64,000 bases of DNA, from positions 96,001-160,000 of the forward strand of contig JBCCQQ010000001.1 in the NCBI GenBank assembly GCA_039024555.1, written 5' to 3'. The notes under the pieces were generated by a model. That model searched no databases. It saw only the letters and a program-made list of their open reading frames with translations, and was not told the origin of the DNA. Position 1 is the first letter of the stretch. Each line of letters starts with the position of its first letter. The position numbers were made by a program, and so were the translations under genes. This DNA is from Cyanobacteria bacterium P01_D01_bin.156 (lineage in GTDB: Bacteria; Cyanobacteriota; Cyanobacteriia; Phormidesmidales; Phormidesmidaceae). Shown piece by piece: positions 1 to 64,000 of this stretch.

Positions 1-269
1 GCTCTAATCGCTAACACGGGTCCCGGAGCAGCCCCCGGAATCGTTGCCACAATGCCGGTTTTAGCAATGCCCGTTTGGTGCTCAATACCCCATTGGGTCA
101 ACTGTCGAGCAATAAAGTCTGCAGTCAACGTTTCTTCGAAGCCGAGCTCTGGCCGCTGGTGCAAATGCCGCCGCCATTCTACGAGCTGGGTCTGCAGTGC
201 ATAAATCTGCGATCGCACCTGTGCAGGTTGTTTAGAAATTATCGTGTTAGCAGGCAGCGTAGAAACCAT
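1..269 (-). CDS. M20 family amidohydrolase, 5' part (runs off window)
   Basis: Not in ORF track. Manual translation from ATG at 269: MVSTLP...LVEWRRHLHQRPELGFEE...IAKTGIVATI...GPVLAIRA, the typical M20D N-terminus. Confidence 0.9.
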   Translation of the reverse strand, partial: MVSTLPANTIISKQPAQVRSQIYALQTQLVEWRRHLHQRPELGFEETLTADFIARQLTQWGIEHQTGIAKTGIVATIPGAAPGPVLAIR

Positions 270-364
270 GGGAGCCCAACGGATATAGCATCTATAGTCA
301 GTATATTAATCTTGAGAATTTTTGCTTTTGAGCCGTGACAAACCGCTGTGGAAATTTCCCGCGG

Positions 365-420
365 GGTGCCGTTAGCAAAGCGTAACGCACCTCTGGACAT
401 TACCGAAGCGTGACGCACCG
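365..420. repeat. Two degenerate REP-like palindromes
   Basis: Minus strand reads GGTGCGTCACGCTTCGGTAATGTCC and GGTGCGTTACGCTTTGCTAACGGCACC, intergenic between bioD and the amidohydrolase. Confidence 0.5.
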
Positions 421-449
421 CAATCAGGTATCTTATTTTCAAAAATCTC

Positions 450-1145
450 TTAAGCCGCCCAAAATGCCTTAGGCATCAGGGTCTCTAACGTAAGCTGGCG
501 AGCCGCATCGCTCAGCTGGCCAAGATCTGTCGGATCTTGAAAATAAGGCAGTACCCCTAGAACAGGCACGCGGGTGAGACTACTGATCATGTCCGGTGGA
601 GTGAGCTGACCTACCTGGTCTACCGCCTCTGGCGTAGTGCAGTTGAGTACAATGCCCCGGAGCTGTAAGCGATGCTGACGGGCTAAGGCAGCATTAGCCA
701 CAGCAGCTGCGATCGCACCTAGCTTGACCGGAACCACCAAGACTATCGGCAGTCGCCAATCTGCAGCTAAGTCAGCCACCGTCATCTCGTCAGTCACGGG
801 TGACCCTAGCCCTCCCAGACCTTCTACCAATACCCAATCATGCTGCTGAGCGAGCGCTTGGTATCGCTGCCAGGCCGGAGCTAAATCCACCAAGGTATTT
901 TCCAGGGCCGCTGCCACAGGAGGTGCCAACGGAGCCTGATAAAAAACTGGATTGAGCTCTGCCAAGGACTGTTCTAGCTGAAATAACGATTGGAATAATT
1001 CGCGATCGCCCACACCCGCCTGAATTGGCTTGAGCAACCCCAAGCGACGGGACCCACAATACTTTTGCCAGTAAGCAACCAACGCACAGGTCAAAACAGT
1101 TTTTCCACACTCTGTGTCCGTTGCCGTAATCAATAATCCACTCAC
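450..1145 (-). CDS. bioD: Dethiobiotin synthase
   Basis: ITATDTECGKT P-loop, KPIQAG, PLAPPVAA, LVEGLGGLGSP motifs. Confidence 0.95.
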   Translation of the reverse strand: MSGLLITATDTECGKTVLTCALVAYWQKYCGSRRLGLLKPIQAGVGDRELFQSLFQLEQSLAELNPVFYQAPLAPPVAAALENTLVDLAPAWQRYQALAQQHDWVLVEGLGGLGSPVTDEMTVADLAADWRLPIVLVVPVKLGAIAAAVANAALARQHRLQLRGIVLNCTTPEAVDQVGQLTPPDMISSLTRVPVLGVLPYFQDPTDLGQLSDAARQLTLETLMPKAFWAA

Positions 1146-1240
1146 TGCTTTCTTCGCTCAATCACCTAAATGTCTGGGCAAGAAGCATCGCCCATCCTTA
1201 TACAAGAATCCTCCACAATTTAGCAGAATGAGCAACCTCC

Positions 1241-3247
1241 TCATTCCTCAGTGCCACTACCAACAACTTGAATATCCAACGTAAACTCTGATGTACTTGG
1301 GGAACGAACATCAATTTGATAATCTCCCCCTAATGGCAAATAACTGTTCCAGTACAATACTCCCTCAGCATCTGCCATGGGTTCTCCTCCAGGGAACAAC
1401 ACATCAAATGTCACCGGACCACTAGCCTGAACAATCCTGACCGTCATAATCTGTTGTTGTTGAGCATTCACCACGTATCGTTGAACTCTTCCAGGCCCCA
1501 CAGAGTTAGACCGCAGGGTACCTGTTTCTCCATCAGGAAATTGAACCCGCTGGCTCAAAATTTGTTCTTGTACTTCTGAAGACTCCTCAACAGGATCGGG
1601 ACTTTCCTGCTGTTCATTATCTCCATTGTCTGCTGGTAGTTCATCTTCGGGCAGAGTATCCTCTGGACCATCAGTGTCACCAGCCTCAGGACCGGCTGCT
1701 GCTGGCACCAAATTTAACGACAGTTGATAGGTGCCCTGCTCCGTGCCACGGGTTGTCAAAACTTGTACTGAGTAAGCGCCATCTTCCGGTAATTCACCTT
1801 GCCAGTCCGCAACTCGTCGTCCCCCACGCAGCTCCTTACCCTCAGGATCTAAGACCGACAGCACCACACCTTCACCGGCCAAACTTGTACGTAATGTTTG
1901 GCCCGCTTTTCCTGCAAATCGATAGCTGACCGTATCTCCACGATTGATACCGCCTTCAACAGTTTTTTGACTCCCAGGGGTTAACTCTATATCCGAGGCA
2001 TAGTTGGTGGGCCGATTATCCGGCTCTAGGGGCTCAGCCTCCGGCGAGCCGGGCTGCTGATCAATAGTCTCTATCTCGTCCGGTAGGGGTAATGGCTGGA
2101 TGCCGCCGCTTTGCTCTGGGGGGTCTGGTTTTACCACATAGTTCACCGTTGCCCAGCCACCAAATCCCGCTAGGGCGACAGCTCCGGCAAACATTGCCGT
2201 TAACGCTAAGGGGCTATCCTTACCTTGCTTCTGAGAGGTAACTACCTGGGTCTTTTTGGTGTAGGTTTTGACCTTCGGAGATGATATTTCTGGCCTAGTA
2301 CTGGTCTGTGTGACTGGGCTACCGACAGCAACCGTCCTCATTTCAGAAACCGGCGGCTGTTGAGTAACCGGTTTAGCAGGGGGTGGTACAGAGGCAACTG
2401 CCTCAGGACGAACGCTTCCTCCTTGTTGTAGAGCACGACTTATGTCACTGACAGACTGGTAGCGATCGCTCGGTCGATAGCTTAGGGCTTTATCCAAAAC
2501 TGCGGCTAGAGCGTCGCTCACCTGGGTGTGCGATCGCCAATTCCAGCTAAGACTAATATCGTCAAATAGCTCGTGGGGTTCTTTCGCTGTCAACAATACA
2601 ATGACAGTTACCGCCAGGGCATAGAGATCGCTACTTGGGTAGGCCCGGCCCGACTGCAGCTGCTCGCTGGGGGCATACCCGGCCTTGCCCACCGTTGTGG
2701 CCTGGACTACGGTGGCCTCTGTTTGCAGTCGTGTCACTACCTCTTTGACCACACCAAAATCAATCAGCACAGGCTTTTGGTCGCTACGACGCAAAATAAT
2801 ATTGTCAGGGCTAATATCGCGATGAATAATTCCTTTAGCGTGAATATGCGCTAAAACAGGCAACAGCTGTCCAAGAAACGCGCGTATCTCCGTTTCAGAG
2901 AATGCTTGGCCAGGACGCTGCTGCAAAATATCTCGATATGTCAGTCCCTCAATGTAATCCTGAACTAGGAATAAGCGCTGGTCCTGCTCAAAGGTGGCAC
3001 GGAACTGTGGAATCTGAGGATGACTAATCTGGTATAGGATTTCGGCCTCTCGCTGGAATAATTGAGCCGCTTTACTCGAAAAGCGATCGCTTCCCGCAAG
3101 TGGCATGAATTCTTTAATAACGCAGTCCTCTTCAAAACGCCCTTGATCTTTCGCCAAGTAGGTACGTCCAAAACCGCCCTGCCCCAATAATCGGGCAACA
3201 CGATATCGATTTTGTAAAAGAATACCGACAGCAAGAGCAGACTGCAT
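1241..3247 (-). CDS. Membrane Ser/Thr protein kinase with two C-terminal extracytoplasmic PPC-like beta domains
   Basis: LGQGGFGRTY, VIKEF, HRDISPDN, DFG; one TM helix (PLALTAMFAGAVALAGFGGW); two similar C-terminal domains. Start trimmed to ATG 3247 (track 3322). Confidence 0.9.
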   Translation of the reverse strand: MQSALAVGILLQNRYRVARLLGQGGFGRTYLAKDQGRFEEDCVIKEFMPLAGSDRFSSKAAQLFQREAEILYQISHPQIPQFRATFEQDQRLFLVQDYIEGLTYRDILQQRPGQAFSETEIRAFLGQLLPVLAHIHAKGIIHRDISPDNIILRRSDQKPVLIDFGVVKEVVTRLQTEATVVQATTVGKAGYAPSEQLQSGRAYPSSDLYALAVTVIVLLTAKEPHELFDDISLSWNWRSHTQVSDALAAVLDKALSYRPSDRYQSVSDISRALQQGGSVRPEAVASVPPPAKPVTQQPPVSEMRTVAVGSPVTQTSTRPEISSPKVKTYTKKTQVVTSQKQGKDSPLALTAMFAGAVALAGFGGWATVNYVVKPDPPEQSGGIQPLPLPDEIETIDQQPGSPEAEPLEPDNRPTNYASDIELTPGSQKTVEGGINRGDTVSYRFAGKAGQTLRTSLAGEGVVLSVLDPEGKELRGGRRVADWQGELPEDGAYSVQVLTTRGTEQGTYQLSLNLVPAAAGPEAGDTDGPEDTLPEDELPADNGDNEQQESPDPVEESSEVQEQILSQRVQFPDGETGTLRSNSVGPGRVQRYVVNAQQQQIMTVRIVQASGPVTFDVLFPGGEPMADAEGVLYWNSYLPLGGDYQIDVRSPSTSEFTLDIQVVGSGTEE

Positions 3248-3500
3248 AGCAACCATCCAAATGATGCAAACACTGTTAGCAATGAGTCGAGCGCCTATGG
3301 TGACGCCAGACAGCCATACCACTCTAGCCCAATGCTCTAGCTATGCTCTATCGCTTCAAGGTACGTTAATGAATGAGTAAATCGCAGCAATAAAAAAGAA
3401 GTCATATTCAAATTACTTGCTAAGAAAGGGTTTACGGTTAGTGACACCCTATTCCGGGAAAAATGGAGTCATCAGAACCCGATTTTTTCGCAGTACCGCA

Positions 3501-5006
3501 ATGCACTACGGTGTCACTCCAGCTGAAACTAGTCATCAGCCAACTCCACTCCTTACTCCTCGGCTCGCCTGCTCGCTGGATGGAACCTCTCCCGCAGAGC
3601 GGGAACAGTTGCGCATAAATACATTGGAAGCATTAAGCCTCCTAGGCATAGGTCCTATCCCTGTCTTTGAGGAAGCCGCTCAGAGCGTGTCTCGATTACT
3701 AGCTGCCCCCATTTGTTTAATTAGCATTTTTGACGAGCAACACCAGATTTTCAAAGCCTCCATGGGGCTTTCCAGTCTGGGGCTAATGAATCAATTGGCC
3801 GCTACTCGTGAACTGCCTAAAAATGAAGCATTTGGCACTCAGATCATTGACACTGGCCAATCATTGATGCTGTCCGATGTGAATCAGCATCCCGTTTTCA
3901 GCCAGAGTCTCCTGGTCCAAAAATACGGTGTCCAAGCATATTTGGGAGTTCCCCTGCTCACCTCCGATCGCTGCTGCATAGGCACACTAGAGGTAATGGA
4001 CATTATGCCCAGACAATACACACAGCAAGATTTAGCATTACTAGAGTTAAATGCTCGCTGGGCCATGAGCGAATACGAGAAACAATCTTGGTTAGAAAAC
4101 GGAAAAATCCAACCGAAAGCAAGCTCTGCTTCTTCTGGATCTTCGCCAAAAACAACGACTCAAGAAAAAATTGATACTTTACGCACTCACCTAATTTCTG
4201 ACCTGACTCAAGAGTTACGCAATCCATTAACCGCCATTACGGGCATGGCTAGCATGCTGAGTCGTAAAATTTATGGTCCCCTGACCGAGAAACAACAGGA
4301 ATACGCCAACATTGTTTTGAGCAGCAGCCAAAATCTGTTGACGTTGACCAATGAGATTATGGAACTAGGTGCTCTTGATGAACAACCCAGCAAATTAACA
4401 TTCTCACCAGTAGATATTGAGATGCTCGCTCAACAGAGCTTACAGCCTATCGAAGCAAGTTATCAGGATAAAGATCTAGACTTTAACCTCACCGTTGAAC
4501 CTGGCTCACGCATTTGGGCATTAGATAAACGTATTATCAAACAACTGCTTTACAATCTTATTCGCAGCATGGCGAAAGCATCCACGGAGGGTAGCACTAT
4601 TCGTCTACACGTTTCACGCAAAGATAACCGACTTAACTTAGCCACCTGGGTTTCAAATCCCTGGTTGGGGGAAGATCTTCCCCAGCCAGTCATCACGTGG
4701 GGGCAACATAATCATTTACTCCCTCAGCCGCCTGCATTCGAAACTGCCTACGATTTTGGCATGCCGACAGATATGACACCTGAATCTATTGAGGCAGGGT
4801 CAAACGAATCTTATGAAATTGATAAGCGCCAAGAACTCGGTTTGCTCTTGAGCCAACAGTTAGCAGAAGCCCATGGTGGAGAAATTATTATGCAAGGCTC
4901 TTATAACCATGGATATCGCTATATCGTGAGTTTCCCACAATTTGAAGCCAAGCAATCCACAGCAGATGGTACTGTTCAGCCATCAATGAGTTTTGCCTAT
5001 AGCTAA
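3501..5006 (+). CDS. GAF-domain histidine-kinase-like protein with degenerate H-box
   Basis: GAF (AYLGVPLLTSD..IGTLEVMD), HisKA-like TQELRNPLTAI, HATPase-like LGLLLSQQLAEAHGG. Start uncertain (3417 or 3501). Confidence 0.85.
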   Translation: MHYGVTPAETSHQPTPLLTPRLACSLDGTSPAEREQLRINTLEALSLLGIGPIPVFEEAAQSVSRLLAAPICLISIFDEQHQIFKASMGLSSLGLMNQLAATRELPKNEAFGTQIIDTGQSLMLSDVNQHPVFSQSLLVQKYGVQAYLGVPLLTSDRCCIGTLEVMDIMPRQYTQQDLALLELNARWAMSEYEKQSWLENGKIQPKASSASSGSSPKTTTQEKIDTLRTHLISDLTQELRNPLTAITGMASMLSRKIYGPLTEKQQEYANIVLSSSQNLLTLTNEIMELGALDEQPSKLTFSPVDIEMLAQQSLQPIEASYQDKDLDFNLTVEPGSRIWALDKRIIKQLLYNLIRSMAKASTEGSTIRLHVSRKDNRLNLATWVSNPWLGEDLPQPVITWGQHNHLLPQPPAFETAYDFGMPTDMTPESIEAGSNESYEIDKRQELGLLLSQQLAEAHGGEIIMQGSYNHGYRYIVSFPQFEAKQSTADGTVQPSMSFAYS

Positions 5007-5020
5007 CATCTATCTAACAA

Positions 5021-5072
5021 CTTAATAACAAAAGGGGGCGGCTGAATTCAGCCGCCCCCTTTTGTTATTAAG
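5021..5072. terminator. 52-bp perfect palindrome, likely bidirectional intrinsic terminator
   Basis: CTTAATAACAAAAGGGGGCGGCTGAA|TTCAGCCGCCCCCTTTTGTTATTAAG, 14 bp after the kinase stop; GC stem followed by T-rich tract on both strands. Confidence 0.8.
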
Positions 5073-5644
5073 CTTATCGACAGAACAACATAACTTGAAC
5101 CGTTAGTCAATTCCCGAGGATCCAAGGTCAGCATTTACCGTACCATATGACCTCAACCTCAACGATCAAACATGTACTTTGGTATAAATACCAACAATTT
5201 ACAACAAAGCCTGAACAACCACTGAGACAATATCGTTAAAAAAGACAAGCGATTTAACTGAGCAGGAACCTGCTGTTTTTTGGGTATCCAAAGTATGCAG
5301 GCAAAAACGAGTGATTTCAAGATACCTCTAAATCCTTAGCTCTCTCACTCAGAGTTAATGACTTTAGAAATCTTTTATCGCCTTATCTAACAGGATGAAA
5401 AGTTTAAAGCTAGCTATCTAATAAATAAATACTGGCTTTTAGAAAACCATCCGGACAAAAGGACATATTTATTGCTGATTTTTTCCTGAATTTATCAGCG
5501 TGTTAGCAATTGCTGCCTAGGGTCTCATCGCTTTAATGCTGTTGATGGCCACGGTCCTTACCCAACTTTCCTTAGCCGCCCTGTTGCTTGCAACAAGGTG
5601 GTTGAACAACCTGCCTAATTTGTTTTCATTGGTTTTCAGAAATA

Positions 5645-8437
5645 ATGACAAAGACTAAAAGTTCTAAGGGACTCAGCTGGCAGCTTTGCAAGCCAGTCAT
5701 TGCATCCGCTCTTGCCATCGGCGGTGCATTTAACATGGTGAACCTCGTACTAGCCGAGGGCACTGACGCTGGTACACAAATTACCAACACCGCGACAGCG
5801 ACCTATCGTGACCCAGATGGGACTCCCCAAACCTCTACTTCCAACACCGTTGTTGTTGAAGTTGCAGAGATTGCTGGTATCACCGTTGTTAACACCTCTG
5901 CTGGAGAAGCAGCCACCAATAGCAACGGTAACAGTACTGTTGAGCCGGGTGAAGATGCGGCTTACGTTTTCACCGTGACTAACGTAGGTAACGATGAAAC
6001 GGATATTAGTCTGCCTGCTGTTGCCGACTTTACAGGGCCTGTCGATAGTGTTGTCAGCATTATTGCTGACCTAGATAATGATGGTAATTTTGAGCCATCA
6101 GAAGAGATTACTAGCCGTACTGATTTTGAAAACCTCGCCCCTGGTGCTTCCTTTAAGGTTCAGGTAATCGTCAAAACCTCCACCAGTGCACAGGACGATG
6201 ATATTATCACCGTGCAGTATGGTGACACCCCCGGTGATGGTCAGAACCAACCCTACGACTCCTCGGGTGGTAGTGTATTCACAGATGATAACGACAGTGA
6301 TGATGAAAATAACCTAAATGGTGCCAGTCAAACATCTGAAGAAGCTGGCCCTGAAGCTCCGGCAAACGGCGAACGTGAGGCCAGTGCAACCGGTGAAGTC
6401 ACCATTGGTAAAGAGCCTCTGCAACAGCCTCTAGTCAAATTAGAAAAGGATTTTACTAGTTACACGGCTGGAACCAGCAATGTTAATGATGATCAGCTCA
6501 CATATCAACTTAATGTTGATGTTCTAGACTCAACCAATGATGTTCCCACGGGTAGTGATGCAGAGCCTGCCGACCTACAGCCCATAACTATTAATATTGA
6601 TAGTGGTACGGCTAGGCACGTTTTAATCGCAGATGCCATCCCTGAGAAAACATCTTTGGTGAGTGCATCTGTAACAGGTGATGCAGCCACTGACAGCTGG
6701 GTAGCTGTTTATTCAACGGATGACCCAACCACAGTCAGCGCACTTGAAGCACAGTGGAGCACCACTGACCCAGGTACAGGTGTGAGACGAGTTGGTTTTA
6801 TTGCACCTGTTAATACCGAGATTGAAAGGACAGATCCAGTACTCACTGGATTCTCGATTACGATTGTTGCCGATGGTTATAACAATACAGATGCACCGGT
6901 AACGATTGCTAATATTGCCCAGGTCTTTGGTTCAGGAGCTGATGCGGATGATCCACTAACACCGGAGGATGAAACCCTTAAGTTCCCCGTAATGGATGAG
7001 TCTGGAGATCAAACACCCAGTAACTACGATCCTGCAACGAATACTTACAGTAACTTTGACCCCAACACAACTGATACCTCAGGAGTTGATGAGCCTCCCA
7101 GTGGCTTTACCCCCGGTGATGGCTACATTGATGACCCCACTGACCTGATCACCACTGGCGTCAGCGACAGGATCACCAGCAATGATCCTACTGACCCTGA
7201 AAGACTAGATGGTGGAACCAATGACACTGGCGACGACAACTCTGGTGACGATACGGATGGGAATGGTGAAGCCGTTGTTGTTGAGCTAGTTCCTCCCACA
7301 GAATCTGACTTACTAAACGGACCTGATGGCGCTCCTGATGCAGTTGGTCCCACTGGCCTCAATGATGACTTTACCAACAAGTCTGCGCCCTTCTCTGATG
7401 GCGACCCACCGGTTGTTGAATTTACTAACACCGTGGATAACTCCAGTACCGAAGGTGGTTGGGTCCGTCTAGAGCCTATTACACCTACAGATGCCAACGA
7501 TTTACCTGACGGTACAAAGGCTACCATCATCGCACCTAGTGGTACTCGCGTTGAATATACCTATACGGGTGGTACCTGGGCTAAAACTAACTCAAGCGAT
7601 CCTGACATCATCGTTCAAGTTCAGGCAGATGATGGTACTCCTGGTGGTGACGATGAATTTGACTATGGTGTTGAGGTTGATTTACCCAACGATCCGGCAT
7701 CTGACCCCACTGACCCAACAGTAGAACCAAACAAGATTCATGAACTAGATAGCTTCCCCGTACCCATCCAGGCAACCTTTGCTGGTGCAACTGCTGTCCA
7801 AACTGAAGATACGAATAACGGTGGTAATGGTATCGACAATACCGATATCTCCAATGTTTTGGATAGTTCAACAGTTCAGAACACAACTATCGATCGTGTC
7901 TACACTGGGTTCTTAAAACTGGTTAAGACCGCTCAAGTTGTTCGTGGTGATGGTCCAGAAGTTTCTGGTAACCCTGCACCAGGTAACCACATTCTTTATC
8001 GTGTTACCTACACCAACATCTCTGAAAGTGAAATTGCACCGATGCAGGGCAATGTGCTGCTAACAGCATCTGACCTAGTGATCATTGAGGATGGTACTGA
8101 GCGGGGTTGTTCTCTAGCAGCGTCTGATTCCAATAACTGGGCCTTTGACACCGATGGTAACAGTGAGCTGGATACTCGCCATGTGGCTGGTGCAGTAGAT
8201 ATGACTCACCTAGACAATGGTTCTACAGGTACTGTCTTGTTCTACAGTGGTGGTCCAGATTGTGATGGCACTGGAACAACTGGCAACCCAGACTTTAACC
8301 CAGATACAGCTGTTCAATCGTCTGAGCTCTCGGGCACGTCTTATAACACTGACACCACTAAGTACGCCTTTGACATCGAAGGTGACATTGAGCCCCTAGA
8401 GTCTGGCTACGTTGAATTCGAGCGTCGGATTAATTAA
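5645..8437 (+). CDS. Secreted acidic DUF11/Ig-like repeat protein (putative major filament subunit)
   Basis: Signal peptide ending VLA; N-terminal GTQITNTATATY; DUF11-like motifs (PGEDAAYVFTVTNVGN; LEKDF..LTYQLNV..IADAIP..IANIAQV; LVKTAQ..PGNHILYRVTYTN). Confidence 0.75.
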   Translation: MTKTKSSKGLSWQLCKPVIASALAIGGAFNMVNLVLAEGTDAGTQITNTATATYRDPDGTPQTSTSNTVVVEVAEIAGITVVNTSAGEAATNSNGNSTVEPGEDAAYVFTVTNVGNDETDISLPAVADFTGPVDSVVSIIADLDNDGNFEPSEEITSRTDFENLAPGASFKVQVIVKTSTSAQDDDIITVQYGDTPGDGQNQPYDSSGGSVFTDDNDSDDENNLNGASQTSEEAGPEAPANGEREASATGEVTIGKEPLQQPLVKLEKDFTSYTAGTSNVNDDQLTYQLNVDVLDSTNDVPTGSDAEPADLQPITINIDSGTARHVLIADAIPEKTSLVSASVTGDAATDSWVAVYSTDDPTTVSALEAQWSTTDPGTGVRRVGFIAPVNTEIERTDPVLTGFSITIVADGYNNTDAPVTIANIAQVFGSGADADDPLTPEDETLKFPVMDESGDQTPSNYDPATNTYSNFDPNTTDTSGVDEPPSGFTPGDGYIDDPTDLITTGVSDRITSNDPTDPERLDGGTNDTGDDNSGDDTDGNGEAVVVELVPPTESDLLNGPDGAPDAVGPTGLNDDFTNKSAPFSDGDPPVVEFTNTVDNSSTEGGWVRLEPITPTDANDLPDGTKATIIAPSGTRVEYTYTGGTWAKTNSSDPDIIVQVQADDGTPGGDDEFDYGVEVDLPNDPASDPTDPTVEPNKIHELDSFPVPIQATFAGATAVQTEDTNNGGNGIDNTDISNVLDSSTVQNTTIDRVYTGFLKLVKTAQVVRGDGPEVSGNPAPGNHILYRVTYTNISESEIAPMQGNVLLTASDLVIIEDGTERGCSLAASDSNNWAFDTDGNSELDTRHVAGAVDMTHLDNGSTGTVLFYSGGPDCDGTGTTGNPDFNPDTAVQSSELSGTSYNTDTTKYAFDIEGDIEPLESGYVEFERRIN

Positions 8438-8445
8438 GGCGAATG

Positions 8446-8520
8446 CATGGATAGCGACGGGGCAATCATCCATAGGGCTCCATCGCTATTCATCCTTAAA
8501 TGCCGTTGTTAACAACGGCA
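8446..8520 (+). promoter_or_regulatory. Intercistronic stem-loops after first cluster gene
   Basis: ATGGATAGCGACGGGGC...GCTCCATCGCTATTCAT imperfect stem, then perfect 20-bp palindrome TGCCGTTGTTAACAACGGCA (8501-8520). Confidence 0.55.
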
Positions 8521-8559
8521 AAACACCGAAGAAATCTTTGAAGTTGAACGAGAAAAATT

Positions 8560-9141
8560 ATGATGCAACGTCTTTTTGCAAAGAAACGTCTTTTGTTAGG
8601 TCTAGGAACGTTAGCGCTAATGGGTGCTGTTCCTTTTGCTACTAACCAGCCAGTAATGGCCCAGCTCCAGGAAGTCAAAGAAGCTATTGTACAGGCCGTT
8701 ATCCGTCCTGAGGTTAAGCTCACTTTAGGTGCAGAAAAGCAAATTGTTAGTTTAGACAAAAATGGCCAAGAGAAAATCTCTTGGGAAGCTCTGCAAGGCA
8801 AGGTCACCGTACAACCTGGTGATGTTATTCGCTATACCGTAGATGGTGCGAACTCTGGTGATGTAGAAGCTCAGGGTCTCTCCGTTACCCAGCCTATCCC
8901 TAGCCAGACAAGCTACATTCTAAAGTCTGCATACACTGATAGCAGTGCTGATATTGTCTACAGCATTGATGGTGGTGCAAGCTTTGTAGCTGAGCCCATG
9001 GTTGAAGTCACCCTACCTGACGGAACTGTTGAACTACAGCCTGCTCCTGCTGAAATGTATACCCACATTCAGTGGAACTTTGGTGGTGATTTAGCCTCTG
9101 CTCAATCTGTTAAGGCATCCTACAACGTCAAGGTTAAGTAA
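8560..9141 (+). CDS. Small secreted single-DUF11-domain protein
   Basis: Signal peptide; AEKQIV..VQPGDVIRYTVDGANSG..VTQPIP..YSIDGG..YTHIQW..ASYNVKVK. Confidence 0.8.
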   Translation: MMQRLFAKKRLLLGLGTLALMGAVPFATNQPVMAQLQEVKEAIVQAVIRPEVKLTLGAEKQIVSLDKNGQEKISWEALQGKVTVQPGDVIRYTVDGANSGDVEAQGLSVTQPIPSQTSYILKSAYTDSSADIVYSIDGGASFVAEPMVEVTLPDGTVELQPAPAEMYTHIQWNFGGDLASAQSVKASYNVKVK

Positions 9142-9151
9142 ATCGACTACG

Positions 9152-9186
9152 GGGAGGGTTTTACAATCCTCCCTATCCTTCTCTTC
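9152..9186 (+). terminator. Hairpin, possible partial terminator
   Basis: GGGAGGGTT-TTAC-AATCCTCCC followed by a pyrimidine-rich tract, just after stop 9141. Confidence 0.45.
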
Positions 9187-9477
9187 AGAACCAGTATTTT
9201 TTCACCTTAAATACTCTCATATCAATGCTCTAACCTCTTTTAAGAGAAAGCCATTTTCTAGATCATTGATAACATCTGCGCCCTAGATATCAGGTGTGCT
9301 TGATTTTTGGCGACCTAAACCGACACTCTCTGAAGATCTCTGAACTGTATATACAACAATTCAGAAATGCTTCCGGCAATAAATCAAAGTGAGTGAGATC
9401 AGGTTTACGCCAACACTGAGCAGCTAGTTCGCGATTAGATAACCGCTGCTATCGCTAGTTTTTTTGATTATTCAGGT

Positions 9478-11025
9478 TTGAGGCTAAATATGAAGCTATC
9501 CCAGCCACCTAAACCAAAGCCAGCCACTTGGCGCAGATGGGCATATCGCACGGTGAACGTCTTATTGGCAAGCAGCTTATGTCAAGCACCTTTTGCTGCG
9601 ATCGCAAATGCCGAAGAGATTTACAATCGGGCTGATTATAACTATCGAGATGCCGAACGTAACATTGTTCTCGGCGGTACATCTGCAGAAGTTGTTATTG
9701 ATCCAGGAGAGCTGATTGACCCATTGGGTCAAATTCTCGGGTGTAATGGCTCCCTGCTACCTAATTATGAGGGGTTTTCCGTTGCCCTATATGAGCCTGA
9801 TGCCAGTGGCTTAGAGCTAGGCAACATCGTTCCTCTAACTAGAACAGAATTCCCTGACATCGAGAACAACGGAATTTCCGGTGGTAAGGAGCCCAATACC
9901 GAAAATAGCAACCCCTTCTTCTTAACCAATGCGGATGCAGGACAATATAACTTCCTGTTTGATACAGCGACACCTTTAGAAAGCCCCGTTAATGCAGGGT
10001 TAACCCAAACCAGTACAAATGCCCAATATATCTTGGTGGTCAATCCACCAGCAGATTCCGTATTTCCCCAACGACGAATCAAACTTGAACTAACGGACAG
10101 TACAGGTGGCGTTAACAACTCAGTCATTCGCTACACGGCGACAGCGTTAGATGGCATTCCCATCTCTACTAGTGGCGGTTCCCAGGTAAGTGCCACTGTA
10201 GTTGAAATCTTTAATGCAGAAACCCAGGGTCTGAATCTATTCTCTCTAGCTTTAGGAATGGTCATGTGCGAACCTGACCAAATTAGCATTACAAAAACGG
10301 CTGACCGAGCATCGGCCCAACCTGGCGATACGGTTGTCTATCGCTTAGGACTTAGAAACTTAACTGACATTGAATTAGATTCAGTCACTGTTGAAGATTT
10401 ATTGCCTCAGGGATTTCAATTGATTCCAGAGTCAGTAACCGGTGTTCTCAATGAACAAACCGTTGCCCTAGAGGCAGAAGCATCGGGTTCTGAAGTTATC
10501 TTTACAACTCCCACACCGTTACCTGTAGATGAGACCCTCAGTGTTCTCTATGCGACTCGGGTAACACCAGACGCCGTTCGAGGCGATGGTGAGAATTTAG
10601 CATCAGTAAGTGCTGAGCGTAGTGACAATGGTTACTTTGTTCAAGATGGTCCAGCCATCCATCGGCTCGTCATCGATCCAGGTATCGTCAATGACTGCGG
10701 TACTTTGATTGGCCGTGTCTTTATAGATAACAACTTTGACGGAGAACAACAACCCGGTGAAGCTGGCATCCCCAATGCTGTTGTCTTTTTAGACGATGGC
10801 AATCGGATTCTTACCGATGCCGATGGACTATTTTCGGTTACCTGCATGCTCCCAGGTACCCGCAGCGGCGTACTGGACTTTACGAGTCTCCCCGGTTACG
10901 CCCTAGCCCCCAATCTTTACTTTAAAGAACGCAACAGCCAGTCCCGCATGGTGAATATTTCTCCCGGTGGCATGGTGCGCATGAACTTTGGCGTCACGCC
11001 CACGTTCCAGGAGGAAGCTCAGTAA
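9478..11025 (+). CDS. Secreted DUF11 + SdrD-B-like domain protein (putative base adaptor)
   Basis: Signal peptide (ANA|EE); complete DUF11 (ITKTAD..QPGDTVVY..VEDLLPQG..GENLASV); C-terminal GRVFIDNNFDGEQQPGEAGIPNAVV..TDADGLFS; stop overlaps next ATG (TAATG). Confidence 0.8.
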   Translation: MRLNMKLSQPPKPKPATWRRWAYRTVNVLLASSLCQAPFAAIANAEEIYNRADYNYRDAERNIVLGGTSAEVVIDPGELIDPLGQILGCNGSLLPNYEGFSVALYEPDASGLELGNIVPLTRTEFPDIENNGISGGKEPNTENSNPFFLTNADAGQYNFLFDTATPLESPVNAGLTQTSTNAQYILVVNPPADSVFPQRRIKLELTDSTGGVNNSVIRYTATALDGIPISTSGGSQVSATVVEIFNAETQGLNLFSLALGMVMCEPDQISITKTADRASAQPGDTVVYRLGLRNLTDIELDSVTVEDLLPQGFQLIPESVTGVLNEQTVALEAEASGSEVIFTTPTPLPVDETLSVLYATRVTPDAVRGDGENLASVSAERSDNGYFVQDGPAIHRLVIDPGIVNDCGTLIGRVFIDNNFDGEQQPGEAGIPNAVVFLDDGNRILTDADGLFSVTCMLPGTRSGVLDFTSLPGYALAPNLYFKERNSQSRMVNISPGGMVRMNFGVTPTFQEEAQ

Positions 11026-14000
11026 TGAACCCGAATCGTCACTCGAAAATTTACTATTGGAGCATCTTGGCTGGTTCAGTTGCTCTATCAACGGTATCAC
11101 CGGATGGTTGGGCCTATGCCTCTCAGGATATGCCTGAGACCATCGACCCTAACAAAGCTCAGGATGTTTTACCGGAGGAATCAGCCTATGGTAACGCCGC
11201 TGACCTTAGCGTTAGTGCAATACCTGATACACCTCTTGATTCTTCTGTAGATGCTCAGTTTTTGTCATCTCAAACAGGTCCCGAGATTTTGGGGTTACAG
11301 GTTGCCCCTGAAGAGTCCTCTGATAATGATACGGCCACATTAGTCTTTCCTTCCCTAACATCGGGTATTCCTCAATTTTCGGACCCACAGTTAGCCCAGG
11401 CAACAACGACAGCCTTGGCTGAAGCACAGGAAAATCAAACTGATACAGCAGCAGATACAACCGTAGCAGACAACACTGACACAGCGGCATCTAGGTATAT
11501 CGATAACGAACTGCCTAAACTCTCTCCCAACGAAACGAAACTCGAACCATTACCGACTGCTGAGTCAGCCAACATAACTCAAATTGAACCTACTGTTACT
11601 CCCCAGGTTCAGCCCCTGCCTGCTGATAACCCAACGGTTACGAGTCAAGCTACTCCCCTCGAACTCGCAGTAACAGAGAGCGATAAATCTACGACGATAG
11701 AACAAGATGCAACAGATTCTGAAACAGGAACAACCACCGTTCAAGCCTCAGCTGAATCCGTAGCAATAGAGCAGAGTACAATAGCGCCTGAGGAGGAAGC
11801 GACTACCGCTGAGGCTGAACCAGAGATAGCCCAGTCTGTTGCATCTGGAGAAATTGAAATCCTCAACCCCACAGCGGGTAGCGTCGTTGATGTACCTGCA
11901 ATTACCGTTATTGTTCGCTTTCCAGCCACTGCTGACATTCAGTTGCAGATAAATGGTGATTCTGTCGATAACGACCTGATTGGCCGTACTGAATCGAACC
12001 CTACCACTAACCTGGTCACCCAAACTTGGTATGGGGTCCCCTTACAAGAAGGCAGCAACAGCTTAACCGTACTGGATAAGAGTGATGGTAGCCTGGTGCA
12101 ATCCACCACAGTAGAGGTCAGAGGTGCGCCTATCGAGATGACCCTGAGATCGCGAGAATCAAGGGTACCGGCTGATGGGCGTTCAATTGCGACCTTACAG
12201 GGACAATTATTAGACAGCAATGGCAATGTCTCAAACTGGGATACAATCGTCACCCTCAATGCCAGCGATGGTGAGTTTGTTGGTGTTGATTTTGCTCCAG
12301 ATCAGCCTGGGTTTCAGGTAGAAGCCCAGAACGGACGATTTAAGGCAGAACTACAGTCATCTCTAGAGTCTCATATCGTTCAGCTACAGGCAACCACAAA
12401 CGGTTTAGAAGCGTTTAACCAGGTACAGTTTGTAACACCTAAGCGCCCTAGCATTGCCACTGGTATTGTTGACCTTAGATTCGGTGCCAGAGGAACCAAC
12501 TTTTACAGTAGTCTACGAGATTTCTTACCCGAAGATGAGGACAATGATTACGCTCTAGATCTAGATGCCTCATTCTTTACCATGGGGAACGTGGGTGAGT
12601 GGCTCTTAACCAGTGCATTTAATAGCGATCGCCCCTTAAATGAAGATTGTCGAGGTGAAACCTCCCTATTCCGGCAGGGAGCAGGCAGCTGCAACAACCT
12701 ATATCCCGTATACGGTGATGACTCTTCAATCGATGTCACAACTCCATCCACCGACAGACTATATGTTCGACTAGAGCGCACATCTCCTGTAGAAGGTGCA
12801 ACGGTAGACTATGCCATGTGGGGAGACTTCAATACTGAAGAGTTTGCCAATTCATCTCAGTTGTTTACATCCACATCCCGCCAGTTACATGGATTTAAGC
12901 TCAACTATAATCTTGGCAACTTAGCCATTACGGGTCTTTATGGTGACAATATTGAGGGCTTCCAACGCGATACGATTGCTCCCGATGGTACGAGCGGCCT
13001 ATACTTTTTGTCGCGTCGGTTGGTGACCTCTGGCAGTGAACAGGTCTATCTCGAAACAGAAGAGCTGGATAGACCCGGTACTGTGCTCGAAAGAGAGCGC
13101 CTATTTCGTAATACTGATTACGATATTGATTATGATCGCGGCACATTGTTATTTGAAGATCCAGTCACTCAAACTGCGATCGGCGACTTTGGTGAAGTTT
13201 TGCTTCGCCGTATTGTTGTCACCTATCAGTTTGAGGGAGAAAATACAGATACCAATATCATTGCTGGGCGTCTACAGTATAACTTTAACCGCACCCTCAG
13301 CCAAGAATCTTGGCTAGGCACATCTTACCTAACAGAAGATCAGGGCAGTCGTAACTTTACTCTGTTTGGGGCAGATGCTCAATTTGCGTTGGGTAACAAC
13401 AACCGCTTAGTTGCAGAAATTGCCCACTCTGAAAGCGATTTTGATTTGTCTGGTCCCATCAGCGGCTCAGCCTATCGGGTTGAACTAGATGGGGTTGTGA
13501 GTGACTGGTTGAGTGGTAGAGCCTATTGGCGTTCCACCGATGCTGGCTTTACCAATGCGGCAACTACGAGTTTTGTTCCTGGTCAGACTCGGTATGGTGC
13601 CCAGGCCAATGTCAAAGTCAGTCGGAACACCACACTGCGTGCACAGTTTGATCATGAAGATAATGATGGTGTAGCCCCTCGTCCGATTACGGATCTTGAA
13701 GACTTACTGACACCGGGACAAAATCCGGTGCCAGGTTCCCGGGTCGATAACTCATTGACCACCTATTCCCTAGGACTAGCCCAGCGCCTGGGAGATACCA
13801 ATCTAGAATTTGACTGGGTTCATCGCGATCGCACTGACCGCACTAACCCAAGCCAGTTCAATACCAGTTCAGATCAGCTTAGAACACGAGTAACCACCCG
13901 AGTCTCTGACAAGCTCACTCTGCGGGCTCAAAATGAGCTAAATCTTTCATCGGAGAGCGATCCCATTTATCCCAGTCGCACCTATCTAGGACTGGATTGG

Positions 14001-15218
14001 GAAGCACTACCGGGCATTAAAGTGGGACTGGGCCAGGTATTCTACGGCGACAATGGTTTTAGCGATCGCGACTCTTACACTATTTTTGATGTATCTGGCG
14101 AACGCTCCCTAGGGGAAGACACGACCATTCGCGGTCGTTTTAGCAGCGTTGACGGTCAACATCTCGGCGGTGCCATCGGTGTTGAACATGGCTTTAATCT
14201 AGGTCCTGGTCTCCGACTTGATTTAGGCTATGAACGAGTCTTTAACAGTCTTGGCGGCACCGCTTCCGGTAGTCAGTTTAGCCAACCCTTTGCCGTAGGT
14301 ACTGGCGGCTCCTCCGTTGGCACCGTTGACAGCAACACCTATACCCTCGGATTGTCCTACACAGACAATCCCGATTTACAAGCCAGCGCACGGATTGAGC
14401 ATCGCGATTCTTCCCAGAGCAGCAACACGGTACTGAATGCCTCTGCAGTAGGCCGTCTCTCGCCAGCCGTCAGTGCGTTATTTAACTATCAGCTCAATCG
14501 GGCAGCCAACCAGAGCATTAGCAACATTGGTACCACCAGCAACCTCAAACTAGGTCTCGCCTACCGCGATCCTAACGATGATCGACTCAATGCGTTGCTA
14601 CGGTATGAACATCGCATCAATCCAAACACACTGCCAACAAATGCTCTATTTGGCCGCAGTCTTGATACCTCTGAGCATGTATTCTCAGGCGAAGCTCTAT
14701 ATGCCCCCAATTGGCGATGGGAGCTCTACGGAAAATATGCCTTCCGCACCACTCAGACTCGCATTAACCTACCAGCCGATGAGGGCGGTGACTTTGTCTC
14801 CAATAACAACTTACATCTCGCCCAGATGAGGGCCACCTACCGGTTTGACTACAGCTGGGATGTAAGTGCTGAAGCTCGTTGGTTTGGTGGTCTGGGTGAC
14901 TACAACGAGTTGGGGTATGCCCTGGAAGTCGGTTACTATGCTACCCCTGATTTTCGCATCTACGGTGGCTACAGCGGGGGTGGAGCCTACGATGACGACT
15001 TTGGAATAAATCGCTCGGCTAGTGGGTTTTATATTGGTGTCTCCGCCAAAATCAATAGCCTGTTTGATGGCTTTGGTTTACAGGATGTTGCTCCACGACA
15101 ACAGCGGGAGTCTTCTCTAGAGGCTGAGCCAGACGCTCTCTTTTTTGAAGATCCCAGCACCATTCCCTTTCCTACCAATTCCCCTGTAGAGGATGTTTCA
15201 ACTGAGGAGCAAGGGTGA
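11025..15218 (+). CDS. Large predicted outer-membrane beta-barrel protein with N-terminal linker and Ig-like domains
   Basis: Signal peptide; ~250-aa acidic low-complexity linker; invasin-like VPADGRSIATL domain; long C-terminal region of amphipathic strands with aromatic ends; DYDIDYDRGTLLF motif. Confidence 0.75.
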   Translation: MNPNRHSKIYYWSILAGSVALSTVSPDGWAYASQDMPETIDPNKAQDVLPEESAYGNAADLSVSAIPDTPLDSSVDAQFLSSQTGPEILGLQVAPEESSDNDTATLVFPSLTSGIPQFSDPQLAQATTTALAEAQENQTDTAADTTVADNTDTAASRYIDNELPKLSPNETKLEPLPTAESANITQIEPTVTPQVQPLPADNPTVTSQATPLELAVTESDKSTTIEQDATDSETGTTTVQASAESVAIEQSTIAPEEEATTAEAEPEIAQSVASGEIEILNPTAGSVVDVPAITVIVRFPATADIQLQINGDSVDNDLIGRTESNPTTNLVTQTWYGVPLQEGSNSLTVLDKSDGSLVQSTTVEVRGAPIEMTLRSRESRVPADGRSIATLQGQLLDSNGNVSNWDTIVTLNASDGEFVGVDFAPDQPGFQVEAQNGRFKAELQSSLESHIVQLQATTNGLEAFNQVQFVTPKRPSIATGIVDLRFGARGTNFYSSLRDFLPEDEDNDYALDLDASFFTMGNVGEWLLTSAFNSDRPLNEDCRGETSLFRQGAGSCNNLYPVYGDDSSIDVTTPSTDRLYVRLERTSPVEGATVDYAMWGDFNTEEFANSSQLFTSTSRQLHGFKLNYNLGNLAITGLYGDNIEGFQRDTIAPDGTSGLYFLSRRLVTSGSEQVYLETEELDRPGTVLERERLFRNTDYDIDYDRGTLLFEDPVTQTAIGDFGEVLLRRIVVTYQFEGENTDTNIIAGRLQYNFNRTLSQESWLGTSYLTEDQGSRNFTLFGADAQFALGNNNRLVAEIAHSESDFDLSGPISGSAYRVELDGVVSDWLSGRAYWRSTDAGFTNAATTSFVPGQTRYGAQANVKVSRNTTLRAQFDHEDNDGVAPRPITDLEDLLTPGQNPVPGSRVDNSLTTYSLGLAQRLGDTNLEFDWVHRDRTDRTNPSQFNTSSDQLRTRVTTRVSDKLTLRAQNELNLSSESDPIYPSRTYLGLDWEALPGIKVGLGQVFYGDNGFSDRDSYTIFDVSGERSLGEDTTIRGRFSSVDGQHLGGAIGVEHGFNLGPGLRLDLGYERVFNSLGGTASGSQFSQPFAVGTGGSSVGTVDSNTYTLGLSYTDNPDLQASARIEHRDSSQSSNTVLNASAVGRLSPAVSALFNYQLNRAANQSISNIGTTSNLKLGLAYRDPNDDRLNALLRYEHRINPNTLPTNALFGRSLDTSEHVFSGEALYAPNWRWELYGKYAFRTTQTRINLPADEGGDFVSNNNLHLAQMRATYRFDYSWDVSAEARWFGGLGDYNELGYALEVGYYATPDFRIYGGYSGGGAYDDDFGINRSASGFYIGVSAKINSLFDGFGLQDVAPRQQRESSLEAEPDALFFEDPSTIPFPTNSPVEDVSTEEQG

Positions 15219-17392
15219 TGAAACAGAATCCTGTTACTCAACTACTTTCTCATTTATTTAATGACTCGGATGCCAGGACCATGACTTATCGACCCTCTAT
15301 ACGTACCTTAGCCACGTCTCTACTATTAGCGACTGTTGCCACAGCAGCTGTGGCACAAACGCCATCAGAGCCCAATTTACCTAAGGTGCAAGTGATGGTA
15401 AATAGTTCCCAGGATGGTCCGATTACGCCTGACGATCAGCTGACATTACGAGAAGCGATCGCACTCACCAATGGCACTCTCCTCCAGGATGAACTGAGTA
15501 ATCTAGAGCGGCAACAGATAGCACCCAGCTCGGGCAACTCCGTTATCGCCTTTGACTTACCTACTGACAGTACTACTATTCAGCTACAGTCACTCTTACC
15601 GGCACTGACGCAGCCTGGGCTAGCCATTGATGGCACGACCCAGCCTGGTTACGATGCCACCAAATCAGCAACGGCAGAAATTTTAGTAGCAACTCCTGTG
15701 GTAGAAATCACCGCTGCCGAGAACGCCGAGGTATTTCGAGGGCTAACCATCGTCGCCGATAATATTGCCATTCGTGGCCTGAGTCTCCATGGCTTCAGTT
15801 CTCAGCATAGTGCAACTGAGTCTACACCACCTGCTGATATTTTTATTGCCCACGAACTCTCTCCACCAGACATTAGTGAGCAATATATTCCCAATAATGC
15901 GTTCTCATTTTACGACGAGAACCATCCACCCAAGGGCATTGTTATTGAACAAAATTGGATTGGCATTCCCAGTAATAACAGCATTCCTCAAAAGCCTTCT
16001 GCCTTTGGTGTTTCTGTGTTTAACAGCACGGGAGTAACCCTTAAACACAACCGCATTTCATATCATGACGGAAGCGGTGTAATTACGGGTGCCCGGGCCG
16101 AGAATTTAGCAATTATTGAAAATCTTATTGTTAACAATGGATTAGCCGGCATGCCCGACGCTATTCGACTGGATGGTCGAATCGACAATGGGTTAATTAC
16201 CGGCAACCTCATGTGTGGCAATGATGGTAGTGGCATCTTTTTGTTTAAGCCCCAAGGCTCTGTTGAGATTAGCAATAACGATATTCGCTTTAATGGTCAA
16301 CGGCTACGTCGAGCAGCTATTTACCTAATGGGCAACGATCATCGGGTAGTCGATAATCACATTGCTAACCAAAAAGGTCCCGGTGTGGTCGTCACGGCCT
16401 TTAGCCAAGGGGGCACCACCCACAGCCAACGGAACATCATTGAAAACAATCACTTCAAGAATATTGAAGGCTTGAGCATTGACCTCAACACTCGCCGTAA
16501 TCGGGGTGTGCAAGACTTCCAGAGGGGAGATGGCCCTAACCCCCTCAGAGATTCTCACAACCGTCGTCGCGACACTGGCAACAGCGCTATTAACCCCCCC
16601 CAGTTTGACAGTGATGAGTTTTTTGCCATTGATGGCCAAGTTACCCTACAAGGGAAATCCGATAGTGGCTCTACGGTACAGCTCTACCTGACCCAGGGAA
16701 ATACAGGAGAATATGGCCCCTTGACTAGGCCCCTAGCAACCGTTGAAGTGAACGACGAAGGTTATTTTAGCTACGGTTCCACGGATTTGAAACCTGGAGA
16801 TGTGATCAGCGGTATTGCCACCGACCCTCGGTATGGCACCTCGGAGCCTGCCCTAAACACAGTGATAGTAGCTCTGGGAGAATCCAGCACCACACGGCCT
16901 AATCGTATGACTTTTGCCACTGATAATCCTCAGTGTACGACGCCCCCTGTGGTGCCTGAGCCGGTTACTCCGGAGCCTGAGCCTGAGGCGATCAAGCTAG
17001 AGGTACCTCGCAATGTTCACTTTGGTCTCGATGAAGATTTTATCAATCCAGACAGTGCTTTGGTGCTTAATAACATTATTACTGTCCTTCAGCAATATCC
17101 AACGATTGTTGTTGATTTACACGGGCATACTGACTCTAGAGCTAGTATCGCCTATAACCAGGGCTTAGCTAAACGTCGTGCCAATAATGCTCGACAATAC
17201 TTGATACAAAAAGGCATTGCCCCCGAGCGGATGACAATTCGCTCTTTTGGTGAGACTGAACTGCTGGTGGATGAAACCGACCGGGTAAACTACGCCCGCA
17301 ACCGTCGAGTGGAGTTTGTCTTTAGCGATGTACGCGGGATCGATATTACTTTTATAAATCAAGAAAATGATTTACAGCTTGAAGCTGAATAA
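15218..17392 (+). CDS. OmpA-family protein with CSLREA-like motif and right-handed beta-helix
   Basis: VNSSQD..LTLREAI; beta-helix repeats; C-terminal NVHFGLDE..GHTDSRAS..YNQGLAKRRA..SFGE..NRRVEF. ATG overlaps upstream TGA (alternative start 15281). Confidence 0.9.
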   Translation: MKQNPVTQLLSHLFNDSDARTMTYRPSIRTLATSLLLATVATAAVAQTPSEPNLPKVQVMVNSSQDGPITPDDQLTLREAIALTNGTLLQDELSNLERQQIAPSSGNSVIAFDLPTDSTTIQLQSLLPALTQPGLAIDGTTQPGYDATKSATAEILVATPVVEITAAENAEVFRGLTIVADNIAIRGLSLHGFSSQHSATESTPPADIFIAHELSPPDISEQYIPNNAFSFYDENHPPKGIVIEQNWIGIPSNNSIPQKPSAFGVSVFNSTGVTLKHNRISYHDGSGVITGARAENLAIIENLIVNNGLAGMPDAIRLDGRIDNGLITGNLMCGNDGSGIFLFKPQGSVEISNNDIRFNGQRLRRAAIYLMGNDHRVVDNHIANQKGPGVVVTAFSQGGTTHSQRNIIENNHFKNIEGLSIDLNTRRNRGVQDFQRGDGPNPLRDSHNRRRDTGNSAINPPQFDSDEFFAIDGQVTLQGKSDSGSTVQLYLTQGNTGEYGPLTRPLATVEVNDEGYFSYGSTDLKPGDVISGIATDPRYGTSEPALNTVIVALGESSTTRPNRMTFATDNPQCTTPPVVPEPVTPEPEPEAIKLEVPRNVHFGLDEDFINPDSALVLNNIITVLQQYPTIVVDLHGHTDSRASIAYNQGLAKRRANNARQYLIQKGIAPERMTIRSFGETELLVDETDRVNYARNRRVEFVFSDVRGIDITFINQENDLQLEAE

Positions 17393-17517
17393 GAAATATT
17401 CTGTTGTCTTATCAGCCGCCATAGATCTTCTGAAAGATTGAAATACTCTGTTTCAATTTCGCAACGCTATTTATTGCAGGAGTCAAGTTTTCTCTTGCAT
17501 CTAGACAAGGAATTTGT

Positions 17518-20500
17518 TTGATTATGAAATGGTCTCGTCAACAGCTTAACCACGATAATGCTGGCATCAAGCTGCTTACTAACTCTTTACGGTTAGGGCT
17601 GGGTGCCATGACCTCCGCTGCAAGCCTGTGGTTAGCGTATGGAGCAGTCTCTAGCCAAAGTGCAAATGCGGGACCACTGACCTCCATAACAACAACAACC
17701 CCACCGGCAACAAACAGCTTTATCTACACAGCGGGAGGACAGGAGCATCGATTTGGTCAAGGAAATGATGTGATCCTTCAGAGCGTTACAGATGCCTCAG
17801 GCACCTACTCTCCCGATACAGTAGCTGACCAAGTCATTGTCCGTCGAGTTGACAATGCCAATGTCTCTGGAGAAAAGTGTGGTATATTTGCCGCTCAAAG
17901 TGGTTCTAATGTGCGACATTACGGCCCAACCTATCCACACTTTTCTCCCCAAGATGCCAACGGAAACTGCTCCTATGAAGCAATTCTCAGCGGTTTTAAT
18001 ATTGGTCTTGGTGCCCTCGATTTATTTAGCAACACTCCCTCAGGTGGAGATAATGAATATAACAATGTCGAACGCATTGACTTTATCTTTAATGATGGCA
18101 TCCATGCACCATTTAACTCATCTCTGTTGAACCAGGCAGGCCACATTGTTACCGAGAAAAGTGCCAATAATGCCTACATGATTGCAGCGGTTACGGCTGT
18201 TGATGGGGCTGGCAACCCGACTGCCTATGCCACTCCAGTATGGGTGGCAGGCTATGAGGATACTTACACTCCCGCAGGCTTAACCGTAGTGCGGATGGCT
18301 CAAGTGGGAAGTGCCACTCAGAATGGGTTTTTAACCAGTGACTCCAACTCAGCACCCCATGGCGCACCTAGTAGGAAGGGAGGCCAAGCTGAAAAATTCG
18401 GTGGTGCCTTTGTCACACTCCAAGACATGGGCCTAGCAGCAGGGCAGAAGTATTATGGCTTTTCGTTTATTCCGGCAGACGTAGAGAGTGCTATCGGTAC
18501 TAGCTCCGCTGATTTATTAGATTATACGAGCTTTCCGACTACAACATCGCGGCATGCATCTGGGTATGAGCCGGGTGACGGCGATATGTTTGGGGGGACA
18601 GCGGGTTATTTTATCGCTTATTCCAGCAATAATATTAGCGGTAGTCTGTATGAAGACGACAGCCCTCAGAACAATAGCTTTGACAGTGGTAGCGAGTCGA
18701 AACTCGGTAACAATATTGAGGTAATTCTCTATGGAGATGTCAATGGTAACAACACCTACGATGCTGGGTCTGATACCATTATTGATACCACTGACACCAC
18801 TAATGGAGACTATAGTTTTACCAATATTCCAGAAGGAACCTATGGCATCTATGTCAATACAGCAGATGGTGATATTGCTAGTAATCTTAGTCTAGGTACA
18901 CCTAACAATCTCAGCGTCACTCTCAACGGAAGCGACATTACCAACCAAAACTTTGGTTTTGATTCTACAGTCGTGGGAGGTATCTGCGCTAACCCAATAT
19001 CAGGTCCATTCAACAGTTCCAACTATGCTCTAAATACTCCGCTTCAAGGCTCTCTACCGCTCTCGTTTTATGGCGGCGGCATGTTGTTCGACGCCAACCT
19101 ATCAGGAATCGCTACTTGGAAGGATGGGGTCCAGATACGGAATGATTCTACCGTAGGCCAACAAATCTTCCTGCAGCCCGAGAACGCAAGTGACTACCTC
19201 AACACAAACAACGAGGCTATTTACACCTTTACCTTTCCCAACCCAGTTACAGACCTGACGCTACAGGGGGCTGGGCTCAACAATGAAGATGGCACCACCA
19301 TTTTGCCTAGCTATCAGGGGGTACCCATTCCTACTACCTCCGCTAACTTCAGTGGCTTGAATCCTGTCCCTGGCATGAGGCTGGAAGATGCTGACGGTAA
19401 CGGTGAAAGTGATACTGTCGTTGGCAGCTCGACAGCAGGAGGGGTATCAGTAACTACCAATATTTACACCTTTACGATTCCAGGACCGGTAGACACCCTT
19501 ACTATCGTCTCAGGTAAAGACGATGTAAATAGGAATAGTACTGTCACTATTGGTTTACACTCCTTCGGATTCTGTGGAGATGGCGTTTTAGACTACGGCG
19601 ATGCGCCGGACAGCTATGGGACCAATGCTACGGATGATGGTGGAGAGGGTATTGGTCCTAGCCATGCCATTGTTAGTGGTATTCATTTAGGTACTGCACC
19701 CGATGCGGAGAGTGATGCAGAGACGCCCTTAGATGGTAGCGGTGATGGTGCTGAGGATAATGGGATTACGCTGCCTACGCTAACGGAAGGTGACACCAGC
19801 TATTCCATACCAGCAGCTAATATTAATGCAACCGGCAGTGGTACCCTTCACGCTTGGATTGATTTTAATAAGAGTGGTACGTTTGAGCCAGGTGAACACA
19901 AAAGTGTTGAGGTGATAAGTGGCACTCCAAGTGGTGCGCTGATCTGGAGTGGGATTACAGCGGGAGCGGCTGGTGATACCTATGCTCGATTTAGATTTAC
20001 ATCGGATACTAGCATTACCCTGAATACTCCTGGGGGCGCTGCCGGTGATGGTGAGGTAGAAGATTATCAGGTTGCGATTTCCACATCTGTTTTACCAACC
20101 TTTTCTTGCTCCACAAACGCTAACTTATTCAACACTGGCTACAGTGGCAGCGGTAAAGCCGCTACAGGAACACGCGATCTCAACTGGGATGTCGGGTATA
20201 TCTCCGCTGCTACTGGTTCTCCAGACATTGTTGCAGCACCGAGTAGCATTACAAATTGGGTAGATGCATATGTCACGGGAAGAGTCACAACTGCCTGGGA
20301 CCCTAGTGTGTTTGGACAAGCAGAATGGATTTCCCATGTTAATGATACTGACCATACCGGGCAGAAAGTAGATGTCTTCTATCGGTATCAATTCAATATT
20401 GATCCAGCCGTTACCTTAGACTCTTTTGCCGTACACATGGATTGGATGGCAGATAACTCCATCTGGGAGATTTACGTCAATGGCACACCCCAAAGTGGAA

Positions 20501-23373
20501 ATTTAGGTGACATACCTCAAGATCCAACCAGCCCTTACTTTCACCTAGGCTTCAAACAGGCCAATCGAGCACAAACTGTTTTAACTGAAAACTGGCAACC
20601 TGGGACTAATGAGTTAATTGTCCGGGTTCGCAGTGAACAACCCCTACAAGGATTTGTAGGAGAAATATCAGCCGATGTTCTTTGTATACCTGATTTTGGG
20701 GATGCCCCCGATACTTATGGCACCGATGCTACCGACGATAGCGGCGAAGGGATTGGCCCTAACCACATTATTGTCGGCGGCATCCATTTGGGTACCATCG
20801 CTCCTGATGCTGAAGCCAATGCTGAGACTCCACTAGATGGCACAGGCGATGGCGCTGAGGATGATGGTGTCACTATGCCTGCCTCTATTCAGCCAGGAGA
20901 GACAATTTCTCTGCCCATCACTGTTACTGGCAGCGGTAATTTGACCGCGTGGATTGACTGGAATGGCGATGGCACGTTTGCAGCGGGAGAACAGATTGCC
21001 ACCGACGCAGTCGATGGGGGTACGGGCGATACGGACGGCAACATTGATGGCACCATCACCCTGAGCGTGACTGCACCAGCCGGAGCCACTGTTATCGGTA
21101 ATACGTATGCCCGATTTCGATACAGCTCCGACACAGGGCTGGGGGCAACAGGCGCTGCCAGTGATGGTGAAGTAGAGGATTATCCACTCACTATATCTTT
21201 GCAAGACATTCCTAAAATTCCAGACTTACCGCCAATAACACCGCCAACTCCAGAGATTCCTGACTCTATTTGCGCTCTACCGGGTTCAGATGGCACAGCT
21301 GCTTTGAGTGGTGTACTGAATACTTACTATCCTGGTGTTTCATCAGCGAGTGCTGGGGCAACAACACTTTCTTTAGGACCTATCCATACTGGAGGTAATA
21401 CAACTACCATTGAAAAAGGTGACAAACTGCTGATTATTCAAATGCAGGATGCCGACATTACTTCAACCAATGCTGACACTTACGGTAGTGGCACATCTGG
21501 CACTGCAGCCAGTGGCTCCACAGCACTGAATACCGCTGGATACTATCAGTATGTTGTTGCCGACAGTGCAGTGGGTGCTGCTGGCGGTACATTACAGCTG
21601 GCGGACCCCCTTGCTTTTACTTTTACCCATAGCGATTTCTCAGGTACCTCTGGTCAGCGACGCTTCCAGGTCATTCGCATGCCACAGTACTATGATGCAT
21701 CCATTACAGGTATAGTCACCGCAGCTCCTTGGAATGGTGCTTCCGGTGGTGTGGTGGGTTTGGATGTGGCCAAAACCTTAACGTTTGCTGGCGGTACTAT
21801 CGACGTCAGTGGTCAAGGGTTTCGTGGCGGCGGTGGTCTCAATGTGCTTGGCGATGGAGTGGCCCTACCTTACCCAGGGAACACCGACTACGTTAGTCTT
21901 GCAACCAATCCTTACCATGGCTCTAAGGGAGAAGGTATTGCCGGAACCCCCCGGTACATTCGTAATGATGTAACCACCACAGTCACAGATACCGGTATTG
22001 AAGGCTACCCCAACGGTAGCTTTGGTCGCGGTGCACCCGGTAACGCAGGCGGTGGTAGCACGGACCCGAAATCGTCGGCCAACGCTGCCAATACTGGCGG
22101 CGGCGGCGGTGCCAACGGTGGCTACGGTGGCCATGGGGGCGATTCATGGATTGATACCCATGGCCGCCAACCCATGGGTGGCTTTGGTGGACAGGCATTC
22201 CCTAGCAGTTCTAGCCGGGTAATTATGGGCGGCGGTGGCGGCGCAGGCACTGCTAACAATTCGGCTGGAGGCGTTACTCCATCTGGTGGGGGCGGTGGGG
22301 GCATTGTCATCCTCCGCGCTGGCGAAATTGCAGGTTCTGGAACTATTGAAGCGAACGGCATCCAAGGGGTGGAGCCCACAGGAACTGACGGCGGCGGCGG
22401 TGGCGGTGCTGGCGGTAGTGTAGTGATGCTTTCTGTCGATCCGTCTAGTGCAACAGTGACCATCAATGCTCGAGGGGGCAGAGGTCTTGATTCTGGCTTC
22501 CGTGAACACGGCCCCGGCGGCGGCGGTGGCGGCGGCTATGTCGCCTATGATGGCATTACGCCTACGGTAGATATTGCTGGGGGTGAACCCGGTAATGACC
22601 AAGCCTCTGCTAGTACCAGCGCCGGGGCTGACCCGGCAGCGGACCCCTATGGCGCTACGGCGGGTGGTAGTGGGCTGGCACAGTCCACTACCATCCCTGA
22701 CCAGGGGGTAGAACCTGGTGGAGAATGTCTAGAGCCACAAGTTCTCTTAGTTAAGCGGATCACCGCTATCAATGGTGCTGTCAGTACCAATAATGGTGAC
22801 GATTTGGCGGCTTACATGGATGAAACATCCAATCCATATGATGACAACACTCTGACTACACCAGTTCCAACTCCCCCAGATACAGATCAGTGGCCTAATC
22901 CGAATATGAGTCTAGTCGGGGGTATCCATGGGGGAAATGTTGCATTTGATGATGAGATTGAATACACCATTTATTTTCTCTCTTCTGGAAATACGACTGC
23001 CGAGAATGTTCTCTTCTGTGACTACGTACCTGAGTTTACGAGCTTTCTCCCCAATGCCTACGCTGGCAACAGCGCCAATCCAGACGGTATCGGCATTGAT
23101 CTCAGCGTAGAACTCTTTCGCAACGGGACTACTGATTATCACACCGGAGCTAACGATGGCGACAGCGCCACCTACTTTGCCCCAGGAGTGGACCCGGCAG
23201 CCACTTTCCCCGGCATCGACTGTGAAGGCGATGAAGATAACGACCCGCTGACACCCACCACAAATACCAATAACAATGGCGCTCTAGTAGTGAATCTAGG
23301 AGATTTACCCGACGCTACATCCGACAGTACTGGAGCCTACGGCTATGTACGATTTAGAACACGGGTCAAGTAA
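17518..23373 (+). CDS. Giant mosaic surface protein/adhesin (SdrD-B-like, 2x GEVED, Gly-rich domain, conserved C-terminal DUF11-like domain)
   Basis: Signal peptide (ANA|GP); NISGSLYED..GDYSFTNIPEGTY; two DxGDAP...GEVEDY repeats; GGGGG-rich region; ends AYGYVRFRTRVK. Confidence 0.85.
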   Translation: MIMKWSRQQLNHDNAGIKLLTNSLRLGLGAMTSAASLWLAYGAVSSQSANAGPLTSITTTTPPATNSFIYTAGGQEHRFGQGNDVILQSVTDASGTYSPDTVADQVIVRRVDNANVSGEKCGIFAAQSGSNVRHYGPTYPHFSPQDANGNCSYEAILSGFNIGLGALDLFSNTPSGGDNEYNNVERIDFIFNDGIHAPFNSSLLNQAGHIVTEKSANNAYMIAAVTAVDGAGNPTAYATPVWVAGYEDTYTPAGLTVVRMAQVGSATQNGFLTSDSNSAPHGAPSRKGGQAEKFGGAFVTLQDMGLAAGQKYYGFSFIPADVESAIGTSSADLLDYTSFPTTTSRHASGYEPGDGDMFGGTAGYFIAYSSNNISGSLYEDDSPQNNSFDSGSESKLGNNIEVILYGDVNGNNTYDAGSDTIIDTTDTTNGDYSFTNIPEGTYGIYVNTADGDIASNLSLGTPNNLSVTLNGSDITNQNFGFDSTVVGGICANPISGPFNSSNYALNTPLQGSLPLSFYGGGMLFDANLSGIATWKDGVQIRNDSTVGQQIFLQPENASDYLNTNNEAIYTFTFPNPVTDLTLQGAGLNNEDGTTILPSYQGVPIPTTSANFSGLNPVPGMRLEDADGNGESDTVVGSSTAGGVSVTTNIYTFTIPGPVDTLTIVSGKDDVNRNSTVTIGLHSFGFCGDGVLDYGDAPDSYGTNATDDGGEGIGPSHAIVSGIHLGTAPDAESDAETPLDGSGDGAEDNGITLPTLTEGDTSYSIPAANINATGSGTLHAWIDFNKSGTFEPGEHKSVEVISGTPSGALIWSGITAGAAGDTYARFRFTSDTSITLNTPGGAAGDGEVEDYQVAISTSVLPTFSCSTNANLFNTGYSGSGKAATGTRDLNWDVGYISAATGSPDIVAAPSSITNWVDAYVTGRVTTAWDPSVFGQAEWISHVNDTDHTGQKVDVFYRYQFNIDPAVTLDSFAVHMDWMADNSIWEIYVNGTPQSGNLGDIPQDPTSPYFHLGFKQANRAQTVLTENWQPGTNELIVRVRSEQPLQGFVGEISADVLCIPDFGDAPDTYGTDATDDSGEGIGPNHIIVGGIHLGTIAPDAEANAETPLDGTGDGAEDDGVTMPASIQPGETISLPITVTGSGNLTAWIDWNGDGTFAAGEQIATDAVDGGTGDTDGNIDGTITLSVTAPAGATVIGNTYARFRYSSDTGLGATGAASDGEVEDYPLTISLQDIPKIPDLPPITPPTPEIPDSICALPGSDGTAALSGVLNTYYPGVSSASAGATTLSLGPIHTGGNTTTIEKGDKLLIIQMQDADITSTNADTYGSGTSGTAASGSTALNTAGYYQYVVADSAVGAAGGTLQLADPLAFTFTHSDFSGTSGQRRFQVIRMPQYYDASITGIVTAAPWNGASGGVVGLDVAKTLTFAGGTIDVSGQGFRGGGGLNVLGDGVALPYPGNTDYVSLATNPYHGSKGEGIAGTPRYIRNDVTTTVTDTGIEGYPNGSFGRGAPGNAGGGSTDPKSSANAANTGGGGGANGGYGGHGGDSWIDTHGRQPMGGFGGQAFPSSSSRVIMGGGGGAGTANNSAGGVTPSGGGGGGIVILRAGEIAGSGTIEANGIQGVEPTGTDGGGGGGAGGSVVMLSVDPSSATVTINARGGRGLDSGFREHGPGGGGGGGYVAYDGITPTVDIAGGEPGNDQASASTSAGADPAADPYGATAGGSGLAQSTTIPDQGVEPGGECLEPQVLLVKRITAINGAVSTNNGDDLAAYMDETSNPYDDNTLTTPVPTPPDTDQWPNPNMSLVGGIHGGNVAFDDEIEYTIYFLSSGNTTAENVLFCDYVPEFTSFLPNAYAGNSANPDGIGIDLSVELFRNGTTDYHTGANDGDSATYFAPGVDPAATFPGIDCEGDEDNDPLTPTTNTNNNGALVVNLGDLPDATSDSTGAYGYVRFRTRVK

Positions 23374-23474
23374 CTAGCCAGCAAAACATCAAGAGAATCT
23401 ATACCCTTGCACCAATTCTAAAGATAAAAACAAACAAGCATATTCCGTAGGAGCGCGTAGTAGATCAACATAAC

Positions 23475-26400
23475 TTGATGTGCATGTTAAGCATGTTCTG
23501 CCATGCCATAGATTCACAATTGCTATCGCACATGCATCATTATGTTCACAATACTACGCTAAGCCAGAGGCCTAATACTTGCTTGTATTTTCTGGGTCAG
23601 CATAGAACCGGTATCTATCGCTGTTTTCTAAATTTAGGGCTCATCAGCCTCATGGGAATTATAGCTGTGCCCAAGGCAACAGCAGCAGTAACCACGTTTG
23701 ACATTGATGTGCGCAAGGATGGTACAGCGCCTTTTGCAGGGACTGATCCGACCTATCCTGGTACTAGCAATGCAGGAAATGATGCTAATGATAGTAATGG
23801 TATTATCCGTACCTATGACATAGCTACCTATCGGGTCCGATATGCTACAGATACTCAGCCCAATGGCAGTACAACCATTACGGCTACTATTGCTGATAAT
23901 TATCATCTTTGGGAGGAAAACCAGGCTGGGTGTCTTGGCAATGTGTCGATTAGTAGCGATCGCAAAACTCTTACCTGTACAGAATCCCTACCCACATCAA
24001 CCACCGGTTTCTTTGATTTTACAGCTGTTGTTCTAGGAACAGCCCCCCACGGTGCAGATCTGATAGTTAACGCTACTTTAAGCTCCAGTGCCACTAATCT
24101 AGCTGCAGGCCCCACCAACATCAAAGTCTCTGCAACACCACAAATGGATCTTGCCAAAGATGATTCTGGCGCTCCACGTCAGGTGGGAATAATGGCCGGA
24201 CCTAGTGGTGAAGAGGGATTAGTATACGCATGGCCCCTTTCAATCGTCGCACCAAAAGGCAGCGAAGTCCTTGGAGATGCTGATTCCACAACCCCTGGCA
24301 ATCAAATTATCATTACCGATGTAGTCAGCGGAATCTCCCCCAATGCCCGTCTATATAACTGGGGAGGCCGCTCGGGCTGTGCGCCTAATACCAAAGACAG
24401 TAATATCGCTGGCGATTGGATTAGAGATATTCCGCTTGGCTCCCTAACAATTGCTGGAGCAGGTCAAGAAGCTAATGCTGTGGCAGACTCTGGAACCTGG
24501 AACTGTAGCCAAAGCAGCGCTGGCACGGATATTACCATCACCATTACGGATGCTGATCTCACAGCAAGCCATCGTCCAACCCTTGATGCCTCTGGAGATA
24601 CCCTAAACGTTACCGACACCCATCTAGTAGCCGGGGTCGTAGAAATCTGGATACCCATGAGTGACTTCCCATCAGGGCAGAACCAATTGACAGTCACCAA
24701 TTACTACGACTTTCTAGACACTCCCAGCATTACTAACCAGACGAACACAGAGCCAGACCGAGGAAATAATAGCGTTGTTCCTATCAGCAATAGTGATGCT
24801 GTTAATAATGACCGCACCTTTACCCTACAGCGTCCACTCTCAGGACGCTCCCAGGATAAATACTATCGAACACCTTACAGCGGTGGCAATTTTAGTAACA
24901 ACAGAGTTCTTTCTCCCATGACGGATATTGAATCCGGCGATGGTGTTGTCATTCCAGGTCAGGTTTTTGGTAGTTATTTCACCATTAACAATAATGGCGT
25001 TGGGGAGCTGACCAATGTGTTTTTGTGCGACAAGTTTGACAATCGCACCCAAATTTTGGCCCCTAATCCGACTAGTGGCGAGTATGTCGAGTTGCGAACC
25101 AATGGCGATCGTCTAAAAGCATCAGATGTCACCATTGAATATGGTGTTGGCGGAGATAATGCAACAGATAATTACTACGGTAGTGAAACAGCCGCCATTG
25201 ATGATGTTAGTCGCTTTGATGCTCAGCGCAATGCCACCTGTGGGGATAGTGATGCCACCTGGTATAGCGAAACTGATTTGGCAAACGATCCGAGTTTAAT
25301 TCCGAATGTGACTCGGGTAAGAATTCGCCCCACTGCTACGAATGGGGTTCTGCCAGAAGGCTTCCGCATTGATGCGGTGCTGCATCTGCAGGCGCTTAAC
25401 GTTGATCCGGTTACTGGAGCACAGATTCCTGACCCAACGATTCTGGCTAATTTTGTGACGTCCCGCACCGATGAAGTTAACAGCGGCAACTGGGCAGTGG
25501 GGTCCTACAACCCTGTGGACCATAGTGGAAATGATGATGGCGATCGTCTACAGCTAACCCGTGCGATCGCTCGCATTGATAAAAGTACCGATGATCCTAG
25601 TAATGCGACCGAGGCAGATGACTCTCTCAGCACCGTTAGAGCCACTGAAAACATTACCTTTGCCCTTGAGTCTACCTTGACCGCCTTAACCAGCGAAGTC
25701 TCTCAGGCACAAATTATAGTCACTGACACCTTACCTGTAGAACTTAGCTATGTCACGGGCTCAGCCAATATTACTCCAGATAGTATTATTGCAAATGGCG
25801 ATGGCACCACTACTCTAAATTGGGACTTAGGCAATTACCCGATCAGTACACCAATTCCTACCATTACTTTTCAGGCCAAAGCTGGTTTTGATGTGGCAGG
25901 CGGGACAGATGCCTTAAACCAAGCATCTATTGCAGCCTTAGATACTAACGGATTAGATCTTGACACCTCCCCTTTAGCATCTCGCACGGATGTTCGGTCG
26001 ATCACTATCATTAACAATGCTGCTTTTACCATCTTCAAAGAAGCCGTTACTCCTGAGATCGATCCGGGAGATGACATTATCTATAATCTTTACCTCGCTA
26101 ACCTAAGTGAGGACACAAATGTAGCAGCAGGGTCCAGATTTATCGATATTCTCCCCTATGAAGGAGATGGAGCCATTCGAGACTCTTTTGATGGGTTAGG
26201 AACTCCTCCCACAGATTACACAGTTGCCCCAGTCTTTCAAGATATTCAGGATATTAATAATGTTGGTTTTACCTTTGAGTACACCAACGATACTCCTAGC
26301 GATATCAGTGATAATCCAGCCACTCAAAATAGCAGCACGATTTGGTGTACCCCATCTGAAATCACCAATAGCACACCAGGCTGTCCAACCACAGACTATT

Positions 26401-28100
26401 CAGATGTCACAGCTGTTTCAATTATTACACCAGCTATCAATGCAGGCGATCCAACGCACCAACTCCGTCTTACCATGACCTCTACCGGTAGCTTAGGCAA
26501 CGACATTTATACCAACAACTTTAAGGGCACCCCTGACCATCCAAGTCTAGGATTTATTCCCTCTGTTGATGCCACTGTGAGAACTCGTGCAGGCACTCCC
26601 AATCCCAGCTGTGCCCTCGGTACTGGCAATGCTGACCTTAGTATTACCCCTAATATCAGCGATGAGGTCAGGGGCAACAATACCACGACCCGAACAATTG
26701 TTGATACTCTGGACGACAGCTGGCGAACACAGGTGGGGCTACCTCAGGCAGGTACTGTTATCCCCTGGTTTGCGGCAGCACAGTCCCTTAGCAACAACGA
26801 ACCAAATTTATTTACCTACACTCTGGATGATCAAGATATCTCTGTTGGAGTAGCCCTAGTCAATATAGACGATGACAATAACTGTACAGGATCAGTCCAC
26901 ACTGGTGCAGCAGCTGAACTCAATGACAGTGACACACTGCAAGATAATGCGCCTCGACCCGCCAGCCTATATGACGACACCGTGGGAGCTGCCAATGGTC
27001 ACCCAGCTATGTGGAATGAGAATGTAGGTGCTACCGACAGCCCCAATGGTGTAATGTTTACCTTTGCCCAACCTGTGCGGGCATTCGGAGCGTGGTTTGG
27101 CGATGTGGAAACTCGCACGGATGGTAATGGAGCAGCAGCTTATTTACGTTTGCTAGATGTCAATGGCGATCGCATCGGAGCCGATATCGCTATTCAGCCC
27201 ACAAATCTCATTGAAAGTGGTGGCACTACCGCCATTAATCAAACGAACTGTGGTGGTACAGCCACCGATATCGGCTGCGGTAATCGCTCTACGCGATGGA
27301 TTAGTTTCGTCGATACAGTTGCTACGCCTAGGGTGAAACAGGCAGTACTGATTGTCGGCGATGACGATGAGGGAGGAGATGCTGGAACTGAGCATATCAG
27401 TTTTATCGGTGCCAATGTGTTAACAGCTTCCAACCCCAATGTGTTGCTTGTAAAACGAATTACCGCCATCAACGGTGAAACAACAACCAGTCAAGGCATA
27501 AATCTGGCTACCCATAATCCCACCGATTATCCCTATGACGATAACGATATTCCCTCGGTTAGCGATCCAAACCATCCTGATTACGATCCAGCCGATCCAG
27601 CTTTTGACCCCCATGAAACCAATCAATGGCCAACACCCTTAAATGCTTCGCTAGCAGGTGGTACTGATGGAGGAAATGTCTTACCCAATGATGAAATTGA
27701 GTACACTATCTATTTCCTCTCATCTGGGGACACTACGGCAGAGAATGTTCTCTTCTGCGACTATGTGCCTGCATTTACTCAATTTATTCCCAACGCCTAC
27801 AACAGCGATACTCCACAAGCCTTAGGAGGCATTGGCGGTGCCGATCTGAGTATCGAGCTCTATAGAAACAACACTACTGATTTTCACACCGGAGCAAACG
27901 ATGGTGACAGTGCCACTTACTTTGGCCCTGGCATCGATCCTGCCAGTAATTTTCCAGGCATTGACTGTGATGGTGATGGCAATGGCAGCAATAACAATAC
28001 CAACGGGGCCATTATTGTCAATTTAGGTAATCTTCCCAATGCAGCCACCAACGCCGCTGAAGCCTATGGCTACGTGAGATTCAGAACACGGGTCAAATAA
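23475..28100 (+). CDS. Large DUF11-repeat surface protein/adhesin with conserved C-terminal domain
   Basis: Signal-like stretch ending KATA; several DUF11 units (IDKST..VTDTLP..ALNQASI; IFKEA..FIDILP..YTNNF); ends AYGYVRFRTRVK. Start uncertain. Confidence 0.85.
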   Translation: MMCMLSMFCHAIDSQLLSHMHHYVHNTTLSQRPNTCLYFLGQHRTGIYRCFLNLGLISLMGIIAVPKATAAVTTFDIDVRKDGTAPFAGTDPTYPGTSNAGNDANDSNGIIRTYDIATYRVRYATDTQPNGSTTITATIADNYHLWEENQAGCLGNVSISSDRKTLTCTESLPTSTTGFFDFTAVVLGTAPHGADLIVNATLSSSATNLAAGPTNIKVSATPQMDLAKDDSGAPRQVGIMAGPSGEEGLVYAWPLSIVAPKGSEVLGDADSTTPGNQIIITDVVSGISPNARLYNWGGRSGCAPNTKDSNIAGDWIRDIPLGSLTIAGAGQEANAVADSGTWNCSQSSAGTDITITITDADLTASHRPTLDASGDTLNVTDTHLVAGVVEIWIPMSDFPSGQNQLTVTNYYDFLDTPSITNQTNTEPDRGNNSVVPISNSDAVNNDRTFTLQRPLSGRSQDKYYRTPYSGGNFSNNRVLSPMTDIESGDGVVIPGQVFGSYFTINNNGVGELTNVFLCDKFDNRTQILAPNPTSGEYVELRTNGDRLKASDVTIEYGVGGDNATDNYYGSETAAIDDVSRFDAQRNATCGDSDATWYSETDLANDPSLIPNVTRVRIRPTATNGVLPEGFRIDAVLHLQALNVDPVTGAQIPDPTILANFVTSRTDEVNSGNWAVGSYNPVDHSGNDDGDRLQLTRAIARIDKSTDDPSNATEADDSLSTVRATENITFALESTLTALTSEVSQAQIIVTDTLPVELSYVTGSANITPDSIIANGDGTTTLNWDLGNYPISTPIPTITFQAKAGFDVAGGTDALNQASIAALDTNGLDLDTSPLASRTDVRSITIINNAAFTIFKEAVTPEIDPGDDIIYNLYLANLSEDTNVAAGSRFIDILPYEGDGAIRDSFDGLGTPPTDYTVAPVFQDIQDINNVGFTFEYTNDTPSDISDNPATQNSSTIWCTPSEITNSTPGCPTTDYSDVTAVSIITPAINAGDPTHQLRLTMTSTGSLGNDIYTNNFKGTPDHPSLGFIPSVDATVRTRAGTPNPSCALGTGNADLSITPNISDEVRGNNTTTRTIVDTLDDSWRTQVGLPQAGTVIPWFAAAQSLSNNEPNLFTYTLDDQDISVGVALVNIDDDNNCTGSVHTGAAAELNDSDTLQDNAPRPASLYDDTVGAANGHPAMWNENVGATDSPNGVMFTFAQPVRAFGAWFGDVETRTDGNGAAAYLRLLDVNGDRIGADIAIQPTNLIESGGTTAINQTNCGGTATDIGCGNRSTRWISFVDTVATPRVKQAVLIVGDDDEGGDAGTEHISFIGANVLTASNPNVLLVKRITAINGETTTSQGINLATHNPTDYPYDDNDIPSVSDPNHPDYDPADPAFDPHETNQWPTPLNASLAGGTDGGNVLPNDEIEYTIYFLSSGDTTAENVLFCDYVPAFTQFIPNAYNSDTPQALGGIGGADLSIELYRNNTTDFHTGANDGDSATYFGPGIDPASNFPGIDCDGDGNGSNNNTNGAIIVNLGNLPNAATNAAEAYGYVRFRTRVK

Positions 28101-28234
28101 TCATGTTTAGATCTTAGAGGCAACATCTTGCTTATGGTTCATACTAAATCTTGAAAAAATGTTGAAGTAACATGTGAGCTCAGGTTTTCAAACTTGCACC
28201 TTGGATGACTAACTCCTTCCTGGCTCTTATCAGC

Positions 28235-31200
28235 TTAATTGACTTTAGCTCTAAACCGGATATAGCCATAGGCTGCACTTGTGGTTCCACCTGGGCCTAC
28301 ATGGGATACATCACCCACATCTACAACAACAGCGCCATTGTCATTAACGGCAGAACAAGTGACAGATGGAGCTTCTCCTGGATTATAGAAAGTTCCTGAA
28401 TCCCCGTCGTTGGCACTCGTGAAAAATATTGACCCTAACGCTGTTGATAATTCAATGCCCAGGTCAGTAGTGCCAATACCATCAATCGAACCAGTATTAG
28501 CATTAAAAGAGTTATTAACAAATGTGGTGTATTGAGGGACCAGATCACAGAAACCTATACCCCTAACATCAGTGCCGCCATTGGATAGGTAATAAATGGT
28601 GTACTCCAGCGTATCCCCTGAGACAATAGTGCCCCCATCGATTTCTCCTTTTAGGTAGTCATCAGGCCAATTATCATCGTTATCATTGACGTCGTTGGGG
28701 TCATCTACGATGTTTGTGAGCAACTCACCATTGATGGCCGTGATACGTTTGACTAGGACTAAATTGCTCGGCACTCGCACTGATACCGGTACGGCATTGG
28801 ATTCAAGTAACCCAAGCAAATCCTCAACTCGCCCACCCCACACGTTTGTATAAACATCACCAGACTGGTTCCCATCAGTATCCATGGTAATCACCAGGGT
28901 GCGGGTGGGAGTATTTTTGAGAAACGCAGGAGTCGCAATGCGGGTAGCTGTTACATCGGCTACTGTTGTGGGGCAGCCTGCTGTACCCAATTGAGGCAGC
29001 GTACACCACTGGGTTGCCCCCCCTGGCTGGTTAGTAGCATCCTCTGGATCAAAGCTAATACTAGCCGGAGTTGCATTGGTATAGCGAAAAGTCTCACCGT
29101 TAGTACCAGTGATACTGAAAAACTCCAAACTTCCAGAATAATTGGTAGCTGGTGTACGGCCATCTCCTATATATGGCAGGATGTCGATGAAGTCACCAGT
29201 ACCTACATCAACGGTGCCGGTGTTGGCATACTTTAGTTCATAGGTAAAACCTTCGTCCTGTTCAATTAGCTGATGCGGAACCTCTTTAACAATGCCAAAG
29301 GCAGCGGCATTACCAATAGTCACACCACGAACAGCAGTTCTAGCCGATTCGGGCGTAGCGTCATCTGGAGATTCAATGACGACTGTATTGAGAGCTTGGG
29401 TATTGTTTGGAACATCGAATTTAGCCTGAGCATCAAAGATAATCTCTGGCAGCGGTTGATTTGGCACACTGGGGCCGAAGTCCCATTGTAAAATGGTAGT
29501 GCCATCCGGATTGACAACAACAGTATCTGGAATAATATTGGCGGAGCCTGGAACATAGGTGAATTCGATGGGTAAAATATCCCGAACCAACACTTCTGGA
29601 TTAACTGGAGCTGGATCAACTATTGCTGTCACCGAAGGTTGCAAACGAAACCCAACGGTATCCCCTGCCACCATAGAGTTAACAGTGTCGTCTGGCATAG
29701 TCTCTTTAGTAACGCGGACGATGCCTCGACTTAAAAACAGACGATCGCCCCAGGCTTTACTACCAGTATGGTTGCTGGGGACATAGGTTCCGTGGTACCA
29801 ACCATTGCGCGCATTGGCGTTAGATACTGTCCACGGCAAGGTAGGTGTACTCACAGCCGAGAAGTTGGGCATCAGAGCACCCGTCGGAATTTTGGTGGTA
29901 GTGCCGGGATAAAAGTTGCGGGCAATGAAGTTTACAGCTAGGTCCATGGTAGAGCCTGCAGGAAAGTCTTCTAATGCAATAAATCGAATTTTGGTGATGA
30001 CATCCACACCACCGGGTACCGCCGTCATATCGGTATACCAGCCGTCAGCACTTTCTGCATCATTACAGGTGGCAGTACGCATGGCATCGTAGCTAGAGTA
30101 GGTGCCAGCATTGCCGTTTTCATCTCCGGTTCCATACTCAATTTTATAGTCATAGGCAGGACCACCGTTAAACACTCGCACAGCGGTCGTTGAGTCACCA
30201 GGGATGGGAGTAAGTTGGAGGGTGTTGCTATCGAACTTTTCGCAGTAGCGGTAATCTTCCCAATCTAAAATAGCATTGTTATGACCATAGAGACGTTTGG
30301 CAAAGTTTTGCCCCGGCATAACTACGCCATCGCCACTGTTGCGATTGGTCATCGGGAAAAGTATGCTCCCTCTAGCAGTAATGCTACGGGAGTAGTATTG
30401 ATTAAAGCTACCGCCTGCAGCAATTAGGGTGAAGGTACGGGTATTGTTATCGGGATCATTATTGGTGCTCGGAGTGGATGGATCGTTGTTAGTTTGACCG
30501 CTAACGCTTTGATTAGTGACTCGGGAGTACTGATTAGTAAGTTTGAGGTCACCACCATTGTCTAGAATTTCGGAGGTGGGAATCCATATTTCAATGGTCC
30601 CTGAAATCAGGTAAGACTCATTTGCCGGTAACGAGCCCCCACTACGGTGCTGTGAGGGTACATGGTTGCCAGTGGTGTCTGCGCCAGTGATGGTAATCGT
30701 AATGGGGTCGCCGGGATTAGCCTGACTACAGCTCCAGTCACCGGAATCGGCTACTGCACGTTCGGGGTTAGCACCTGCCACCGATAGATTACCGTGAGGT
30801 AAGAACCATTCTCCAATATTATTTTGACCTGGCTCTGAGTTCCAGGCACAGCCTCGGTGATTCCCCCCCCAGTCATACAGCCTGGCACCGGGTACCGGAG
30901 ATTCGGCTACACCATCCTTACCATTCGGGTCACTCAAGAAGTCACCAAATAACGTATCGGTGATGACGATATCGCCCACTAGGGGCTCACTTCCTTTGCC
31001 ATTTGGACCTGCCAGCATGGTCAGGGGATAGCGAACAACAACCCCGTCTGTACCATCGGGAGCCTGACGTACACCTAACTGTCGAGAAGAACGATTTTTA
31101 CGCAGGTCGGCTTGGGGGCTCGCAGAAACGATGGTTTCGACGACCGGGGCAGTGACTGAAGCCGATGTATCAGATGAAAACTCACCCGTTGCTGCAACGA

Positions 31201-31702
31201 TATCGTTGTTGGCAACGTAGGTGCTGTCCGGGCGCTGACCAATGACCCGTGCCGAAATTTCGATAAAGCCATTGCTGCCGCTGGCAATATCTCCTAGATA
31301 GCAGTCAACGGTTTGGGAGTCATCAGGCTCAATGACGATAGCTGATGGCGGCTTGCAAACAGCCGGTAGCTCAGTCCATTCTTGATCAGAGGAAATATTA
31401 GCTGTAAGGACGACGTTTTCTGCATCGCCGTTATTGACGGCATATTCCCATTTATAGATAATTTCGTCCAGAGTGCGGATAATGTTATTAGTCGGGCTGG
31501 AGTCGTTTCCAGGCGAGTCATCGGCGCTAAAGGGAGTCGTACCGGTGACGCTGGTGGAGAAGTTAAAGGTAATATCTGCCGCATTGGCCGGTGATGCAAT
31601 GTTGAGAAGTAGCGAAATCGCAACTCCAATCGCAAAATAAAATATTCTCAGCTTTGGTAAAGCTATTGGGTAACGAAACCGTTGCATGATAGACCCTGAC
31701 AA
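28235..31702 (-). CDS. DUF11-repeat surface protein, paralog of 23475-28100
   Basis: Collinear motifs with the upstream ORF (GTxPF..GND..IIRTxD; ARLYxWGG; AVADSGxWxCSQ; GDGVVxPGQ; GDRLxLxR); ends AYGYIRFRAKVN. Confidence 0.85.
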   Translation of the reverse strand: MSGSIMQRFRYPIALPKLRIFYFAIGVAISLLLNIASPANAADITFNFSTSVTGTTPFSADDSPGNDSSPTNNIIRTLDEIIYKWEYAVNNGDAENVVLTANISSDQEWTELPAVCKPPSAIVIEPDDSQTVDCYLGDIASGSNGFIEISARVIGQRPDSTYVANNDIVAATGEFSSDTSASVTAPVVETIVSASPQADLRKNRSSRQLGVRQAPDGTDGVVVRYPLTMLAGPNGKGSEPLVGDIVITDTLFGDFLSDPNGKDGVAESPVPGARLYDWGGNHRGCAWNSEPGQNNIGEWFLPHGNLSVAGANPERAVADSGDWSCSQANPGDPITITITGADTTGNHVPSQHRSGGSLPANESYLISGTIEIWIPTSEILDNGGDLKLTNQYSRVTNQSVSGQTNNDPSTPSTNNDPDNNTRTFTLIAAGGSFNQYYSRSITARGSILFPMTNRNSGDGVVMPGQNFAKRLYGHNNAILDWEDYRYCEKFDSNTLQLTPIPGDSTTAVRVFNGGPAYDYKIEYGTGDENGNAGTYSSYDAMRTATCNDAESADGWYTDMTAVPGGVDVITKIRFIALEDFPAGSTMDLAVNFIARNFYPGTTTKIPTGALMPNFSAVSTPTLPWTVSNANARNGWYHGTYVPSNHTGSKAWGDRLFLSRGIVRVTKETMPDDTVNSMVAGDTVGFRLQPSVTAIVDPAPVNPEVLVRDILPIEFTYVPGSANIIPDTVVVNPDGTTILQWDFGPSVPNQPLPEIIFDAQAKFDVPNNTQALNTVVIESPDDATPESARTAVRGVTIGNAAAFGIVKEVPHQLIEQDEGFTYELKYANTGTVDVGTGDFIDILPYIGDGRTPATNYSGSLEFFSITGTNGETFRYTNATPASISFDPEDATNQPGGATQWCTLPQLGTAGCPTTVADVTATRIATPAFLKNTPTRTLVITMDTDGNQSGDVYTNVWGGRVEDLLGLLESNAVPVSVRVPSNLVLVKRITAINGELLTNIVDDPNDVNDNDDNWPDDYLKGEIDGGTIVSGDTLEYTIYYLSNGGTDVRGIGFCDLVPQYTTFVNNSFNANTGSIDGIGTTDLGIELSTALGSIFFTSANDGDSGTFYNPGEAPSVTCSAVNDNGAVVVDVGDVSHVGPGGTTSAAYGYIRFRAKVN

Positions 31703-32050
31703 GAAACTCTTGGACAGGACAACAAAAATAGCGCGTATTTTGTGATGTCCTCAAGCCTGGTAGATGGCTATGATAATGGACTTAAAGCACCATATTTAAG
31801 CTACCCGTCAGGGATCAATCAATTTATAGGCATATTAGCCGAAAGTAAAAGACTAAATTCATCAGTGATTCAGCAAATTTACAGTCTTTCAACACTCCTC
31901 TCAAATTTTGAAAAACCTAAACATGAGGTTTTTTGCCATTATCCAACGTCATTCATCGTTGCTGATTCAACCAAGAAAACAATGCATTAACATTATTAGC
32001 AGCCTAGATATAACAGATAAGATCATCTCGTGTATAAAAACAACACTTAT

Positions 32051-33145
32051 TTAATTCGCACGTTGCCACTGGCGAACAACCTCTTCTACCACAGAACGAT
32101 CAGGTGGAGATACCACTTTTCCAGTCGGTATTGTTGTTGCGCCAGGAATATTTCTACTCCAAGGGCTGTTGGGAACTGAGTTGAGGTCCACGTTAGCGTT
32201 CATTGGCCGGAACCCATGTTGTACAAAGACTGCTTGCTGCTCTGGTGCCATTAGAAAGTCAATAAATGTACGGGCTGCTTTTGCTTTTCCACCGCTGACA
32301 TTTCTCTGCACAATGGCCGCAGTAGAGACTGTTTCAATAGTTGGATTTAGATAAAGAATTTGATATGGTTTGCCTTGGGTAGCACTGGATTGTTCCCAAC
32401 GATAGAGCGCAATACTCTCATAAACTGTGGCAATATCCGCATCATTAGGGCCACGAGCAATAAACTCTTGCAACAGAATATCTGTGGATCTGGGTGGTTG
32501 ATAAACAGATCGTTTAACCAATCCAAACAGGTCTTGCACATTATTTTTGCCAAAATCACTTGAGCTGAGATTGGTGCTATTAGCTTCGGACTGAGACCAT
32601 AAACTCATGGTGAGCTGACCACTATTCGACCGAGTCGGATCGGTTGTAACAAAATCAAAGCTACCCCATGCGGCATTACCTCCAATTTTGCTCCAGTTAC
32701 GACTGGCCATGGCATCTTCTAAAGTCTGCCATTGAAACTCTCCCCCCGGAAAAAGTGCCTGCGCACGTTCTGGCCAGGAAATTGCCACCAGCATTGTTTT
32801 CGCAATGGGCTGGGGCGTTTCATAAAATGGCTCACTGCCATACTGGGCCTGCCAGCGTTGGCTTAGCTCATCTAACAGCTGACCGTTGGCAGGAATGAGA
32901 ACCGTAGGTTCAAAGTCATTGTTGTCGTCAATGTATTTATTGACAATATCCTGGGAGCCTTGGAATTCAAGATTAACTTGAATAGACGGATTCTGTTGTT
33001 CAAAACGAGTTTCAAGCAGCTTGAGTGGTTCCTGGAGTTCGCTACCGCTAACGATAGTAATGGTTTGGTTAACACCAGGAAGCGGGGCAAAAGCAAGACC
33101 AGCTGAAGCAGCAATGACGGCAAGGGAGATGAGGGGTTTGGACAT
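32051..33145 (-). CDS. Substrate-binding (PBP type II fold) protein
   Basis: N-terminal hydrophobic anchor; VSGSEL..GSQDI..TDPTRSNSG..ATVYES..GFRP. Confidence 0.8.
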   Translation of the reverse strand: MSKPLISLAVIAASAGLAFAPLPGVNQTITIVSGSELQEPLKLLETRFEQQNPSIQVNLEFQGSQDIVNKYIDDNNDFEPTVLIPANGQLLDELSQRWQAQYGSEPFYETPQPIAKTMLVAISWPERAQALFPGGEFQWQTLEDAMASRNWSKIGGNAAWGSFDFVTTDPTRSNSGQLTMSLWSQSEANSTNLSSSDFGKNNVQDLFGLVKRSVYQPPRSTDILLQEFIARGPNDADIATVYESIALYRWEQSSATQGKPYQILYLNPTIETVSTAAIVQRNVSGGKAKAARTFIDFLMAPEQQAVFVQHGFRPMNANVDLNSVPNSPWSRNIPGATTIPTGKVVSPPDRSVVEEVVRQWQRAN

Positions 33146-33157
33146 GGGAGTAGCGCG

Positions 33158-33185
33158 TTCGGAATTAGGAATTTGGAATTCAGAA
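33158..33185. repeat. Heptamer tandem repeat (STRR-type)
   Basis: TTCGGAA TTAGGAA TTTGGAA TTCAGAA. Confidence 0.7.
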
Positions 33186-33201
33186 ATTAAGGTCCTGAAG
33201 A

Positions 33202-33927
33202 TTAGGCAATTAAAACATCAACATTTTCTTGAAGGGCCTTAAACTCATCACCCAGTTTTCGCAGTTCGCTGGCCGAGATTGCATCAGAGAGATCGGCAGT
33301 ACGTAGTTTGTTCTGCAGCTGCTGTAAAACGCCTCCAGACTCAGCGATAAGTGTGGATAGGTTGGCTAGCTGGGCCTGACGAGCATCTTCTCCTTGCTGG
33401 GCAAGGGCTATGTTGCGTTTGAGGCTGTTGGCGAGCTTACCCCACTGTTCCTGGGCCACTCCTTTGCTATTGCGGACTTTAATCTCCGCTTGTTTGAGCT
33501 GTCGTTCTAGTGCATTAACAGAAAGTAGAGCATCGTTACCCTCCATCCGAAGGGCCAACTGGTCAATTTTTTGGGGAAGTTCCTGGGTGCGATCGCAGGC
33601 ATATTGCACCACCCCTAATAGCTCAATTTCATCGCTAGCCGTTAGCAATCGTGTCGCCTCTTGATTCAGTTCATTCGCCCGTATGCCTAGATCTGTCGCC
33701 TGCTGACGCACCTGTTGAACTTCACGATCAACAGCCTTGTTAGCCAGCTCCACGCGATCGGGCTCTTTAGTTTTAAGGACGGCAGACCCCACTGTAGCAA
33801 TTGCGATCGCTCCTGGGATGGCCACTACAGCGGGCAGTCGTCCCAGACGCACACCACCTACCAAAAAAATGCCCCCTGCCAGCACCGCCAACGGATACTG
33901 CAATGGATTAGCTAGCTTCATCAACAA
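33202..33927 (-). CDS. Hypothetical membrane-anchored coiled-coil protein
   Basis: Two N-terminal hydrophobic segments then a heptad-rich helical region; middle gene of a 3-gene operon. Confidence 0.75.
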   Translation of the reverse strand: MLMKLANPLQYPLAVLAGGIFLVGGVRLGRLPAVVAIPGAIAIATVGSAVLKTKEPDRVELANKAVDREVQQVRQQATDLGIRANELNQEATRLLTASDEIELLGVVQYACDRTQELPQKIDQLALRMEGNDALLSVNALERQLKQAEIKVRNSKGVAQEQWGKLANSLKRNIALAQQGEDARQAQLANLSTLIAESGGVLQQLQNKLRTADLSDAISASELRKLGDEFKALQENVDVLIA

Positions 33928-33939
33928 ACCTCAACTTAG

Positions 33940-35664
33940 CTAAAACTCTACCTGCAAATCAGCCATCAACTGGGCAATGGTTGCCGGGTCACCCTTACGA
34001 TAGTACCCGCCGTTTAGCTCAGCGATTTGTTCTAATGCCTGGGGATTAAACTCGCCTTCTTTGCCATAGCCAACGGTAAAAAAGGCGATTCGCTGATCCG
34101 ACGAAAAACCACTTTTAGAAAGCTCCTGGCCCAATTGGTCCAAACCAATCCGCGACTCAGAATCTTCACCATCTGTCAAAATCAGGACCGCATTAATAGA
34201 ATTAGCCCGTAGATTCTGCGATAGCCAGTTGCGCGCTGCCAGCGCCGAATCATAGAGACGTGTTCCTCCATCGGCACGCAGGCTGGCTATAAACTGCAGA
34301 CCTCTTGTTTGCCCCTCAGGGGTACCATCCACCAGCACCGGCTGGCGAATATCACTATCAAAGTCAATCAAAGCTACCTGATCCTTAGGCCCCAGGCTTT
34401 CCACATAGGTTTTGAGAGTATTTTGCACTGCGGGCAATTTACTCCCTTCCATAGAACCAGAGCTATCGACCACCACCACCACCTTGGAGGACTTCTTAGC
34501 CACCTGACTCCAGGAAGCGATCATCGCTTCAGTCACATCCGGTGCCGGAGGCCGATAGGAATCGTAGCTAGCTTGGGGGTCTACACCAAAATTACTGGAA
34601 AACTTGTTGCCTAGGGCTACCCCAGGTGCCCCAGGCCGTAAACCCAGATTAGTGGCAATCTGCTGAGCGGGAGGAGATTGTAAATACTCCACAATTTGAT
34701 CAGCCGCTGCTTTTTCCTGGTCGCTAACCCAGGGTGCACTAGGCACAATCGCCCGCATGTTTGAAGTAAAGGTGGACTTAGGATACACCGCTTCGTAACG
34801 GGTGCCTCCGGGGGGCAGCTCCGTATTGGCCGCAATCACGGATGACTCGTATACGGAACCAATGGAGGCCCAGAAGGGGCCATTTTCCACCATGGATTTA
34901 GCCAGAGTAGAGGTGGATTTACCATAGCGAGTGATTTTACTCTGAATATTTTGGACCGCCGCCTGATGTTGTTGTACGTCCGCTAGAGTCAGCTCCTCCG
35001 GCCGCTTACCCGATACAGAAGCAAACTGAGACACCAGAGTTTGTAGTCCTGAGTTAGAGCGTGTAGGCGCCGTATGAACGTAGTAAACCGGCTGGGCTGG
35101 GCTACTGGCATCCAGATCCTGATGGGTTTTAGCCGTCACTAGCTTGGCAAATAGATCCTCTACCTGACGCAGCCCCGGTGCCAAATCGCTAGGCACCATA
35201 AACACCATGGGGCTATTGGCTAAAAGCGGCGCATCGGTAATGGATGGAATATAGTTTTGACCAGGATATAGCTGATCCATACGATAGATCAGCTGGTTTT
35301 GGTATATTTCACCATCTACCGAAAGAATTGAGGGAAATTCCGGCGCATCTGCAGTAATGCTACCCTGCTGTAGCTGTTGAGCCAAACTGATTGTGCGCTC
35401 AACGACATCACCGCTACCGGCTGCTTCACAGCTCATGTAGAATGCTTCGCCACTGTCTAGCTTCGGATTGGTTTGGTTGAACTGGACCGCTGCGTCATCA
35501 CAAAAGTGGTGTAGCGCACTTCCCACCAGAAGCTTGACCTCAAATCCGTTGTTTCCTCCTCCACTGAACCCGCCTGAACCACCTCCACAACTGGCTAGCA
35601 ACAGGGCTAAGGATACTGGAACTGTGCCCAACAAGCGTTTCAATTGATTCACCATAACTTTCAA
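33940..35664 (-). CDS. Lipoprotein with substrate-binding domain fused to vWA domain
   Basis: Lipobox LLASC; HTAPTRSNSG; MIDAS DSSGSM, GGTRLYD, ILTDGED. Confidence 0.9.
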   Translation of the reverse strand: MKVMVNQLKRLLGTVPVSLALLLASCGGGSGGFSGGGNNGFEVKLLVGSALHHFCDDAAVQFNQTNPKLDSGEAFYMSCEAAGSGDVVERTISLAQQLQQGSITADAPEFPSILSVDGEIYQNQLIYRMDQLYPGQNYIPSITDAPLLANSPMVFMVPSDLAPGLRQVEDLFAKLVTAKTHQDLDASSPAQPVYYVHTAPTRSNSGLQTLVSQFASVSGKRPEELTLADVQQHQAAVQNIQSKITRYGKSTSTLAKSMVENGPFWASIGSVYESSVIAANTELPPGGTRYEAVYPKSTFTSNMRAIVPSAPWVSDQEKAAADQIVEYLQSPPAQQIATNLGLRPGAPGVALGNKFSSNFGVDPQASYDSYRPPAPDVTEAMIASWSQVAKKSSKVVVVVDSSGSMEGSKLPAVQNTLKTYVESLGPKDQVALIDFDSDIRQPVLVDGTPEGQTRGLQFIASLRADGGTRLYDSALAARNWLSQNLRANSINAVLILTDGEDSESRIGLDQLGQELSKSGFSSDQRIAFFTVGYGKEGEFNPQALEQIAELNGGYYRKGDPATIAQLMADLQVEF

Positions 35665-35767
35665 GACGCTATTTGCAATGAGCTACACAGAATTCTGTGG
35701 CAATATCGCACTTATTGTGACCAATTGCAGACGATGGACACGCCAAGCTAAAGCAATTTAAACATTT

Positions 35768-35859
35768 GGCGTTGCTGATCCTCGGGATGATTTTCTCTGT
35801 GCAAATCCAGACAACCGAAAAGCTCTACAGATCATTTTCGCCTCTAAATCAGCAACAGC
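35768..35859 (+). mobile_element. ~91-bp MITE, family A copy
   Basis: GGCGTTGCTGATCCTCGGGATGATTTT...AAATCAGCAACAGC; first 27 bp identical to copy at 42438. Confidence 0.75.
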
Positions 35860-35906
35860 AATATTTTGACCGTTGCGATGTGTCCCCAAATCTCAAACAG
35901 TACTAT

Positions 35907-36098
35907 CTAACGATCTTCACAATCAGTCTGAATATCTACATCTAGGGTGTCTTCATCAATGGTGATGTAGAGAATATTGGGACGACAACACACCTGACAG
36001 TCTTCTACATACTGTTGGGTAAGACCTCCACTGATGTCGATGAATGTGGTGTTCGGCTCACCACAATAGGCGCAATAGTATTCGGCGGTAGTTTGCAT
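35907..36098 (-). CDS. CPXCG-motif cysteine-rich small protein (zinc ribbon)
   Basis: CAYCGE..YVEDCQVCCRP; start set at ATG 36098. Confidence 0.85.
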   Translation of the reverse strand: MQTTAEYYCAYCGEPNTTFIDISGGLTQQYVEDCQVCCRPNILYITIDEDTLDVDIQTDCEDR

Positions 36099-36164
36099 CT
36101 TTGCAGAGTGGATAGTAACCACCCGAGAGAGGTGTTGGACATTAACAATTATTCGGAGGAAACC

Positions 36165-37520
36165 CTAGTAGCGCTGGGGCTGTTTACGTTCTCGTTCAAG
36201 CCGACACCGAATACGGTGATGGGCACGACGGGTTAACGGATATCGATGCACACAGTACAGCCCCCCAAAAATTAATAGGCTAGGAACAGCACTAGCCAGC
36301 AGACGAATAACCAATAACTGGGTATCTGGGCCAATCTGGTCTGCCCAATCAAGCGTCCAGCCCGATAGAAAAATTGCGATCGCAATTCCCACCTTTTGCA
36401 AAAATACCATCAGGCTAATAAACATCCCCTCCTGACGCTCACCAGTGCGCAGCTCCTCGTCATCAATCACATCGGGCAGCATGGCAAAGGGCACCAAGTA
36501 AAAGGTGGAAAGCCCGGCTCCAATGATCAGCCCCACCGTATACATAGCCGTAATCTGGCCCGGTTGAAGCATCCCTAAAATACACATCCCCACCAGTGCC
36601 AGTGGAGCACCGGCAAAGTAAACCCGTTGCTTGCTGGTGCGTTTGGTCACCCATAACCAAAAGGGCAGCATCGCCACCGAACTGCCTTGGACTGCGATCG
36701 CCATTTGGGTAAAGTGCTGCTCCCCTAAGCCCATCCAATCAGTCACAAAAAAGGGCAACATCGCCGCTGTTACCTGTACCCCCACCCAAGAACATAGGTA
36801 CAGTCCCATAACCCAGCGAAAGGCTCGATTTTGGAATACTTTACGCAACTGACGCCCCATGGGATGAGGAGAGAGCTCCGGTTGGTGACGCATCATTGGA
36901 CGGTATTGTCCGTAGGTGCCCACCACACACACAGCAATCGCCACAACAATAAATACAGCGCTCACCCCACCCAAAATCACGTACTGTCGCTGGCTATCCT
37001 CCACAAGGGCAAAAATGATTTGGGCCAATACCAGTCCCACCACAGAACCAATAATGTTGGCCGCTGAGCGTACCGACATAATGCTTGTACGCTCGTCGTA
37101 GTCGGGTGTGAGCTCTGTGGCAATAGCCACCATCGGTAGAATAATCACCGAAAACGCGGTGTAACCACCGATGGCCATGGCAGTGTAATAAACAAATAGG
37201 CCAACCTGCGACTCTAACGGGGGCACCACCCAAAGCATCAATGTAAAAAACCCCAAGGGCAGAGCACCCATCACCAACCACGGATAGCGTCGTCCCCAAC
37301 GAGAACGGGTGCGATCGCTCAACCAACCAATCACTGGATCATTGACGGCATCCCAGATTCGTCCAATCAGCAGGACAGCGCCTGCCAGGGTAGGAGATAA
37401 CCCCACTACCTCAGTCAGAAAAAACAGTAAATAGAAAATAGCCAGGCCAATGGGAATAGCCGTGCCTAGTTCACCAATGCCGTAGGCTACTTTAGTCTGC
37501 AGAGACAAGCGATTGGACAT
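36165..37520 (-). CDS. MFS glycoside-pentoside-hexuronide (MelB-like) symporter
   Basis: WDAVNDPVIGWLSDRTRSRWGRRYPW, ELTPDYDERT, PDVIDDEELRTGERQEG; multiple TM helices. Confidence 0.9.
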   Translation of the reverse strand: MSNRLSLQTKVAYGIGELGTAIPIGLAIFYLLFFLTEVVGLSPTLAGAVLLIGRIWDAVNDPVIGWLSDRTRSRWGRRYPWLVMGALPLGFFTLMLWVVPPLESQVGLFVYYTAMAIGGYTAFSVIILPMVAIATELTPDYDERTSIMSVRSAANIIGSVVGLVLAQIIFALVEDSQRQYVILGGVSAVFIVVAIAVCVVGTYGQYRPMMRHQPELSPHPMGRQLRKVFQNRAFRWVMGLYLCSWVGVQVTAAMLPFFVTDWMGLGEQHFTQMAIAVQGSSVAMLPFWLWVTKRTSKQRVYFAGAPLALVGMCILGMLQPGQITAMYTVGLIIGAGLSTFYLVPFAMLPDVIDDEELRTGERQEGMFISLMVFLQKVGIAIAIFLSGWTLDWADQIGPDTQLLVIRLLASAVPSLLIFGGLYCVHRYPLTRRAHHRIRCRLERERKQPQRY

Positions 37521-37701
37521 GACGTAGGTAGTGATGCTCAGTATTCCAAGATACCGAAGAGTGTCATGCCCTGAATAGTACTCCCATGGGTTGGGATAAC
37601 CTATTCAACGTGCACCTGAAGAAGAAAAATGGCCATTAAAGGGTCTAATAATCTCAAAACTGGGCAGCAATTTAAGCAGGGAAATCTAGACTAGGACTAA
37701 A

Positions 37702-37774
37702 TTCGGAAGTCAGAATTCGGAAGTCAGAAGGGGAGGATGTTCCGAACTCCGAATTCCAAATTCCGAACTCTAAA
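37702..37774. repeat. Inverted pair of heptamer tandem arrays
   Basis: (TTCGGAA GTCAGAA)x2, then TTCCGAA CTCCGAA TTCCAAA TTCCGAA CTCTAAA. Confidence 0.75.
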
Positions 37775-37810
37775 TCCCTGGGGAAATCGTCCCGCTTTGA
37801 GTTGGGACCC

Positions 37811-38311
37811 TCAAAACTGCCAATTAATAGACCCAGCAATTTCCGCATCTGTATCGTCAGATTTCAGAATTAAGTTCCCTTCTACATTGAGCACAAGACG
37901 TTCCGTAAGACTCATATCTAAACCAGCCGTAATCATTGGGTCTAGATCACTTTCATCAAAATTGTAGGCAAACCCGCCGCCGCCAAATACAAGGAACTGT
38001 TCATCAAACGGTAAGTCAAAGGAAACCGGAAAACGCCCTTCAAACTGATCTCCGATCAAAACAGCTGGCCGCACAGATAAACTGTTTTGTTCAAACTGAA
38101 TCACTTCAAATTTAGAGTCAAGCACTAAAGCCGTCGAATCATTCAATCCACTACGAACACCTGCACCTACATAGTTATCAATTGCATTATCCATAAAGGG
38201 TGATGCACCGACAGATGGGGCTAACGCTGCGATTCCCACAAAAGCACCCAACAACGATTTAGCTAATTTAGAACCCATAAGAACGTTTGATAAACGGATT
38301 GCATATGCCAT
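37811..38311 (-). CDS. Small outer-membrane beta-barrel protein
   Basis: Signal peptide, amphipathic strands, C-terminal ..GSINWQF (terminal Phe). Confidence 0.7.
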   Translation of the reverse strand: MAYAIRLSNVLMGSKLAKSLLGAFVGIAALAPSVGASPFMDNAIDNYVGAGVRSGLNDSTALVLDSKFEVIQFEQNSLSVRPAVLIGDQFEGRFPVSFDLPFDEQFLVFGGGGFAYNFDESDLDPMITAGLDMSLTERLVLNVEGNLILKSDDTDAEIAGSINWQF

Positions 38312-38647
38312 AAATGGTTTTAATCATCAAGGCTAGGCGATACTCTACAGGAAGATTTAGTAGAGGTATCTGAAACGATTTCAGCCTTGAGACATCCTTC
38401 ATAGAAGTCGGATGAAAATATTTTTTTTGATAATTACCGTTCTCAAAAAGAACCTGCTTAAATGGGATCAAAACTTGCGTTGCTAAGCTTTAGATAAATA
38501 TGCCTGCAAAGTCATGCTACACAGCATTTCCAACAGATAGTTTGATCGTTTGAGCTAGCAACTGCCTGGACAGCCGAACATTTTCATGGCTGACCGTATT
38601 AGAACAAAAACCTTTAACAATGTTGTTTTTGCTAATGGGAGTGCATC

Positions 38648-38926
38648 ATGACTGTTGAAACCTTAAACCACATGATGACCTATGTCATTGAAGGCTGGGC
38701 GGTCGTCAGCGCTACGTATCTGAGCCTTGGGTTTACCCTGTCGTTTACAGCTCGGGTAAAAAATGGTTTGAAGGAAAAAGAAGCCGCCCAAGCAACAGCC
38801 AAAGCAGAAGAGGTCAAAAATGCTAAACGTGTGGCTGAAATGACGGCTGTGTCTGAAAAGTACACCAAGCCATCAAATCGGCAAACAATCAAAAGCAGTG
38901 TGAAAGTACCTGAAACTGAGCTTTAG
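38648..38926 (+). CDS. Hypothetical single-TM protein
   Basis: GGAG before ATG; one hydrophobic helix followed by a basic tail; hairpin downstream. Confidence 0.6.
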   Translation: MTVETLNHMMTYVIEGWAVVSATYLSLGFTLSFTARVKNGLKEKEAAQATAKAEEVKNAKRVAEMTAVSEKYTKPSNRQTIKSSVKVPETEL

Positions 38927-38933
38927 AAGGCAT

Positions 38934-38974
38934 AGGCAATGGAGTAGTAGGAGAGTGCTACCACTCCACTGCCT
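38934..38974. terminator. Hairpin between convergent genes
   Basis: AGGCAATGGAGTAGTAG...CTACCACTCCACTGCCT. Confidence 0.55.
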
Positions 38975-39012
38975 CGAAACATAGGGAGAGCCCCCTACTT
39001 AACTCACATGCC

Positions 39013-40722
<1,710 letters not shown>

Positions 40723-40770
40723 TCAACAGACTGCCATATTAGACATTCCGTTTACAGGGGGAAGTTTGCA

Positions 40771-40860
40771 TTCGGAATTCGGAAGTTTGAATTTAGAGTT
40801 TTGGGAGGCGCAAGTCGCCATTACTTTATTGAGACTTGCGAATTCTAAATTCCAAATTCT
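40771..40860. repeat. Inverted heptamer arrays around a small hairpin
   Basis: TTCGGAA TTCGGAA GTTTGAA TTTAGAG ... CGCAAGTC/GACTTGCG ... TTCTAAA TTCCAAA. Confidence 0.65.
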
Positions 40861-41366
40861 CAGACCCATTGGCGTTTAAGCTGCCGAAGAAATACGAGCC
40901 ACAATCGGGCAGGTTTACCGTAAAACGTGAAAACATCACCATAGGCCAAATTGGCATTACGGTGGTGCAGCTGATGACGTTCAGGGGTGGTGATACAGAA
41001 CCAGCGACACAGGGTTGTAATTAGCTTTGGAGTGCGATGGGTGGGAGCAAACTGGTGTCGCCAAATGACATGCAGCTCAGCTAATAACAACCCAATAGCC
41101 GTGCCCACGGGAGAGAGCCACCAAAGCAGGGGCGCCCACATCAGGTAAGGGAGAGCGCCTAAAAAACCAGGCAACAAAGCCTGAGGACAATGTTTACGTA
41201 TGGCATAGCTCACAAAACTACGGTTGGGGCTATGGTGAACGATGCTGTGATAACGACCAAACACATGTTCTGGGACATGGTACACGAAGGTAGCGACAAA
41301 ATCCCCTAGAAGCAGCAGTAAAAGGGGAACAACCAAAAGCTTCTCAAAAATTTGTACGTAGTCCAT
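40860..41366 (-). CDS. Fatty acid hydroxylase / sterol desaturase family protein
   Basis: His boxes YHVPEH, HSIVHH, HVIWRH, HQLHH. Confidence 0.8.
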   Translation of the reverse strand: MDYVQIFEKLLVVPLLLLLLGDFVATFVYHVPEHVFGRYHSIVHHSPNRSFVSYAIRKHCPQALLPGFLGALPYLMWAPLLWWLSPVGTAIGLLLAELHVIWRHQFAPTHRTPKLITTLCRWFCITTPERHQLHHRNANLAYGDVFTFYGKPARLWLVFLRQLKRQWV

Positions 41367-41473
41367 GCCGATTGCCTCGTAACTTCTCGGCAACCTAGCA
41401 AAACAAATTTAAAGTTTATTTAACATTGAGTTTAAAAATGACTTACAGTTTCCAAGTGCGATTTATTGGCCCT

Positions 41474-41659
41474 TTATCGAGTGGACTGAACAGTACTAAA
41501 GAGTGCGATCGCAAAACAGGCCAAAATCAGTAGCCAAATCACAATTCCTGGTAAAAACACCAGTAAGCCAATGCCACGCAAGCCCCATACAATAGCGGTC
41601 ATAGCGATGGTAGCCAATAGAAGTTGGGTGATTGGACGCAAACGAAAACGGTTAGGCAT
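41474..41659 (-). CDS. Small two-TM hypothetical protein
   Basis: 61 aa with two hydrophobic helices (VWGLRGIGLLVFLPG). Confidence 0.65.
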   Translation of the reverse strand: MPNRFRLRPITQLLLATIAMTAIVWGLRGIGLLVFLPGIVIWLLILACFAIALFSTVQSTR

Positions 41660-41889
41660 CGGTCAAACTGGGTGAGTGGATCTTCTTAAGGAACAACAAG
41701 GTTCACCAAGGTTTTACGCAATAATGTGCGTGCTTGACACTAGTCTTACGTCGTCTGGTTAATAATGGCAACGAATCAGCAAAGCTTGGTAAATTTCAAT
41801 GCTGAGCATCTGATTTAAGGGTCCACACCATTCTTATTGATTCATCCATTTATTTCCTTATACCTATCCCGTTTTTCCTTATTGATCTT

Positions 41890-42429
41890 ATGGTTTCAAT
41901 GACCCAGCAGGCCGCTTTGCTGCGCGGTGATGTTTTAATCGATACTCGTAGCCATGCCGGCCAAGGCGCAGCTGTCACGGCACAAATGTATGTCCCATTG
42001 GTACGCTCTCACCTCTGGGAACAGCTGACTGACTACAGTCGTTGGGTTCATTATTTTCCCGACATCACCCAAAGCCGAGAATTAGAAGCTTCTGTTAAAC
42101 AGCACGTCAAACAGCAGTCAAAGCGCATCACCCGCAAACTTTATCAAGCCGCCCGTAAGGCCTTTATCTTATTCACGGCTCAAGTAGAAATCTACTTGCA
42201 TGTTGTAGAGCATTTACACCAAAGCATCCAATTTCGCCTAGAACGGGGTACCTTTGCCGATTTTTCCGCCGATCTTGTCCTTGAAGATTTTGGCGATGGC
42301 ACACTGCTAACCTATTCAGTAAGAGCCACACCGATGATTCCAGCACCCAAGTTTCTGCTAGAACAAGCCATGCGCATTGACTTACCGGGCAACCTAAAAA
42401 CAATGCGTCGCGTACTATGCAAATCCTAA
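41890..42429 (+). CDS. SRPBCC/START (polyketide cyclase-like) protein
   Basis: LWEQLTDYSRWVHYFPDI..FRLERGTFADF..TLLTYSV..DLPGNL. Confidence 0.85.
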   Translation: MVSMTQQAALLRGDVLIDTRSHAGQGAAVTAQMYVPLVRSHLWEQLTDYSRWVHYFPDITQSRELEASVKQHVKQQSKRITRKLYQAARKAFILFTAQVEIYLHVVEHLHQSIQFRLERGTFADFSADLVLEDFGDGTLLTYSVRATPMIPAPKFLLEQAMRIDLPGNLKTMRRVLCKS

Positions 42430-42437
42430 ATAAAACG

Positions 42438-42528
42438 GGCGTTGCTGATCCTCGGGATGATTTTTTCTGCAAGACTCTGGCACAGTTGACCGTCATCCAA
42501 TCGGTCTATCCCATAAATCAGCAACGGC
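42438..42528 (+). mobile_element. 91-bp MITE, family A, with 8-bp target duplication
   Basis: Ends GGCGTTGCTGAT / ATCAGCAACGGC, flanked on both sides by ATAAAACG (42430-42437, 42529-42536). Confidence 0.85.
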
Positions 42529-42553
42529 ATAAAACGCTAGCACTCTAAACTTA

Positions 42554-42739
42554 CTAGCTACGTTCAACAAATAATCGCCCCGCAGCTAGGGCAGCACTGC
42601 TGGTGGAATATACGCATCCGTCACTCAACACATTCAACTCACGATTAATGAGCCAACAGCGATAGCCATTACCCTGTTGGCTCACCTCAATAATCCACCC
42701 CACACGGGCAGATACCTGAACCACTGGAGTTGCATCCAT
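42554..42739 (-). CDS. Small hypothetical protein
   Basis: MDATPVVQVS..GYRCWLIN..YSTSSAALAAGRLFVERS; plausible globular composition. Confidence 0.5.
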   Translation of the reverse strand: MDATPVVQVSARVGWIIEVSQQGNGYRCWLINRELNVLSDGCVYSTSSAALAAGRLFVERS

Positions 42740-42779
42740 AGAGCCTGCCTCACAAGCATCTATAACTAGAGTAGCAAAG

Positions 42780-42839
42780 CAAATCATGAAACCCTACTCC
42801 CCCACGAAAGACTCTTGGGAAGTAGGGTTTCATGATTTG
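42780..42839. repeat. 19-bp perfect inverted repeat
   Basis: CAAATCATGAAACCCTACT ... AGTAGGGTTTCATGATTTG. Confidence 0.75.
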
Positions 42840-42937
42840 TCGCTGCAGGTTCTTACGATCAATTCATGTTTTGCATTTAGAATTTTTGAAGGTTCATCAG
42901 TTTTGATAGCCTCCTCACCTCCCACTACAAAAATCTA

Positions 42938-43603
42938 ATGTCTACCCAACTGTTACAACTCACAGAAAATCTGTATCAATATCTGTTGTCAGTTGGCGTA
43001 CGAGACAATGCACTCCTACAACAGTTACGAGAAGAAAATGCGCAACACCCTAGATCTGTGATGCAAATTTCGCCTGAACAGGGACAGTTTATGGGGCTAC
43101 TGATCCAGCTTATGGGAGTTAAAAAAGCATTAGAGATTGGAGTTTTCACCGGATATAGCTCTTTGATTGTTGCTATGGCCTTGCCTGATGATGGTCAGCT
43201 AATCGCTTGTGACATTAGTGATGACTACACAACAATGGCCCATAAATATTGGAAACAGGCTGGAGTCGACCACAAAATTGATTTACGTATTGCTCCAGCT
43301 TTAGAAACTCTGGATCATCTGATCACAGAAGGTCACAGCAACAGTTTTGATTTTGCATTTATCGATGCTGACAAGAGTAATTATGATAATTACTATGAGC
43401 GCTCTTTACAGCTCGTTCGACCCGGTGGCCTGATTGCCATAGATAATGTGTTGTGGTCAGGCAGAGTCGCGGCACCTCCAGCAGCACATGATAATCGAAC
43501 AAAACGTATTGACGCTTTAAATCAGAAGATCCATAACGATGAGCGAGTTTCCATAAGTTTATTGCCCATTGCTGATGGTCTGATGCTGGCCATGAAACGT
43601 TAA
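42938..43603 (+). CDS. Class I SAM-dependent O-methyltransferase (caffeoyl-CoA OMT-like)
   Basis: MQISPEQGQF, LEIGVFTGYS, FDFAFIDADK, IDNVLWSG. Confidence 0.93.
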   Translation: MSTQLLQLTENLYQYLLSVGVRDNALLQQLREENAQHPRSVMQISPEQGQFMGLLIQLMGVKKALEIGVFTGYSSLIVAMALPDDGQLIACDISDDYTTMAHKYWKQAGVDHKIDLRIAPALETLDHLITEGHSNSFDFAFIDADKSNYDNYYERSLQLVRPGGLIAIDNVLWSGRVAAPPAAHDNRTKRIDALNQKIHNDERVSISLLPIADGLMLAMKR

Positions 43604-43627
43604 AGACCACTAATTTCGGTTTAGCCC

Positions 43628-43668
43628 GATAACATTCCGGACAATCCCAGTCCAGAATGTTGTTTTTT
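43628..43668 (+). terminator. Intrinsic terminator
   Basis: AACATTCCGGAC-loop-GTCCAGAATGTT then T-run. Confidence 0.6.
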
Positions 43669-43880
43669 AAGCTGTCCGATCGACAAATAGGTGTAATATC
43701 TCAACTCAATAAAAAATCGTATAACTTTCCAAGATGCCAATCGTGATGGGGAAGATAGTCACCATACTGCTTATTCAGCAGACTAGACATCTTCGCAAAA
43801 TCGACAACCTACCATGGGGAATACTGGCAATAATAGGGCACTGAGAATGGGTTGGTAAATGCCCCCGAAAGGGAAGTGTA

Positions 43881-45206
43881 TCAAACAAGTTGGGTAACCT
43901 CTGACAGCGTTTGGCATACATTCTCCAATAATGGTCGAGCCGTAGGATCTGAGGCCATACACTGATGCTGTAGATCACGTAATTGTTGGACTACAGTTTC
44001 TTCCTCTTGGTTGTTATCACCGATATGACGATCGAGTAAGTCTTCTAGCAAACACCCGAATGCTCTTGACTCGAATCGTTGCAAAGCTTGAGAAGAGATT
44101 GCATCACCAATATTCAAAGAGGATGCTGCTCCAAAATCTCCTAAGATACTTTTACCTTTTGAGTTAACTAAAATGTTATGGGCATAGAGATCTCCATGCA
44201 TAATCCCGCGAGCATGGAGATGGGTAACGACAGAGGCAATGCCACGGGTGATTTTTAAGATAACGGGCAGTGTGAACCCAGCATTCTCAGGATAGGTATC
44301 ACGGGTACATGTGACTAGGCTAGGGGGGGTACCCAAATTCTCATAGTTGTTCGAAATAAATGAGAATACCAGTCCTGCTTTACCATTAATAGGTTCACTC
44401 AACTTACCTAGGACATTCACCAAATTTGGATGAATGCCCGCTGCAATGCACGCCTGCATTTCATCCGTGGGCAAACCGTCACTGGTGATATCCCCTTTAA
44501 AGAGTTTTACAGCCACATCCTGCACCAGCCCCGAAGGACCACCAGACTGCCATTGGCCTTTATAAATCACCCCTGAGGCTCCTTGGCCAAGTACCTCACC
44601 CAGCTGCAATTCCGCAGGTTCAATCATGGCTAGAAATCTATTTTGTTGGGTCGACTGACAGCAAGGGTTACCGGCATAGGCAAGCCAGGTTAAACGGGGT
44701 AACGTGAATATCCACTCTGGGAGTGTTTCTAGCTGATTGGCAGCTAAACGAAGTAGCTCTAAGCTTTGGCAGTTAGCCATCTCTGGAGGGAGCGATCGCA
44801 ACTGGTTACCAGCGAGCATACACTTTTGTAGCTTTGTTAGCTTGCCAATACTGCGGGGTAACTCAGTCAAATGGTTATTCGTTAAAATTAGCCAACGAAT
44901 ATTCGGAGAAAGCGCTGTTTCACTAATAGATTTGAGTTGATTGCCCTTAAAACTAATCATGGAAAGATTAGGGCACTGGGTCAGAACCTCAGGAAATTCC
45001 TCAAACTGATTATTGTTAAAGAATACGATTCTTAGCTTTTTTAACTGAGCAAACTCCGGCGGTAATGCACTCAGCTGATTGTTGGATAGATCCAGAATTT
45101 CTAGGGAATCCGCCAATTCGAAAATTTCTTTGGGAAAGTCAGTTAAATCATCAGATATTTTTAGGCGGGGTTCCCCCATGGACGTATCTAAACTAAGAGT
45201 TTGCAT
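43881..45206 (-). CDS. Leucine-rich-repeat protein kinase
   Basis: LEILDLSNNQLSALP-type LRRs; LGQGASG, VAVKLFK, HGDLYAHN, DFG. Confidence 0.9.
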   Translation of the reverse strand: MQTLSLDTSMGEPRLKISDDLTDFPKEIFELADSLEILDLSNNQLSALPPEFAQLKKLRIVFFNNNQFEEFPEVLTQCPNLSMISFKGNQLKSISETALSPNIRWLILTNNHLTELPRSIGKLTKLQKCMLAGNQLRSLPPEMANCQSLELLRLAANQLETLPEWIFTLPRLTWLAYAGNPCCQSTQQNRFLAMIEPAELQLGEVLGQGASGVIYKGQWQSGGPSGLVQDVAVKLFKGDITSDGLPTDEMQACIAAGIHPNLVNVLGKLSEPINGKAGLVFSFISNNYENLGTPPSLVTCTRDTYPENAGFTLPVILKITRGIASVVTHLHARGIMHGDLYAHNILVNSKGKSILGDFGAASSLNIGDAISSQALQRFESRAFGCLLEDLLDRHIGDNNQEEETVVQQLRDLQHQCMASDPTARPLLENVCQTLSEVTQLV

Positions 45207-45295
45207 AATAAAAATAAACGATAGAAGCTGTACATAAGATCCATATATTCACTCTACCCAGATCAAATCGGAATGCGTTAACACAATCACAACTA

Positions 45296-46243
45296 TAGCA
45301 AGCCGTAGTAAGATACAGGCATAATAGGGAGTGTTGTAGTTGCCTAGAATTCAATGCCCGCTCCTTACAGTCAAGACTTACGTGAAAAAGCCGTAGCTGC
45401 TGTCACATCAGGTCGCGCGATTAGTGCCGTTAGCCAAGCCTTTGGAATTAATCGCAATACCCTGTCAGAGTGGGTCACCCGGTATCGAGAAACCGGCGAA
45501 GTAAGTCCAAAGCAGGGCTATCAGCAGGGCCATAGTCATAAGATTACTGATTGGGAAGCATTTCGAGCGTTTGCTAAAGAACACGGCGACAAAACCCAAG
45601 CTGAAATGGCCCAGCTATGGCCGGATGAGATCAGTGAGGATACGATTGGTCGAGGGCTCAAACGCATCGGATTCACGCGAAAAAAAAGACCTATGCTTAT
45701 CGGGAACGAGATCGTCAGAAACGCCAAGCGTTCCTAGCCGAACTGGAGACGATCCAACCGGAACAGCGGGTGTATCTCGATGAAGCTGGTATCGATGATA
45801 CTGAGGACTATGGCTATGGCTGGTGTGAGCGAGGAGAGCGATTTCACGCTGAGCGACGTGGGTCGCGCAACGCCAGAGTAAGCTTTATCGCCGCTTGGTG
45901 TCAGCACACATTGGTGACGCCCATGACCTATGAAGGGTATTGTAATCGCGTGGTGTTTGAAACCTGGTTGGAGAAAGGGTTATTACCCACATTGACACCA
46001 GGCAAAGTGATTATTTGTGACAACGCCACATTTCATAAAGGCGGACGCATTCAAACCCTGATTGAACAAGTCGGATGCCGATTGTTATATCTACCTCCTT
46101 ACTCACCAGACTTGAATCCGATTGAGCATCAGTGGTTTGTGTTGAAGAATCGGATGCGCAAACAAATTCAATCTGGTGAATCCTTTCGAGACGTGGTCGA
46201 TAAAGCGTTTGCCTAGATGCCTTAACCTATGTGCGGCTTGCTA
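45296..46243 (+). mobile_element. IS630-family insertion sequence, 948 bp
   Basis: TIRs TAGCAAGCCG.../...CGGCTTGCTA, TA duplicated on both sides, reconstructed target acTAgt. Confidence 0.92.
45354..46216 (+). CDS. IS630 transposase, two ORFs joined by -1 frameshift
   Basis: HTH ORF MPAPYSQDLR; A8 run at 45680-45687; -1 frame KKTYAYRERD..YLDEAG..CDNATFH..LPPYSPDLNPIE (DDE intact). Confidence 0.9.
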
Positions 46244-46431
46244 TAGTATTCTGATACAGCCAGCAGCTCATCCGCCCCCCATGGATAAAGATGTGGGATA
46301 TTACACAATGCAGAAGAGATAAAGTCCATGCATAAGAAGCTGCTAAAAAACGACTTCACGATTTAAGCCGAAAAAGCTTGTTAAGCCATGCTTTAAAGGC
46401 ACAAGGCCATTGTTCTCATTTTTAATAAGCC

Positions 46432-47862
46432 CTAAGCAAGCTTGGCTTTTTGTTGCTTGTAGAGTTCTTTGAAAAGAGCCTGTTGCTTTTTATGATCCAC
46501 AACAGGAGGCACATAGTCCGTGCCTTCCAAATCAAGAGGAGAGAGTTTACCACTGACCAGAGCAGCTGTATCCACATGACGAATTTCCGGTAACCAATGA
46601 CGAATATACTCAGCATCCGCATCAAACTTTTTCGCCTGACTGGCAGGATTAAAAATGCGTAGAGGTTTTGGGTCCATCCCGCTAGATGCACTCCACTGCC
46701 AACCGCCGTTGTTAGCACTGAGGTCACCGTCCACTAACTTTTGCATAAAATATTTCTCCCCCCAGCGCCAGTCAATCATCAAATCTTTAGTGAGAAAACT
46801 CGCCACAATCATCCGACAACGGTTATGCATCCAACCCGTTTCATTTAGCTGTCGCATAGCTGCATCGACTATGGGGTAACCGGTGCGACCTTCACACCAA
46901 GCTTCAAAAAGAGATGGATCGTTACCCCAGGGAAAGTCTTTCCAGGCATCACGGTAGGGTCCCTCTGCGAGTTCTGGAAAGAAATACATGACATGCTGAT
47001 AAAACTCTCGCCAGGCTAGTTCCTGCATCCAGGTTTGTACATTGGTACGAGCCTCGTCACTGCGACAGTTGTCATAGGCGATGGCCGCTGTTTGCCACAC
47101 GTCACGAATGCCAATCGCTCCGAATTTCAGCGCTGCGCTAAGCAAGGAAGTACCGGTAATCGCCGGAAAATTACGCTGATCGTCATAACCTTCGATGGCC
47201 CGCTGCCCAAAATTGGCAAGCTGTGTTTGCGCCGCTAATTCGCCAGGAGCCAGAGGCAAGGGCGCATCCCACTCAAAGCCTAAATCCTTAGCAGAGGGCA
47301 GGGGTATAAAGGCAATAGCCTGCCGTTCTTCCTGACTCAATCCCGTGGCATTTTGCAATGTTGGTACAGGCACTCGTTTGTCCGACTTCTGCCAGTTTCG
47401 CCAAAAGGGACCGTAAACGGTGTAAGGCTTACCCGCACCAGTCATGACATCTCCTGGTGCATGCAGCAACTGGTCCCAGGTTTTTGTGCGGATTTCAATG
47501 CTCTTTTCCCCTAAGGCTGCGGCCACATCATTATCTCGCTGCCGAGAATAGGGTTCCACATCCCGGTTCCAGTACACTGCCGTTGCCTTTAGCGCAGTCG
47601 CAACTTGAGGTATTTGCTGAACCGGATTTCCCTGAAGAATAAGCAGCTCGCTACCGGCAGCCTGATAACGCTCCTGTAGCTGGGCTAGACAGCCAATCAT
47701 GTACGCGACCCGAGCTGGCGCCACATCATTTCTATCCAAGATGCCAGGATCTAAGCAAAAAATACCCACCACTCTGGCACTCCGTTCCCGAGCGGCCGCC
47801 AGACCTAGATTATCGCTAATGCGTAGATCACGACGGTGCCAAAACAGGAGCAGATCAGACAT
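46432..47862 (-). CDS. phrA: Deoxyribodipyrimidine (CPD) photolyase
   Basis: WHRRDLRISDN, ELAWREFY, GRTGYPIVDAAMRQL, GWMHNRCRMIVASFL, NNGGWQWSAS. Confidence 0.93.
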   Translation of the reverse strand: MSDLLLFWHRRDLRISDNLGLAAARERSARVVGIFCLDPGILDRNDVAPARVAYMIGCLAQLQERYQAAGSELLILQGNPVQQIPQVATALKATAVYWNRDVEPYSRQRDNDVAAALGEKSIEIRTKTWDQLLHAPGDVMTGAGKPYTVYGPFWRNWQKSDKRVPVPTLQNATGLSQEERQAIAFIPLPSAKDLGFEWDAPLPLAPGELAAQTQLANFGQRAIEGYDDQRNFPAITGTSLLSAALKFGAIGIRDVWQTAAIAYDNCRSDEARTNVQTWMQELAWREFYQHVMYFFPELAEGPYRDAWKDFPWGNDPSLFEAWCEGRTGYPIVDAAMRQLNETGWMHNRCRMIVASFLTKDLMIDWRWGEKYFMQKLVDGDLSANNGGWQWSASSGMDPKPLRIFNPASQAKKFDADAEYIRHWLPEIRHVDTAALVSGKLSPLDLEGTDYVPPVVDHKKQQALFKELYKQQKAKLA

Positions 47863-47998
47863 ATCTAAAGGATTGGTGGAGCCTGATTAGTATAAAGGTT
47901 TTTTGTAGGATGCATGGAGATCAACGGGTCTAGTCATACAGTGGTCACTAATAGCTTGGCTCAGTATTCTATAACCAGGTCAAATTAGGGAGTTCCCG

Positions 47999-50071
47999 AT
48001 GTCTACAGCACCGATTGCGAAAAAGCAGCCTAAAAAATTGGAAACCCATGAAGACATCAGGATTGATGACTATTACTGGCTACGCGATCGCACCTCATCG
48101 GAAACCCTAGACTATCTGAATGCGGAAAACGACTACACCGAAGCCCAGACTGCCCATACCAAAGCATTTCAAAAAGCGCTCTACGATGAAATGCTAGGTC
48201 GCATCCAGGAAACAGACCTATCTGTCCCTACAAAAGATGGTGACTACTATTACTACGGTCGCACCGAAGCAGGTAAGGCTTATCGCATTCTATGTCGCAA
48301 ACAGGGCAGCTTAGATAACGCAGAAGAGATTTTACTGGACGAGAATGCCCTAGCCGAGGGTCATGAGTTTTTCTCATTAGGGGATTATGAAATCAGCCTC
48401 GATCACCAGCTGCTAGCCTACGCTACCGATACCGATGGTTCAGAACTCTACACGTTGGTCTTTAAAGACTTAGCTAGCGGCAAGCTGTATCCAGAAGCGA
48501 TTGAAAATACTAGCGAAGTGGTCTGGGCCAACGATAATCGAACTGTTTTCTATACATGCCTGGATGACGCACACCGTCCCTATCAGGTGTGGAAACATCA
48601 ATTAGGCGACAACCCAGAGAAAGACCAGCTAATTTATGAAGAGACCGATGAAGCCTTCTATATCTCGCTGGGTGGTACCCGTAGCAATGCATATGTGGTT
48701 ATCTCTATCAATAGCAAAGTTACCTCTGAAATTCACATTTTAGACGCGAACCAACCGGATGGAGAGTTTCAGGTTATATGCCCACGACAATATGGCGTAG
48801 AGTATTCCATTGCCCACCATCCTGGTGACAGCAGCGAGAACCGTTTCTATATTGTTACCAATGAAGATGCCATCAACTTTAAACTGATGGTCACCCCAGT
48901 GAATAATCTGGACAAAAAACACTGGGACACAGTCATTCCCCACCGTGCCGATGTACAGCTTAGAAATATTGATGTTTTTAAGCACCATCTGGTGATTTAT
49001 GAACGCCAGGGGGGACTGCCTACCATTCGTATTCAACACCTCTCTACCGGTAAAGAGACTGTCCTAGAGTTTCCTGAGCCCACCTATTCGGTCTGGTCGG
49101 GCAGTATGCCAGAGTTTGACAATGCCACTCTGCGGTTTACCTACACGTCTCTGATTACGCCATCCTCAGTGTTTGATTACGATATGAACACACACCAGCG
49201 AGAGCTCAAAAAAGAGACTCCTGTGCTTGGTGGTTACGATCCTAGTCAATATCAAAGCGAGTGGCTGATGGCCACAGCTGCTGACGGCACCCAGATTCCC
49301 ATTTCTTTGGTGTACAAAAAAGATATTCAGCCTGATGGAGAGAATCCTCTGCTGCTCTATGGCTATGGCTCCTATGGAGCGAGCATGTCGGCTTATTTTT
49401 CCTCTACCCGGCTATCACTGCTAGACCGGGGAATGGTGTTTGCCATTGCCCATATTCGTGGCGGCGGCGAAATGGGTCGCCCTTGGTATGAAGCAGGCAA
49501 ATTTCTCCACAAAAAGAACACGTTTACAGACTTTATTACCTGTGCAAACTATTTAATTGCTCATAAATGGACTCGGGCAGACCGGCTGGCCATTATGGGG
49601 GGCAGTGCGGGTGGCCTATTGATGGGGGCAGTATTGAATATGCGGCCTGAGTTGTTTCAGGTTGCGATCGCAGCTGTCCCCTTTGTAGATGTCGTGACTA
49701 CCATTTTAGACCCTAGCCTTCCCCTATCTGTTATGGAATGGGACGAATGGGGGAACCCCAACGAGAAAGAATATTACGACTATATGAAGTCCTACTCACC
49801 CTACGACAACGTCATCGCTCAGGACTATCCCAATCTGCTCATCACCGGCGGCCTCAACGATCCGCGCGTGTCTTATTGGGAACCCGCCAAATGGACGGCC
49901 AAATTACGGGACCTTAAAACCGATAGTAATCAGCTATTGCTAAAAACTAATATGGATGCAGGGCACGGCGGAGCATCCGGGCGTTACGGCTGGCTGGAAG
50001 AAACCGCCTTTGAATACGCCTTTATGCTCGATAGCTTGGACTTAGCAACGACAGATAACCAAGCACCATAA
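47999..50071 (+). CDS. ptrB: Oligopeptidase B (S9A)
   Basis: DDYYWLRD, GGSAGG nucleophile, EWDEWGNP, NDPRVSYWEPAKW, AGHGGASGR. Confidence 0.95.
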   Translation: MSTAPIAKKQPKKLETHEDIRIDDYYWLRDRTSSETLDYLNAENDYTEAQTAHTKAFQKALYDEMLGRIQETDLSVPTKDGDYYYYGRTEAGKAYRILCRKQGSLDNAEEILLDENALAEGHEFFSLGDYEISLDHQLLAYATDTDGSELYTLVFKDLASGKLYPEAIENTSEVVWANDNRTVFYTCLDDAHRPYQVWKHQLGDNPEKDQLIYEETDEAFYISLGGTRSNAYVVISINSKVTSEIHILDANQPDGEFQVICPRQYGVEYSIAHHPGDSSENRFYIVTNEDAINFKLMVTPVNNLDKKHWDTVIPHRADVQLRNIDVFKHHLVIYERQGGLPTIRIQHLSTGKETVLEFPEPTYSVWSGSMPEFDNATLRFTYTSLITPSSVFDYDMNTHQRELKKETPVLGGYDPSQYQSEWLMATAADGTQIPISLVYKKDIQPDGENPLLLYGYGSYGASMSAYFSSTRLSLLDRGMVFAIAHIRGGGEMGRPWYEAGKFLHKKNTFTDFITCANYLIAHKWTRADRLAIMGGSAGGLLMGAVLNMRPELFQVAIAAVPFVDVVTTILDPSLPLSVMEWDEWGNPNEKEYYDYMKSYSPYDNVIAQDYPNLLITGGLNDPRVSYWEPAKWTAKLRDLKTDSNQLLLKTNMDAGHGGASGRYGWLEETAFEYAFMLDSLDLATTDNQAP

Positions 50072-50244
50072 TCACTGCAGCACAATCCATAGCTTGGTGC
50101 GCATAGTTGTTGTTATGTCACCAGACTCACCTGCACCAGTGCTACGGGTAGAATAGGCCCACATCGGCACACATTCATTACGTAAAGTAACAGAGACTTA
50201 AGTTTCAATAAATTCAGAACGATGCACTTGAAACAAATATAAAC

Positions 50245-50260
50245 TGTATTCAAATATACA
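50245..50260. promoter_or_regulatory. Putative NtcA-binding site
   Basis: TGTA-TTCAAATA-TACA matches TGTA-N8-TACA, ~90 bp upstream of the DUF4278 gene. Confidence 0.55.
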
Positions 50261-50347
50261 TTTCTGATGTTTTTGGTAGAAGGTTTAGTGAAATATCTTG
50301 ATTACTAAGCATACTGTCATAGCATCTACACATTTGGAGGAACCGAA

Positions 50348-50533
50348 ATGAAACTCTCATTTCACGGTGCTAGCTACGAAGCACACTTCGAAAATATTCA
50401 AGTGACAGATACCGAAAGAATTGGGACCTATCGCGGTGCCCCCTTGAAGCGCAAAGCATTTAAGGTGCCTGCACATGCTCACCAGCGCGTAGAGTTAACC
50501 TATCGTGGTGTGAAGTACGACCAGGACATGTAG
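50348..50533 (+). CDS. DUF4278-family small protein
   Basis: MKLSFHGASYE..GTYRGA..LTYRGVKY repeats; GGAGG RBS. Confidence 0.85.
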   Translation: MKLSFHGASYEAHFENIQVTDTERIGTYRGAPLKRKAFKVPAHAHQRVELTYRGVKYDQDM

Positions 50534-50619
50534 CTATTTATTGAGCATTGATTGAGTTTTCCTAGTGATTTGGTGCGCTAACGTTCTTTCTTCTGACCAG
50601 AGCAAACGTATCCTAAGCC

Positions 50620-50653
50620 GTCTCTTTTTCCTTGCGGGAAAAGAGACTTTTTT
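50620..50653 (+). terminator. Intrinsic terminator
   Basis: GTCTCTTTTTCC-TTGC-GGGAAAAGAGAC followed by T6. Confidence 0.75.
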
Positions 50654-50750
50654 ACGGGCTAGAGGGCGTCATCCACAATCCACTGAATCAATTCTCGTAC
50701 ACCAGCTCCACGGGATTGGGTAGTCACTTTATCAGCAATGGCTTTTAGCT

Positions 50751-50841
50751 GCCGTTGCTGATTTAGGGTATGAAACGAGCTGTAGAAAATGCGATGGGAC
50801 AGCGTCTGTTTAAAGAAATCATACCGAGGATCAGCAACGCT
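50751..50841 (-). mobile_element. MITE family A copy (reverse orientation)
   Basis: Reverse complement AGCGTTGCTGATCCTCGGTATGATTT...CCCTAAATCAGCAACGGC. Confidence 0.75.
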
Positions 50842-50948
50842 AGATTTCCCAGCTTGAGTTGAAACCCCATGCTGATGCCTAAGCTACCAAACTCGGTAAC
50901 AGTGCTCTTTACAATGAGTAAGGAAATGCAGAAAACGTCACAGGAGCA

Positions 50949-52226
50949 ATGGGCATTCGGAATTTACAACGGCAATACAGCATTGCCTTGATAATCAGTG
51001 TATTGATGCCCGGCTGCAATCTACTGCCTGCTAGTGAAGCCCAAGTAGAGCGCCCTGGTAAACCTGGTAATGACCAACCTATAGCTGTAGAAGCAGCCCA
51101 GGCACAGTTAGGTTCTCTCAGGGAATCATTGACATACACAGGTACCACCCAACCCGAGCAAACAGTCGTGCTGAGGGCACAAACCTCAGGTGCCATTGTC
51201 TCTACGCAGGTAGACACAGGAGATGTTGTACAACTCGGGCAAGTATTAGGCCAGATAGATAGTGGCTTACTGACCGCCCGTGTTAACGAAGCCCAGGCAG
51301 AGCTTTCTGTCCGCCAGTCCGAGGTAGCCGTAGACCAAGTATCGATTACGGATGCCCAGGCGGCGGCTGTTCAAGCTCAGGCTACCCGAGACCAGACAAA
51401 ACTGGATGCTGAGCGTCTACGCCAGCTGGCAGAGCAAGGAGCAATTTCCCAGCAAGCGGCTGAAGCAGCTGAACTGGCATTCATTAGTGCAGAGCAAGCG
51501 GTCCAGTCAGCCCAGGCGCAAATTGAGGCTCGTACACAAGCGATCGCAGCGGCTAAAAACCGGACTACTGCTCAACAAGCGGTCTTAGCAGAAGCTCAGG
51601 AACAACTCAGATGGATCACCATAACGGCTCCTGTATCGGCCACGGTATTGAATAAACTGGTTGAACCTGGCGACTACGTACAACCCGGCACGGCGATTTT
51701 TGAGCTGGGCAACCTGAGTAGACTAACTATAGAAGTGCAGGTCTCTGAACTTGATATCAGCCAACTCTCCCTCGGACAATCCGCCACCATCCAGTTGGAT
51801 GCTTTTCCCAACATTGAAGCCAATGGCAGTATCTCCCGGATTTCTCCCGTAGCCGATACGGTCTCCCGACTTATTCCCATAGAAGTGACTTTAACCAATC
51901 CAGATCCACGCATTGGCAGCGGTCTGTTAGCTCGTGTGCAATTCACTCCCAATAACGCTCAAAGCATCATCATTCCCACCAGTGCCTTAGATACTAGCAC
52001 CCAGGAGAACACAATTTTTATCCTGAATCAGGACAATGAGCAACCCACAGTCACCACTCGCTCGGTTACTCTCGGTCAACAGTATAAGGACAACATAGAG
52101 ATTCTCTCTGGGTTAACCCCTAACGAGACATTTATTGTCACCAGCGATCGTCCTCTAACAGCAGAGCAGACGGTAAGGCTAAGCATCTTATCGGAGATCA
52201 ACACATCTAAGGGGCAACCAGAATGA
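50949..52226 (+). CDS. RND efflux periplasmic adaptor (MFP), lipoprotein
   Basis: Lipobox-like MPGC; coiled hairpin; ITAPVS..VEPGDYVQPG; VSELDI; GLLARV. Confidence 0.92.
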   Translation: MGIRNLQRQYSIALIISVLMPGCNLLPASEAQVERPGKPGNDQPIAVEAAQAQLGSLRESLTYTGTTQPEQTVVLRAQTSGAIVSTQVDTGDVVQLGQVLGQIDSGLLTARVNEAQAELSVRQSEVAVDQVSITDAQAAAVQAQATRDQTKLDAERLRQLAEQGAISQQAAEAAELAFISAEQAVQSAQAQIEARTQAIAAAKNRTTAQQAVLAEAQEQLRWITITAPVSATVLNKLVEPGDYVQPGTAIFELGNLSRLTIEVQVSELDISQLSLGQSATIQLDAFPNIEANGSISRISPVADTVSRLIPIEVTLTNPDPRIGSGLLARVQFTPNNAQSIIIPTSALDTSTQENTIFILNQDNEQPTVTTRSVTLGQQYKDNIEILSGLTPNETFIVTSDRPLTAEQTVRLSILSEINTSKGQPE

Positions 52227-55200
52227 GACTCAGCCTCAGTAGTCTGGCTATTCGTCGTCACATTGCGACTCTAATGCTCTGTGTCGCTGTGATTGTATTA
52301 GGTATTTTCTTTACACTACGGTTACCCGTAGATTTGTTGCCATCCATTACCTACCCACGTATCGGTGTACGTGCTGACACCCCAGGCATATCGCCAGATG
52401 TGGCTGTTGACGAAATTACTCGCCCCCTAGAACAAGCCCTTGCCGCCACCGAAGGCGTGGTGCAGCTAGTGTCTAAAACTCGAGAAGGCCGCGTCAGTAT
52501 AGACCTATATTTTGAACCCGGCGGCAATATTGACCAGGCTCTCAATGATGCCAATGCTACACTCAACCGTGCCCGAGATCGACTACCCGATAGCATTTCC
52601 CAACCGCGCCTCTTTAAGTTTGATCCATCCCAGCTGCCTGTATACGAAATGGCGCTTACCTCCGAGACACTACAGGGTATGGATTTAAGGATATTTGCAG
52701 ATGAAGAACTGGCCAGGGAGCTGTCTACTGTATCTGGTGTTGCTAGCGTTGATATCTCTGGCGGTGTCCAAGAAGAAATTCAAATCAACTTAGATCCGGC
52801 TCGATTACAGAGATTAGGATTGGGGCTGGCGGATGTTCTAGATGCCTTAGAAGAACGCAATCAAGATACTGCAGGGGGACGTATTCAAGGTTCTAATAGC
52901 GAACCTTTAACTAGGGTCACCGGAAAATTTCAGAATGCGGAAGAGATTCGCGATCTGGTATTTAACGTAGACGGGCAACAGGTATATCTACGAGACTTTG
53001 CCGACGTGATAGATGGCACTGAAGAACAACGACTGTTTGTCAACCTCAATGGCCAGTCTGCCGTTAAAGTCAGTGTCCAGAAACAGCCCACAGCCAATAC
53101 AATCGCTGTGGTAGAAGGGGTTAAACAACGGCTTGAACAGCTTAAAGCTGCTGGCATGGTCCCGGAGGATTTGCTGATTAACGTCATCTTAGACGAATCC
53201 ATTTTTATTCAAAATGCTATTCGTAATGTCGCCACTGCAGGCTTAACTGGAACCGTATTAGCGGCCTTAGCAGTCTTGCTATTTCTTGGCTCTTTACGAC
53301 AAACCTTTATTGTTGTACTTGCCATTCCCCTAGCGACACTCATCACTCTATTGCTTTCCGGAGTATTGGGCCTTTCGCTAAACGTATTTAGCTTAGGTGG
53401 CCTGGCGTTGGGAGTTGGCATTGTTGTGGACAATGCCATTGTTATGTTAGAAAACATTGCCGAAGGCGTGGCAAACACCTCCAAACCAATTGTTCGCCAA
53501 GCAGAGACCAGCAGCCAAGCATTAGAATCTGCCCTCATAGCCTCTACCTCCACCAATTTGGTAGCCGTATTACCATTCTTACTCATGGGAGGATTTATAT
53601 CCCTACTGTTTAGTCAACTGGTAGTGACCATCAGTCTGGCGGTAGCCGCCTCCTTGTTGGTGGCGTTAACGGTAGTCCCAGCCCTCGCTGCTCGTTTGCT
53701 GGCTATCAAGGCCCATAGCAACGTGTCTAATTTCTGGCCCATTCGCTGGTTTAGACACCAGTTACAGGGAGCTAACCGTAGCTATAGCACCACGCTCAGC
53801 TGGGTGCTACAGCACCGGTTCATGGTCATTGCTACGGCCATTGTTGTATTTGGTGGCGGCAGCTGGGCCATGGCTCAACAGATCCCCCAGGAGATTTTGC
53901 CTAGAATTAGTAACGGCCAGGCACGCGTGTGGGTGCAGCTACCGCCAGGGACCACCCTGAAGGAAAATCGTCGAGTCATGACTGCCATCGACGACATTTT
54001 GCTGGCTCAGCCGGAGACTGACTATGTTTTTAGCACTTCCGGTGGTTTTCTTTTTGGCAATATCAGCATTGATAATGCTTTGCGGGGCTCTAGCACCCTC
54101 ACCCTTAAACCAGGAACAGATGTAGAAGCCTTTAGCGATCGCATCAACCAAACCCTACGTCAGTTAAATCTGGTCAAAACCAGACTGCGGGTCTCTCCAG
54201 GATCTGTACGGGGTCTAATTTTGAGTAACTCCCCAGTCCGCAGCGATGTCGATATTGTGCTGCAAAGTAGCAGTACTCAGCTACTGGAACAGACCGGACG
54301 TCAGGTATTAGATGCTCTGAAAGAAGCAACCCTTGCTAGCTACTTACCCGATGCCGATCCACCCCAGCCAGAAATACAGATCCGCCCTGACTGGGAACGG
54401 ACAGCAGATATAGAGTTATCTGCCGAGGAGATTGGCCGCACAGTCGAAACAATACTGTCAGGAACCGTGCCCACCCAGCTACAGCGAGGAGACCGTCTGA
54501 TCGATGTGCGGGTACATACCCCCGACACCTTGGTGCAAAATCCGGATCAGCTTAGCCAGCTGCCCTTAATCGGTAGTCAAGTTCGCTTAGGCAACATCGC
54601 TAGCCTGGAAAACAGTCAATCTCCAGGAGAAATCCAGCGTATTAACCAACGCCAGGTATTTATCATTGAAGGCCGTTTAACAGAAGACGCAAGCCTGGGA
54701 GAGGCTTTGGCAGAAATCGATCAAATCATGGCAACGGTTTCTCTTCCAGACGGTGTGAGCCGTCTACCGAGTTTTAGTGCGCAGAGCAATGCATCTATTC
54801 AAGAAGGGCTGGGGTTACTCGGGGGGCTAGCCGTATTCCTCGTATTTACAGTCATGGCCGTGCAGTATAACTCTCTGATCGATCCGCTGGTCATCATGCT
54901 TACAGTACCCTTAGCCTTGGCCGGAGGAATCCTAGGACTGTACGTCACAGAAACTGCTATTGGCGCAACAGTAGTGGTGGGTGCGGTTCTACTAGTGGGT
55001 ATTGTGGTGAACAACGCCATTATTCTGGTGGAGTTGGCCAATCAGATTTATGTCCAAGAACGCTGTAGTCACAGCATAGCCATGTTAAAAGCAGCCCCCC
55101 AACGATTGCGGCCTATTTTAATGACAACTGTAACAACGGTGTTAGGGATGTTGCCCCTCGCATTGGGCTTGGGAGAAGGGTCAGAATTCTTACAACCTTT

Positions 55201-55366
55201 AGGCGTGGTCATCTTTTCGGGCTTATCATTAGCAACCCTAATGACCCTCTTTGTGATTCCCTGTTTTTACACAGTTTTACATCGATCTGAACCAAATCAC
55301 CCAAGCGGCCACATCATCCTTAGCAAGAGCAACTCTAAACGTACAAGCCCCAGTATCAAAAGCTAG
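52223..55366 (+). CDS. RND efflux permease (AcrB/AcrD/AcrF family)
   Basis: LPVDLLPSI, GIVVDNAIVMLENI, GIVVNNAIIL, RLRPILMTT; ATGA overlap with MFP. Confidence 0.95.
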   Translation: MRLSLSSLAIRRHIATLMLCVAVIVLGIFFTLRLPVDLLPSITYPRIGVRADTPGISPDVAVDEITRPLEQALAATEGVVQLVSKTREGRVSIDLYFEPGGNIDQALNDANATLNRARDRLPDSISQPRLFKFDPSQLPVYEMALTSETLQGMDLRIFADEELARELSTVSGVASVDISGGVQEEIQINLDPARLQRLGLGLADVLDALEERNQDTAGGRIQGSNSEPLTRVTGKFQNAEEIRDLVFNVDGQQVYLRDFADVIDGTEEQRLFVNLNGQSAVKVSVQKQPTANTIAVVEGVKQRLEQLKAAGMVPEDLLINVILDESIFIQNAIRNVATAGLTGTVLAALAVLLFLGSLRQTFIVVLAIPLATLITLLLSGVLGLSLNVFSLGGLALGVGIVVDNAIVMLENIAEGVANTSKPIVRQAETSSQALESALIASTSTNLVAVLPFLLMGGFISLLFSQLVVTISLAVAASLLVALTVVPALAARLLAIKAHSNVSNFWPIRWFRHQLQGANRSYSTTLSWVLQHRFMVIATAIVVFGGGSWAMAQQIPQEILPRISNGQARVWVQLPPGTTLKENRRVMTAIDDILLAQPETDYVFSTSGGFLFGNISIDNALRGSSTLTLKPGTDVEAFSDRINQTLRQLNLVKTRLRVSPGSVRGLILSNSPVRSDVDIVLQSSSTQLLEQTGRQVLDALKEATLASYLPDADPPQPEIQIRPDWERTADIELSAEEIGRTVETILSGTVPTQLQRGDRLIDVRVHTPDTLVQNPDQLSQLPLIGSQVRLGNIASLENSQSPGEIQRINQRQVFIIEGRLTEDASLGEALAEIDQIMATVSLPDGVSRLPSFSAQSNASIQEGLGLLGGLAVFLVFTVMAVQYNSLIDPLVIMLTVPLALAGGILGLYVTETAIGATVVVGAVLLVGIVVNNAIILVELANQIYVQERCSHSIAMLKAAPQRLRPILMTTVTTVLGMLPLALGLGEGSEFLQPLGVVIFSGLSLATLMTLFVIPCFYTVLHRSEPNHPSGHIILSKSNSKRTSPSIKS

Positions 55367-55426
55367 CAGCCCCATCCTGAAATCATACACATTATGCCTG
55401 TATGAACAGCATAATCATAGACATCC

Positions 55427-55568
55427 CAGCAATTCTCAGTATGAGATTTTTGTCCCAAAATTGGATCCTAATGCTCAGTTATCTGAACGAGGAATTAGGC
55501 TTCCAGTAAATTGCCATTCTCAAAAATCAGGGTTTTATAGACCAATATTGTCATACTGAGAATTGCTG
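55427..55568. mobile_element. 142-bp MITE, family B
   Basis: Perfect 18-bp TIR CAGCAATTCTCAGTATGA / TCATACTGAGAATTGCTG; 9-bp TSD TAGACATCC (55418-55426, 55569-55577). Confidence 0.9.
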
Positions 55569-55620
55569 TAGACATCCTAGGAGGAACCTGTAACCAGGAG
55601 AACATTAATCAATAGTCGCT

Positions 55621-58600
55621 TCAAACTTTAGTTGCAAATTGCCAAACAGGTAATTGATTTCCTCTTAATAGTTGAGTTTCAATCGCTTCAGCAGGAAGCG
55701 GTTTAGAAAACAAATAGCCTTGACCAAATTGGCACCCTAACTTCTGGATATACTGCAGCTGTTGATAGGTCTCAATACCTTCTGCCACAACTGTTAAATC
55801 CAATTGACTACTCAATGTAACAATGGTTTCCACTACCCGATGGTTACGAGTTTCAAGATGCATTTGACTGACAAACGACTGATCAATCTTGAGATTGTTC
55901 ACTGGCAAACGATGGAGATAATTCAGCGATGAATAACCAGTACCAAAATCATCAATACTAATTTGAATCTGTCGATCTGTCAGCTGAGATAACAATCCAA
56001 TGGTCTGATCAATATCTTCAATCAGCATACTCTCAGTAATTTCCAGAGTGATTTCAATACCTGATAAATGATGCTTCTTTAGAGAGTCATCTATGTCTTG
56101 AAGTAAACTTGTCTTTCTCAACCCTTGAGCCGATAAATTAACGCTTACCTTTAAAGAAGAGAAATCAGAGGATTTAGCACGCCATCGTTTGATTTGCGCA
56201 CAGGCTTGTTCAAACACCCAACGATCCAGTGCAACAATTAGGCCAATTTCTTCGACAATCGGGATAAATTCATCAGGAGAGATGATTCCTCTAACCGGAT
56301 GATTCCAGCGGGCCAGCACCTCAAAACCAACTAGTTGATAATTAGATAAATTAACAATTGGTTGATAATAAACTGTAAATTCGTCTTTCTCAAACGCTTG
56401 ACGCAAATCAGCTTCTAGGGTTAAACGCTGCAATGCCTGGGTATGCATCACGGTATCAAAAAATTTGTAGGAATTGCTTTCTTGTTGCTTTGCCCGATAC
56501 ATGGCAATATCGGCATCGCGAATTAATTCATCAGCATGTTGATAGTCTTGATTACCCAAGACTATCCCAATACTCATACCTGTAAAAATCTGATGCTCAT
56601 TCACAACAACCGATGTTTGACAGTCTTTCTGAATCTGTCGAACAACTTGAACAACATCTTCTACATTAGAAAAATCTTCTAACAAGACAACAAACTCATC
56701 GCCTCCCAAGCGGGCAACTAGGTCAGTCTTTCGCAATCGATTTTGCAACCTTTGAGCAATTGCTATCAAGAGCTGATCACCAACAATATGGCCCAAGCTA
56801 TCATTGATGACCTTAAAGCGGTCAAGATCAATAAAAAGAACAGCATAGTGATAACGCGCCAAATGTTTTGCTCGATTCATAGCCAACTCAAGTCGCTCTA
56901 ACAACAGCGCTCGATTCGGCAAATTGGTTAATGGATCATGTAACGCGTTGTGGGTAATGAGAGCCTGTGCCTGCTTAAGATTACTGATATCACGGCAAAC
57001 TGAAATTAATAAGCCATCTTCAGTCAGCGTAAGTGAGACGCCTTGGGCAAATGTTGAACCATCCTTACGAGTTGCGATCGCTTCCCCCTGCCAAGCTCGA
57101 TTATGCTCTAGTTGGGGTAAAACTTCTTCCTCTAGACGAGTTACTTCATCAACCGAGTAACGTAGTTTCCAGCTTTGACCAATCAGCTCATCAGGCCGCT
57201 CATAACAAAAAAGATCGACATAAGCCTGGTTGACATAAAGGTATGTTCCATCCTGGATAATACTAATGCCGTCAATCGCTGCCTCAATCGCCGCTAGCTG
57301 CCGCTTGCTAGCGGCTCCAGATTGCAAGCGTTCCAATTCAGCAGCGGCACGCGCCCCAAACACTCGCAAAATTTGCTTAGCCCAGCTAGGGTTTGCAATG
57401 GGTTGGTTATGGAGTATGTAAAGATGACCAATGGCCTGACCTTGATTACTCATTAAGGCAATGCCAAGATAGCTCTCAGCACCTAACTTCGCAAGATCTA
57501 AATCGTCTGGGAACCGTTTCTGAACATCGTAATTACAGTAAAACTCCCCCATTTGGAAGACATAATCACATGGGGTACGGGCTAAGGCATAGGTGTAGGC
57601 TGGCATGAGAACGCCATTCGCCCAGAAAGCAAGGGTTTGCAATTGATCATCAACTCTTTCCGTAACGATCGCATAGGAAACATTAAGCGCTTCAGCAATG
57701 TGCCGCACTAGGGCTGGGAAAAAGTCTTTCCCTGTAGCCACGGTGCCTGCCACCAGATTTTGTAAAGCCAGATCTGACTGTTTGCGTTCTGTAATATCGA
57801 GCACTGTACCAAACAGCCGCTGAGCATGACCTTGAAGATCATATTTCACGGCTACTCGCAATTCCTGGTAGCTAAGACTGCCATCCGGTCGAACAATGCT
57901 ATATTCAGTAGTATGGGGCAAACCAACAACAATTGCCTGCTCAACACATTGACTTAAACGTTGCCGATCCTTAGTTGGCAGCATCTGCAAAAACTCTCCA
58001 TAGGAAGGCGCTGATATACCAGGTTCCAAGCCATGGATTCGAAACATTTCAGGTGACCAGTTCATGGTCTGACTAAAGACATCCAATGCCCAGTTACCAA
58101 CATGGGCAACCTGCTGCGCCTCTAACAGCATCGCCTCGCTGTAACGTAGTTGTTCCTCTGCTTGTTGGCGCTCAATCGCAATACCTGCCAGATAGGCCAT
58201 CTGTGCAGTTGTCGCAAGTTCATATTTTTGGGGCGACCTGGCTGCCTGATAGTATGTGGAAAATACTCCTAGTACTCGGCTATCCCCTCCATAAATCGGA
58301 ATAGACCAACAAGCTCGCAAACCGTGGCCAAGTAGTAGCTCTTTATACTCTGGAGTAAACGAGGCTTTTTTTATATTCGGAACAATCACCGTCTCATGTC
58401 TAAGCACTGCTTTGGCACAAGGCCTCATATCGTCTTTACACAAAACACCATGATTCGCTTGATGATAGCTATTGGGTAAGCTAGGTGCTGCCCCAGGATA
58501 TAGACGATTATTTTGACCCAGTAGCAAAATAGCGCACACACCTTGGCTCAAACCTTGCTCAAGTGCCTGAACTAAGGTGATCAGAATTTCAGATAGAGGA

Positions 58601-58674
58601 GAACCTGTGGCGATTTTAGCTAACAGTTCATTTTGGATTTGCAGTTGGAGTGCAGCGAAATCACGCTCATTCAT
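55621..58674 (-). CDS. GAF-PAS-GAF-PAS-GGDEF-EAL diguanylate cyclase/phosphodiesterase
   Basis: RACWSIPI (GAF); HDPLTNLPNR; RKTD I-site + RLGGDEF; FEVLARW, LEITES, DDFGTGYSSL, VVAEGIE. Confidence 0.95.
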   Translation of the reverse strand: MNERDFAALQLQIQNELLAKIATGSPLSEILITLVQALEQGLSQGVCAILLLGQNNRLYPGAAPSLPNSYHQANHGVLCKDDMRPCAKAVLRHETVIVPNIKKASFTPEYKELLLGHGLRACWSIPIYGGDSRVLGVFSTYYQAARSPQKYELATTAQMAYLAGIAIERQQAEEQLRYSEAMLLEAQQVAHVGNWALDVFSQTMNWSPEMFRIHGLEPGISAPSYGEFLQMLPTKDRQRLSQCVEQAIVVGLPHTTEYSIVRPDGSLSYQELRVAVKYDLQGHAQRLFGTVLDITERKQSDLALQNLVAGTVATGKDFFPALVRHIAEALNVSYAIVTERVDDQLQTLAFWANGVLMPAYTYALARTPCDYVFQMGEFYCNYDVQKRFPDDLDLAKLGAESYLGIALMSNQGQAIGHLYILHNQPIANPSWAKQILRVFGARAAAELERLQSGAASKRQLAAIEAAIDGISIIQDGTYLYVNQAYVDLFCYERPDELIGQSWKLRYSVDEVTRLEEEVLPQLEHNRAWQGEAIATRKDGSTFAQGVSLTLTEDGLLISVCRDISNLKQAQALITHNALHDPLTNLPNRALLLERLELAMNRAKHLARYHYAVLFIDLDRFKVINDSLGHIVGDQLLIAIAQRLQNRLRKTDLVARLGGDEFVVLLEDFSNVEDVVQVVRQIQKDCQTSVVVNEHQIFTGMSIGIVLGNQDYQHADELIRDADIAMYRAKQQESNSYKFFDTVMHTQALQRLTLEADLRQAFEKDEFTVYYQPIVNLSNYQLVGFEVLARWNHPVRGIISPDEFIPIVEEIGLIVALDRWVFEQACAQIKRWRAKSSDFSSLKVSVNLSAQGLRKTSLLQDIDDSLKKHHLSGIEITLEITESMLIEDIDQTIGLLSQLTDRQIQISIDDFGTGYSSLNYLHRLPVNNLKIDQSFVSQMHLETRNHRVVETIVTLSSQLDLTVVAEGIETYQQLQYIQKLGCQFGQGYLFSKPLPAEAIETQLLRGNQLPVWQFATKV

Positions 58675-58729
58675 ACTCGTCTGGGTTTCTTACCAATCAC
58701 ACTGACCTGAACGCACCATAAAAAGTTTG

Positions 58730-58820
58730 GCCGTTGCTAAATTCTCGATATGATTTGAAACCCACAACACTTCTGAACCATAGGTTTTACGGATCGATAC
58801 ACCCCTAAAGCAGCAACGGC
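58730..58820 (+). mobile_element. MITE family A copy, diverged
   Basis: GCCGTTGCTAAAT...CCCTAAAGCAGCAACGGC, 91 bp; flanks AAAGTTTG/AAGGTTCG (6/8 match). Confidence 0.6.
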
Positions 58821-59141
58821 AAGGTTCGGATTCCGATTCCAGTGCCAAACACGCACACATCTCAAGAAAAAACCACCTGCCTCACAAACATACAATTTGC
58901 CAACTATACAATTTGCCACCTTACAGGTAGTTTTCCCGAAAATTTCCTGTAAAACACGCAAATACTGTCCAGACATTAGGTCAGATGTTTACGATAGACA
59001 TGGCTAGACAGCCTAGGCCTATCGGTAATCTTTTAACTCGTATATGCCAATTTTTGCCGCACATAAAAGTTGTGTGAAGTCACCTTAAATGCCGAGTACC
59101 TGCTATGACAAATCGCTAGGTTGGAAACAATTATATAAGTA

Positions 59142-59231
59142 GCCGTTGCTGCAACCATGATTGTTTCTGAAGGAGTCTGGCACAGTCGTCGAACGTCGTC
59201 AGATCGGTCCATCCCATAAATCAGCAACGGT
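59142..59231 (+). mobile_element. MITE family A copy
   Basis: GCCGTTGCTG...TCTGGCACAGT...ATCGGTCCATCCCATAAATCAGCAACGG; interior closely resembles the 42438 copy. Confidence 0.75.
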
Positions 59232-59291
59232 ACGCTTTGAATTGAAATCATCGCGAAATTTGGCAATACTTATCCAGTCCTACACGTCACT

Positions 59292-59726
59292 ATGTACTCA
59301 CTGCAATCTATCCAGGCTCGTAAAAAAAACAATAAAAATATTGCTAATGCGGTTGTTGTAAGCGCTGTAGGTGCAAGCATGGCCATTGGCACTGGGGTGA
59401 TTCTATTTACGACTGGGGTGATTACATTGGGTGGGGTGCCCTATTCTGTCTTGATGAAAGTTTGGCAAGATCCAGATGCTCGCTCAGCACTATTAGAAGG
59501 AGATGCAACAGAGCTCCATGACCTGATGGGTAATTTGGGTATCGAATACGATATCAAAAACTATTACAGTGACCGAATCCAAGATCCAGTCAAATTAGAT
59601 CAGCATATTCATCAAATTTTGTTTGATCGTACAGGTTATGTGGGGGAAAACTATACTGTTCAGGGGCGAACGCTAATCCTAAAAGAAGGCAAAATCGAAC
59701 AACTGAGAAACTGCCCAAGTTGTTAG
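59292..59726 (+). CDS. Hypothetical membrane-anchored protein
   Basis: N-terminal TM; GGVPYS..LDQHIHQILFDRTGYVGENY. Confidence 0.7.
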   Translation: MYSLQSIQARKKNNKNIANAVVVSAVGASMAIGTGVILFTTGVITLGGVPYSVLMKVWQDPDARSALLEGDATELHDLMGNLGIEYDIKNYYSDRIQDPVKLDQHIHQILFDRTGYVGENYTVQGRTLILKEGKIEQLRNCPSC

Positions 59727-59764
59727 GGAGATTTCTGTTAAGAGACGTTTACTGATTTATCACA

Positions 59765-61369
59765 CTAACGTCTCAGGAGTTTTGAGCGCAGCTGTTCTCC
59801 TAAAAGTCTTGCTTCTGGAATACCCAGAACTATTGTTGCCAGGGCAAACACACTCAGACTGGCCCCACCTGCCACACACAGAACCACTAAGTTCGTAAAA
59901 AATCCTTCTGTTCCTAACCACGTCTCTAAACCCATACGACTGGCCCAGGCGATAGCGCCAGAGAGACAACTGCTAAGCAATAACAGTATTAACGGTCGTG
60001 CCCAGTCCTCCCAAGGCAGTCCGTTAATTTTTCTGGATAGCAGAATCAACAATGCCACCATAGACACTAAATTTACACCAACTGTGGCAAAGACAAGGCC
60101 AGGAGCACCATAACGACTGATGAGAAGAAAATCTAACAGCGCATTCAGGCCAATATTAAACAAACTAATGCGAAAGGGTGTATCACCATCTCCCAGGGCA
60201 TAGAATACTCGCACCAGGACATCTCGCCCCAAATAGACAAACATCCCCACACCGTAGGCAACTAGCACCGAAGTCACAAGCTGAGAAGCATTTTTATCAA
60301 ATGCACCTCGCTCATACACGACACGCACCATCGGTAAAGCTAGCGTCATAAACAAAGCGCTCAAAGGCAGCATGGTCAGAGCCGTTAGCAACAGACCTTG
60401 ACGGATGCGCTGTTTAAGCTCATCCCAATGGACAGGGTCCGCTAATCGAGCAAAAATCGGTAAAAATGGGACCAAAATAACATTGGAAATAATGCCTAGG
60501 GGAGTTTGAACTAGCAGATTTGCATAGTCCAGAGCAGCAATAGTCCCCGGTAGTGCCGCTGCAAAAAAGAGATCTACCTGGACATTAATTTGCATCATGC
60601 CTGACGAAAAGGTGGCAGGCCCTAAAACATTCAAGACATCCTTAACTGCTGGATCCTGAGTATTGAAACGCAACCGCAGCCGACCCAGGCCCTGCTTCCA
60701 CAGCACGGGTACCTGCACCAGCCACTGCAGGACTGCTCCCATTAGAGTACCGATGGCCAAAGCTGCTCCGCCTACCAGCGCGTAGCGAGGTTCTGCCATC
60801 TTGTCTCCTAGGGTAAAGAAAACCACTCCCAGTGACACAATCACCGCACTACTGGAAAACAACGGGCTAATGGAAGGCAACCAATAGTGGTCAGCGGCAT
60901 TGAGGGTGCCAAAACCAATCCCGATGAGTCCAGCAAACATGGCCATGGGAGCCATGATTCGCAGTTGCAGAATAGCAATATCACGAGTGATGGCACCTGC
61001 TTCTGCATTTTCGCTCAGACGATTCCCTAGGATGCCAATGATTGACGGGGCAAAAGTCATAATGCCCAGCGTGACCAATAACAGCCCTATGCCCACTAGA
61101 GTTGTAATAGTTTCCACTAGAGGGGCAATTTCCTTCTTTTTGCGATTGGCAACACCGCGTACAATGGCACTGTGGAAGGGACCATTAATCCCCCCTAGCA
61201 ACACTAAAAGGAAACCGGGAATGGCATAGGCTAACCCATAGGCATCAGCAACTGGGCCAACGGCAAAGGTAGCCGCAATCGCCTGGGTGCGAACCAGACC
61301 AAATACTTTACTAATCAGGGTTGCGATCGCAACAATTCCGGCAATACCCGCTAAGGATCGTTTGGTCAC
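59765..61369 (-). CDS. murJ: Lipid II flippase MurJ (MviN)
   Basis: ATLISKVFGLVR, GGINGPFHSA, QINVQVDLFFA, YERGAF, RVFYALGD. Confidence 0.95.
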   Translation of the reverse strand: MTKRSLAGIAGIVAIATLISKVFGLVRTQAIAATFAVGPVADAYGLAYAIPGFLLVLLGGINGPFHSAIVRGVANRKKKEIAPLVETITTLVGIGLLLVTLGIMTFAPSIIGILGNRLSENAEAGAITRDIAILQLRIMAPMAMFAGLIGIGFGTLNAADHYWLPSISPLFSSSAVIVSLGVVFFTLGDKMAEPRYALVGGAALAIGTLMGAVLQWLVQVPVLWKQGLGRLRLRFNTQDPAVKDVLNVLGPATFSSGMMQINVQVDLFFAAALPGTIAALDYANLLVQTPLGIISNVILVPFLPIFARLADPVHWDELKQRIRQGLLLTALTMLPLSALFMTLALPMVRVVYERGAFDKNASQLVTSVLVAYGVGMFVYLGRDVLVRVFYALGDGDTPFRISLFNIGLNALLDFLLISRYGAPGLVFATVGVNLVSMVALLILLSRKINGLPWEDWARPLILLLLSSCLSGAIAWASRMGLETWLGTEGFFTNLVVLCVAGGASLSVFALATIVLGIPEARLLGEQLRSKLLRR

Positions 61370-61510
61370 TGGCTATTCAACCCTAAAAACACAGTTACGC
61401 ACAGCTGCGAACTGTAAGAACATTACCGAAATTAACAGATACTAAGAACCGGGGCTAGAGGCCTCGAAGTTGAATTGGTTCATACACTAAGGCCACACTA
61501 ACGAGTTTCT

Positions 61511-62230
61511 ATGACCCCTACTCAGGTTTATACCTTCCCTCCCCTGCTAGAAGGTACTTTGATCAAACGCTACAAACGTTTTATGGCGGACATTGAGCTG
61601 GCATCTGGAGAAACCGTTACCGCCCACTGTCCTAATACTGGTCCGATGACGGGAGTGTGTCATGTGGGCGGACGGGTAATGGTCTCCCAAAGCGATAACC
61701 CTAAACGCAAGCTGGCCTATACCTGGGAGCTAGCAGAGGTCAACGACAATGAACCAACCTGGGTGGGCGTCAATACAGCTCTACCTAATCGGGTCATTCA
61801 GGCTGCATTAGAAGCTCATGTATTTGGCGCAGCCTTAGGGGACTATACCGCCATCAAGCGAGAGGTGCCCTATGGAGAAAAAAGCCGGATTGATTTTCTG
61901 CTCACTACCGGCGAGAAATCAACCTATATCGAAGTCAAAAATTCCACTTGGGCCCAGAAACGCCTGTGTTTGTTCCCAGATACAGTCACTACCCGAGGCC
62001 AAAAGCACCTACGGGAACTAACTGCCTTGATACCCGATGCTCGGGCAGTCATGCTCTATTTCATTAATCGAGGTGATTGTGATCAATTTGCCCCAGGTGA
62101 TAGTGCCGATCCAACCTACGGGCAGCTACTCAGGGATGCGATCTCAGCTGGTGTTGAAGTGTTGCCCTGCCGCTTTGAGATTTCCCCCACTAGCATCAAC
62201 TACATTGGCCTCGCTCCGCTCACACTTTAA
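61511..62230 (+). CDS. sfsA: DNA/RNA nuclease SfsA
   Basis: KRYKRFMAD, AHCPNTGPM, SRIDFLL, YIEVKN, FPDTVTTRGQKHLREL. Confidence 0.95.
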   Translation: MTPTQVYTFPPLLEGTLIKRYKRFMADIELASGETVTAHCPNTGPMTGVCHVGGRVMVSQSDNPKRKLAYTWELAEVNDNEPTWVGVNTALPNRVIQAALEAHVFGAALGDYTAIKREVPYGEKSRIDFLLTTGEKSTYIEVKNSTWAQKRLCLFPDTVTTRGQKHLRELTALIPDARAVMLYFINRGDCDQFAPGDSADPTYGQLLRDAISAGVEVLPCRFEISPTSINYIGLAPLTL

Positions 62231-62348
62231 GGATTCGCTATCCCCACCTAGGGAACTTACGTAAGGCGGCACACTTTTTAATACACAATTTATGTTGTGC
62301 AAGATACCATTAAGGAAAGAAATTATTTTTCACCTTTCTCTAGCACTT

Positions 62349-62419
62349 TTCCCCACAAAATCCACAAGTTTTCCACAGGATATAGGGGGTTTTCCACAGG
62401 TTTTCCACAGCCCTCTACA
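62349..62419 (+). promoter_or_regulatory. Cluster of DnaA-box-like 9-mers
   Basis: TTTTCCACA at 62369, 62390, 62401; variants TTCCCCACA 62349, AAATCCACA 62358, CCCTCTACA 62411; all in the same orientation. Confidence 0.65.
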
Positions 62420-62829
62420 AAAAGTGCATTTGTGTTCTTAGTTTTTGGACTAAATTTTGAACCCTTGAGCAAGCACCCTATGCTCTTAGGTATAAATTTT
62501 TATAACAAAAATAGGTCTGAAACCTTACTGCTTCCGTTAGAGCACATACATAGTTATGTAAACGATCTACGCTCCAAACGATTGACGTGTAAAGCATACT
62601 GGACGTGATCTTAACAACTCACTTGTTGGCAGTGACTGGTTCAAGTTGTCAAAATCACTGTCTACAAAGACACTAAGGAAACGAGCAACAAGCACTTCAA
62701 ATTCGCTACACTGAGACTTCATACCTGGTCAAAGGCAAGGATTATTGCTAACTCTGTTGTAACCAGCACCATGGCTAAGGTTTGGGTATATTAATATCAT
62801 GCAACCATGCAATAGTTTAAGCTCCACCT

Positions 62830-63555
62830 ATGGCTGAGCCCTCTGCCCGTCCCCGGTCTCCTTACACCAGTCAGGCAGCTCAAGACCTAAAAGACGTTTT
62901 TCAAAGAATTACTGAACAGAGCTGTCCTTATCAGTACAACTTTCACATGCACACCCATTGCTCTGATGGGAAGCTGAGCCCTGGTGCATTGATGGAAGAA
63001 GCATGTGCTCTCAAGTTAAAAGGATTTGCCATCACCGATCACCATACAATTCAGGGCTACCAAAATGCTTGCCAATGGATAGAAAACTGGCGTTGGACCC
63101 ATCCTTCTAACTGGTCATCCAGTCAGTCGCGAAATAGTTTACCCAGACTATGGTGTGGTGTAGAAATTACAGCCGATCTGTTAGGAGTAGATGTCCACAT
63201 CTTAGGATACGCATTTCAGCCAGACCATGTAGCGATCAAACCCTACTTGCAAGGGGGGGCTCCTAGCGGTAAAGATCGCCAGTCAAAGCTTGTGATTCAG
63301 GCTATTCAATCGGCAGGTGGCATTGCTATATTGGCCCACCCAGCCAGATATCGACGTTCTCCCGAAGAATTAATTCCCGCCGTTGCGGCCCTGGGAATTG
63401 ATGGTGTTGAGACCTTCTATGCCTATGATCATCCTCCAGAGTGGCGACCTACCCCTGGGAAAACAGAACGGGTTCAAGCATTAGCCTATGCGCACGAGCT
63501 GCTAAGCACTTGCGGCACTGACAGCCATGGACTCACTCTAATTCGGCGGATTTGA
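62830..63555 (+). CDS. PHP-domain metal-dependent phosphoesterase
   Basis: HMHTHCSDG, AITDHH, GVEIT, VHILGY, LAHPARY, GTDSHG. Confidence 0.9.
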   Translation: MAEPSARPRSPYTSQAAQDLKDVFQRITEQSCPYQYNFHMHTHCSDGKLSPGALMEEACALKLKGFAITDHHTIQGYQNACQWIENWRWTHPSNWSSSQSRNSLPRLWCGVEITADLLGVDVHILGYAFQPDHVAIKPYLQGGAPSGKDRQSKLVIQAIQSAGGIAILAHPARYRRSPEELIPAVAALGIDGVETFYAYDHPPEWRPTPGKTERVQALAYAHELLSTCGTDSHGLTLIRRI

Positions 63556-63710
63556 GATTAAGGCAGTTACGCCTATGTCGCTCAAAGTTAGAACCTTGCT
63601 AGGGAGTCTTAACGATACTTGGCGCATACAGTTCAGGCTATACGTGAGCGCTGGAAGCTTAAATTGCCAACAGCTACATTCAGCAGTTGGCTATACCGAA
63701 GGAAATCAAC

Positions 63711-64000
63711 TCACTCTTCACTAGGTGGTTCATCAGCTGTCTCATCAGTCAATGATTCCTGGGTTTGAGCTGTCTCTAAAATGTCATCGCCTGTCTTACA
63801 GGCATCAGAATCGTAGGCCACCAGAAGGTCGAAAAGATAGCGAGTAGATGTTTCAGATTCAGGATATTCACCCTCCAGCAATGACTCCAGAGCAGACTGA
63901 TTGATATGTTCGTAGCCCGTACTACGCAACACAACAGAATTGCTGGCAGTGCCATCTGGAGCCACTAAGATGCCAATCTCACCAGTTGTCGGTGGCTGCG
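63711..64000 (-). CDS. TonB C-terminal-like domain protein, 3' part
   Basis: Frame open to window edge: ..GEIGILVAPDG..VLRSTGYEHINQSALE. Confidence 0.6.
   Translation of the reverse strand, partial: QPPTTGEIGILVAPDGTASNSVVLRSTGYEHINQSALESLLEGEYPESETSTRYLFDLLVAYDSDACKTGDDILETAQTQESLTDETADEPPSEE

Follow-up and report, generated by a model that had tools for sequence, protein, structure and literature searches.

The DNA analysed is a window of 64,000 nucleotides from Cyanobacteria bacterium P01_D01_bin.156 (GCA_039024555.1, contig JBCCQQ010000001.1, positions 96,001-160,000), and all coordinates are numbered within this window. A first-pass annotation had described a cluster of eight open reading frames spanning 5645..31702, and all eight were recovered in place. 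We refer to them as A to H (Table 1); G and H are convergent. Signal peptides of the cluster proteins were called by eye. A promoter and terminator scan of the locus returned hits at chance level (26 versus 26.6, and 13 versus 15.6).

Table 1. Genes and features of the cluster, numbered within the 64,000-nt window.
Feature	Position	Strand	Contents or basis
A, putative shaft subunit, 930 aa	5645..8437	+	signal peptide, donor hairpin, 3 internal domains, terminal acceptor domain
A donor hairpin, residues 39-77, with N48 as predicted isopeptide Asn	5759..5875	+	conservation, predicted-complex interface
A complete internal isopeptide domain, DUF7925, K268/D330/N423	6428..7309	+	Pfam, conservation
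A terminal acceptor domain, K761 and E815 or adjoining D816, without Asn strand	7907..8434	+	alignments
B, small protein resembling an acceptor, with Q111 in place of the catalytic acid; putative assembly factor or non-covalent cap	8560..9141	+	conservation, co-occurrence
C, 515-aa putative base with N50 donor hairpin, a complete CLIPPER domain (K273, D307, N373) and SdrD_B-like tail	9478..11025	+	Pfam, HMM, profile-profile comparison
D, outer-membrane protein: low-complexity N-terminus, 2 Ig-like domains, barrel, inserted beta domain	11025..15218	+	structure model, fold searches
D Ig-like domains, two	about 11847-12434	+	invasin/GH2 Ig matches
D barrel, ~36-38 strands	about 12444-15056	+	structure model
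D inserted beta domain	about 12960-13181	+	structure model
E, beta-helix protein with OmpA-type peptidoglycan-binding domain at C-terminus; accessory	15215..17392	+	Pfam/NCBIfam, locus survey
F, tip adhesin candidate: two GEVED domains, partial AgmC-like region, terminal acceptor K1746/D1835 at 22723-23370	17518..23373	+	
G, tip adhesin candidate: complete internal CLIPPER domains, terminal acceptor K1327/D1429 at 27423-28097	23475..28100	+	
H, tip adhesin candidate: complete internal CLIPPER domains, terminal acceptor K985/D1053 at 28238-28768	28235..31702	-	acceptor chain of modelled complex

Five of the proteins (A, B, F, G and H) had been described as stopping abruptly after a final strand. 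They do so, and the ending is conserved in relatives: the C-terminus of each is a DUF11/CLIPPER domain without its last two strands. The same last strand is shared by 46 terminal domains aligned from the window and its relatives, and the terminal Asn is the last residue in 109/120 homologues of A among the matches listed. Against a reference HMM of complete internal domains only (144 positions), 225 terminal domains cover approximately positions 12-98, while N-terminal segments cover approximately 100-135. Terminal domains therefore end near position 98, ahead of the Asn strand, leaving the catalytic triad incomplete within the domain.

The missing piece had been placed, as a single strand, at the N-termini of A and C. 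The piece exists, but as a two-strand hairpin (approximately residues 46-74 of A) rather than one strand. The N-terminus of A aligns to positions 96-134 of the complete-domain HMM, with N48 falling in the Asn column. The donor HMM did not detect the N-terminus of C and missed cyanobacterial C hairpins; profile-profile comparison matched the C N-terminus to the donor profile (probability 94.9%, E 4e-8), and N50 is kept in 32/32 cyanobacterial orthologues. The donor profile matched the complete-domain profile weakly (28%, E 6e-4), and searches with the tip-domain and A N-terminal profiles found no solved structure at E up to 1.

Modelling supported the proposed pairing of a tip acceptor domain with the shaft N-terminus. 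The terminal domain of H with the N-terminus of A gave a complex score of 0.87, compared to 0.00 for the best of three controls; this mark is attained by 116/157 solved complexes and 2/215 mismatched pairs. Runs share at least 91% of contacts, with partner pLDDT of at least 83. In the predicted interface, the A hairpin packs on the acceptor strands bearing the Lys and Asp, and acceptor Lys and donor Asn are both listed among the interface residues. The first-pass annotation had also raised the possibility that the N-terminal strand folds into its own adjacent domain, which the hairpin did not do in the model. The model bears on the joint between tip and shaft, not on that between two shafts, and its score may stem from resemblance to solved complete CLIPPER/CnaA domains. 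Folding A from its single sequence was uninformative (pLDDT 34.6).

From sequences and models, we consider it likely that the cluster encodes a surface fibre in which split CLIPPER (DUF11) domains are completed by donated hairpins. Signal peptides would carry the subunits into the periplasm. The open terminal domain of a tip (F, G or H) would accept the N-terminal hairpin of A, as modelled for H, and the open domain of A would accept the hairpin of the next A, repeatedly. The chain would terminate on C, through its hairpin; the tail of C may be held at barrel D, and the fibre would exit through D with the tip leading, as gene fusions and the usher analogy suggest. Of the earlier reading of A as a polymerising filament subunit, the donor/acceptor logic stands by HMM coverage and the model, while we infer polymerisation into a long filament.

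Related loci were found with a degenerate DNA pattern for the barrel. The gene set is found across many phyla of diderms, including cyanobacteria, Deinococcus-Thermus (the megaplasmid of Thermus thermophilus HB8 and HB27 among them) and Proteobacteria. The annotated scheme of a shaft with donor and acceptor, acceptor-only tips, a donor-only base and a barrel platform holds across phyla. The barrel is patchy (44/301 genomes). All 36 genomes with full B and all 41 with the full tip domain, counted from tables, fall within these 44; the surveyed genomes are related and the counts overstate independence. Eight barrel genomes without B are also without A, and seven of them have the tip domain, so that in these seven the tip has to pair with the base in trans.

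Such shaftless loci indicate that no polymer is needed for the parts to work, and A could therefore be a single spacer. The same barrel serves the shaftless (tip and base) loci and single-giant-adhesin forms, in which one-piece adhesins of 2000-3500 aa carry a C-type tail, and several loci have two different donor-plus-acceptor subunits. All of these observations would suit a short fixed assembly of tip, one or a few A, and base, using the same complementation and bond; the product would then be a modular fibrillar adhesin and not a long pilus. However, in all intact loci A carries donor and acceptor alike and is accompanied by an apparently dedicated factor, B, that is absent from shaftless loci, and no sequence feature caps repeat addition. 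We regard the short assembly as unlikely.

For the proposed fibre, the nature of the joints is suggested by the isopeptide triad. The CLIPPER Lys-Asp-Asn bond has been established by crystal structure, according to the available text of PMC12617251. All three residues lie in one domain in the internal domains of A, C, G and H; those of DUF7925 in A are kept in 116, 117 and 117 of 120 homologues, respectively, among the matches listed, and an identical triad for this domain appears in the available text of the same paper. In the split domains, alignments indicate that the triad is divided: the acceptor holds Lys and Asp/Glu, the donor holds Asn, and all are near-invariant. N48 is present in 120/120 homologues of A (among the matches listed) and the donor Asn in 128/131 sequences (78/81 excluding seeds). 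Counted from alignment columns, the catalytic acid is found in 45/45 non-cyanobacterial shafts, 28/34 cyanobacterial shafts, and 49/49 and 28/29 tips. Since these residues vary so little despite sitting on separate chains, the joints between subunits are probably covalent. Completion of the domain would bring acceptor Lys and Asp/Glu together with donor Asn, giving an enzyme-free intermolecular Lys-Asn isopeptide bond. The division of the triad was a point missing from the first-pass annotation.

A non-covalent donor-hairpin fibre, in which Lys, acid and Asn are retained for folding only, appears quite improbable. Some DUF11 domains do lack the bond (PMC12617251, available text), A has Glu at the DUF11 Asp position, and the trans bond is read from residue conservation rather than from measured geometry. 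Nevertheless, the three residues are near-invariant on separate chains and the acid is lost in B only, and an Asn-Lys bond in trans is already known from Clostridium perfringens BsaA (PMC11580942, available text).

B is a DUF11-like protein whose acceptor ending had been recognised but given no role. We amend this description: Gln occupies the catalytic-acid position in 120/120 homologues among the matches listed, the acid is present in 5/68 B proteins, and B co-occurs with the shaft gene. The alignment gave no assignable Lys position for B. Lacking the acid and following the shaft gene in its occurrence, B is more likely an assembly factor than a tip. It probably shields shaft hairpins until assembly as an unreactive acceptor, the weakest step of the mechanism. 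An ordinary tip was ruled out, as B has no adhesin domain and no catalytic acid and is absent from shaftless genomes. No relative of B was found in viral contigs.

The model of D (pLDDT 84.9, pTM 0.81) predicts a barrel of approximately 36-38 strands. Fold searches returned no close solved match, from which neither a new nor a different fold follows. Comparison with FimD (Z 12.8, rmsd 9.4, 337 aligned) was level with porins, with Foldseek TM of 0.17-0.24. C is fused to the barrel at 39/46 split-type loci. The OmpA protein, E, had been proposed to tie the platform to peptidoglycan. It is present and has the OmpA-type peptidoglycan-binding domain, but is accessory rather than a core part, such proteins occurring at 10/46 split-type loci; OmpA-type domains may anchor some versions to peptidoglycan.

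The type IX translocon SprA is also a very large barrel, handling diverse cargo on a conserved C-terminal domain. SprA chains are among the Foldseek matches of the giant barrel D, and here too one conserved C-terminal domain carries very diverse N-terminal cargo, as expected if the terminal domain were a type IX-like secretion signal read by D, with cargo released or anchored singly. This explanation is very improbable: similarity to SprA is low (TM 0.13-0.21), family and sequence searches gave no SprA match for D, and the N-terminal hairpins of A and C, the split triad and the modelled interface would be left unexplained. A reading in which the parts build an envelope, sheath or matrix scaffold instead of an adhesive fibre that projects from the cell would fit the top Foldseek match of D (the Deinococcus S-layer-associated barrel SlpA, TM 0.25) and the OmpA domains at many loci, but is scarcely credible given the single donor and single acceptor per subunit, which make a linear chain, the adhesin-type domains on tips and the patchy presence (44/301 genomes).

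We lean, by a little, towards regarding the proposed hairpin-complemented fibre as a distinct class of diderm pilus: covalently continuous, without sortase or PapD-type chaperone, with natural tag-and-catcher halves derived from a single adhesin domain, a catalytically dead decoy acceptor, export through a barrel of approximately 36-38 strands and interchangeable tips. If true, diderm bacteria would have one more way of assembling and secreting surface fibres, and a barrel family of 1578 representatives (at 50% identity) would gain a function. The barrel shared with shaftless and one-piece adhesins would then capture the step from giant adhesin to pilus. For cyanobacteria that form mats and biofilms, the proposal also puts forward a mechanism of adhesion that can be tested, and the split domains would be a family of naturally occurring self-ligating protein pairs; T. 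thermophilus HB8 and HB27 are genetically tractable carriers.

In chaperone-usher pili (Fim, Pap), as described in the sources available, a neighbour's N-terminal extension likewise completes an Ig-like domain (suggested here by profile coverage and the predicted complex), an acceptor-only adhesin sits at the distal end, and the outer-membrane barrel has a plug-like insert. The present system differs in its two-strand CLIPPER hairpin, predicted covalent joint, multi-domain shaft, larger barrel (approximately 36-38 strands versus 24) and base often fused to the barrel. Usher PF00577 had no match in D or in the 99% complete genome (an E. coli positive control was detected), nor had the PapD-family chaperone PF00345 in the genome, bearing out the annotation on the lack of PapC and PapD. 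It was likewise correct on type IV pilin, curli and sortase, none of which is among the Pfam/NCBIfam matches of the eight cluster proteins. Type V pili use strand exchange in diderms, with lipoprotein precursors and a C-terminal donor strand freed by a protease, whereas the donor here is N-terminal.

The exchange-and-lock fibre of BsaA (TasA family) resembles the proposed joint in its enzyme-free bond between a donor-strand Asn and an acceptor Lys, with a catalytic acid (PMC11580942, available text). Unlike the present system it is Gram-positive, with a TasA fold, SipW peptidase, a single donor strand and no outer-membrane barrel; TasA and SipW had no Pfam match in the eight cluster proteins and five neighbours. 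CLIPPER/DUF11 fibrillar adhesins share the fold and Lys-Asp-Asn triad, complete copies of which lie within A, C, G and H, but the bonds described for them in the available text are intramolecular, within one chain, and the terms 'donor' and 'strand complementation' are absent from the main text (PMC12617251). The archaeal thread filament (Saci_0406) also combines donor-strand complementation with an intermolecular isopeptide, but its bond joins Asn to the amine at the N-terminus of subunit n+2, and it has another fold and no barrel (PMC9715654, available text). The texts available on tafi and on the Litorilinea DUF11 grappling hook, a single chain of 6,596 aa, describe systems distinct from this one. 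No description of this system was found in the literature covered, mostly main texts available without subscription. Among known systems, chaperone-usher pili and Clostridium BsaA come closest.

All eight open reading frames that the first-pass annotation had assigned to the cluster are real; they are called here A (5645), B (8560), C (9478), D (11025), E (15215), F (17518), G (23475) and H (28235). Pfam and NCBIfam searches found DUF11/TIGR01451 in B, C, F, G and H, DUF7925 in A (the putative shaft), OmpA and beta-helix matches in E and GEVED matches in F; D, the putative outer-membrane barrel, gave weak family matches only. Among the matches listed, the closest named homologues come from Leptothoe and related cyanobacteria. 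The gene order A-B-C-D-(E)-tips is conserved in relatives, with variable tips.

Coordinates of features in the window and in related loci (L handles)
Locus	Coordinates	Strand	Feature
Window	1241-5006		Upstream of A: Ser/Thr kinase and GAF-HisKA sensor
Window	8560-9141		B; residues ~134-172 are a family-specific hairpin insertion missing from shaft and tip acceptors
Window	28235-31702	minus	H, putative tip adhesin
Window	32051-35664	minus	Three genes adjoining the cluster: solute-binding protein, 241-aa protein, solute-binding + vWA protein; trio also adjoins the cluster in several relatives (L014, L017, L019, L028, L030)
L026	16380-18950		A split into several pieces (frameshifts or assembly errors)
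L032	6209-9043		As L026
L014	117-5324		Relative's adhesin with donor hairpin and tip-type acceptor
L016	2630-4171		As L014
L017	16845-18506		As L014
L018	1096-4071		As L014
L031	6470-9163		Thermus/Deinococcus C protein with extra CLIPPER-like domain past the tail
L033	8720-11506		As L031
L041 (G000:C17, source genome)	~4600-14400	minus	Second, shaftless locus: short donor-bearing C (326 aa), barrel (1185 aa), OmpA-domain protein (691 aa), one tip (1060 aa)

The reference HMM (144 positions) was built from complete internal domains only, with protein ends left out. Terminal domains (n = 225) cover approximately positions 12-98 of it, and 188/204 N-terminal segments match it, stacked at about 100-135; residues 33-74 of A correspond to positions 96-134. 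This complementary coverage indicates that the part absent from the terminal domains is the last two strands. Thus the earlier proposal of a strand absent from the terminal domains and supplied N-terminally holds, but two strands are involved rather than one. The same last strand ends 46 terminal domains in an alignment of the window and its relatives. C, the putative base, had also been said to begin with a donor segment. While its hairpin had no match to the donor HMM, it did match the donor profile (94.9%, E 4e-8), and N50 is present in 32/32 long orthologues, bearing that claim out. A loose hairpin pattern occurs in 32/32 long and 7/7 short C proteins, against a background of 7/49 tips.

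DUF11 has been renamed CLIPPER, and Asp catalyses its Lys-Asn isopeptide bond (PMC12617251, available text). The same text gives a predicted triad for DUF7925, with which internal K268/D330/N423 of A agrees. Conservation was counted in the 120 best of 526 A homologues: all 120 carry N48, 119 carry K761 (1 gap) and 118 an acid at position 815 (2 gaps); D816 is a predicted alternative catalytic residue. Across loci, the catalytic alignment column holds an acid in 45/45 non-cyanobacterial and 28/34 cyanobacterial donor + acceptor proteins (34/34 by regex count for the latter), in 49/49 and 28/29 of two groups of acceptor-only proteins, and in only 5/68 B proteins. Lys was recovered in 41/45, 28/34, 49/49 and 22/29 of the same four groups versus a shuffle rate of 0.03-0.04, using a matrix trained on three of the four. 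The donor Asn is present in 128/131 sequences overall (78/81 among non-seed sequences). Before triad counting, C-type tails drawn in by HMM drift were excluded, along with five rows that looked fragmentary or off-frame; one of these five was afterwards found to contain a B domain. One small protein was reassigned from B to the tips. At the level of sequence, these comparisons and the locus surveys below establish the split fold, split triad, part classes and co-occurrence.

Gln occupies the catalytic position of B in 120/120 of the best 120 of 200 homologues. Three cyanobacterial B proteins with Asp carry His in place of the conserved Lys. The hairpin insertion of B might fill its own groove or contact the barrel.

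A complex of an adhesin C-terminal domain with the A N-terminus, proposed at first pass, is predicted to form for H. Pairing the H terminal domain (50-row alignment) with A residues 38-258, which hold the hairpin and the domain next to it (99 rows), gave scores of 0.87, 0.87 and 0.83; the highest of three controls was 0.00. The score mark, reached by 116/157 solved complexes and 2/215 mismatched pairs, applies only roughly to custom alignments. At least 91% of contacts agree between runs, with partner pLDDT of at least 83. The interface is nearly all hairpin (A 46-59, 62-74) against the K985- and D1053-bearing strands of H, and N48 is among its residues. The model supports binding of the shaft hairpin by the tip acceptor in trans; resemblance to complete domains of known structure may underlie its score.

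Residues 470-1358 of D, folded with 66 sequences, model as a large barrel (pLDDT 84.9, pTM 0.81). Leaving aside an inserted beta domain (model residues 177-250), the model has 39 strands, suggesting about 36-38 barrel strands. Against solved structures, the best Foldseek match was SlpA (TM 0.25); VIA-align scores were Z 15.2 for a porin (rmsd 7.6, 245 aligned) and Z 12.8 for FimD (rmsd 9.4, 337 aligned). The family has 1578 representatives (E <=0.001), and its Atlas look-alikes are unnamed. Anabaena All3289, of similar size, may be the D orthologue. According to PMC9705863, All3289 (1289 aa) carries a possible C-terminal outer-membrane anchor and is not a typical OmpA.

Plasmids from Thermus, Deinococcus, Pacificitalea and Acinetobacter also encode these parts. 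A barrel-motif scan returned at least 120 matches and yielded DNA for 80 loci across many phyla, of which 46 are split-type, 20 pair a single long adhesin with a barrel, and 14 are too short or of another kind. Split-type loci carry B in 34/46, a C-barrel fusion in 39/46 and an OmpA domain in 10/46 cases (12/20 for the OmpA domain at one-long-adhesin loci). Because B is a class criterion, its association is limited to the statement that no tabulated locus has B beside a long donor-less adhesin, where flanks are short. Whole-genome searches found full B elsewhere in 2/10 long-adhesin-type genomes, and B in 5/5 split-type genomes lacking it in the locus table. At L034-L037, L039 and the 20 scanned loci, the barrel adjoins one long adhesin (up to ~3500 aa) with a C-type tail, and no donors or acceptors were found there; this could be a dedicated way to anchor and secrete fibrillar adhesins.

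Across a set of 301 genomes from the phylum of the source genome, a strong barrel match was found in 44, full B in 36 and a full cyanobacterial tip domain in 41; every genome with full B or a full tip domain is among those 44. Related genomes in such counts are not independent. The eight barrel genomes without B gave no match to A; seven have the tip domain, and in those fetched a short donor-bearing C adjoins D. A and B are absent from L041. Adhesins with both donor and tip-type acceptor could insert along the shaft.

Taken together, a fibre assembled by hairpin complementation of split CLIPPER domains, with covalent joints and export via D, is the probable reading. Subunits would be exported by Sec, shaft subunits would polymerise on one another with a covalent bond forming at the joints, and the fibre would leave through D, anchored by C; B would shield the shaft hairpins before assembly. 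A short fixed assembly of these parts is unlikely, and a fibre with non-covalent joints somewhat less likely again. That the terminal domain is instead a secretion signal seems very improbable, and an envelope scaffold is the most doubtful of all.

No description of the system was found in the literature searched, which covered main texts; the assembly system is real and widespread and, so it seems, still undescribed. In the available texts, chaperone-usher pili are alike in polarity (review PMC13721041) and BsaA in locking (PMC11580942), but the cluster belongs with neither, and a genome-wide family search of the source genome matched no usher or PapD family. The bond of archaeal threads (PMC9715654, available text) differs from the one predicted here.

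Follow-up and report, generated by a model that had tools for sequence, protein, structure and literature searches.

A predicted split isopeptide domain in the candidate shaft subunit of a cyanobacterial surface fibre

In this study we describe a 930-residue protein, the major subunit, encoded in a 64,000-nucleotide stretch of cyanobacterial DNA (the window), whose last domain appears to be divided between the two ends of the chain. We think it likely that copies of this protein build the shaft of a surface fibre that locks itself covalently without a sortase. Under the proposed mechanism the protein would be exported, lose its signal peptide and form the shaft of a fibre on a diderm cell. The N-terminal hairpin of one subunit would complete the last domain of another to give a whole CnaA/CLIPPER-type beta-sandwich, in which buried Glu815 would catalyse an amide bond between acceptor Lys761 and donor Asn48 with loss of ammonia. 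Repeated joining would yield a covalent chain with an acceptor-only adhesin at its tip, a shaft of major subunits, and at its base a donor-only adaptor that a large barrel protein would hold. We infer the polymer length, the order of assembly and the roles given to the barrel and to a small operon protein.

Judging from its sequence, the major subunit is a predicted secreted surface protein of a diderm cyanobacterium. Residue Ala37 of the putative signal peptide is invariant (53/53 sequences), and the chain stops 5 residues past Phe925 (FERRIN, stop), that is at the last strand, without a wall-sorting tail. No paralog of it was found in the genome. Coordinates are collected in Table 1.

Table 1. 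Features of the major subunit and of its partner genes, in window positions
Feature	Residues	Position	Strand	Basis or remark
Major-subunit ORF	930 aa	5645-8437	+	
Signal peptide, putative	1-37	5645..5755	+	ends V-L-A; sequence reading; low pLDDT 1-38
Donor beta-hairpin	38-77	5756..5875	+	last two strands of CnaA/CLIPPER-type domain; codons Asn48 5786-5788, Asn67 (second conserved Asn) 5843-5845
Motif ITNTA	46-50	5780-5794	+	Asn48
Domain 1, Ig-like, DUF11-like		5876..6412	+	predicted structure; no Lys/acid/Asn triad seen
Domain 2, DUF7925 (PF25546), complete CnaA-like		6434..7027	+	Pfam
Domain 2 triad		Lys268 (6446) / Asp330 (6632) / Asn423 (6911)		predicted intramolecular bond
Motif LEKDF	266-270	6440-6454	+	Lys268
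Motif IADAIP	328-333	6626-6643	+	Asp330
Motif IANIA	421-425	6905-6919	+	Asn423
Acidic low-confidence linker		7028..7273	+	pLDDT <50 for residues 503-541
Domain 3, Ig-like		7274..7897	+	predicted structure
Acceptor domain, CnaA/CLIPPER-like, without last two strands	752-930	7898..8437	+	model pLDDT 82; codons Lys761 7925-7927, Tyr785 7997-7999, Glu815 8087-8089; stop 8435-8437
Motif LVKTAQ	759-764	7919-7936	+	Lys761
Motif VIIEDG	812-817	8078-8095	+	Glu815/Asp816
Two RNA stem-loops directly 3' of the major-subunit stop codon		8447..8520	+	z -4.7
Small truncated DUF11 protein, acceptor-shaped	193 aa	8560..9141	+	TIGR01451 match; Gln at acid site
Adaptor: N-terminal donor hairpin, complete DUF11 domain, SdrD_B-like tail	515 aa	9478..11025	+	Pfam
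Probable outer-membrane barrel	1397 aa	11025..15218	+	weak Pfam matches only
Beta-helix and OmpA-domain protein	725 aa	15215..17392	+	Pfam; at 5/16 operon loci
Adhesin-like protein, GEVED domains	1951 aa	17518..23373	+	C-terminal truncated acceptor (Lys, Asp)
Second adhesin-like protein	1541 aa	23475..28100	+	same acceptor at end
Third adhesin-like protein	1155 aa	28235..31702	-	same acceptor at end

The initial annotation had read six short motifs as a complete internal isopeptide domain plus a last domain that borrows its asparagine from the N-terminus of another subunit. All six are present, each exactly once. The Lys/Asp/Asn pattern of the internal domain was borne out by a DUF7925 match of 150.7 bits (PF25546; cut-off 26.5) covering positions 2-185 of 185, with triad spacing like that of Q8YS00 of Nostoc PCC 7120, for which DUF7925 is listed with Lys264, Asp326 and Asn415 in Table 1 of PMC12617251. 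The internal Lys-Asp-Asn bond has already been predicted in print.

Conservation of the split triad was assessed in 34 relatives (23-36% identity) picked by their PF25546 match alone. They are 34 of the 36 non-self matches, the other two being G175 matches cut short by a contig end and left out. Asn48 (the asparagine of the predicted N-terminal motif), Lys761 and Glu815 are each found in 34/34. Because the relatives were chosen on PF25546 only, this is more than chance would give; the counts are not independent, since relatives are kin. The internal triad falls below this level, with Lys268, Asp330 and Asn423 in 32, 33 and 33 of 34. The mature protein has 14 lysines, and only Lys268 and Lys761 among them are at least 90% conserved. 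The same level is reached by 15/61 asparagines, so that conservation of an asparagine is by itself weaker evidence. Asn48, Lys761, Glu815 and Tyr785 were also each conserved in 72/72 members of a second set, overlapping with the first. Moreover, a profile of the donor alone retrieved 150 matches, of which 87 also carry an acceptor, with Lys in 87/87 and an acid that is Glu in 81 and Asp in 6; the 63 without an acceptor match include 55 shorter than 500 aa. The split triad can also outlast the internal one. It is retained in the L006 paralog and L104, where the three internal residues have been lost together, and in 12 short relatives that lack the internal domain and the linker.

The fold of the last domain and the docking register of the hairpin are model predictions. 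The acceptor model superposes on the CLIPPER domain 9IFR (Z 6.5, rmsd 2.2, 91 aligned), with other sandwiches ranking as high or higher, and on the Jo.In complex (PDB 5MKC; Z 5.7, rmsd 2.8, 102 aligned). The structural Z-scores fall in a middling range (5.4-6.5), below those of some unrelated sandwiches (TTHA1873 at 7.2, adaptin mu at up to 7.8). The closest ESM Atlas clusters bear a DUF11 name or none. PF01345 (DUF11) matched neither the major subunit nor any of the 31 acceptor domains listed, and profile-profile comparisons of the donor with complete domains (probability <1) and of the acceptor with DUF7925 were not significant. The expectation that the last domain keeps its lysine but has no Asn strand is supported by comparison with the pilin CnaA domains, where alignments stop 10-12 residues before the Asn: RrgB is aligned over 187-307 with Asn318 beyond, SpaD over 182-289 with Asn299 beyond and GBS104 over 182-680 with Asn692 beyond (Asn positions from Table 1 of PMC12617251).

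When residues 752-930 were predicted together with residues 38-77, the complex scored 0.85, whereas none of 3 controls rose above 0.00; the threshold applied is reached by 116/157 solved complexes and 2/215 mismatched pairs. The runs share at least 92% of contacts, with a partner pLDDT of at least 78. Because halves of one fold resemble solved domains, this pass shows complementarity and not binding in the cell. The donor strands are residues 45-55 and 61-72 in the predicted structure, and the predicted register (812:53, 813:52, 814:51) would, by extrapolation, pair Glu815 with Ala50, which is two positions away from Asn48. Autocatalytic isopeptide domains bury their Lys, acid and Asn side chains next to an aromatic residue; the predicted interface here includes Lys761, Tyr785, Glu815 and Asn48. 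Residue 816 is not included, and of the two acidic residues in the VIIEDG motif, in which the annotation had correctly seen an acid, it is Glu815 and not Asp816 (24/34 relatives) that we retain, on conservation.

The predicted complex places Lys761 against residues 66-69, making it a strand neighbour of Asn67, which is conserved in 34/34 and 72/72 relatives. A bond made through other residues, whether via Asn67 (in the S-N motif of strand two) or the terminal Asn930, or with Asp816 as acid, is nevertheless very unlikely. In the adaptors the first Asn is present in 16/16 and the second motif (S/T-N) in 7/16, in 9IFR 22 residues separate the bonded Asn806 from the end of the domain, a placement like that of Asn48, and Asn930, like Asp816, is found in 24/34 relatives and was dropped as the bonding Asn.

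Natural fusions join the two halves directly. At 4/80 loci the acceptor is followed by the donor in one chain with no linker, in two Arsenicibacter genomes, Runella defluvii and one uncultured bacterium, three of the four loci being from Bacteroidota. All four retain Lys, Glu and Asn, and domain 3 accompanies the acceptor in each. In the Runella fusion the isopeptide-domain profile DUF7927 spans the junction (E 1.5e-4, under cut-off). It is only in these fusions that the bond residues stand in one contiguous last domain; in the major subunit they do not. The idea that the six motifs are just common beta-strand sequence and that the N- and C-terminal ends are unrelated could appeal to the shortness of the motifs, to the 15 conserved asparagines and to a search of solved structures in which neither the whole protein nor its acceptor or donor gave a significant sequence match, but it is largely refuted by the linker-free fusions, the complex prediction and the lysine conservation, and we find it scarcely credible.

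Taken together, conservation, a complex model whose register is the one expected, in-chain fusions and operon partners carrying one half each support the earlier proposal that the N-terminal segment completes the last domain. We further infer a covalent Lys761-Asn48 bond and polymer formation. The proposed natural Tag/Catcher-type split survives as a split, but its donor is a two-strand hairpin of ~40 residues and not a single Tag-like strand. SpyTag, SnoopTag and Jo/In are split isopeptide domains cut by hand, the halves of which react on contact, whereas the split of the major subunit is natural and runs head-to-tail in one gene. Jo/In is the closer engineered analogue than SpyTag because the fold is CnaA-like.

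Hairpin complementation might also be non-covalent, or its bond slow or partial, in which case Lys, Glu and Asn would be a buried polar network. We regard this as unlikely, because the fold can do without these residues: the small protein shares fold and operon, yet none of its 32 relatives has both Lys and acid (Gln111 aligns with Glu815), and domain 1, which resembles the adaptor DUF11 profile (hhalign probability 54), likewise has no conserved Lys in the 34-relative alignment. Some DUF11 domains lack the bond (PMC12617251). The non-covalent reading would explain relative P0211, which has Ser instead of Asn48 with Lys and Glu kept, and the use of Glu where Asp is usual in CnaA folds; in Table 1 of PMC12617251 the acid of the CnaA-like families is always Asp. 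However, Asp does serve as the acid in those 6 of 87 acceptors and in 18/18 adhesin acceptors. It can also point to BsaA, whose N35A oligomers are SDS-stable unless heated, so that complementation alone can be strong (10.1101/2024.11.04.621531).

Each operon partner carries one half. The adhesin-like proteins have only acceptors (Lys 18/18, Asp 18/18), the 1951-aa one being a candidate tip. The adaptor, a candidate base subunit, has donor Asn50 and a DUF11 triad (Lys273/Asp307/Asn373) and no acceptor end; donor Asn and internal triad are each conserved in 16/16, and its hairpin profile matches the donor of the major subunit with probability 96.8. The 1397-aa protein, found at 16/16 operon loci examined, is a probable outer-membrane barrel by its presumed fold, and would act as an assembly or anchoring platform; we would guess that Anabaena all3289 (1289 aa, PMC9705863) is its counterpart. 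The small protein may cap donor hairpins reversibly or act as their chaperone.

These partners bear on whether the joints link different chains. The complex prediction cannot distinguish cis from trans pairing, and the full-length model (pTM 0.51, flexible stretches at residues 221-241 and 503-541) leaves the arrangement of domains open; Foldseek matched it to generic multi-Ig proteins only (TM ~0.1) and to no filament. The hairpin might therefore close on its own chain as a covalent ring, or an appendage might hold one or a few major subunits and no long homopolymer. We think either outcome improbable. Acceptor-only adhesins and donor-only adaptors need trans pairing with a second chain, and in the 12 short relatives three domains follow one another with almost no linker, making ring closure hard. 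Against a short appendage, stem-loops after the major-subunit stop fit a first gene made in excess, a relation drawn from other fimbrial operons. Those in the window were equalled in stability by 0/200 shuffles, and z was -2 or lower after the stop in 28/40 relatives compared with 1/40 inside the gene (simple block shuffle; first 40 of 72 loci, one uncomputable row scored as a miss). Locus L035 was left out of the analysis. Promoter and terminator scans gave counts at chance level and did not call the stem-loops terminators.

The closest precedent for the self-locking fibre is BsaA of Clostridium perfringens, whose N-terminal donor segment enters the next subunit and for which an autocatalytic inter-chain Asn35-Lys74 bond with Glu56, and no sortase, has been proposed (10.1101/2024.11.04.621531). 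BsaA, as described there, belongs to the TasA family, comes from a monoderm and has one domain, a single donor strand of 11 residues and SipW processing, whereas the major subunit has four domains, a two-strand hairpin, a CnaA/CLIPPER-like fold and a diderm setting with tip, base and barrel proteins. In sequence and model it would thus work like BsaA, with a conserved donor Asn and acceptor Lys and Glu, without belonging to its family; no TasA/camelysin match to the major subunit was found in Pfam or NCBIfam (E up to 0.1). CLIPPER/DUF11 (PF01345, 9IFR) and DUF7925 share the fold, with Lys on the first strand, the acid after the second and Asn on the second-last, but the bonds treated in the available part of PMC12617251 lie within one chain, and donor strands and operons go unmentioned there; here the last domain is split over both ends and the acid is mostly Glu.

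Sortase pili are likewise covalent subunit chains whose Cna domains hold internal isopeptide bonds, but an enzyme links their C-terminal Thr to Lys (PMC13721041). In this genome (99.08% complete) there was no match to sortase (PF04203; control matched in 3/14 genomes), usher (PF00577; control positive in E. coli) or PapD-type chaperone (PF00345; control positive in 2/14 genomes), and the major subunit has no sorting tail. Donor-strand complementation is shared with chaperone-usher pili (Fim, Pap), in which the joints are single-strand and non-covalent (PMC13721041); here it is predicted by modelling and involves two strands. Archaeal thread filaments resemble our system in combining donor-strand complementation with an inter-subunit bond (PMC9715654). 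A literature search covering few subscription papers returned no paper that describes this operon or any pilus with a split DUF11 domain; the haloarchaeal tafi (PMC11821415), the Chloroflexota DUF11 hook (PMC13319060) and B. cereus CapP (PMC13082335) are, as far as their available text goes, other systems.

Covalently polymerised pili occur in monoderm bacteria and are joined by sortase, and the donor-strand pili of diderms are non-covalent. A self-locking diderm fibre would unite the two designs. We hypothesise, at what we judge to be even chances, a new class of diderm pilus, covalent without sortase or usher, in which tip-shaft, shaft-shaft and shaft-base joints are all split CnaA/CLIPPER Lys-Asn joints and the acid-less small protein, as an inverted chaperone, covers the donor hairpin on its way to the barrel. 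This raises the question of how the cell would restrain an irreversible reaction in the periplasm and make it proceed from tip to base, to which the small protein is a possible answer. If true, the pilus would be the polymer counterpart of the giant DUF11 adhesins that Proteobacteria make as single chains, which adjoin a related barrel gene at four loci and whose C-terminal part matches the C-terminal half of the adaptor (E 1e-15 to 1e-22). The stalk of those adhesins is one long polypeptide of whole domains, and donor and acceptor profiles found nothing in the four loci. The operon would also be a source of natural Tag/Catcher pairs, its three donor-acceptor pairs being candidate protein-ligation tools. 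The system is present in 33/301 cyanobacterial genomes searched, large filamentous genera among them, and may have a part in adhesion and in the formation of mats.

The major subunit is a 930-aa ORF whose nearest named relatives are cyanobacterial (71% identity in Leptothoe, ~39% in many Nostoc proteins). Ala37 appears to be the last residue of a signal peptide, in which case the mature chain would begin ten residues ahead of Asn48. The full-length model (mean pLDDT 76.7, pTM 0.51) has four beta-sandwich domains preceded by an N-terminal hairpin with strands at 45-55 and 61-72. The six motifs from which the initial annotation proposed Lys-Asn crosslinking of subunits were all found here, one occurrence each. 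Domain 2 matches the Pfam profile DUF7925 (PF25546), and the internal Lys-Asp-Asn triad named there (Lys268, Asp330, Asn423) falls within it. Table 1 of Costa and colleagues (PMC12617251) lists DUF7925 as CnaA-like with a predicted intrachain bond (Lys264, Asp326 and Asn415 in Q8YS00), and the internal triad had therefore already been predicted in print. For the joint between subunits, the mechanism we consider most likely, with fair confidence, is that subunits are exported, the hairpin of each (donor, 38-77) would fill out the last domain (acceptor, 752-930) of another chain, and Glu815 would catalyse a Lys761-Asn48 amide bond; the chain would then run adhesin, major subunits, adaptor, barrel.

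Natural fusions give the best evidence that both ends may form one domain. In P0229, from an uncultured Arsenicibacter, the hairpin directly follows the acceptor in one chain. A genome scan gave 80 loci, with the normal order in 72 and the fused order in 4 (two Arsenicibacter genomes, Runella defluvii and one uncultured bacterium). At the fused loci no linker separates the last acceptor strand from the hairpin, and Lys, Glu and Asn all persist in 4/4. In the Runella protein a profile for DUF7927, an isopeptide family, extends across the junction (E 1.5e-4, under its cut-off). Read from their sequences, the fused proteins are a picture of the putative head-to-tail joint fixed within one chain. 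In the Arsenicibacter fusions the parts of the major subunit are circularly permuted (domain 3, acceptor, donor, domain 1, DUF7925), the DUF7925 triad being lost in P0229, and R. defluvii carries domain 3, acceptor and donor inside a 2900-aa protein that also bears a type IX secretion tail. These proteins were probably acquired from cyanobacteria.

Modelling of acceptor with donor gave a score of 0.85 against 0.00 for the best control; the mark applied is reached by 116/157 solved complexes and 2/215 mismatched pairs. Contact agreement between runs was at least 92% and partner pLDDT at least 78. The first donor strand pairs with acceptor 808-815 (812:53, 813:52, 814:51), a register in which Glu815 would face Ala50, close to Asn48, and the partner of the second is the strand bearing Lys761. 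Two halves of a single fold tend to reach the mark through their resemblance to solved domains, and the model thus shows predicted complementarity and register, as distinct from binding in the cell. Modelled alone (pLDDT 82), the acceptor aligns with CLIPPER, a DUF11 isopeptide domain (PDB 9IFR; Z 6.5, rmsd 2.2, 91 residues), and with pilin CnaA domains. The pilin alignments begin 4-6 residues ahead of the known Lys and stop 10-12 short of the known Asn; provided the first strand is gap-free, we infer that the Lys of SpaD and GBS104 would coincide with Lys761. Because Z-scores are middling and unrelated sandwiches score as high or higher, the predicted fold match is supportive, not decisive. 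Counted in the 9IFR chain sequence, the step from the Lys to the Asp in L-N-D-T-L is 34 residues, against 33 between the published Lys715 and Asp748; the numbering is probably off by one.

Relatives were picked solely by a PF25546 match, which is blind to both protein ends, and matches occurred in 33/301 cyanobacterial genomes. In 34 of the 36 non-self matches (23-36% identity), the donor hairpin, Asn48, Lys761 and Glu815 were each present in 34/34. Asp816 and Asn930 were each kept in 24/34, and the acid would thus be Glu815: the acid proposed in VIIEDG stands as its Glu, its Asp being less conserved. The I-x-E motif at Glu815 corresponds to I-x-D330 of the internal domain, and by hhalign Glu815 aligns with the DUF11-domain Asp of the adaptor (probability 62). 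The mature protein has 14 lysines, and conservation reaches 90% or more only at Lys268 and Lys761. A bond via other residues is very improbable. A donor-only profile found 725 representatives (E <=0.001). Among the best 150, 87 carried the acceptor, with Lys and Glu or Asp in 87/87 and the donor Asn in 86/87 (84 from a pattern match and 2 further ones by eye). The split triad residues were each 72/72 in a further, overlapping set; these sets are kin and mutually overlapping, hence no independent tests. The internal triad is lost whole in two proteins that retain the split triad, including the first of two major-subunit genes flanking the small gene in L006; in 12 short relatives the internal domain is missing. 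Chance likeness of the motifs is the most remote alternative. The exception, P0211, is a major subunit with Ser replacing the donor Asn that retains the acceptor Lys and Glu. Points against the covalent split-domain reading are this relative, weak donor-profile matches to complete domains, the purely computational basis, and a Glu where CnaA families have Asp; we regard subunits joined non-covalently as unlikely.

The operon order (major, small protein, adaptor, barrel, optional beta-helix/OmpA protein, adhesin) is shared by the 16 whole-fetched loci, except for the tandem major in L006. Adaptors have an N-terminal donor with Asn in 16/16 and no acceptor end, and 18/18 adhesin-like proteins, picked for resembling the ends of the window's adhesins, have a C-terminal acceptor with Lys and Asp. 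Partners with one half only require pairing between chains; ring closure or very short stalks would be a similarly unlikely outcome. The small protein is acceptor-shaped, with Lys and acid together in 0/32 relatives, and its fold therefore does not depend on the reactive set. Gln occupies the acid site in 30/32 and the other two (L002, L008) have Asp there and Leu at the Lys site, so there would be two distinct routes to being unreactive. From this residue pattern comes the idea that it may cap donor hairpins. Strong stem-loops with no T run follow the major gene's stop (z -4.7; present in 28/40 relatives), consistent with excess production from the first gene.

Coordinates of features (window positions unless a locus or protein is named)
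Feature	Position	Detail
Kinase genes	1241-5006	just upstream of operon; minus-strand Ser/Thr kinase-like gene (by eye) and GAF histidine kinase
Major subunit	5645-8437	
Stem-loops	8447-8520	
Small protein	8560-9141	
Adhesin-like genes	17518-31702	three alternatives, common acceptor end; third on opposite strand
Genes after last adhesin	32051-35664	three, minus strand; resemble substrate-binding and von Willebrand A proteins (by eye)
L006, small gene between two major genes	930-6880	
Fusion loci L039, L040	match 6001-8973 (L040)	
Fusion locus L042	4405-9843	
Fusion locus L044	3061-11856	
RrgB	187-307 aligned to acceptor	known Lys193, Asn318
SpaD	182-289 aligned to acceptor	known Lys187, Asn299
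GBS104	182-680 aligned to acceptor	known Lys188, Asn692
Proteobacterial L034, L036, L037, L038		barrel relative after one giant adhesin (DUF11 or SdrD_B; 2600 to >6000 aa)
Second DUF11 protein, elsewhere in genome	G000:C17:13825-14151	open frame 327 aa

The bond chemistry has precedent. According to its preprint (bioRxiv 10.1101/2024.11.04.621531), BsaA of Clostridium perfringens works alike, a donor Asn35-acceptor Lys74 bond with Glu56 being supported by models and mutants; unlike BsaA, the major subunit lies outside the TasA family. CLIPPER domains share the chemistry, but the predicted split joint spans two chains. The archaeal thread (PMC9715654) has a different bond type from the Lys-Asn joint predicted here, and A-ENA fibres reportedly have cross-links within a helical fold. 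The operon shares its layout with chaperone-usher pili, but usher and PapD gave no match in this genome (99.08% complete). Sortase gave no match there either. A literature search of incomplete coverage found no description of the operon or of a split DUF11 pilus, and we give even odds to the operon as a whole being a new class of pilus. Barrel relatives in Proteobacteria adjoin single giant adhesins, and the tail of these adhesins matches the C-terminal half of the adaptor. The first adhesin-like gene of the window has a region like the AgmC N-terminal domain (NF047640; 120 bits, below the 275-bit cut-off). Lastly, P0266 (Almyronema epifaneia, 1353 aa) is a hybrid whose donor hairpin is of the major type and whose acceptor is of the adhesin type, with GEVED and beta-helix domains as well; it may be an adhesive subunit within the shaft.
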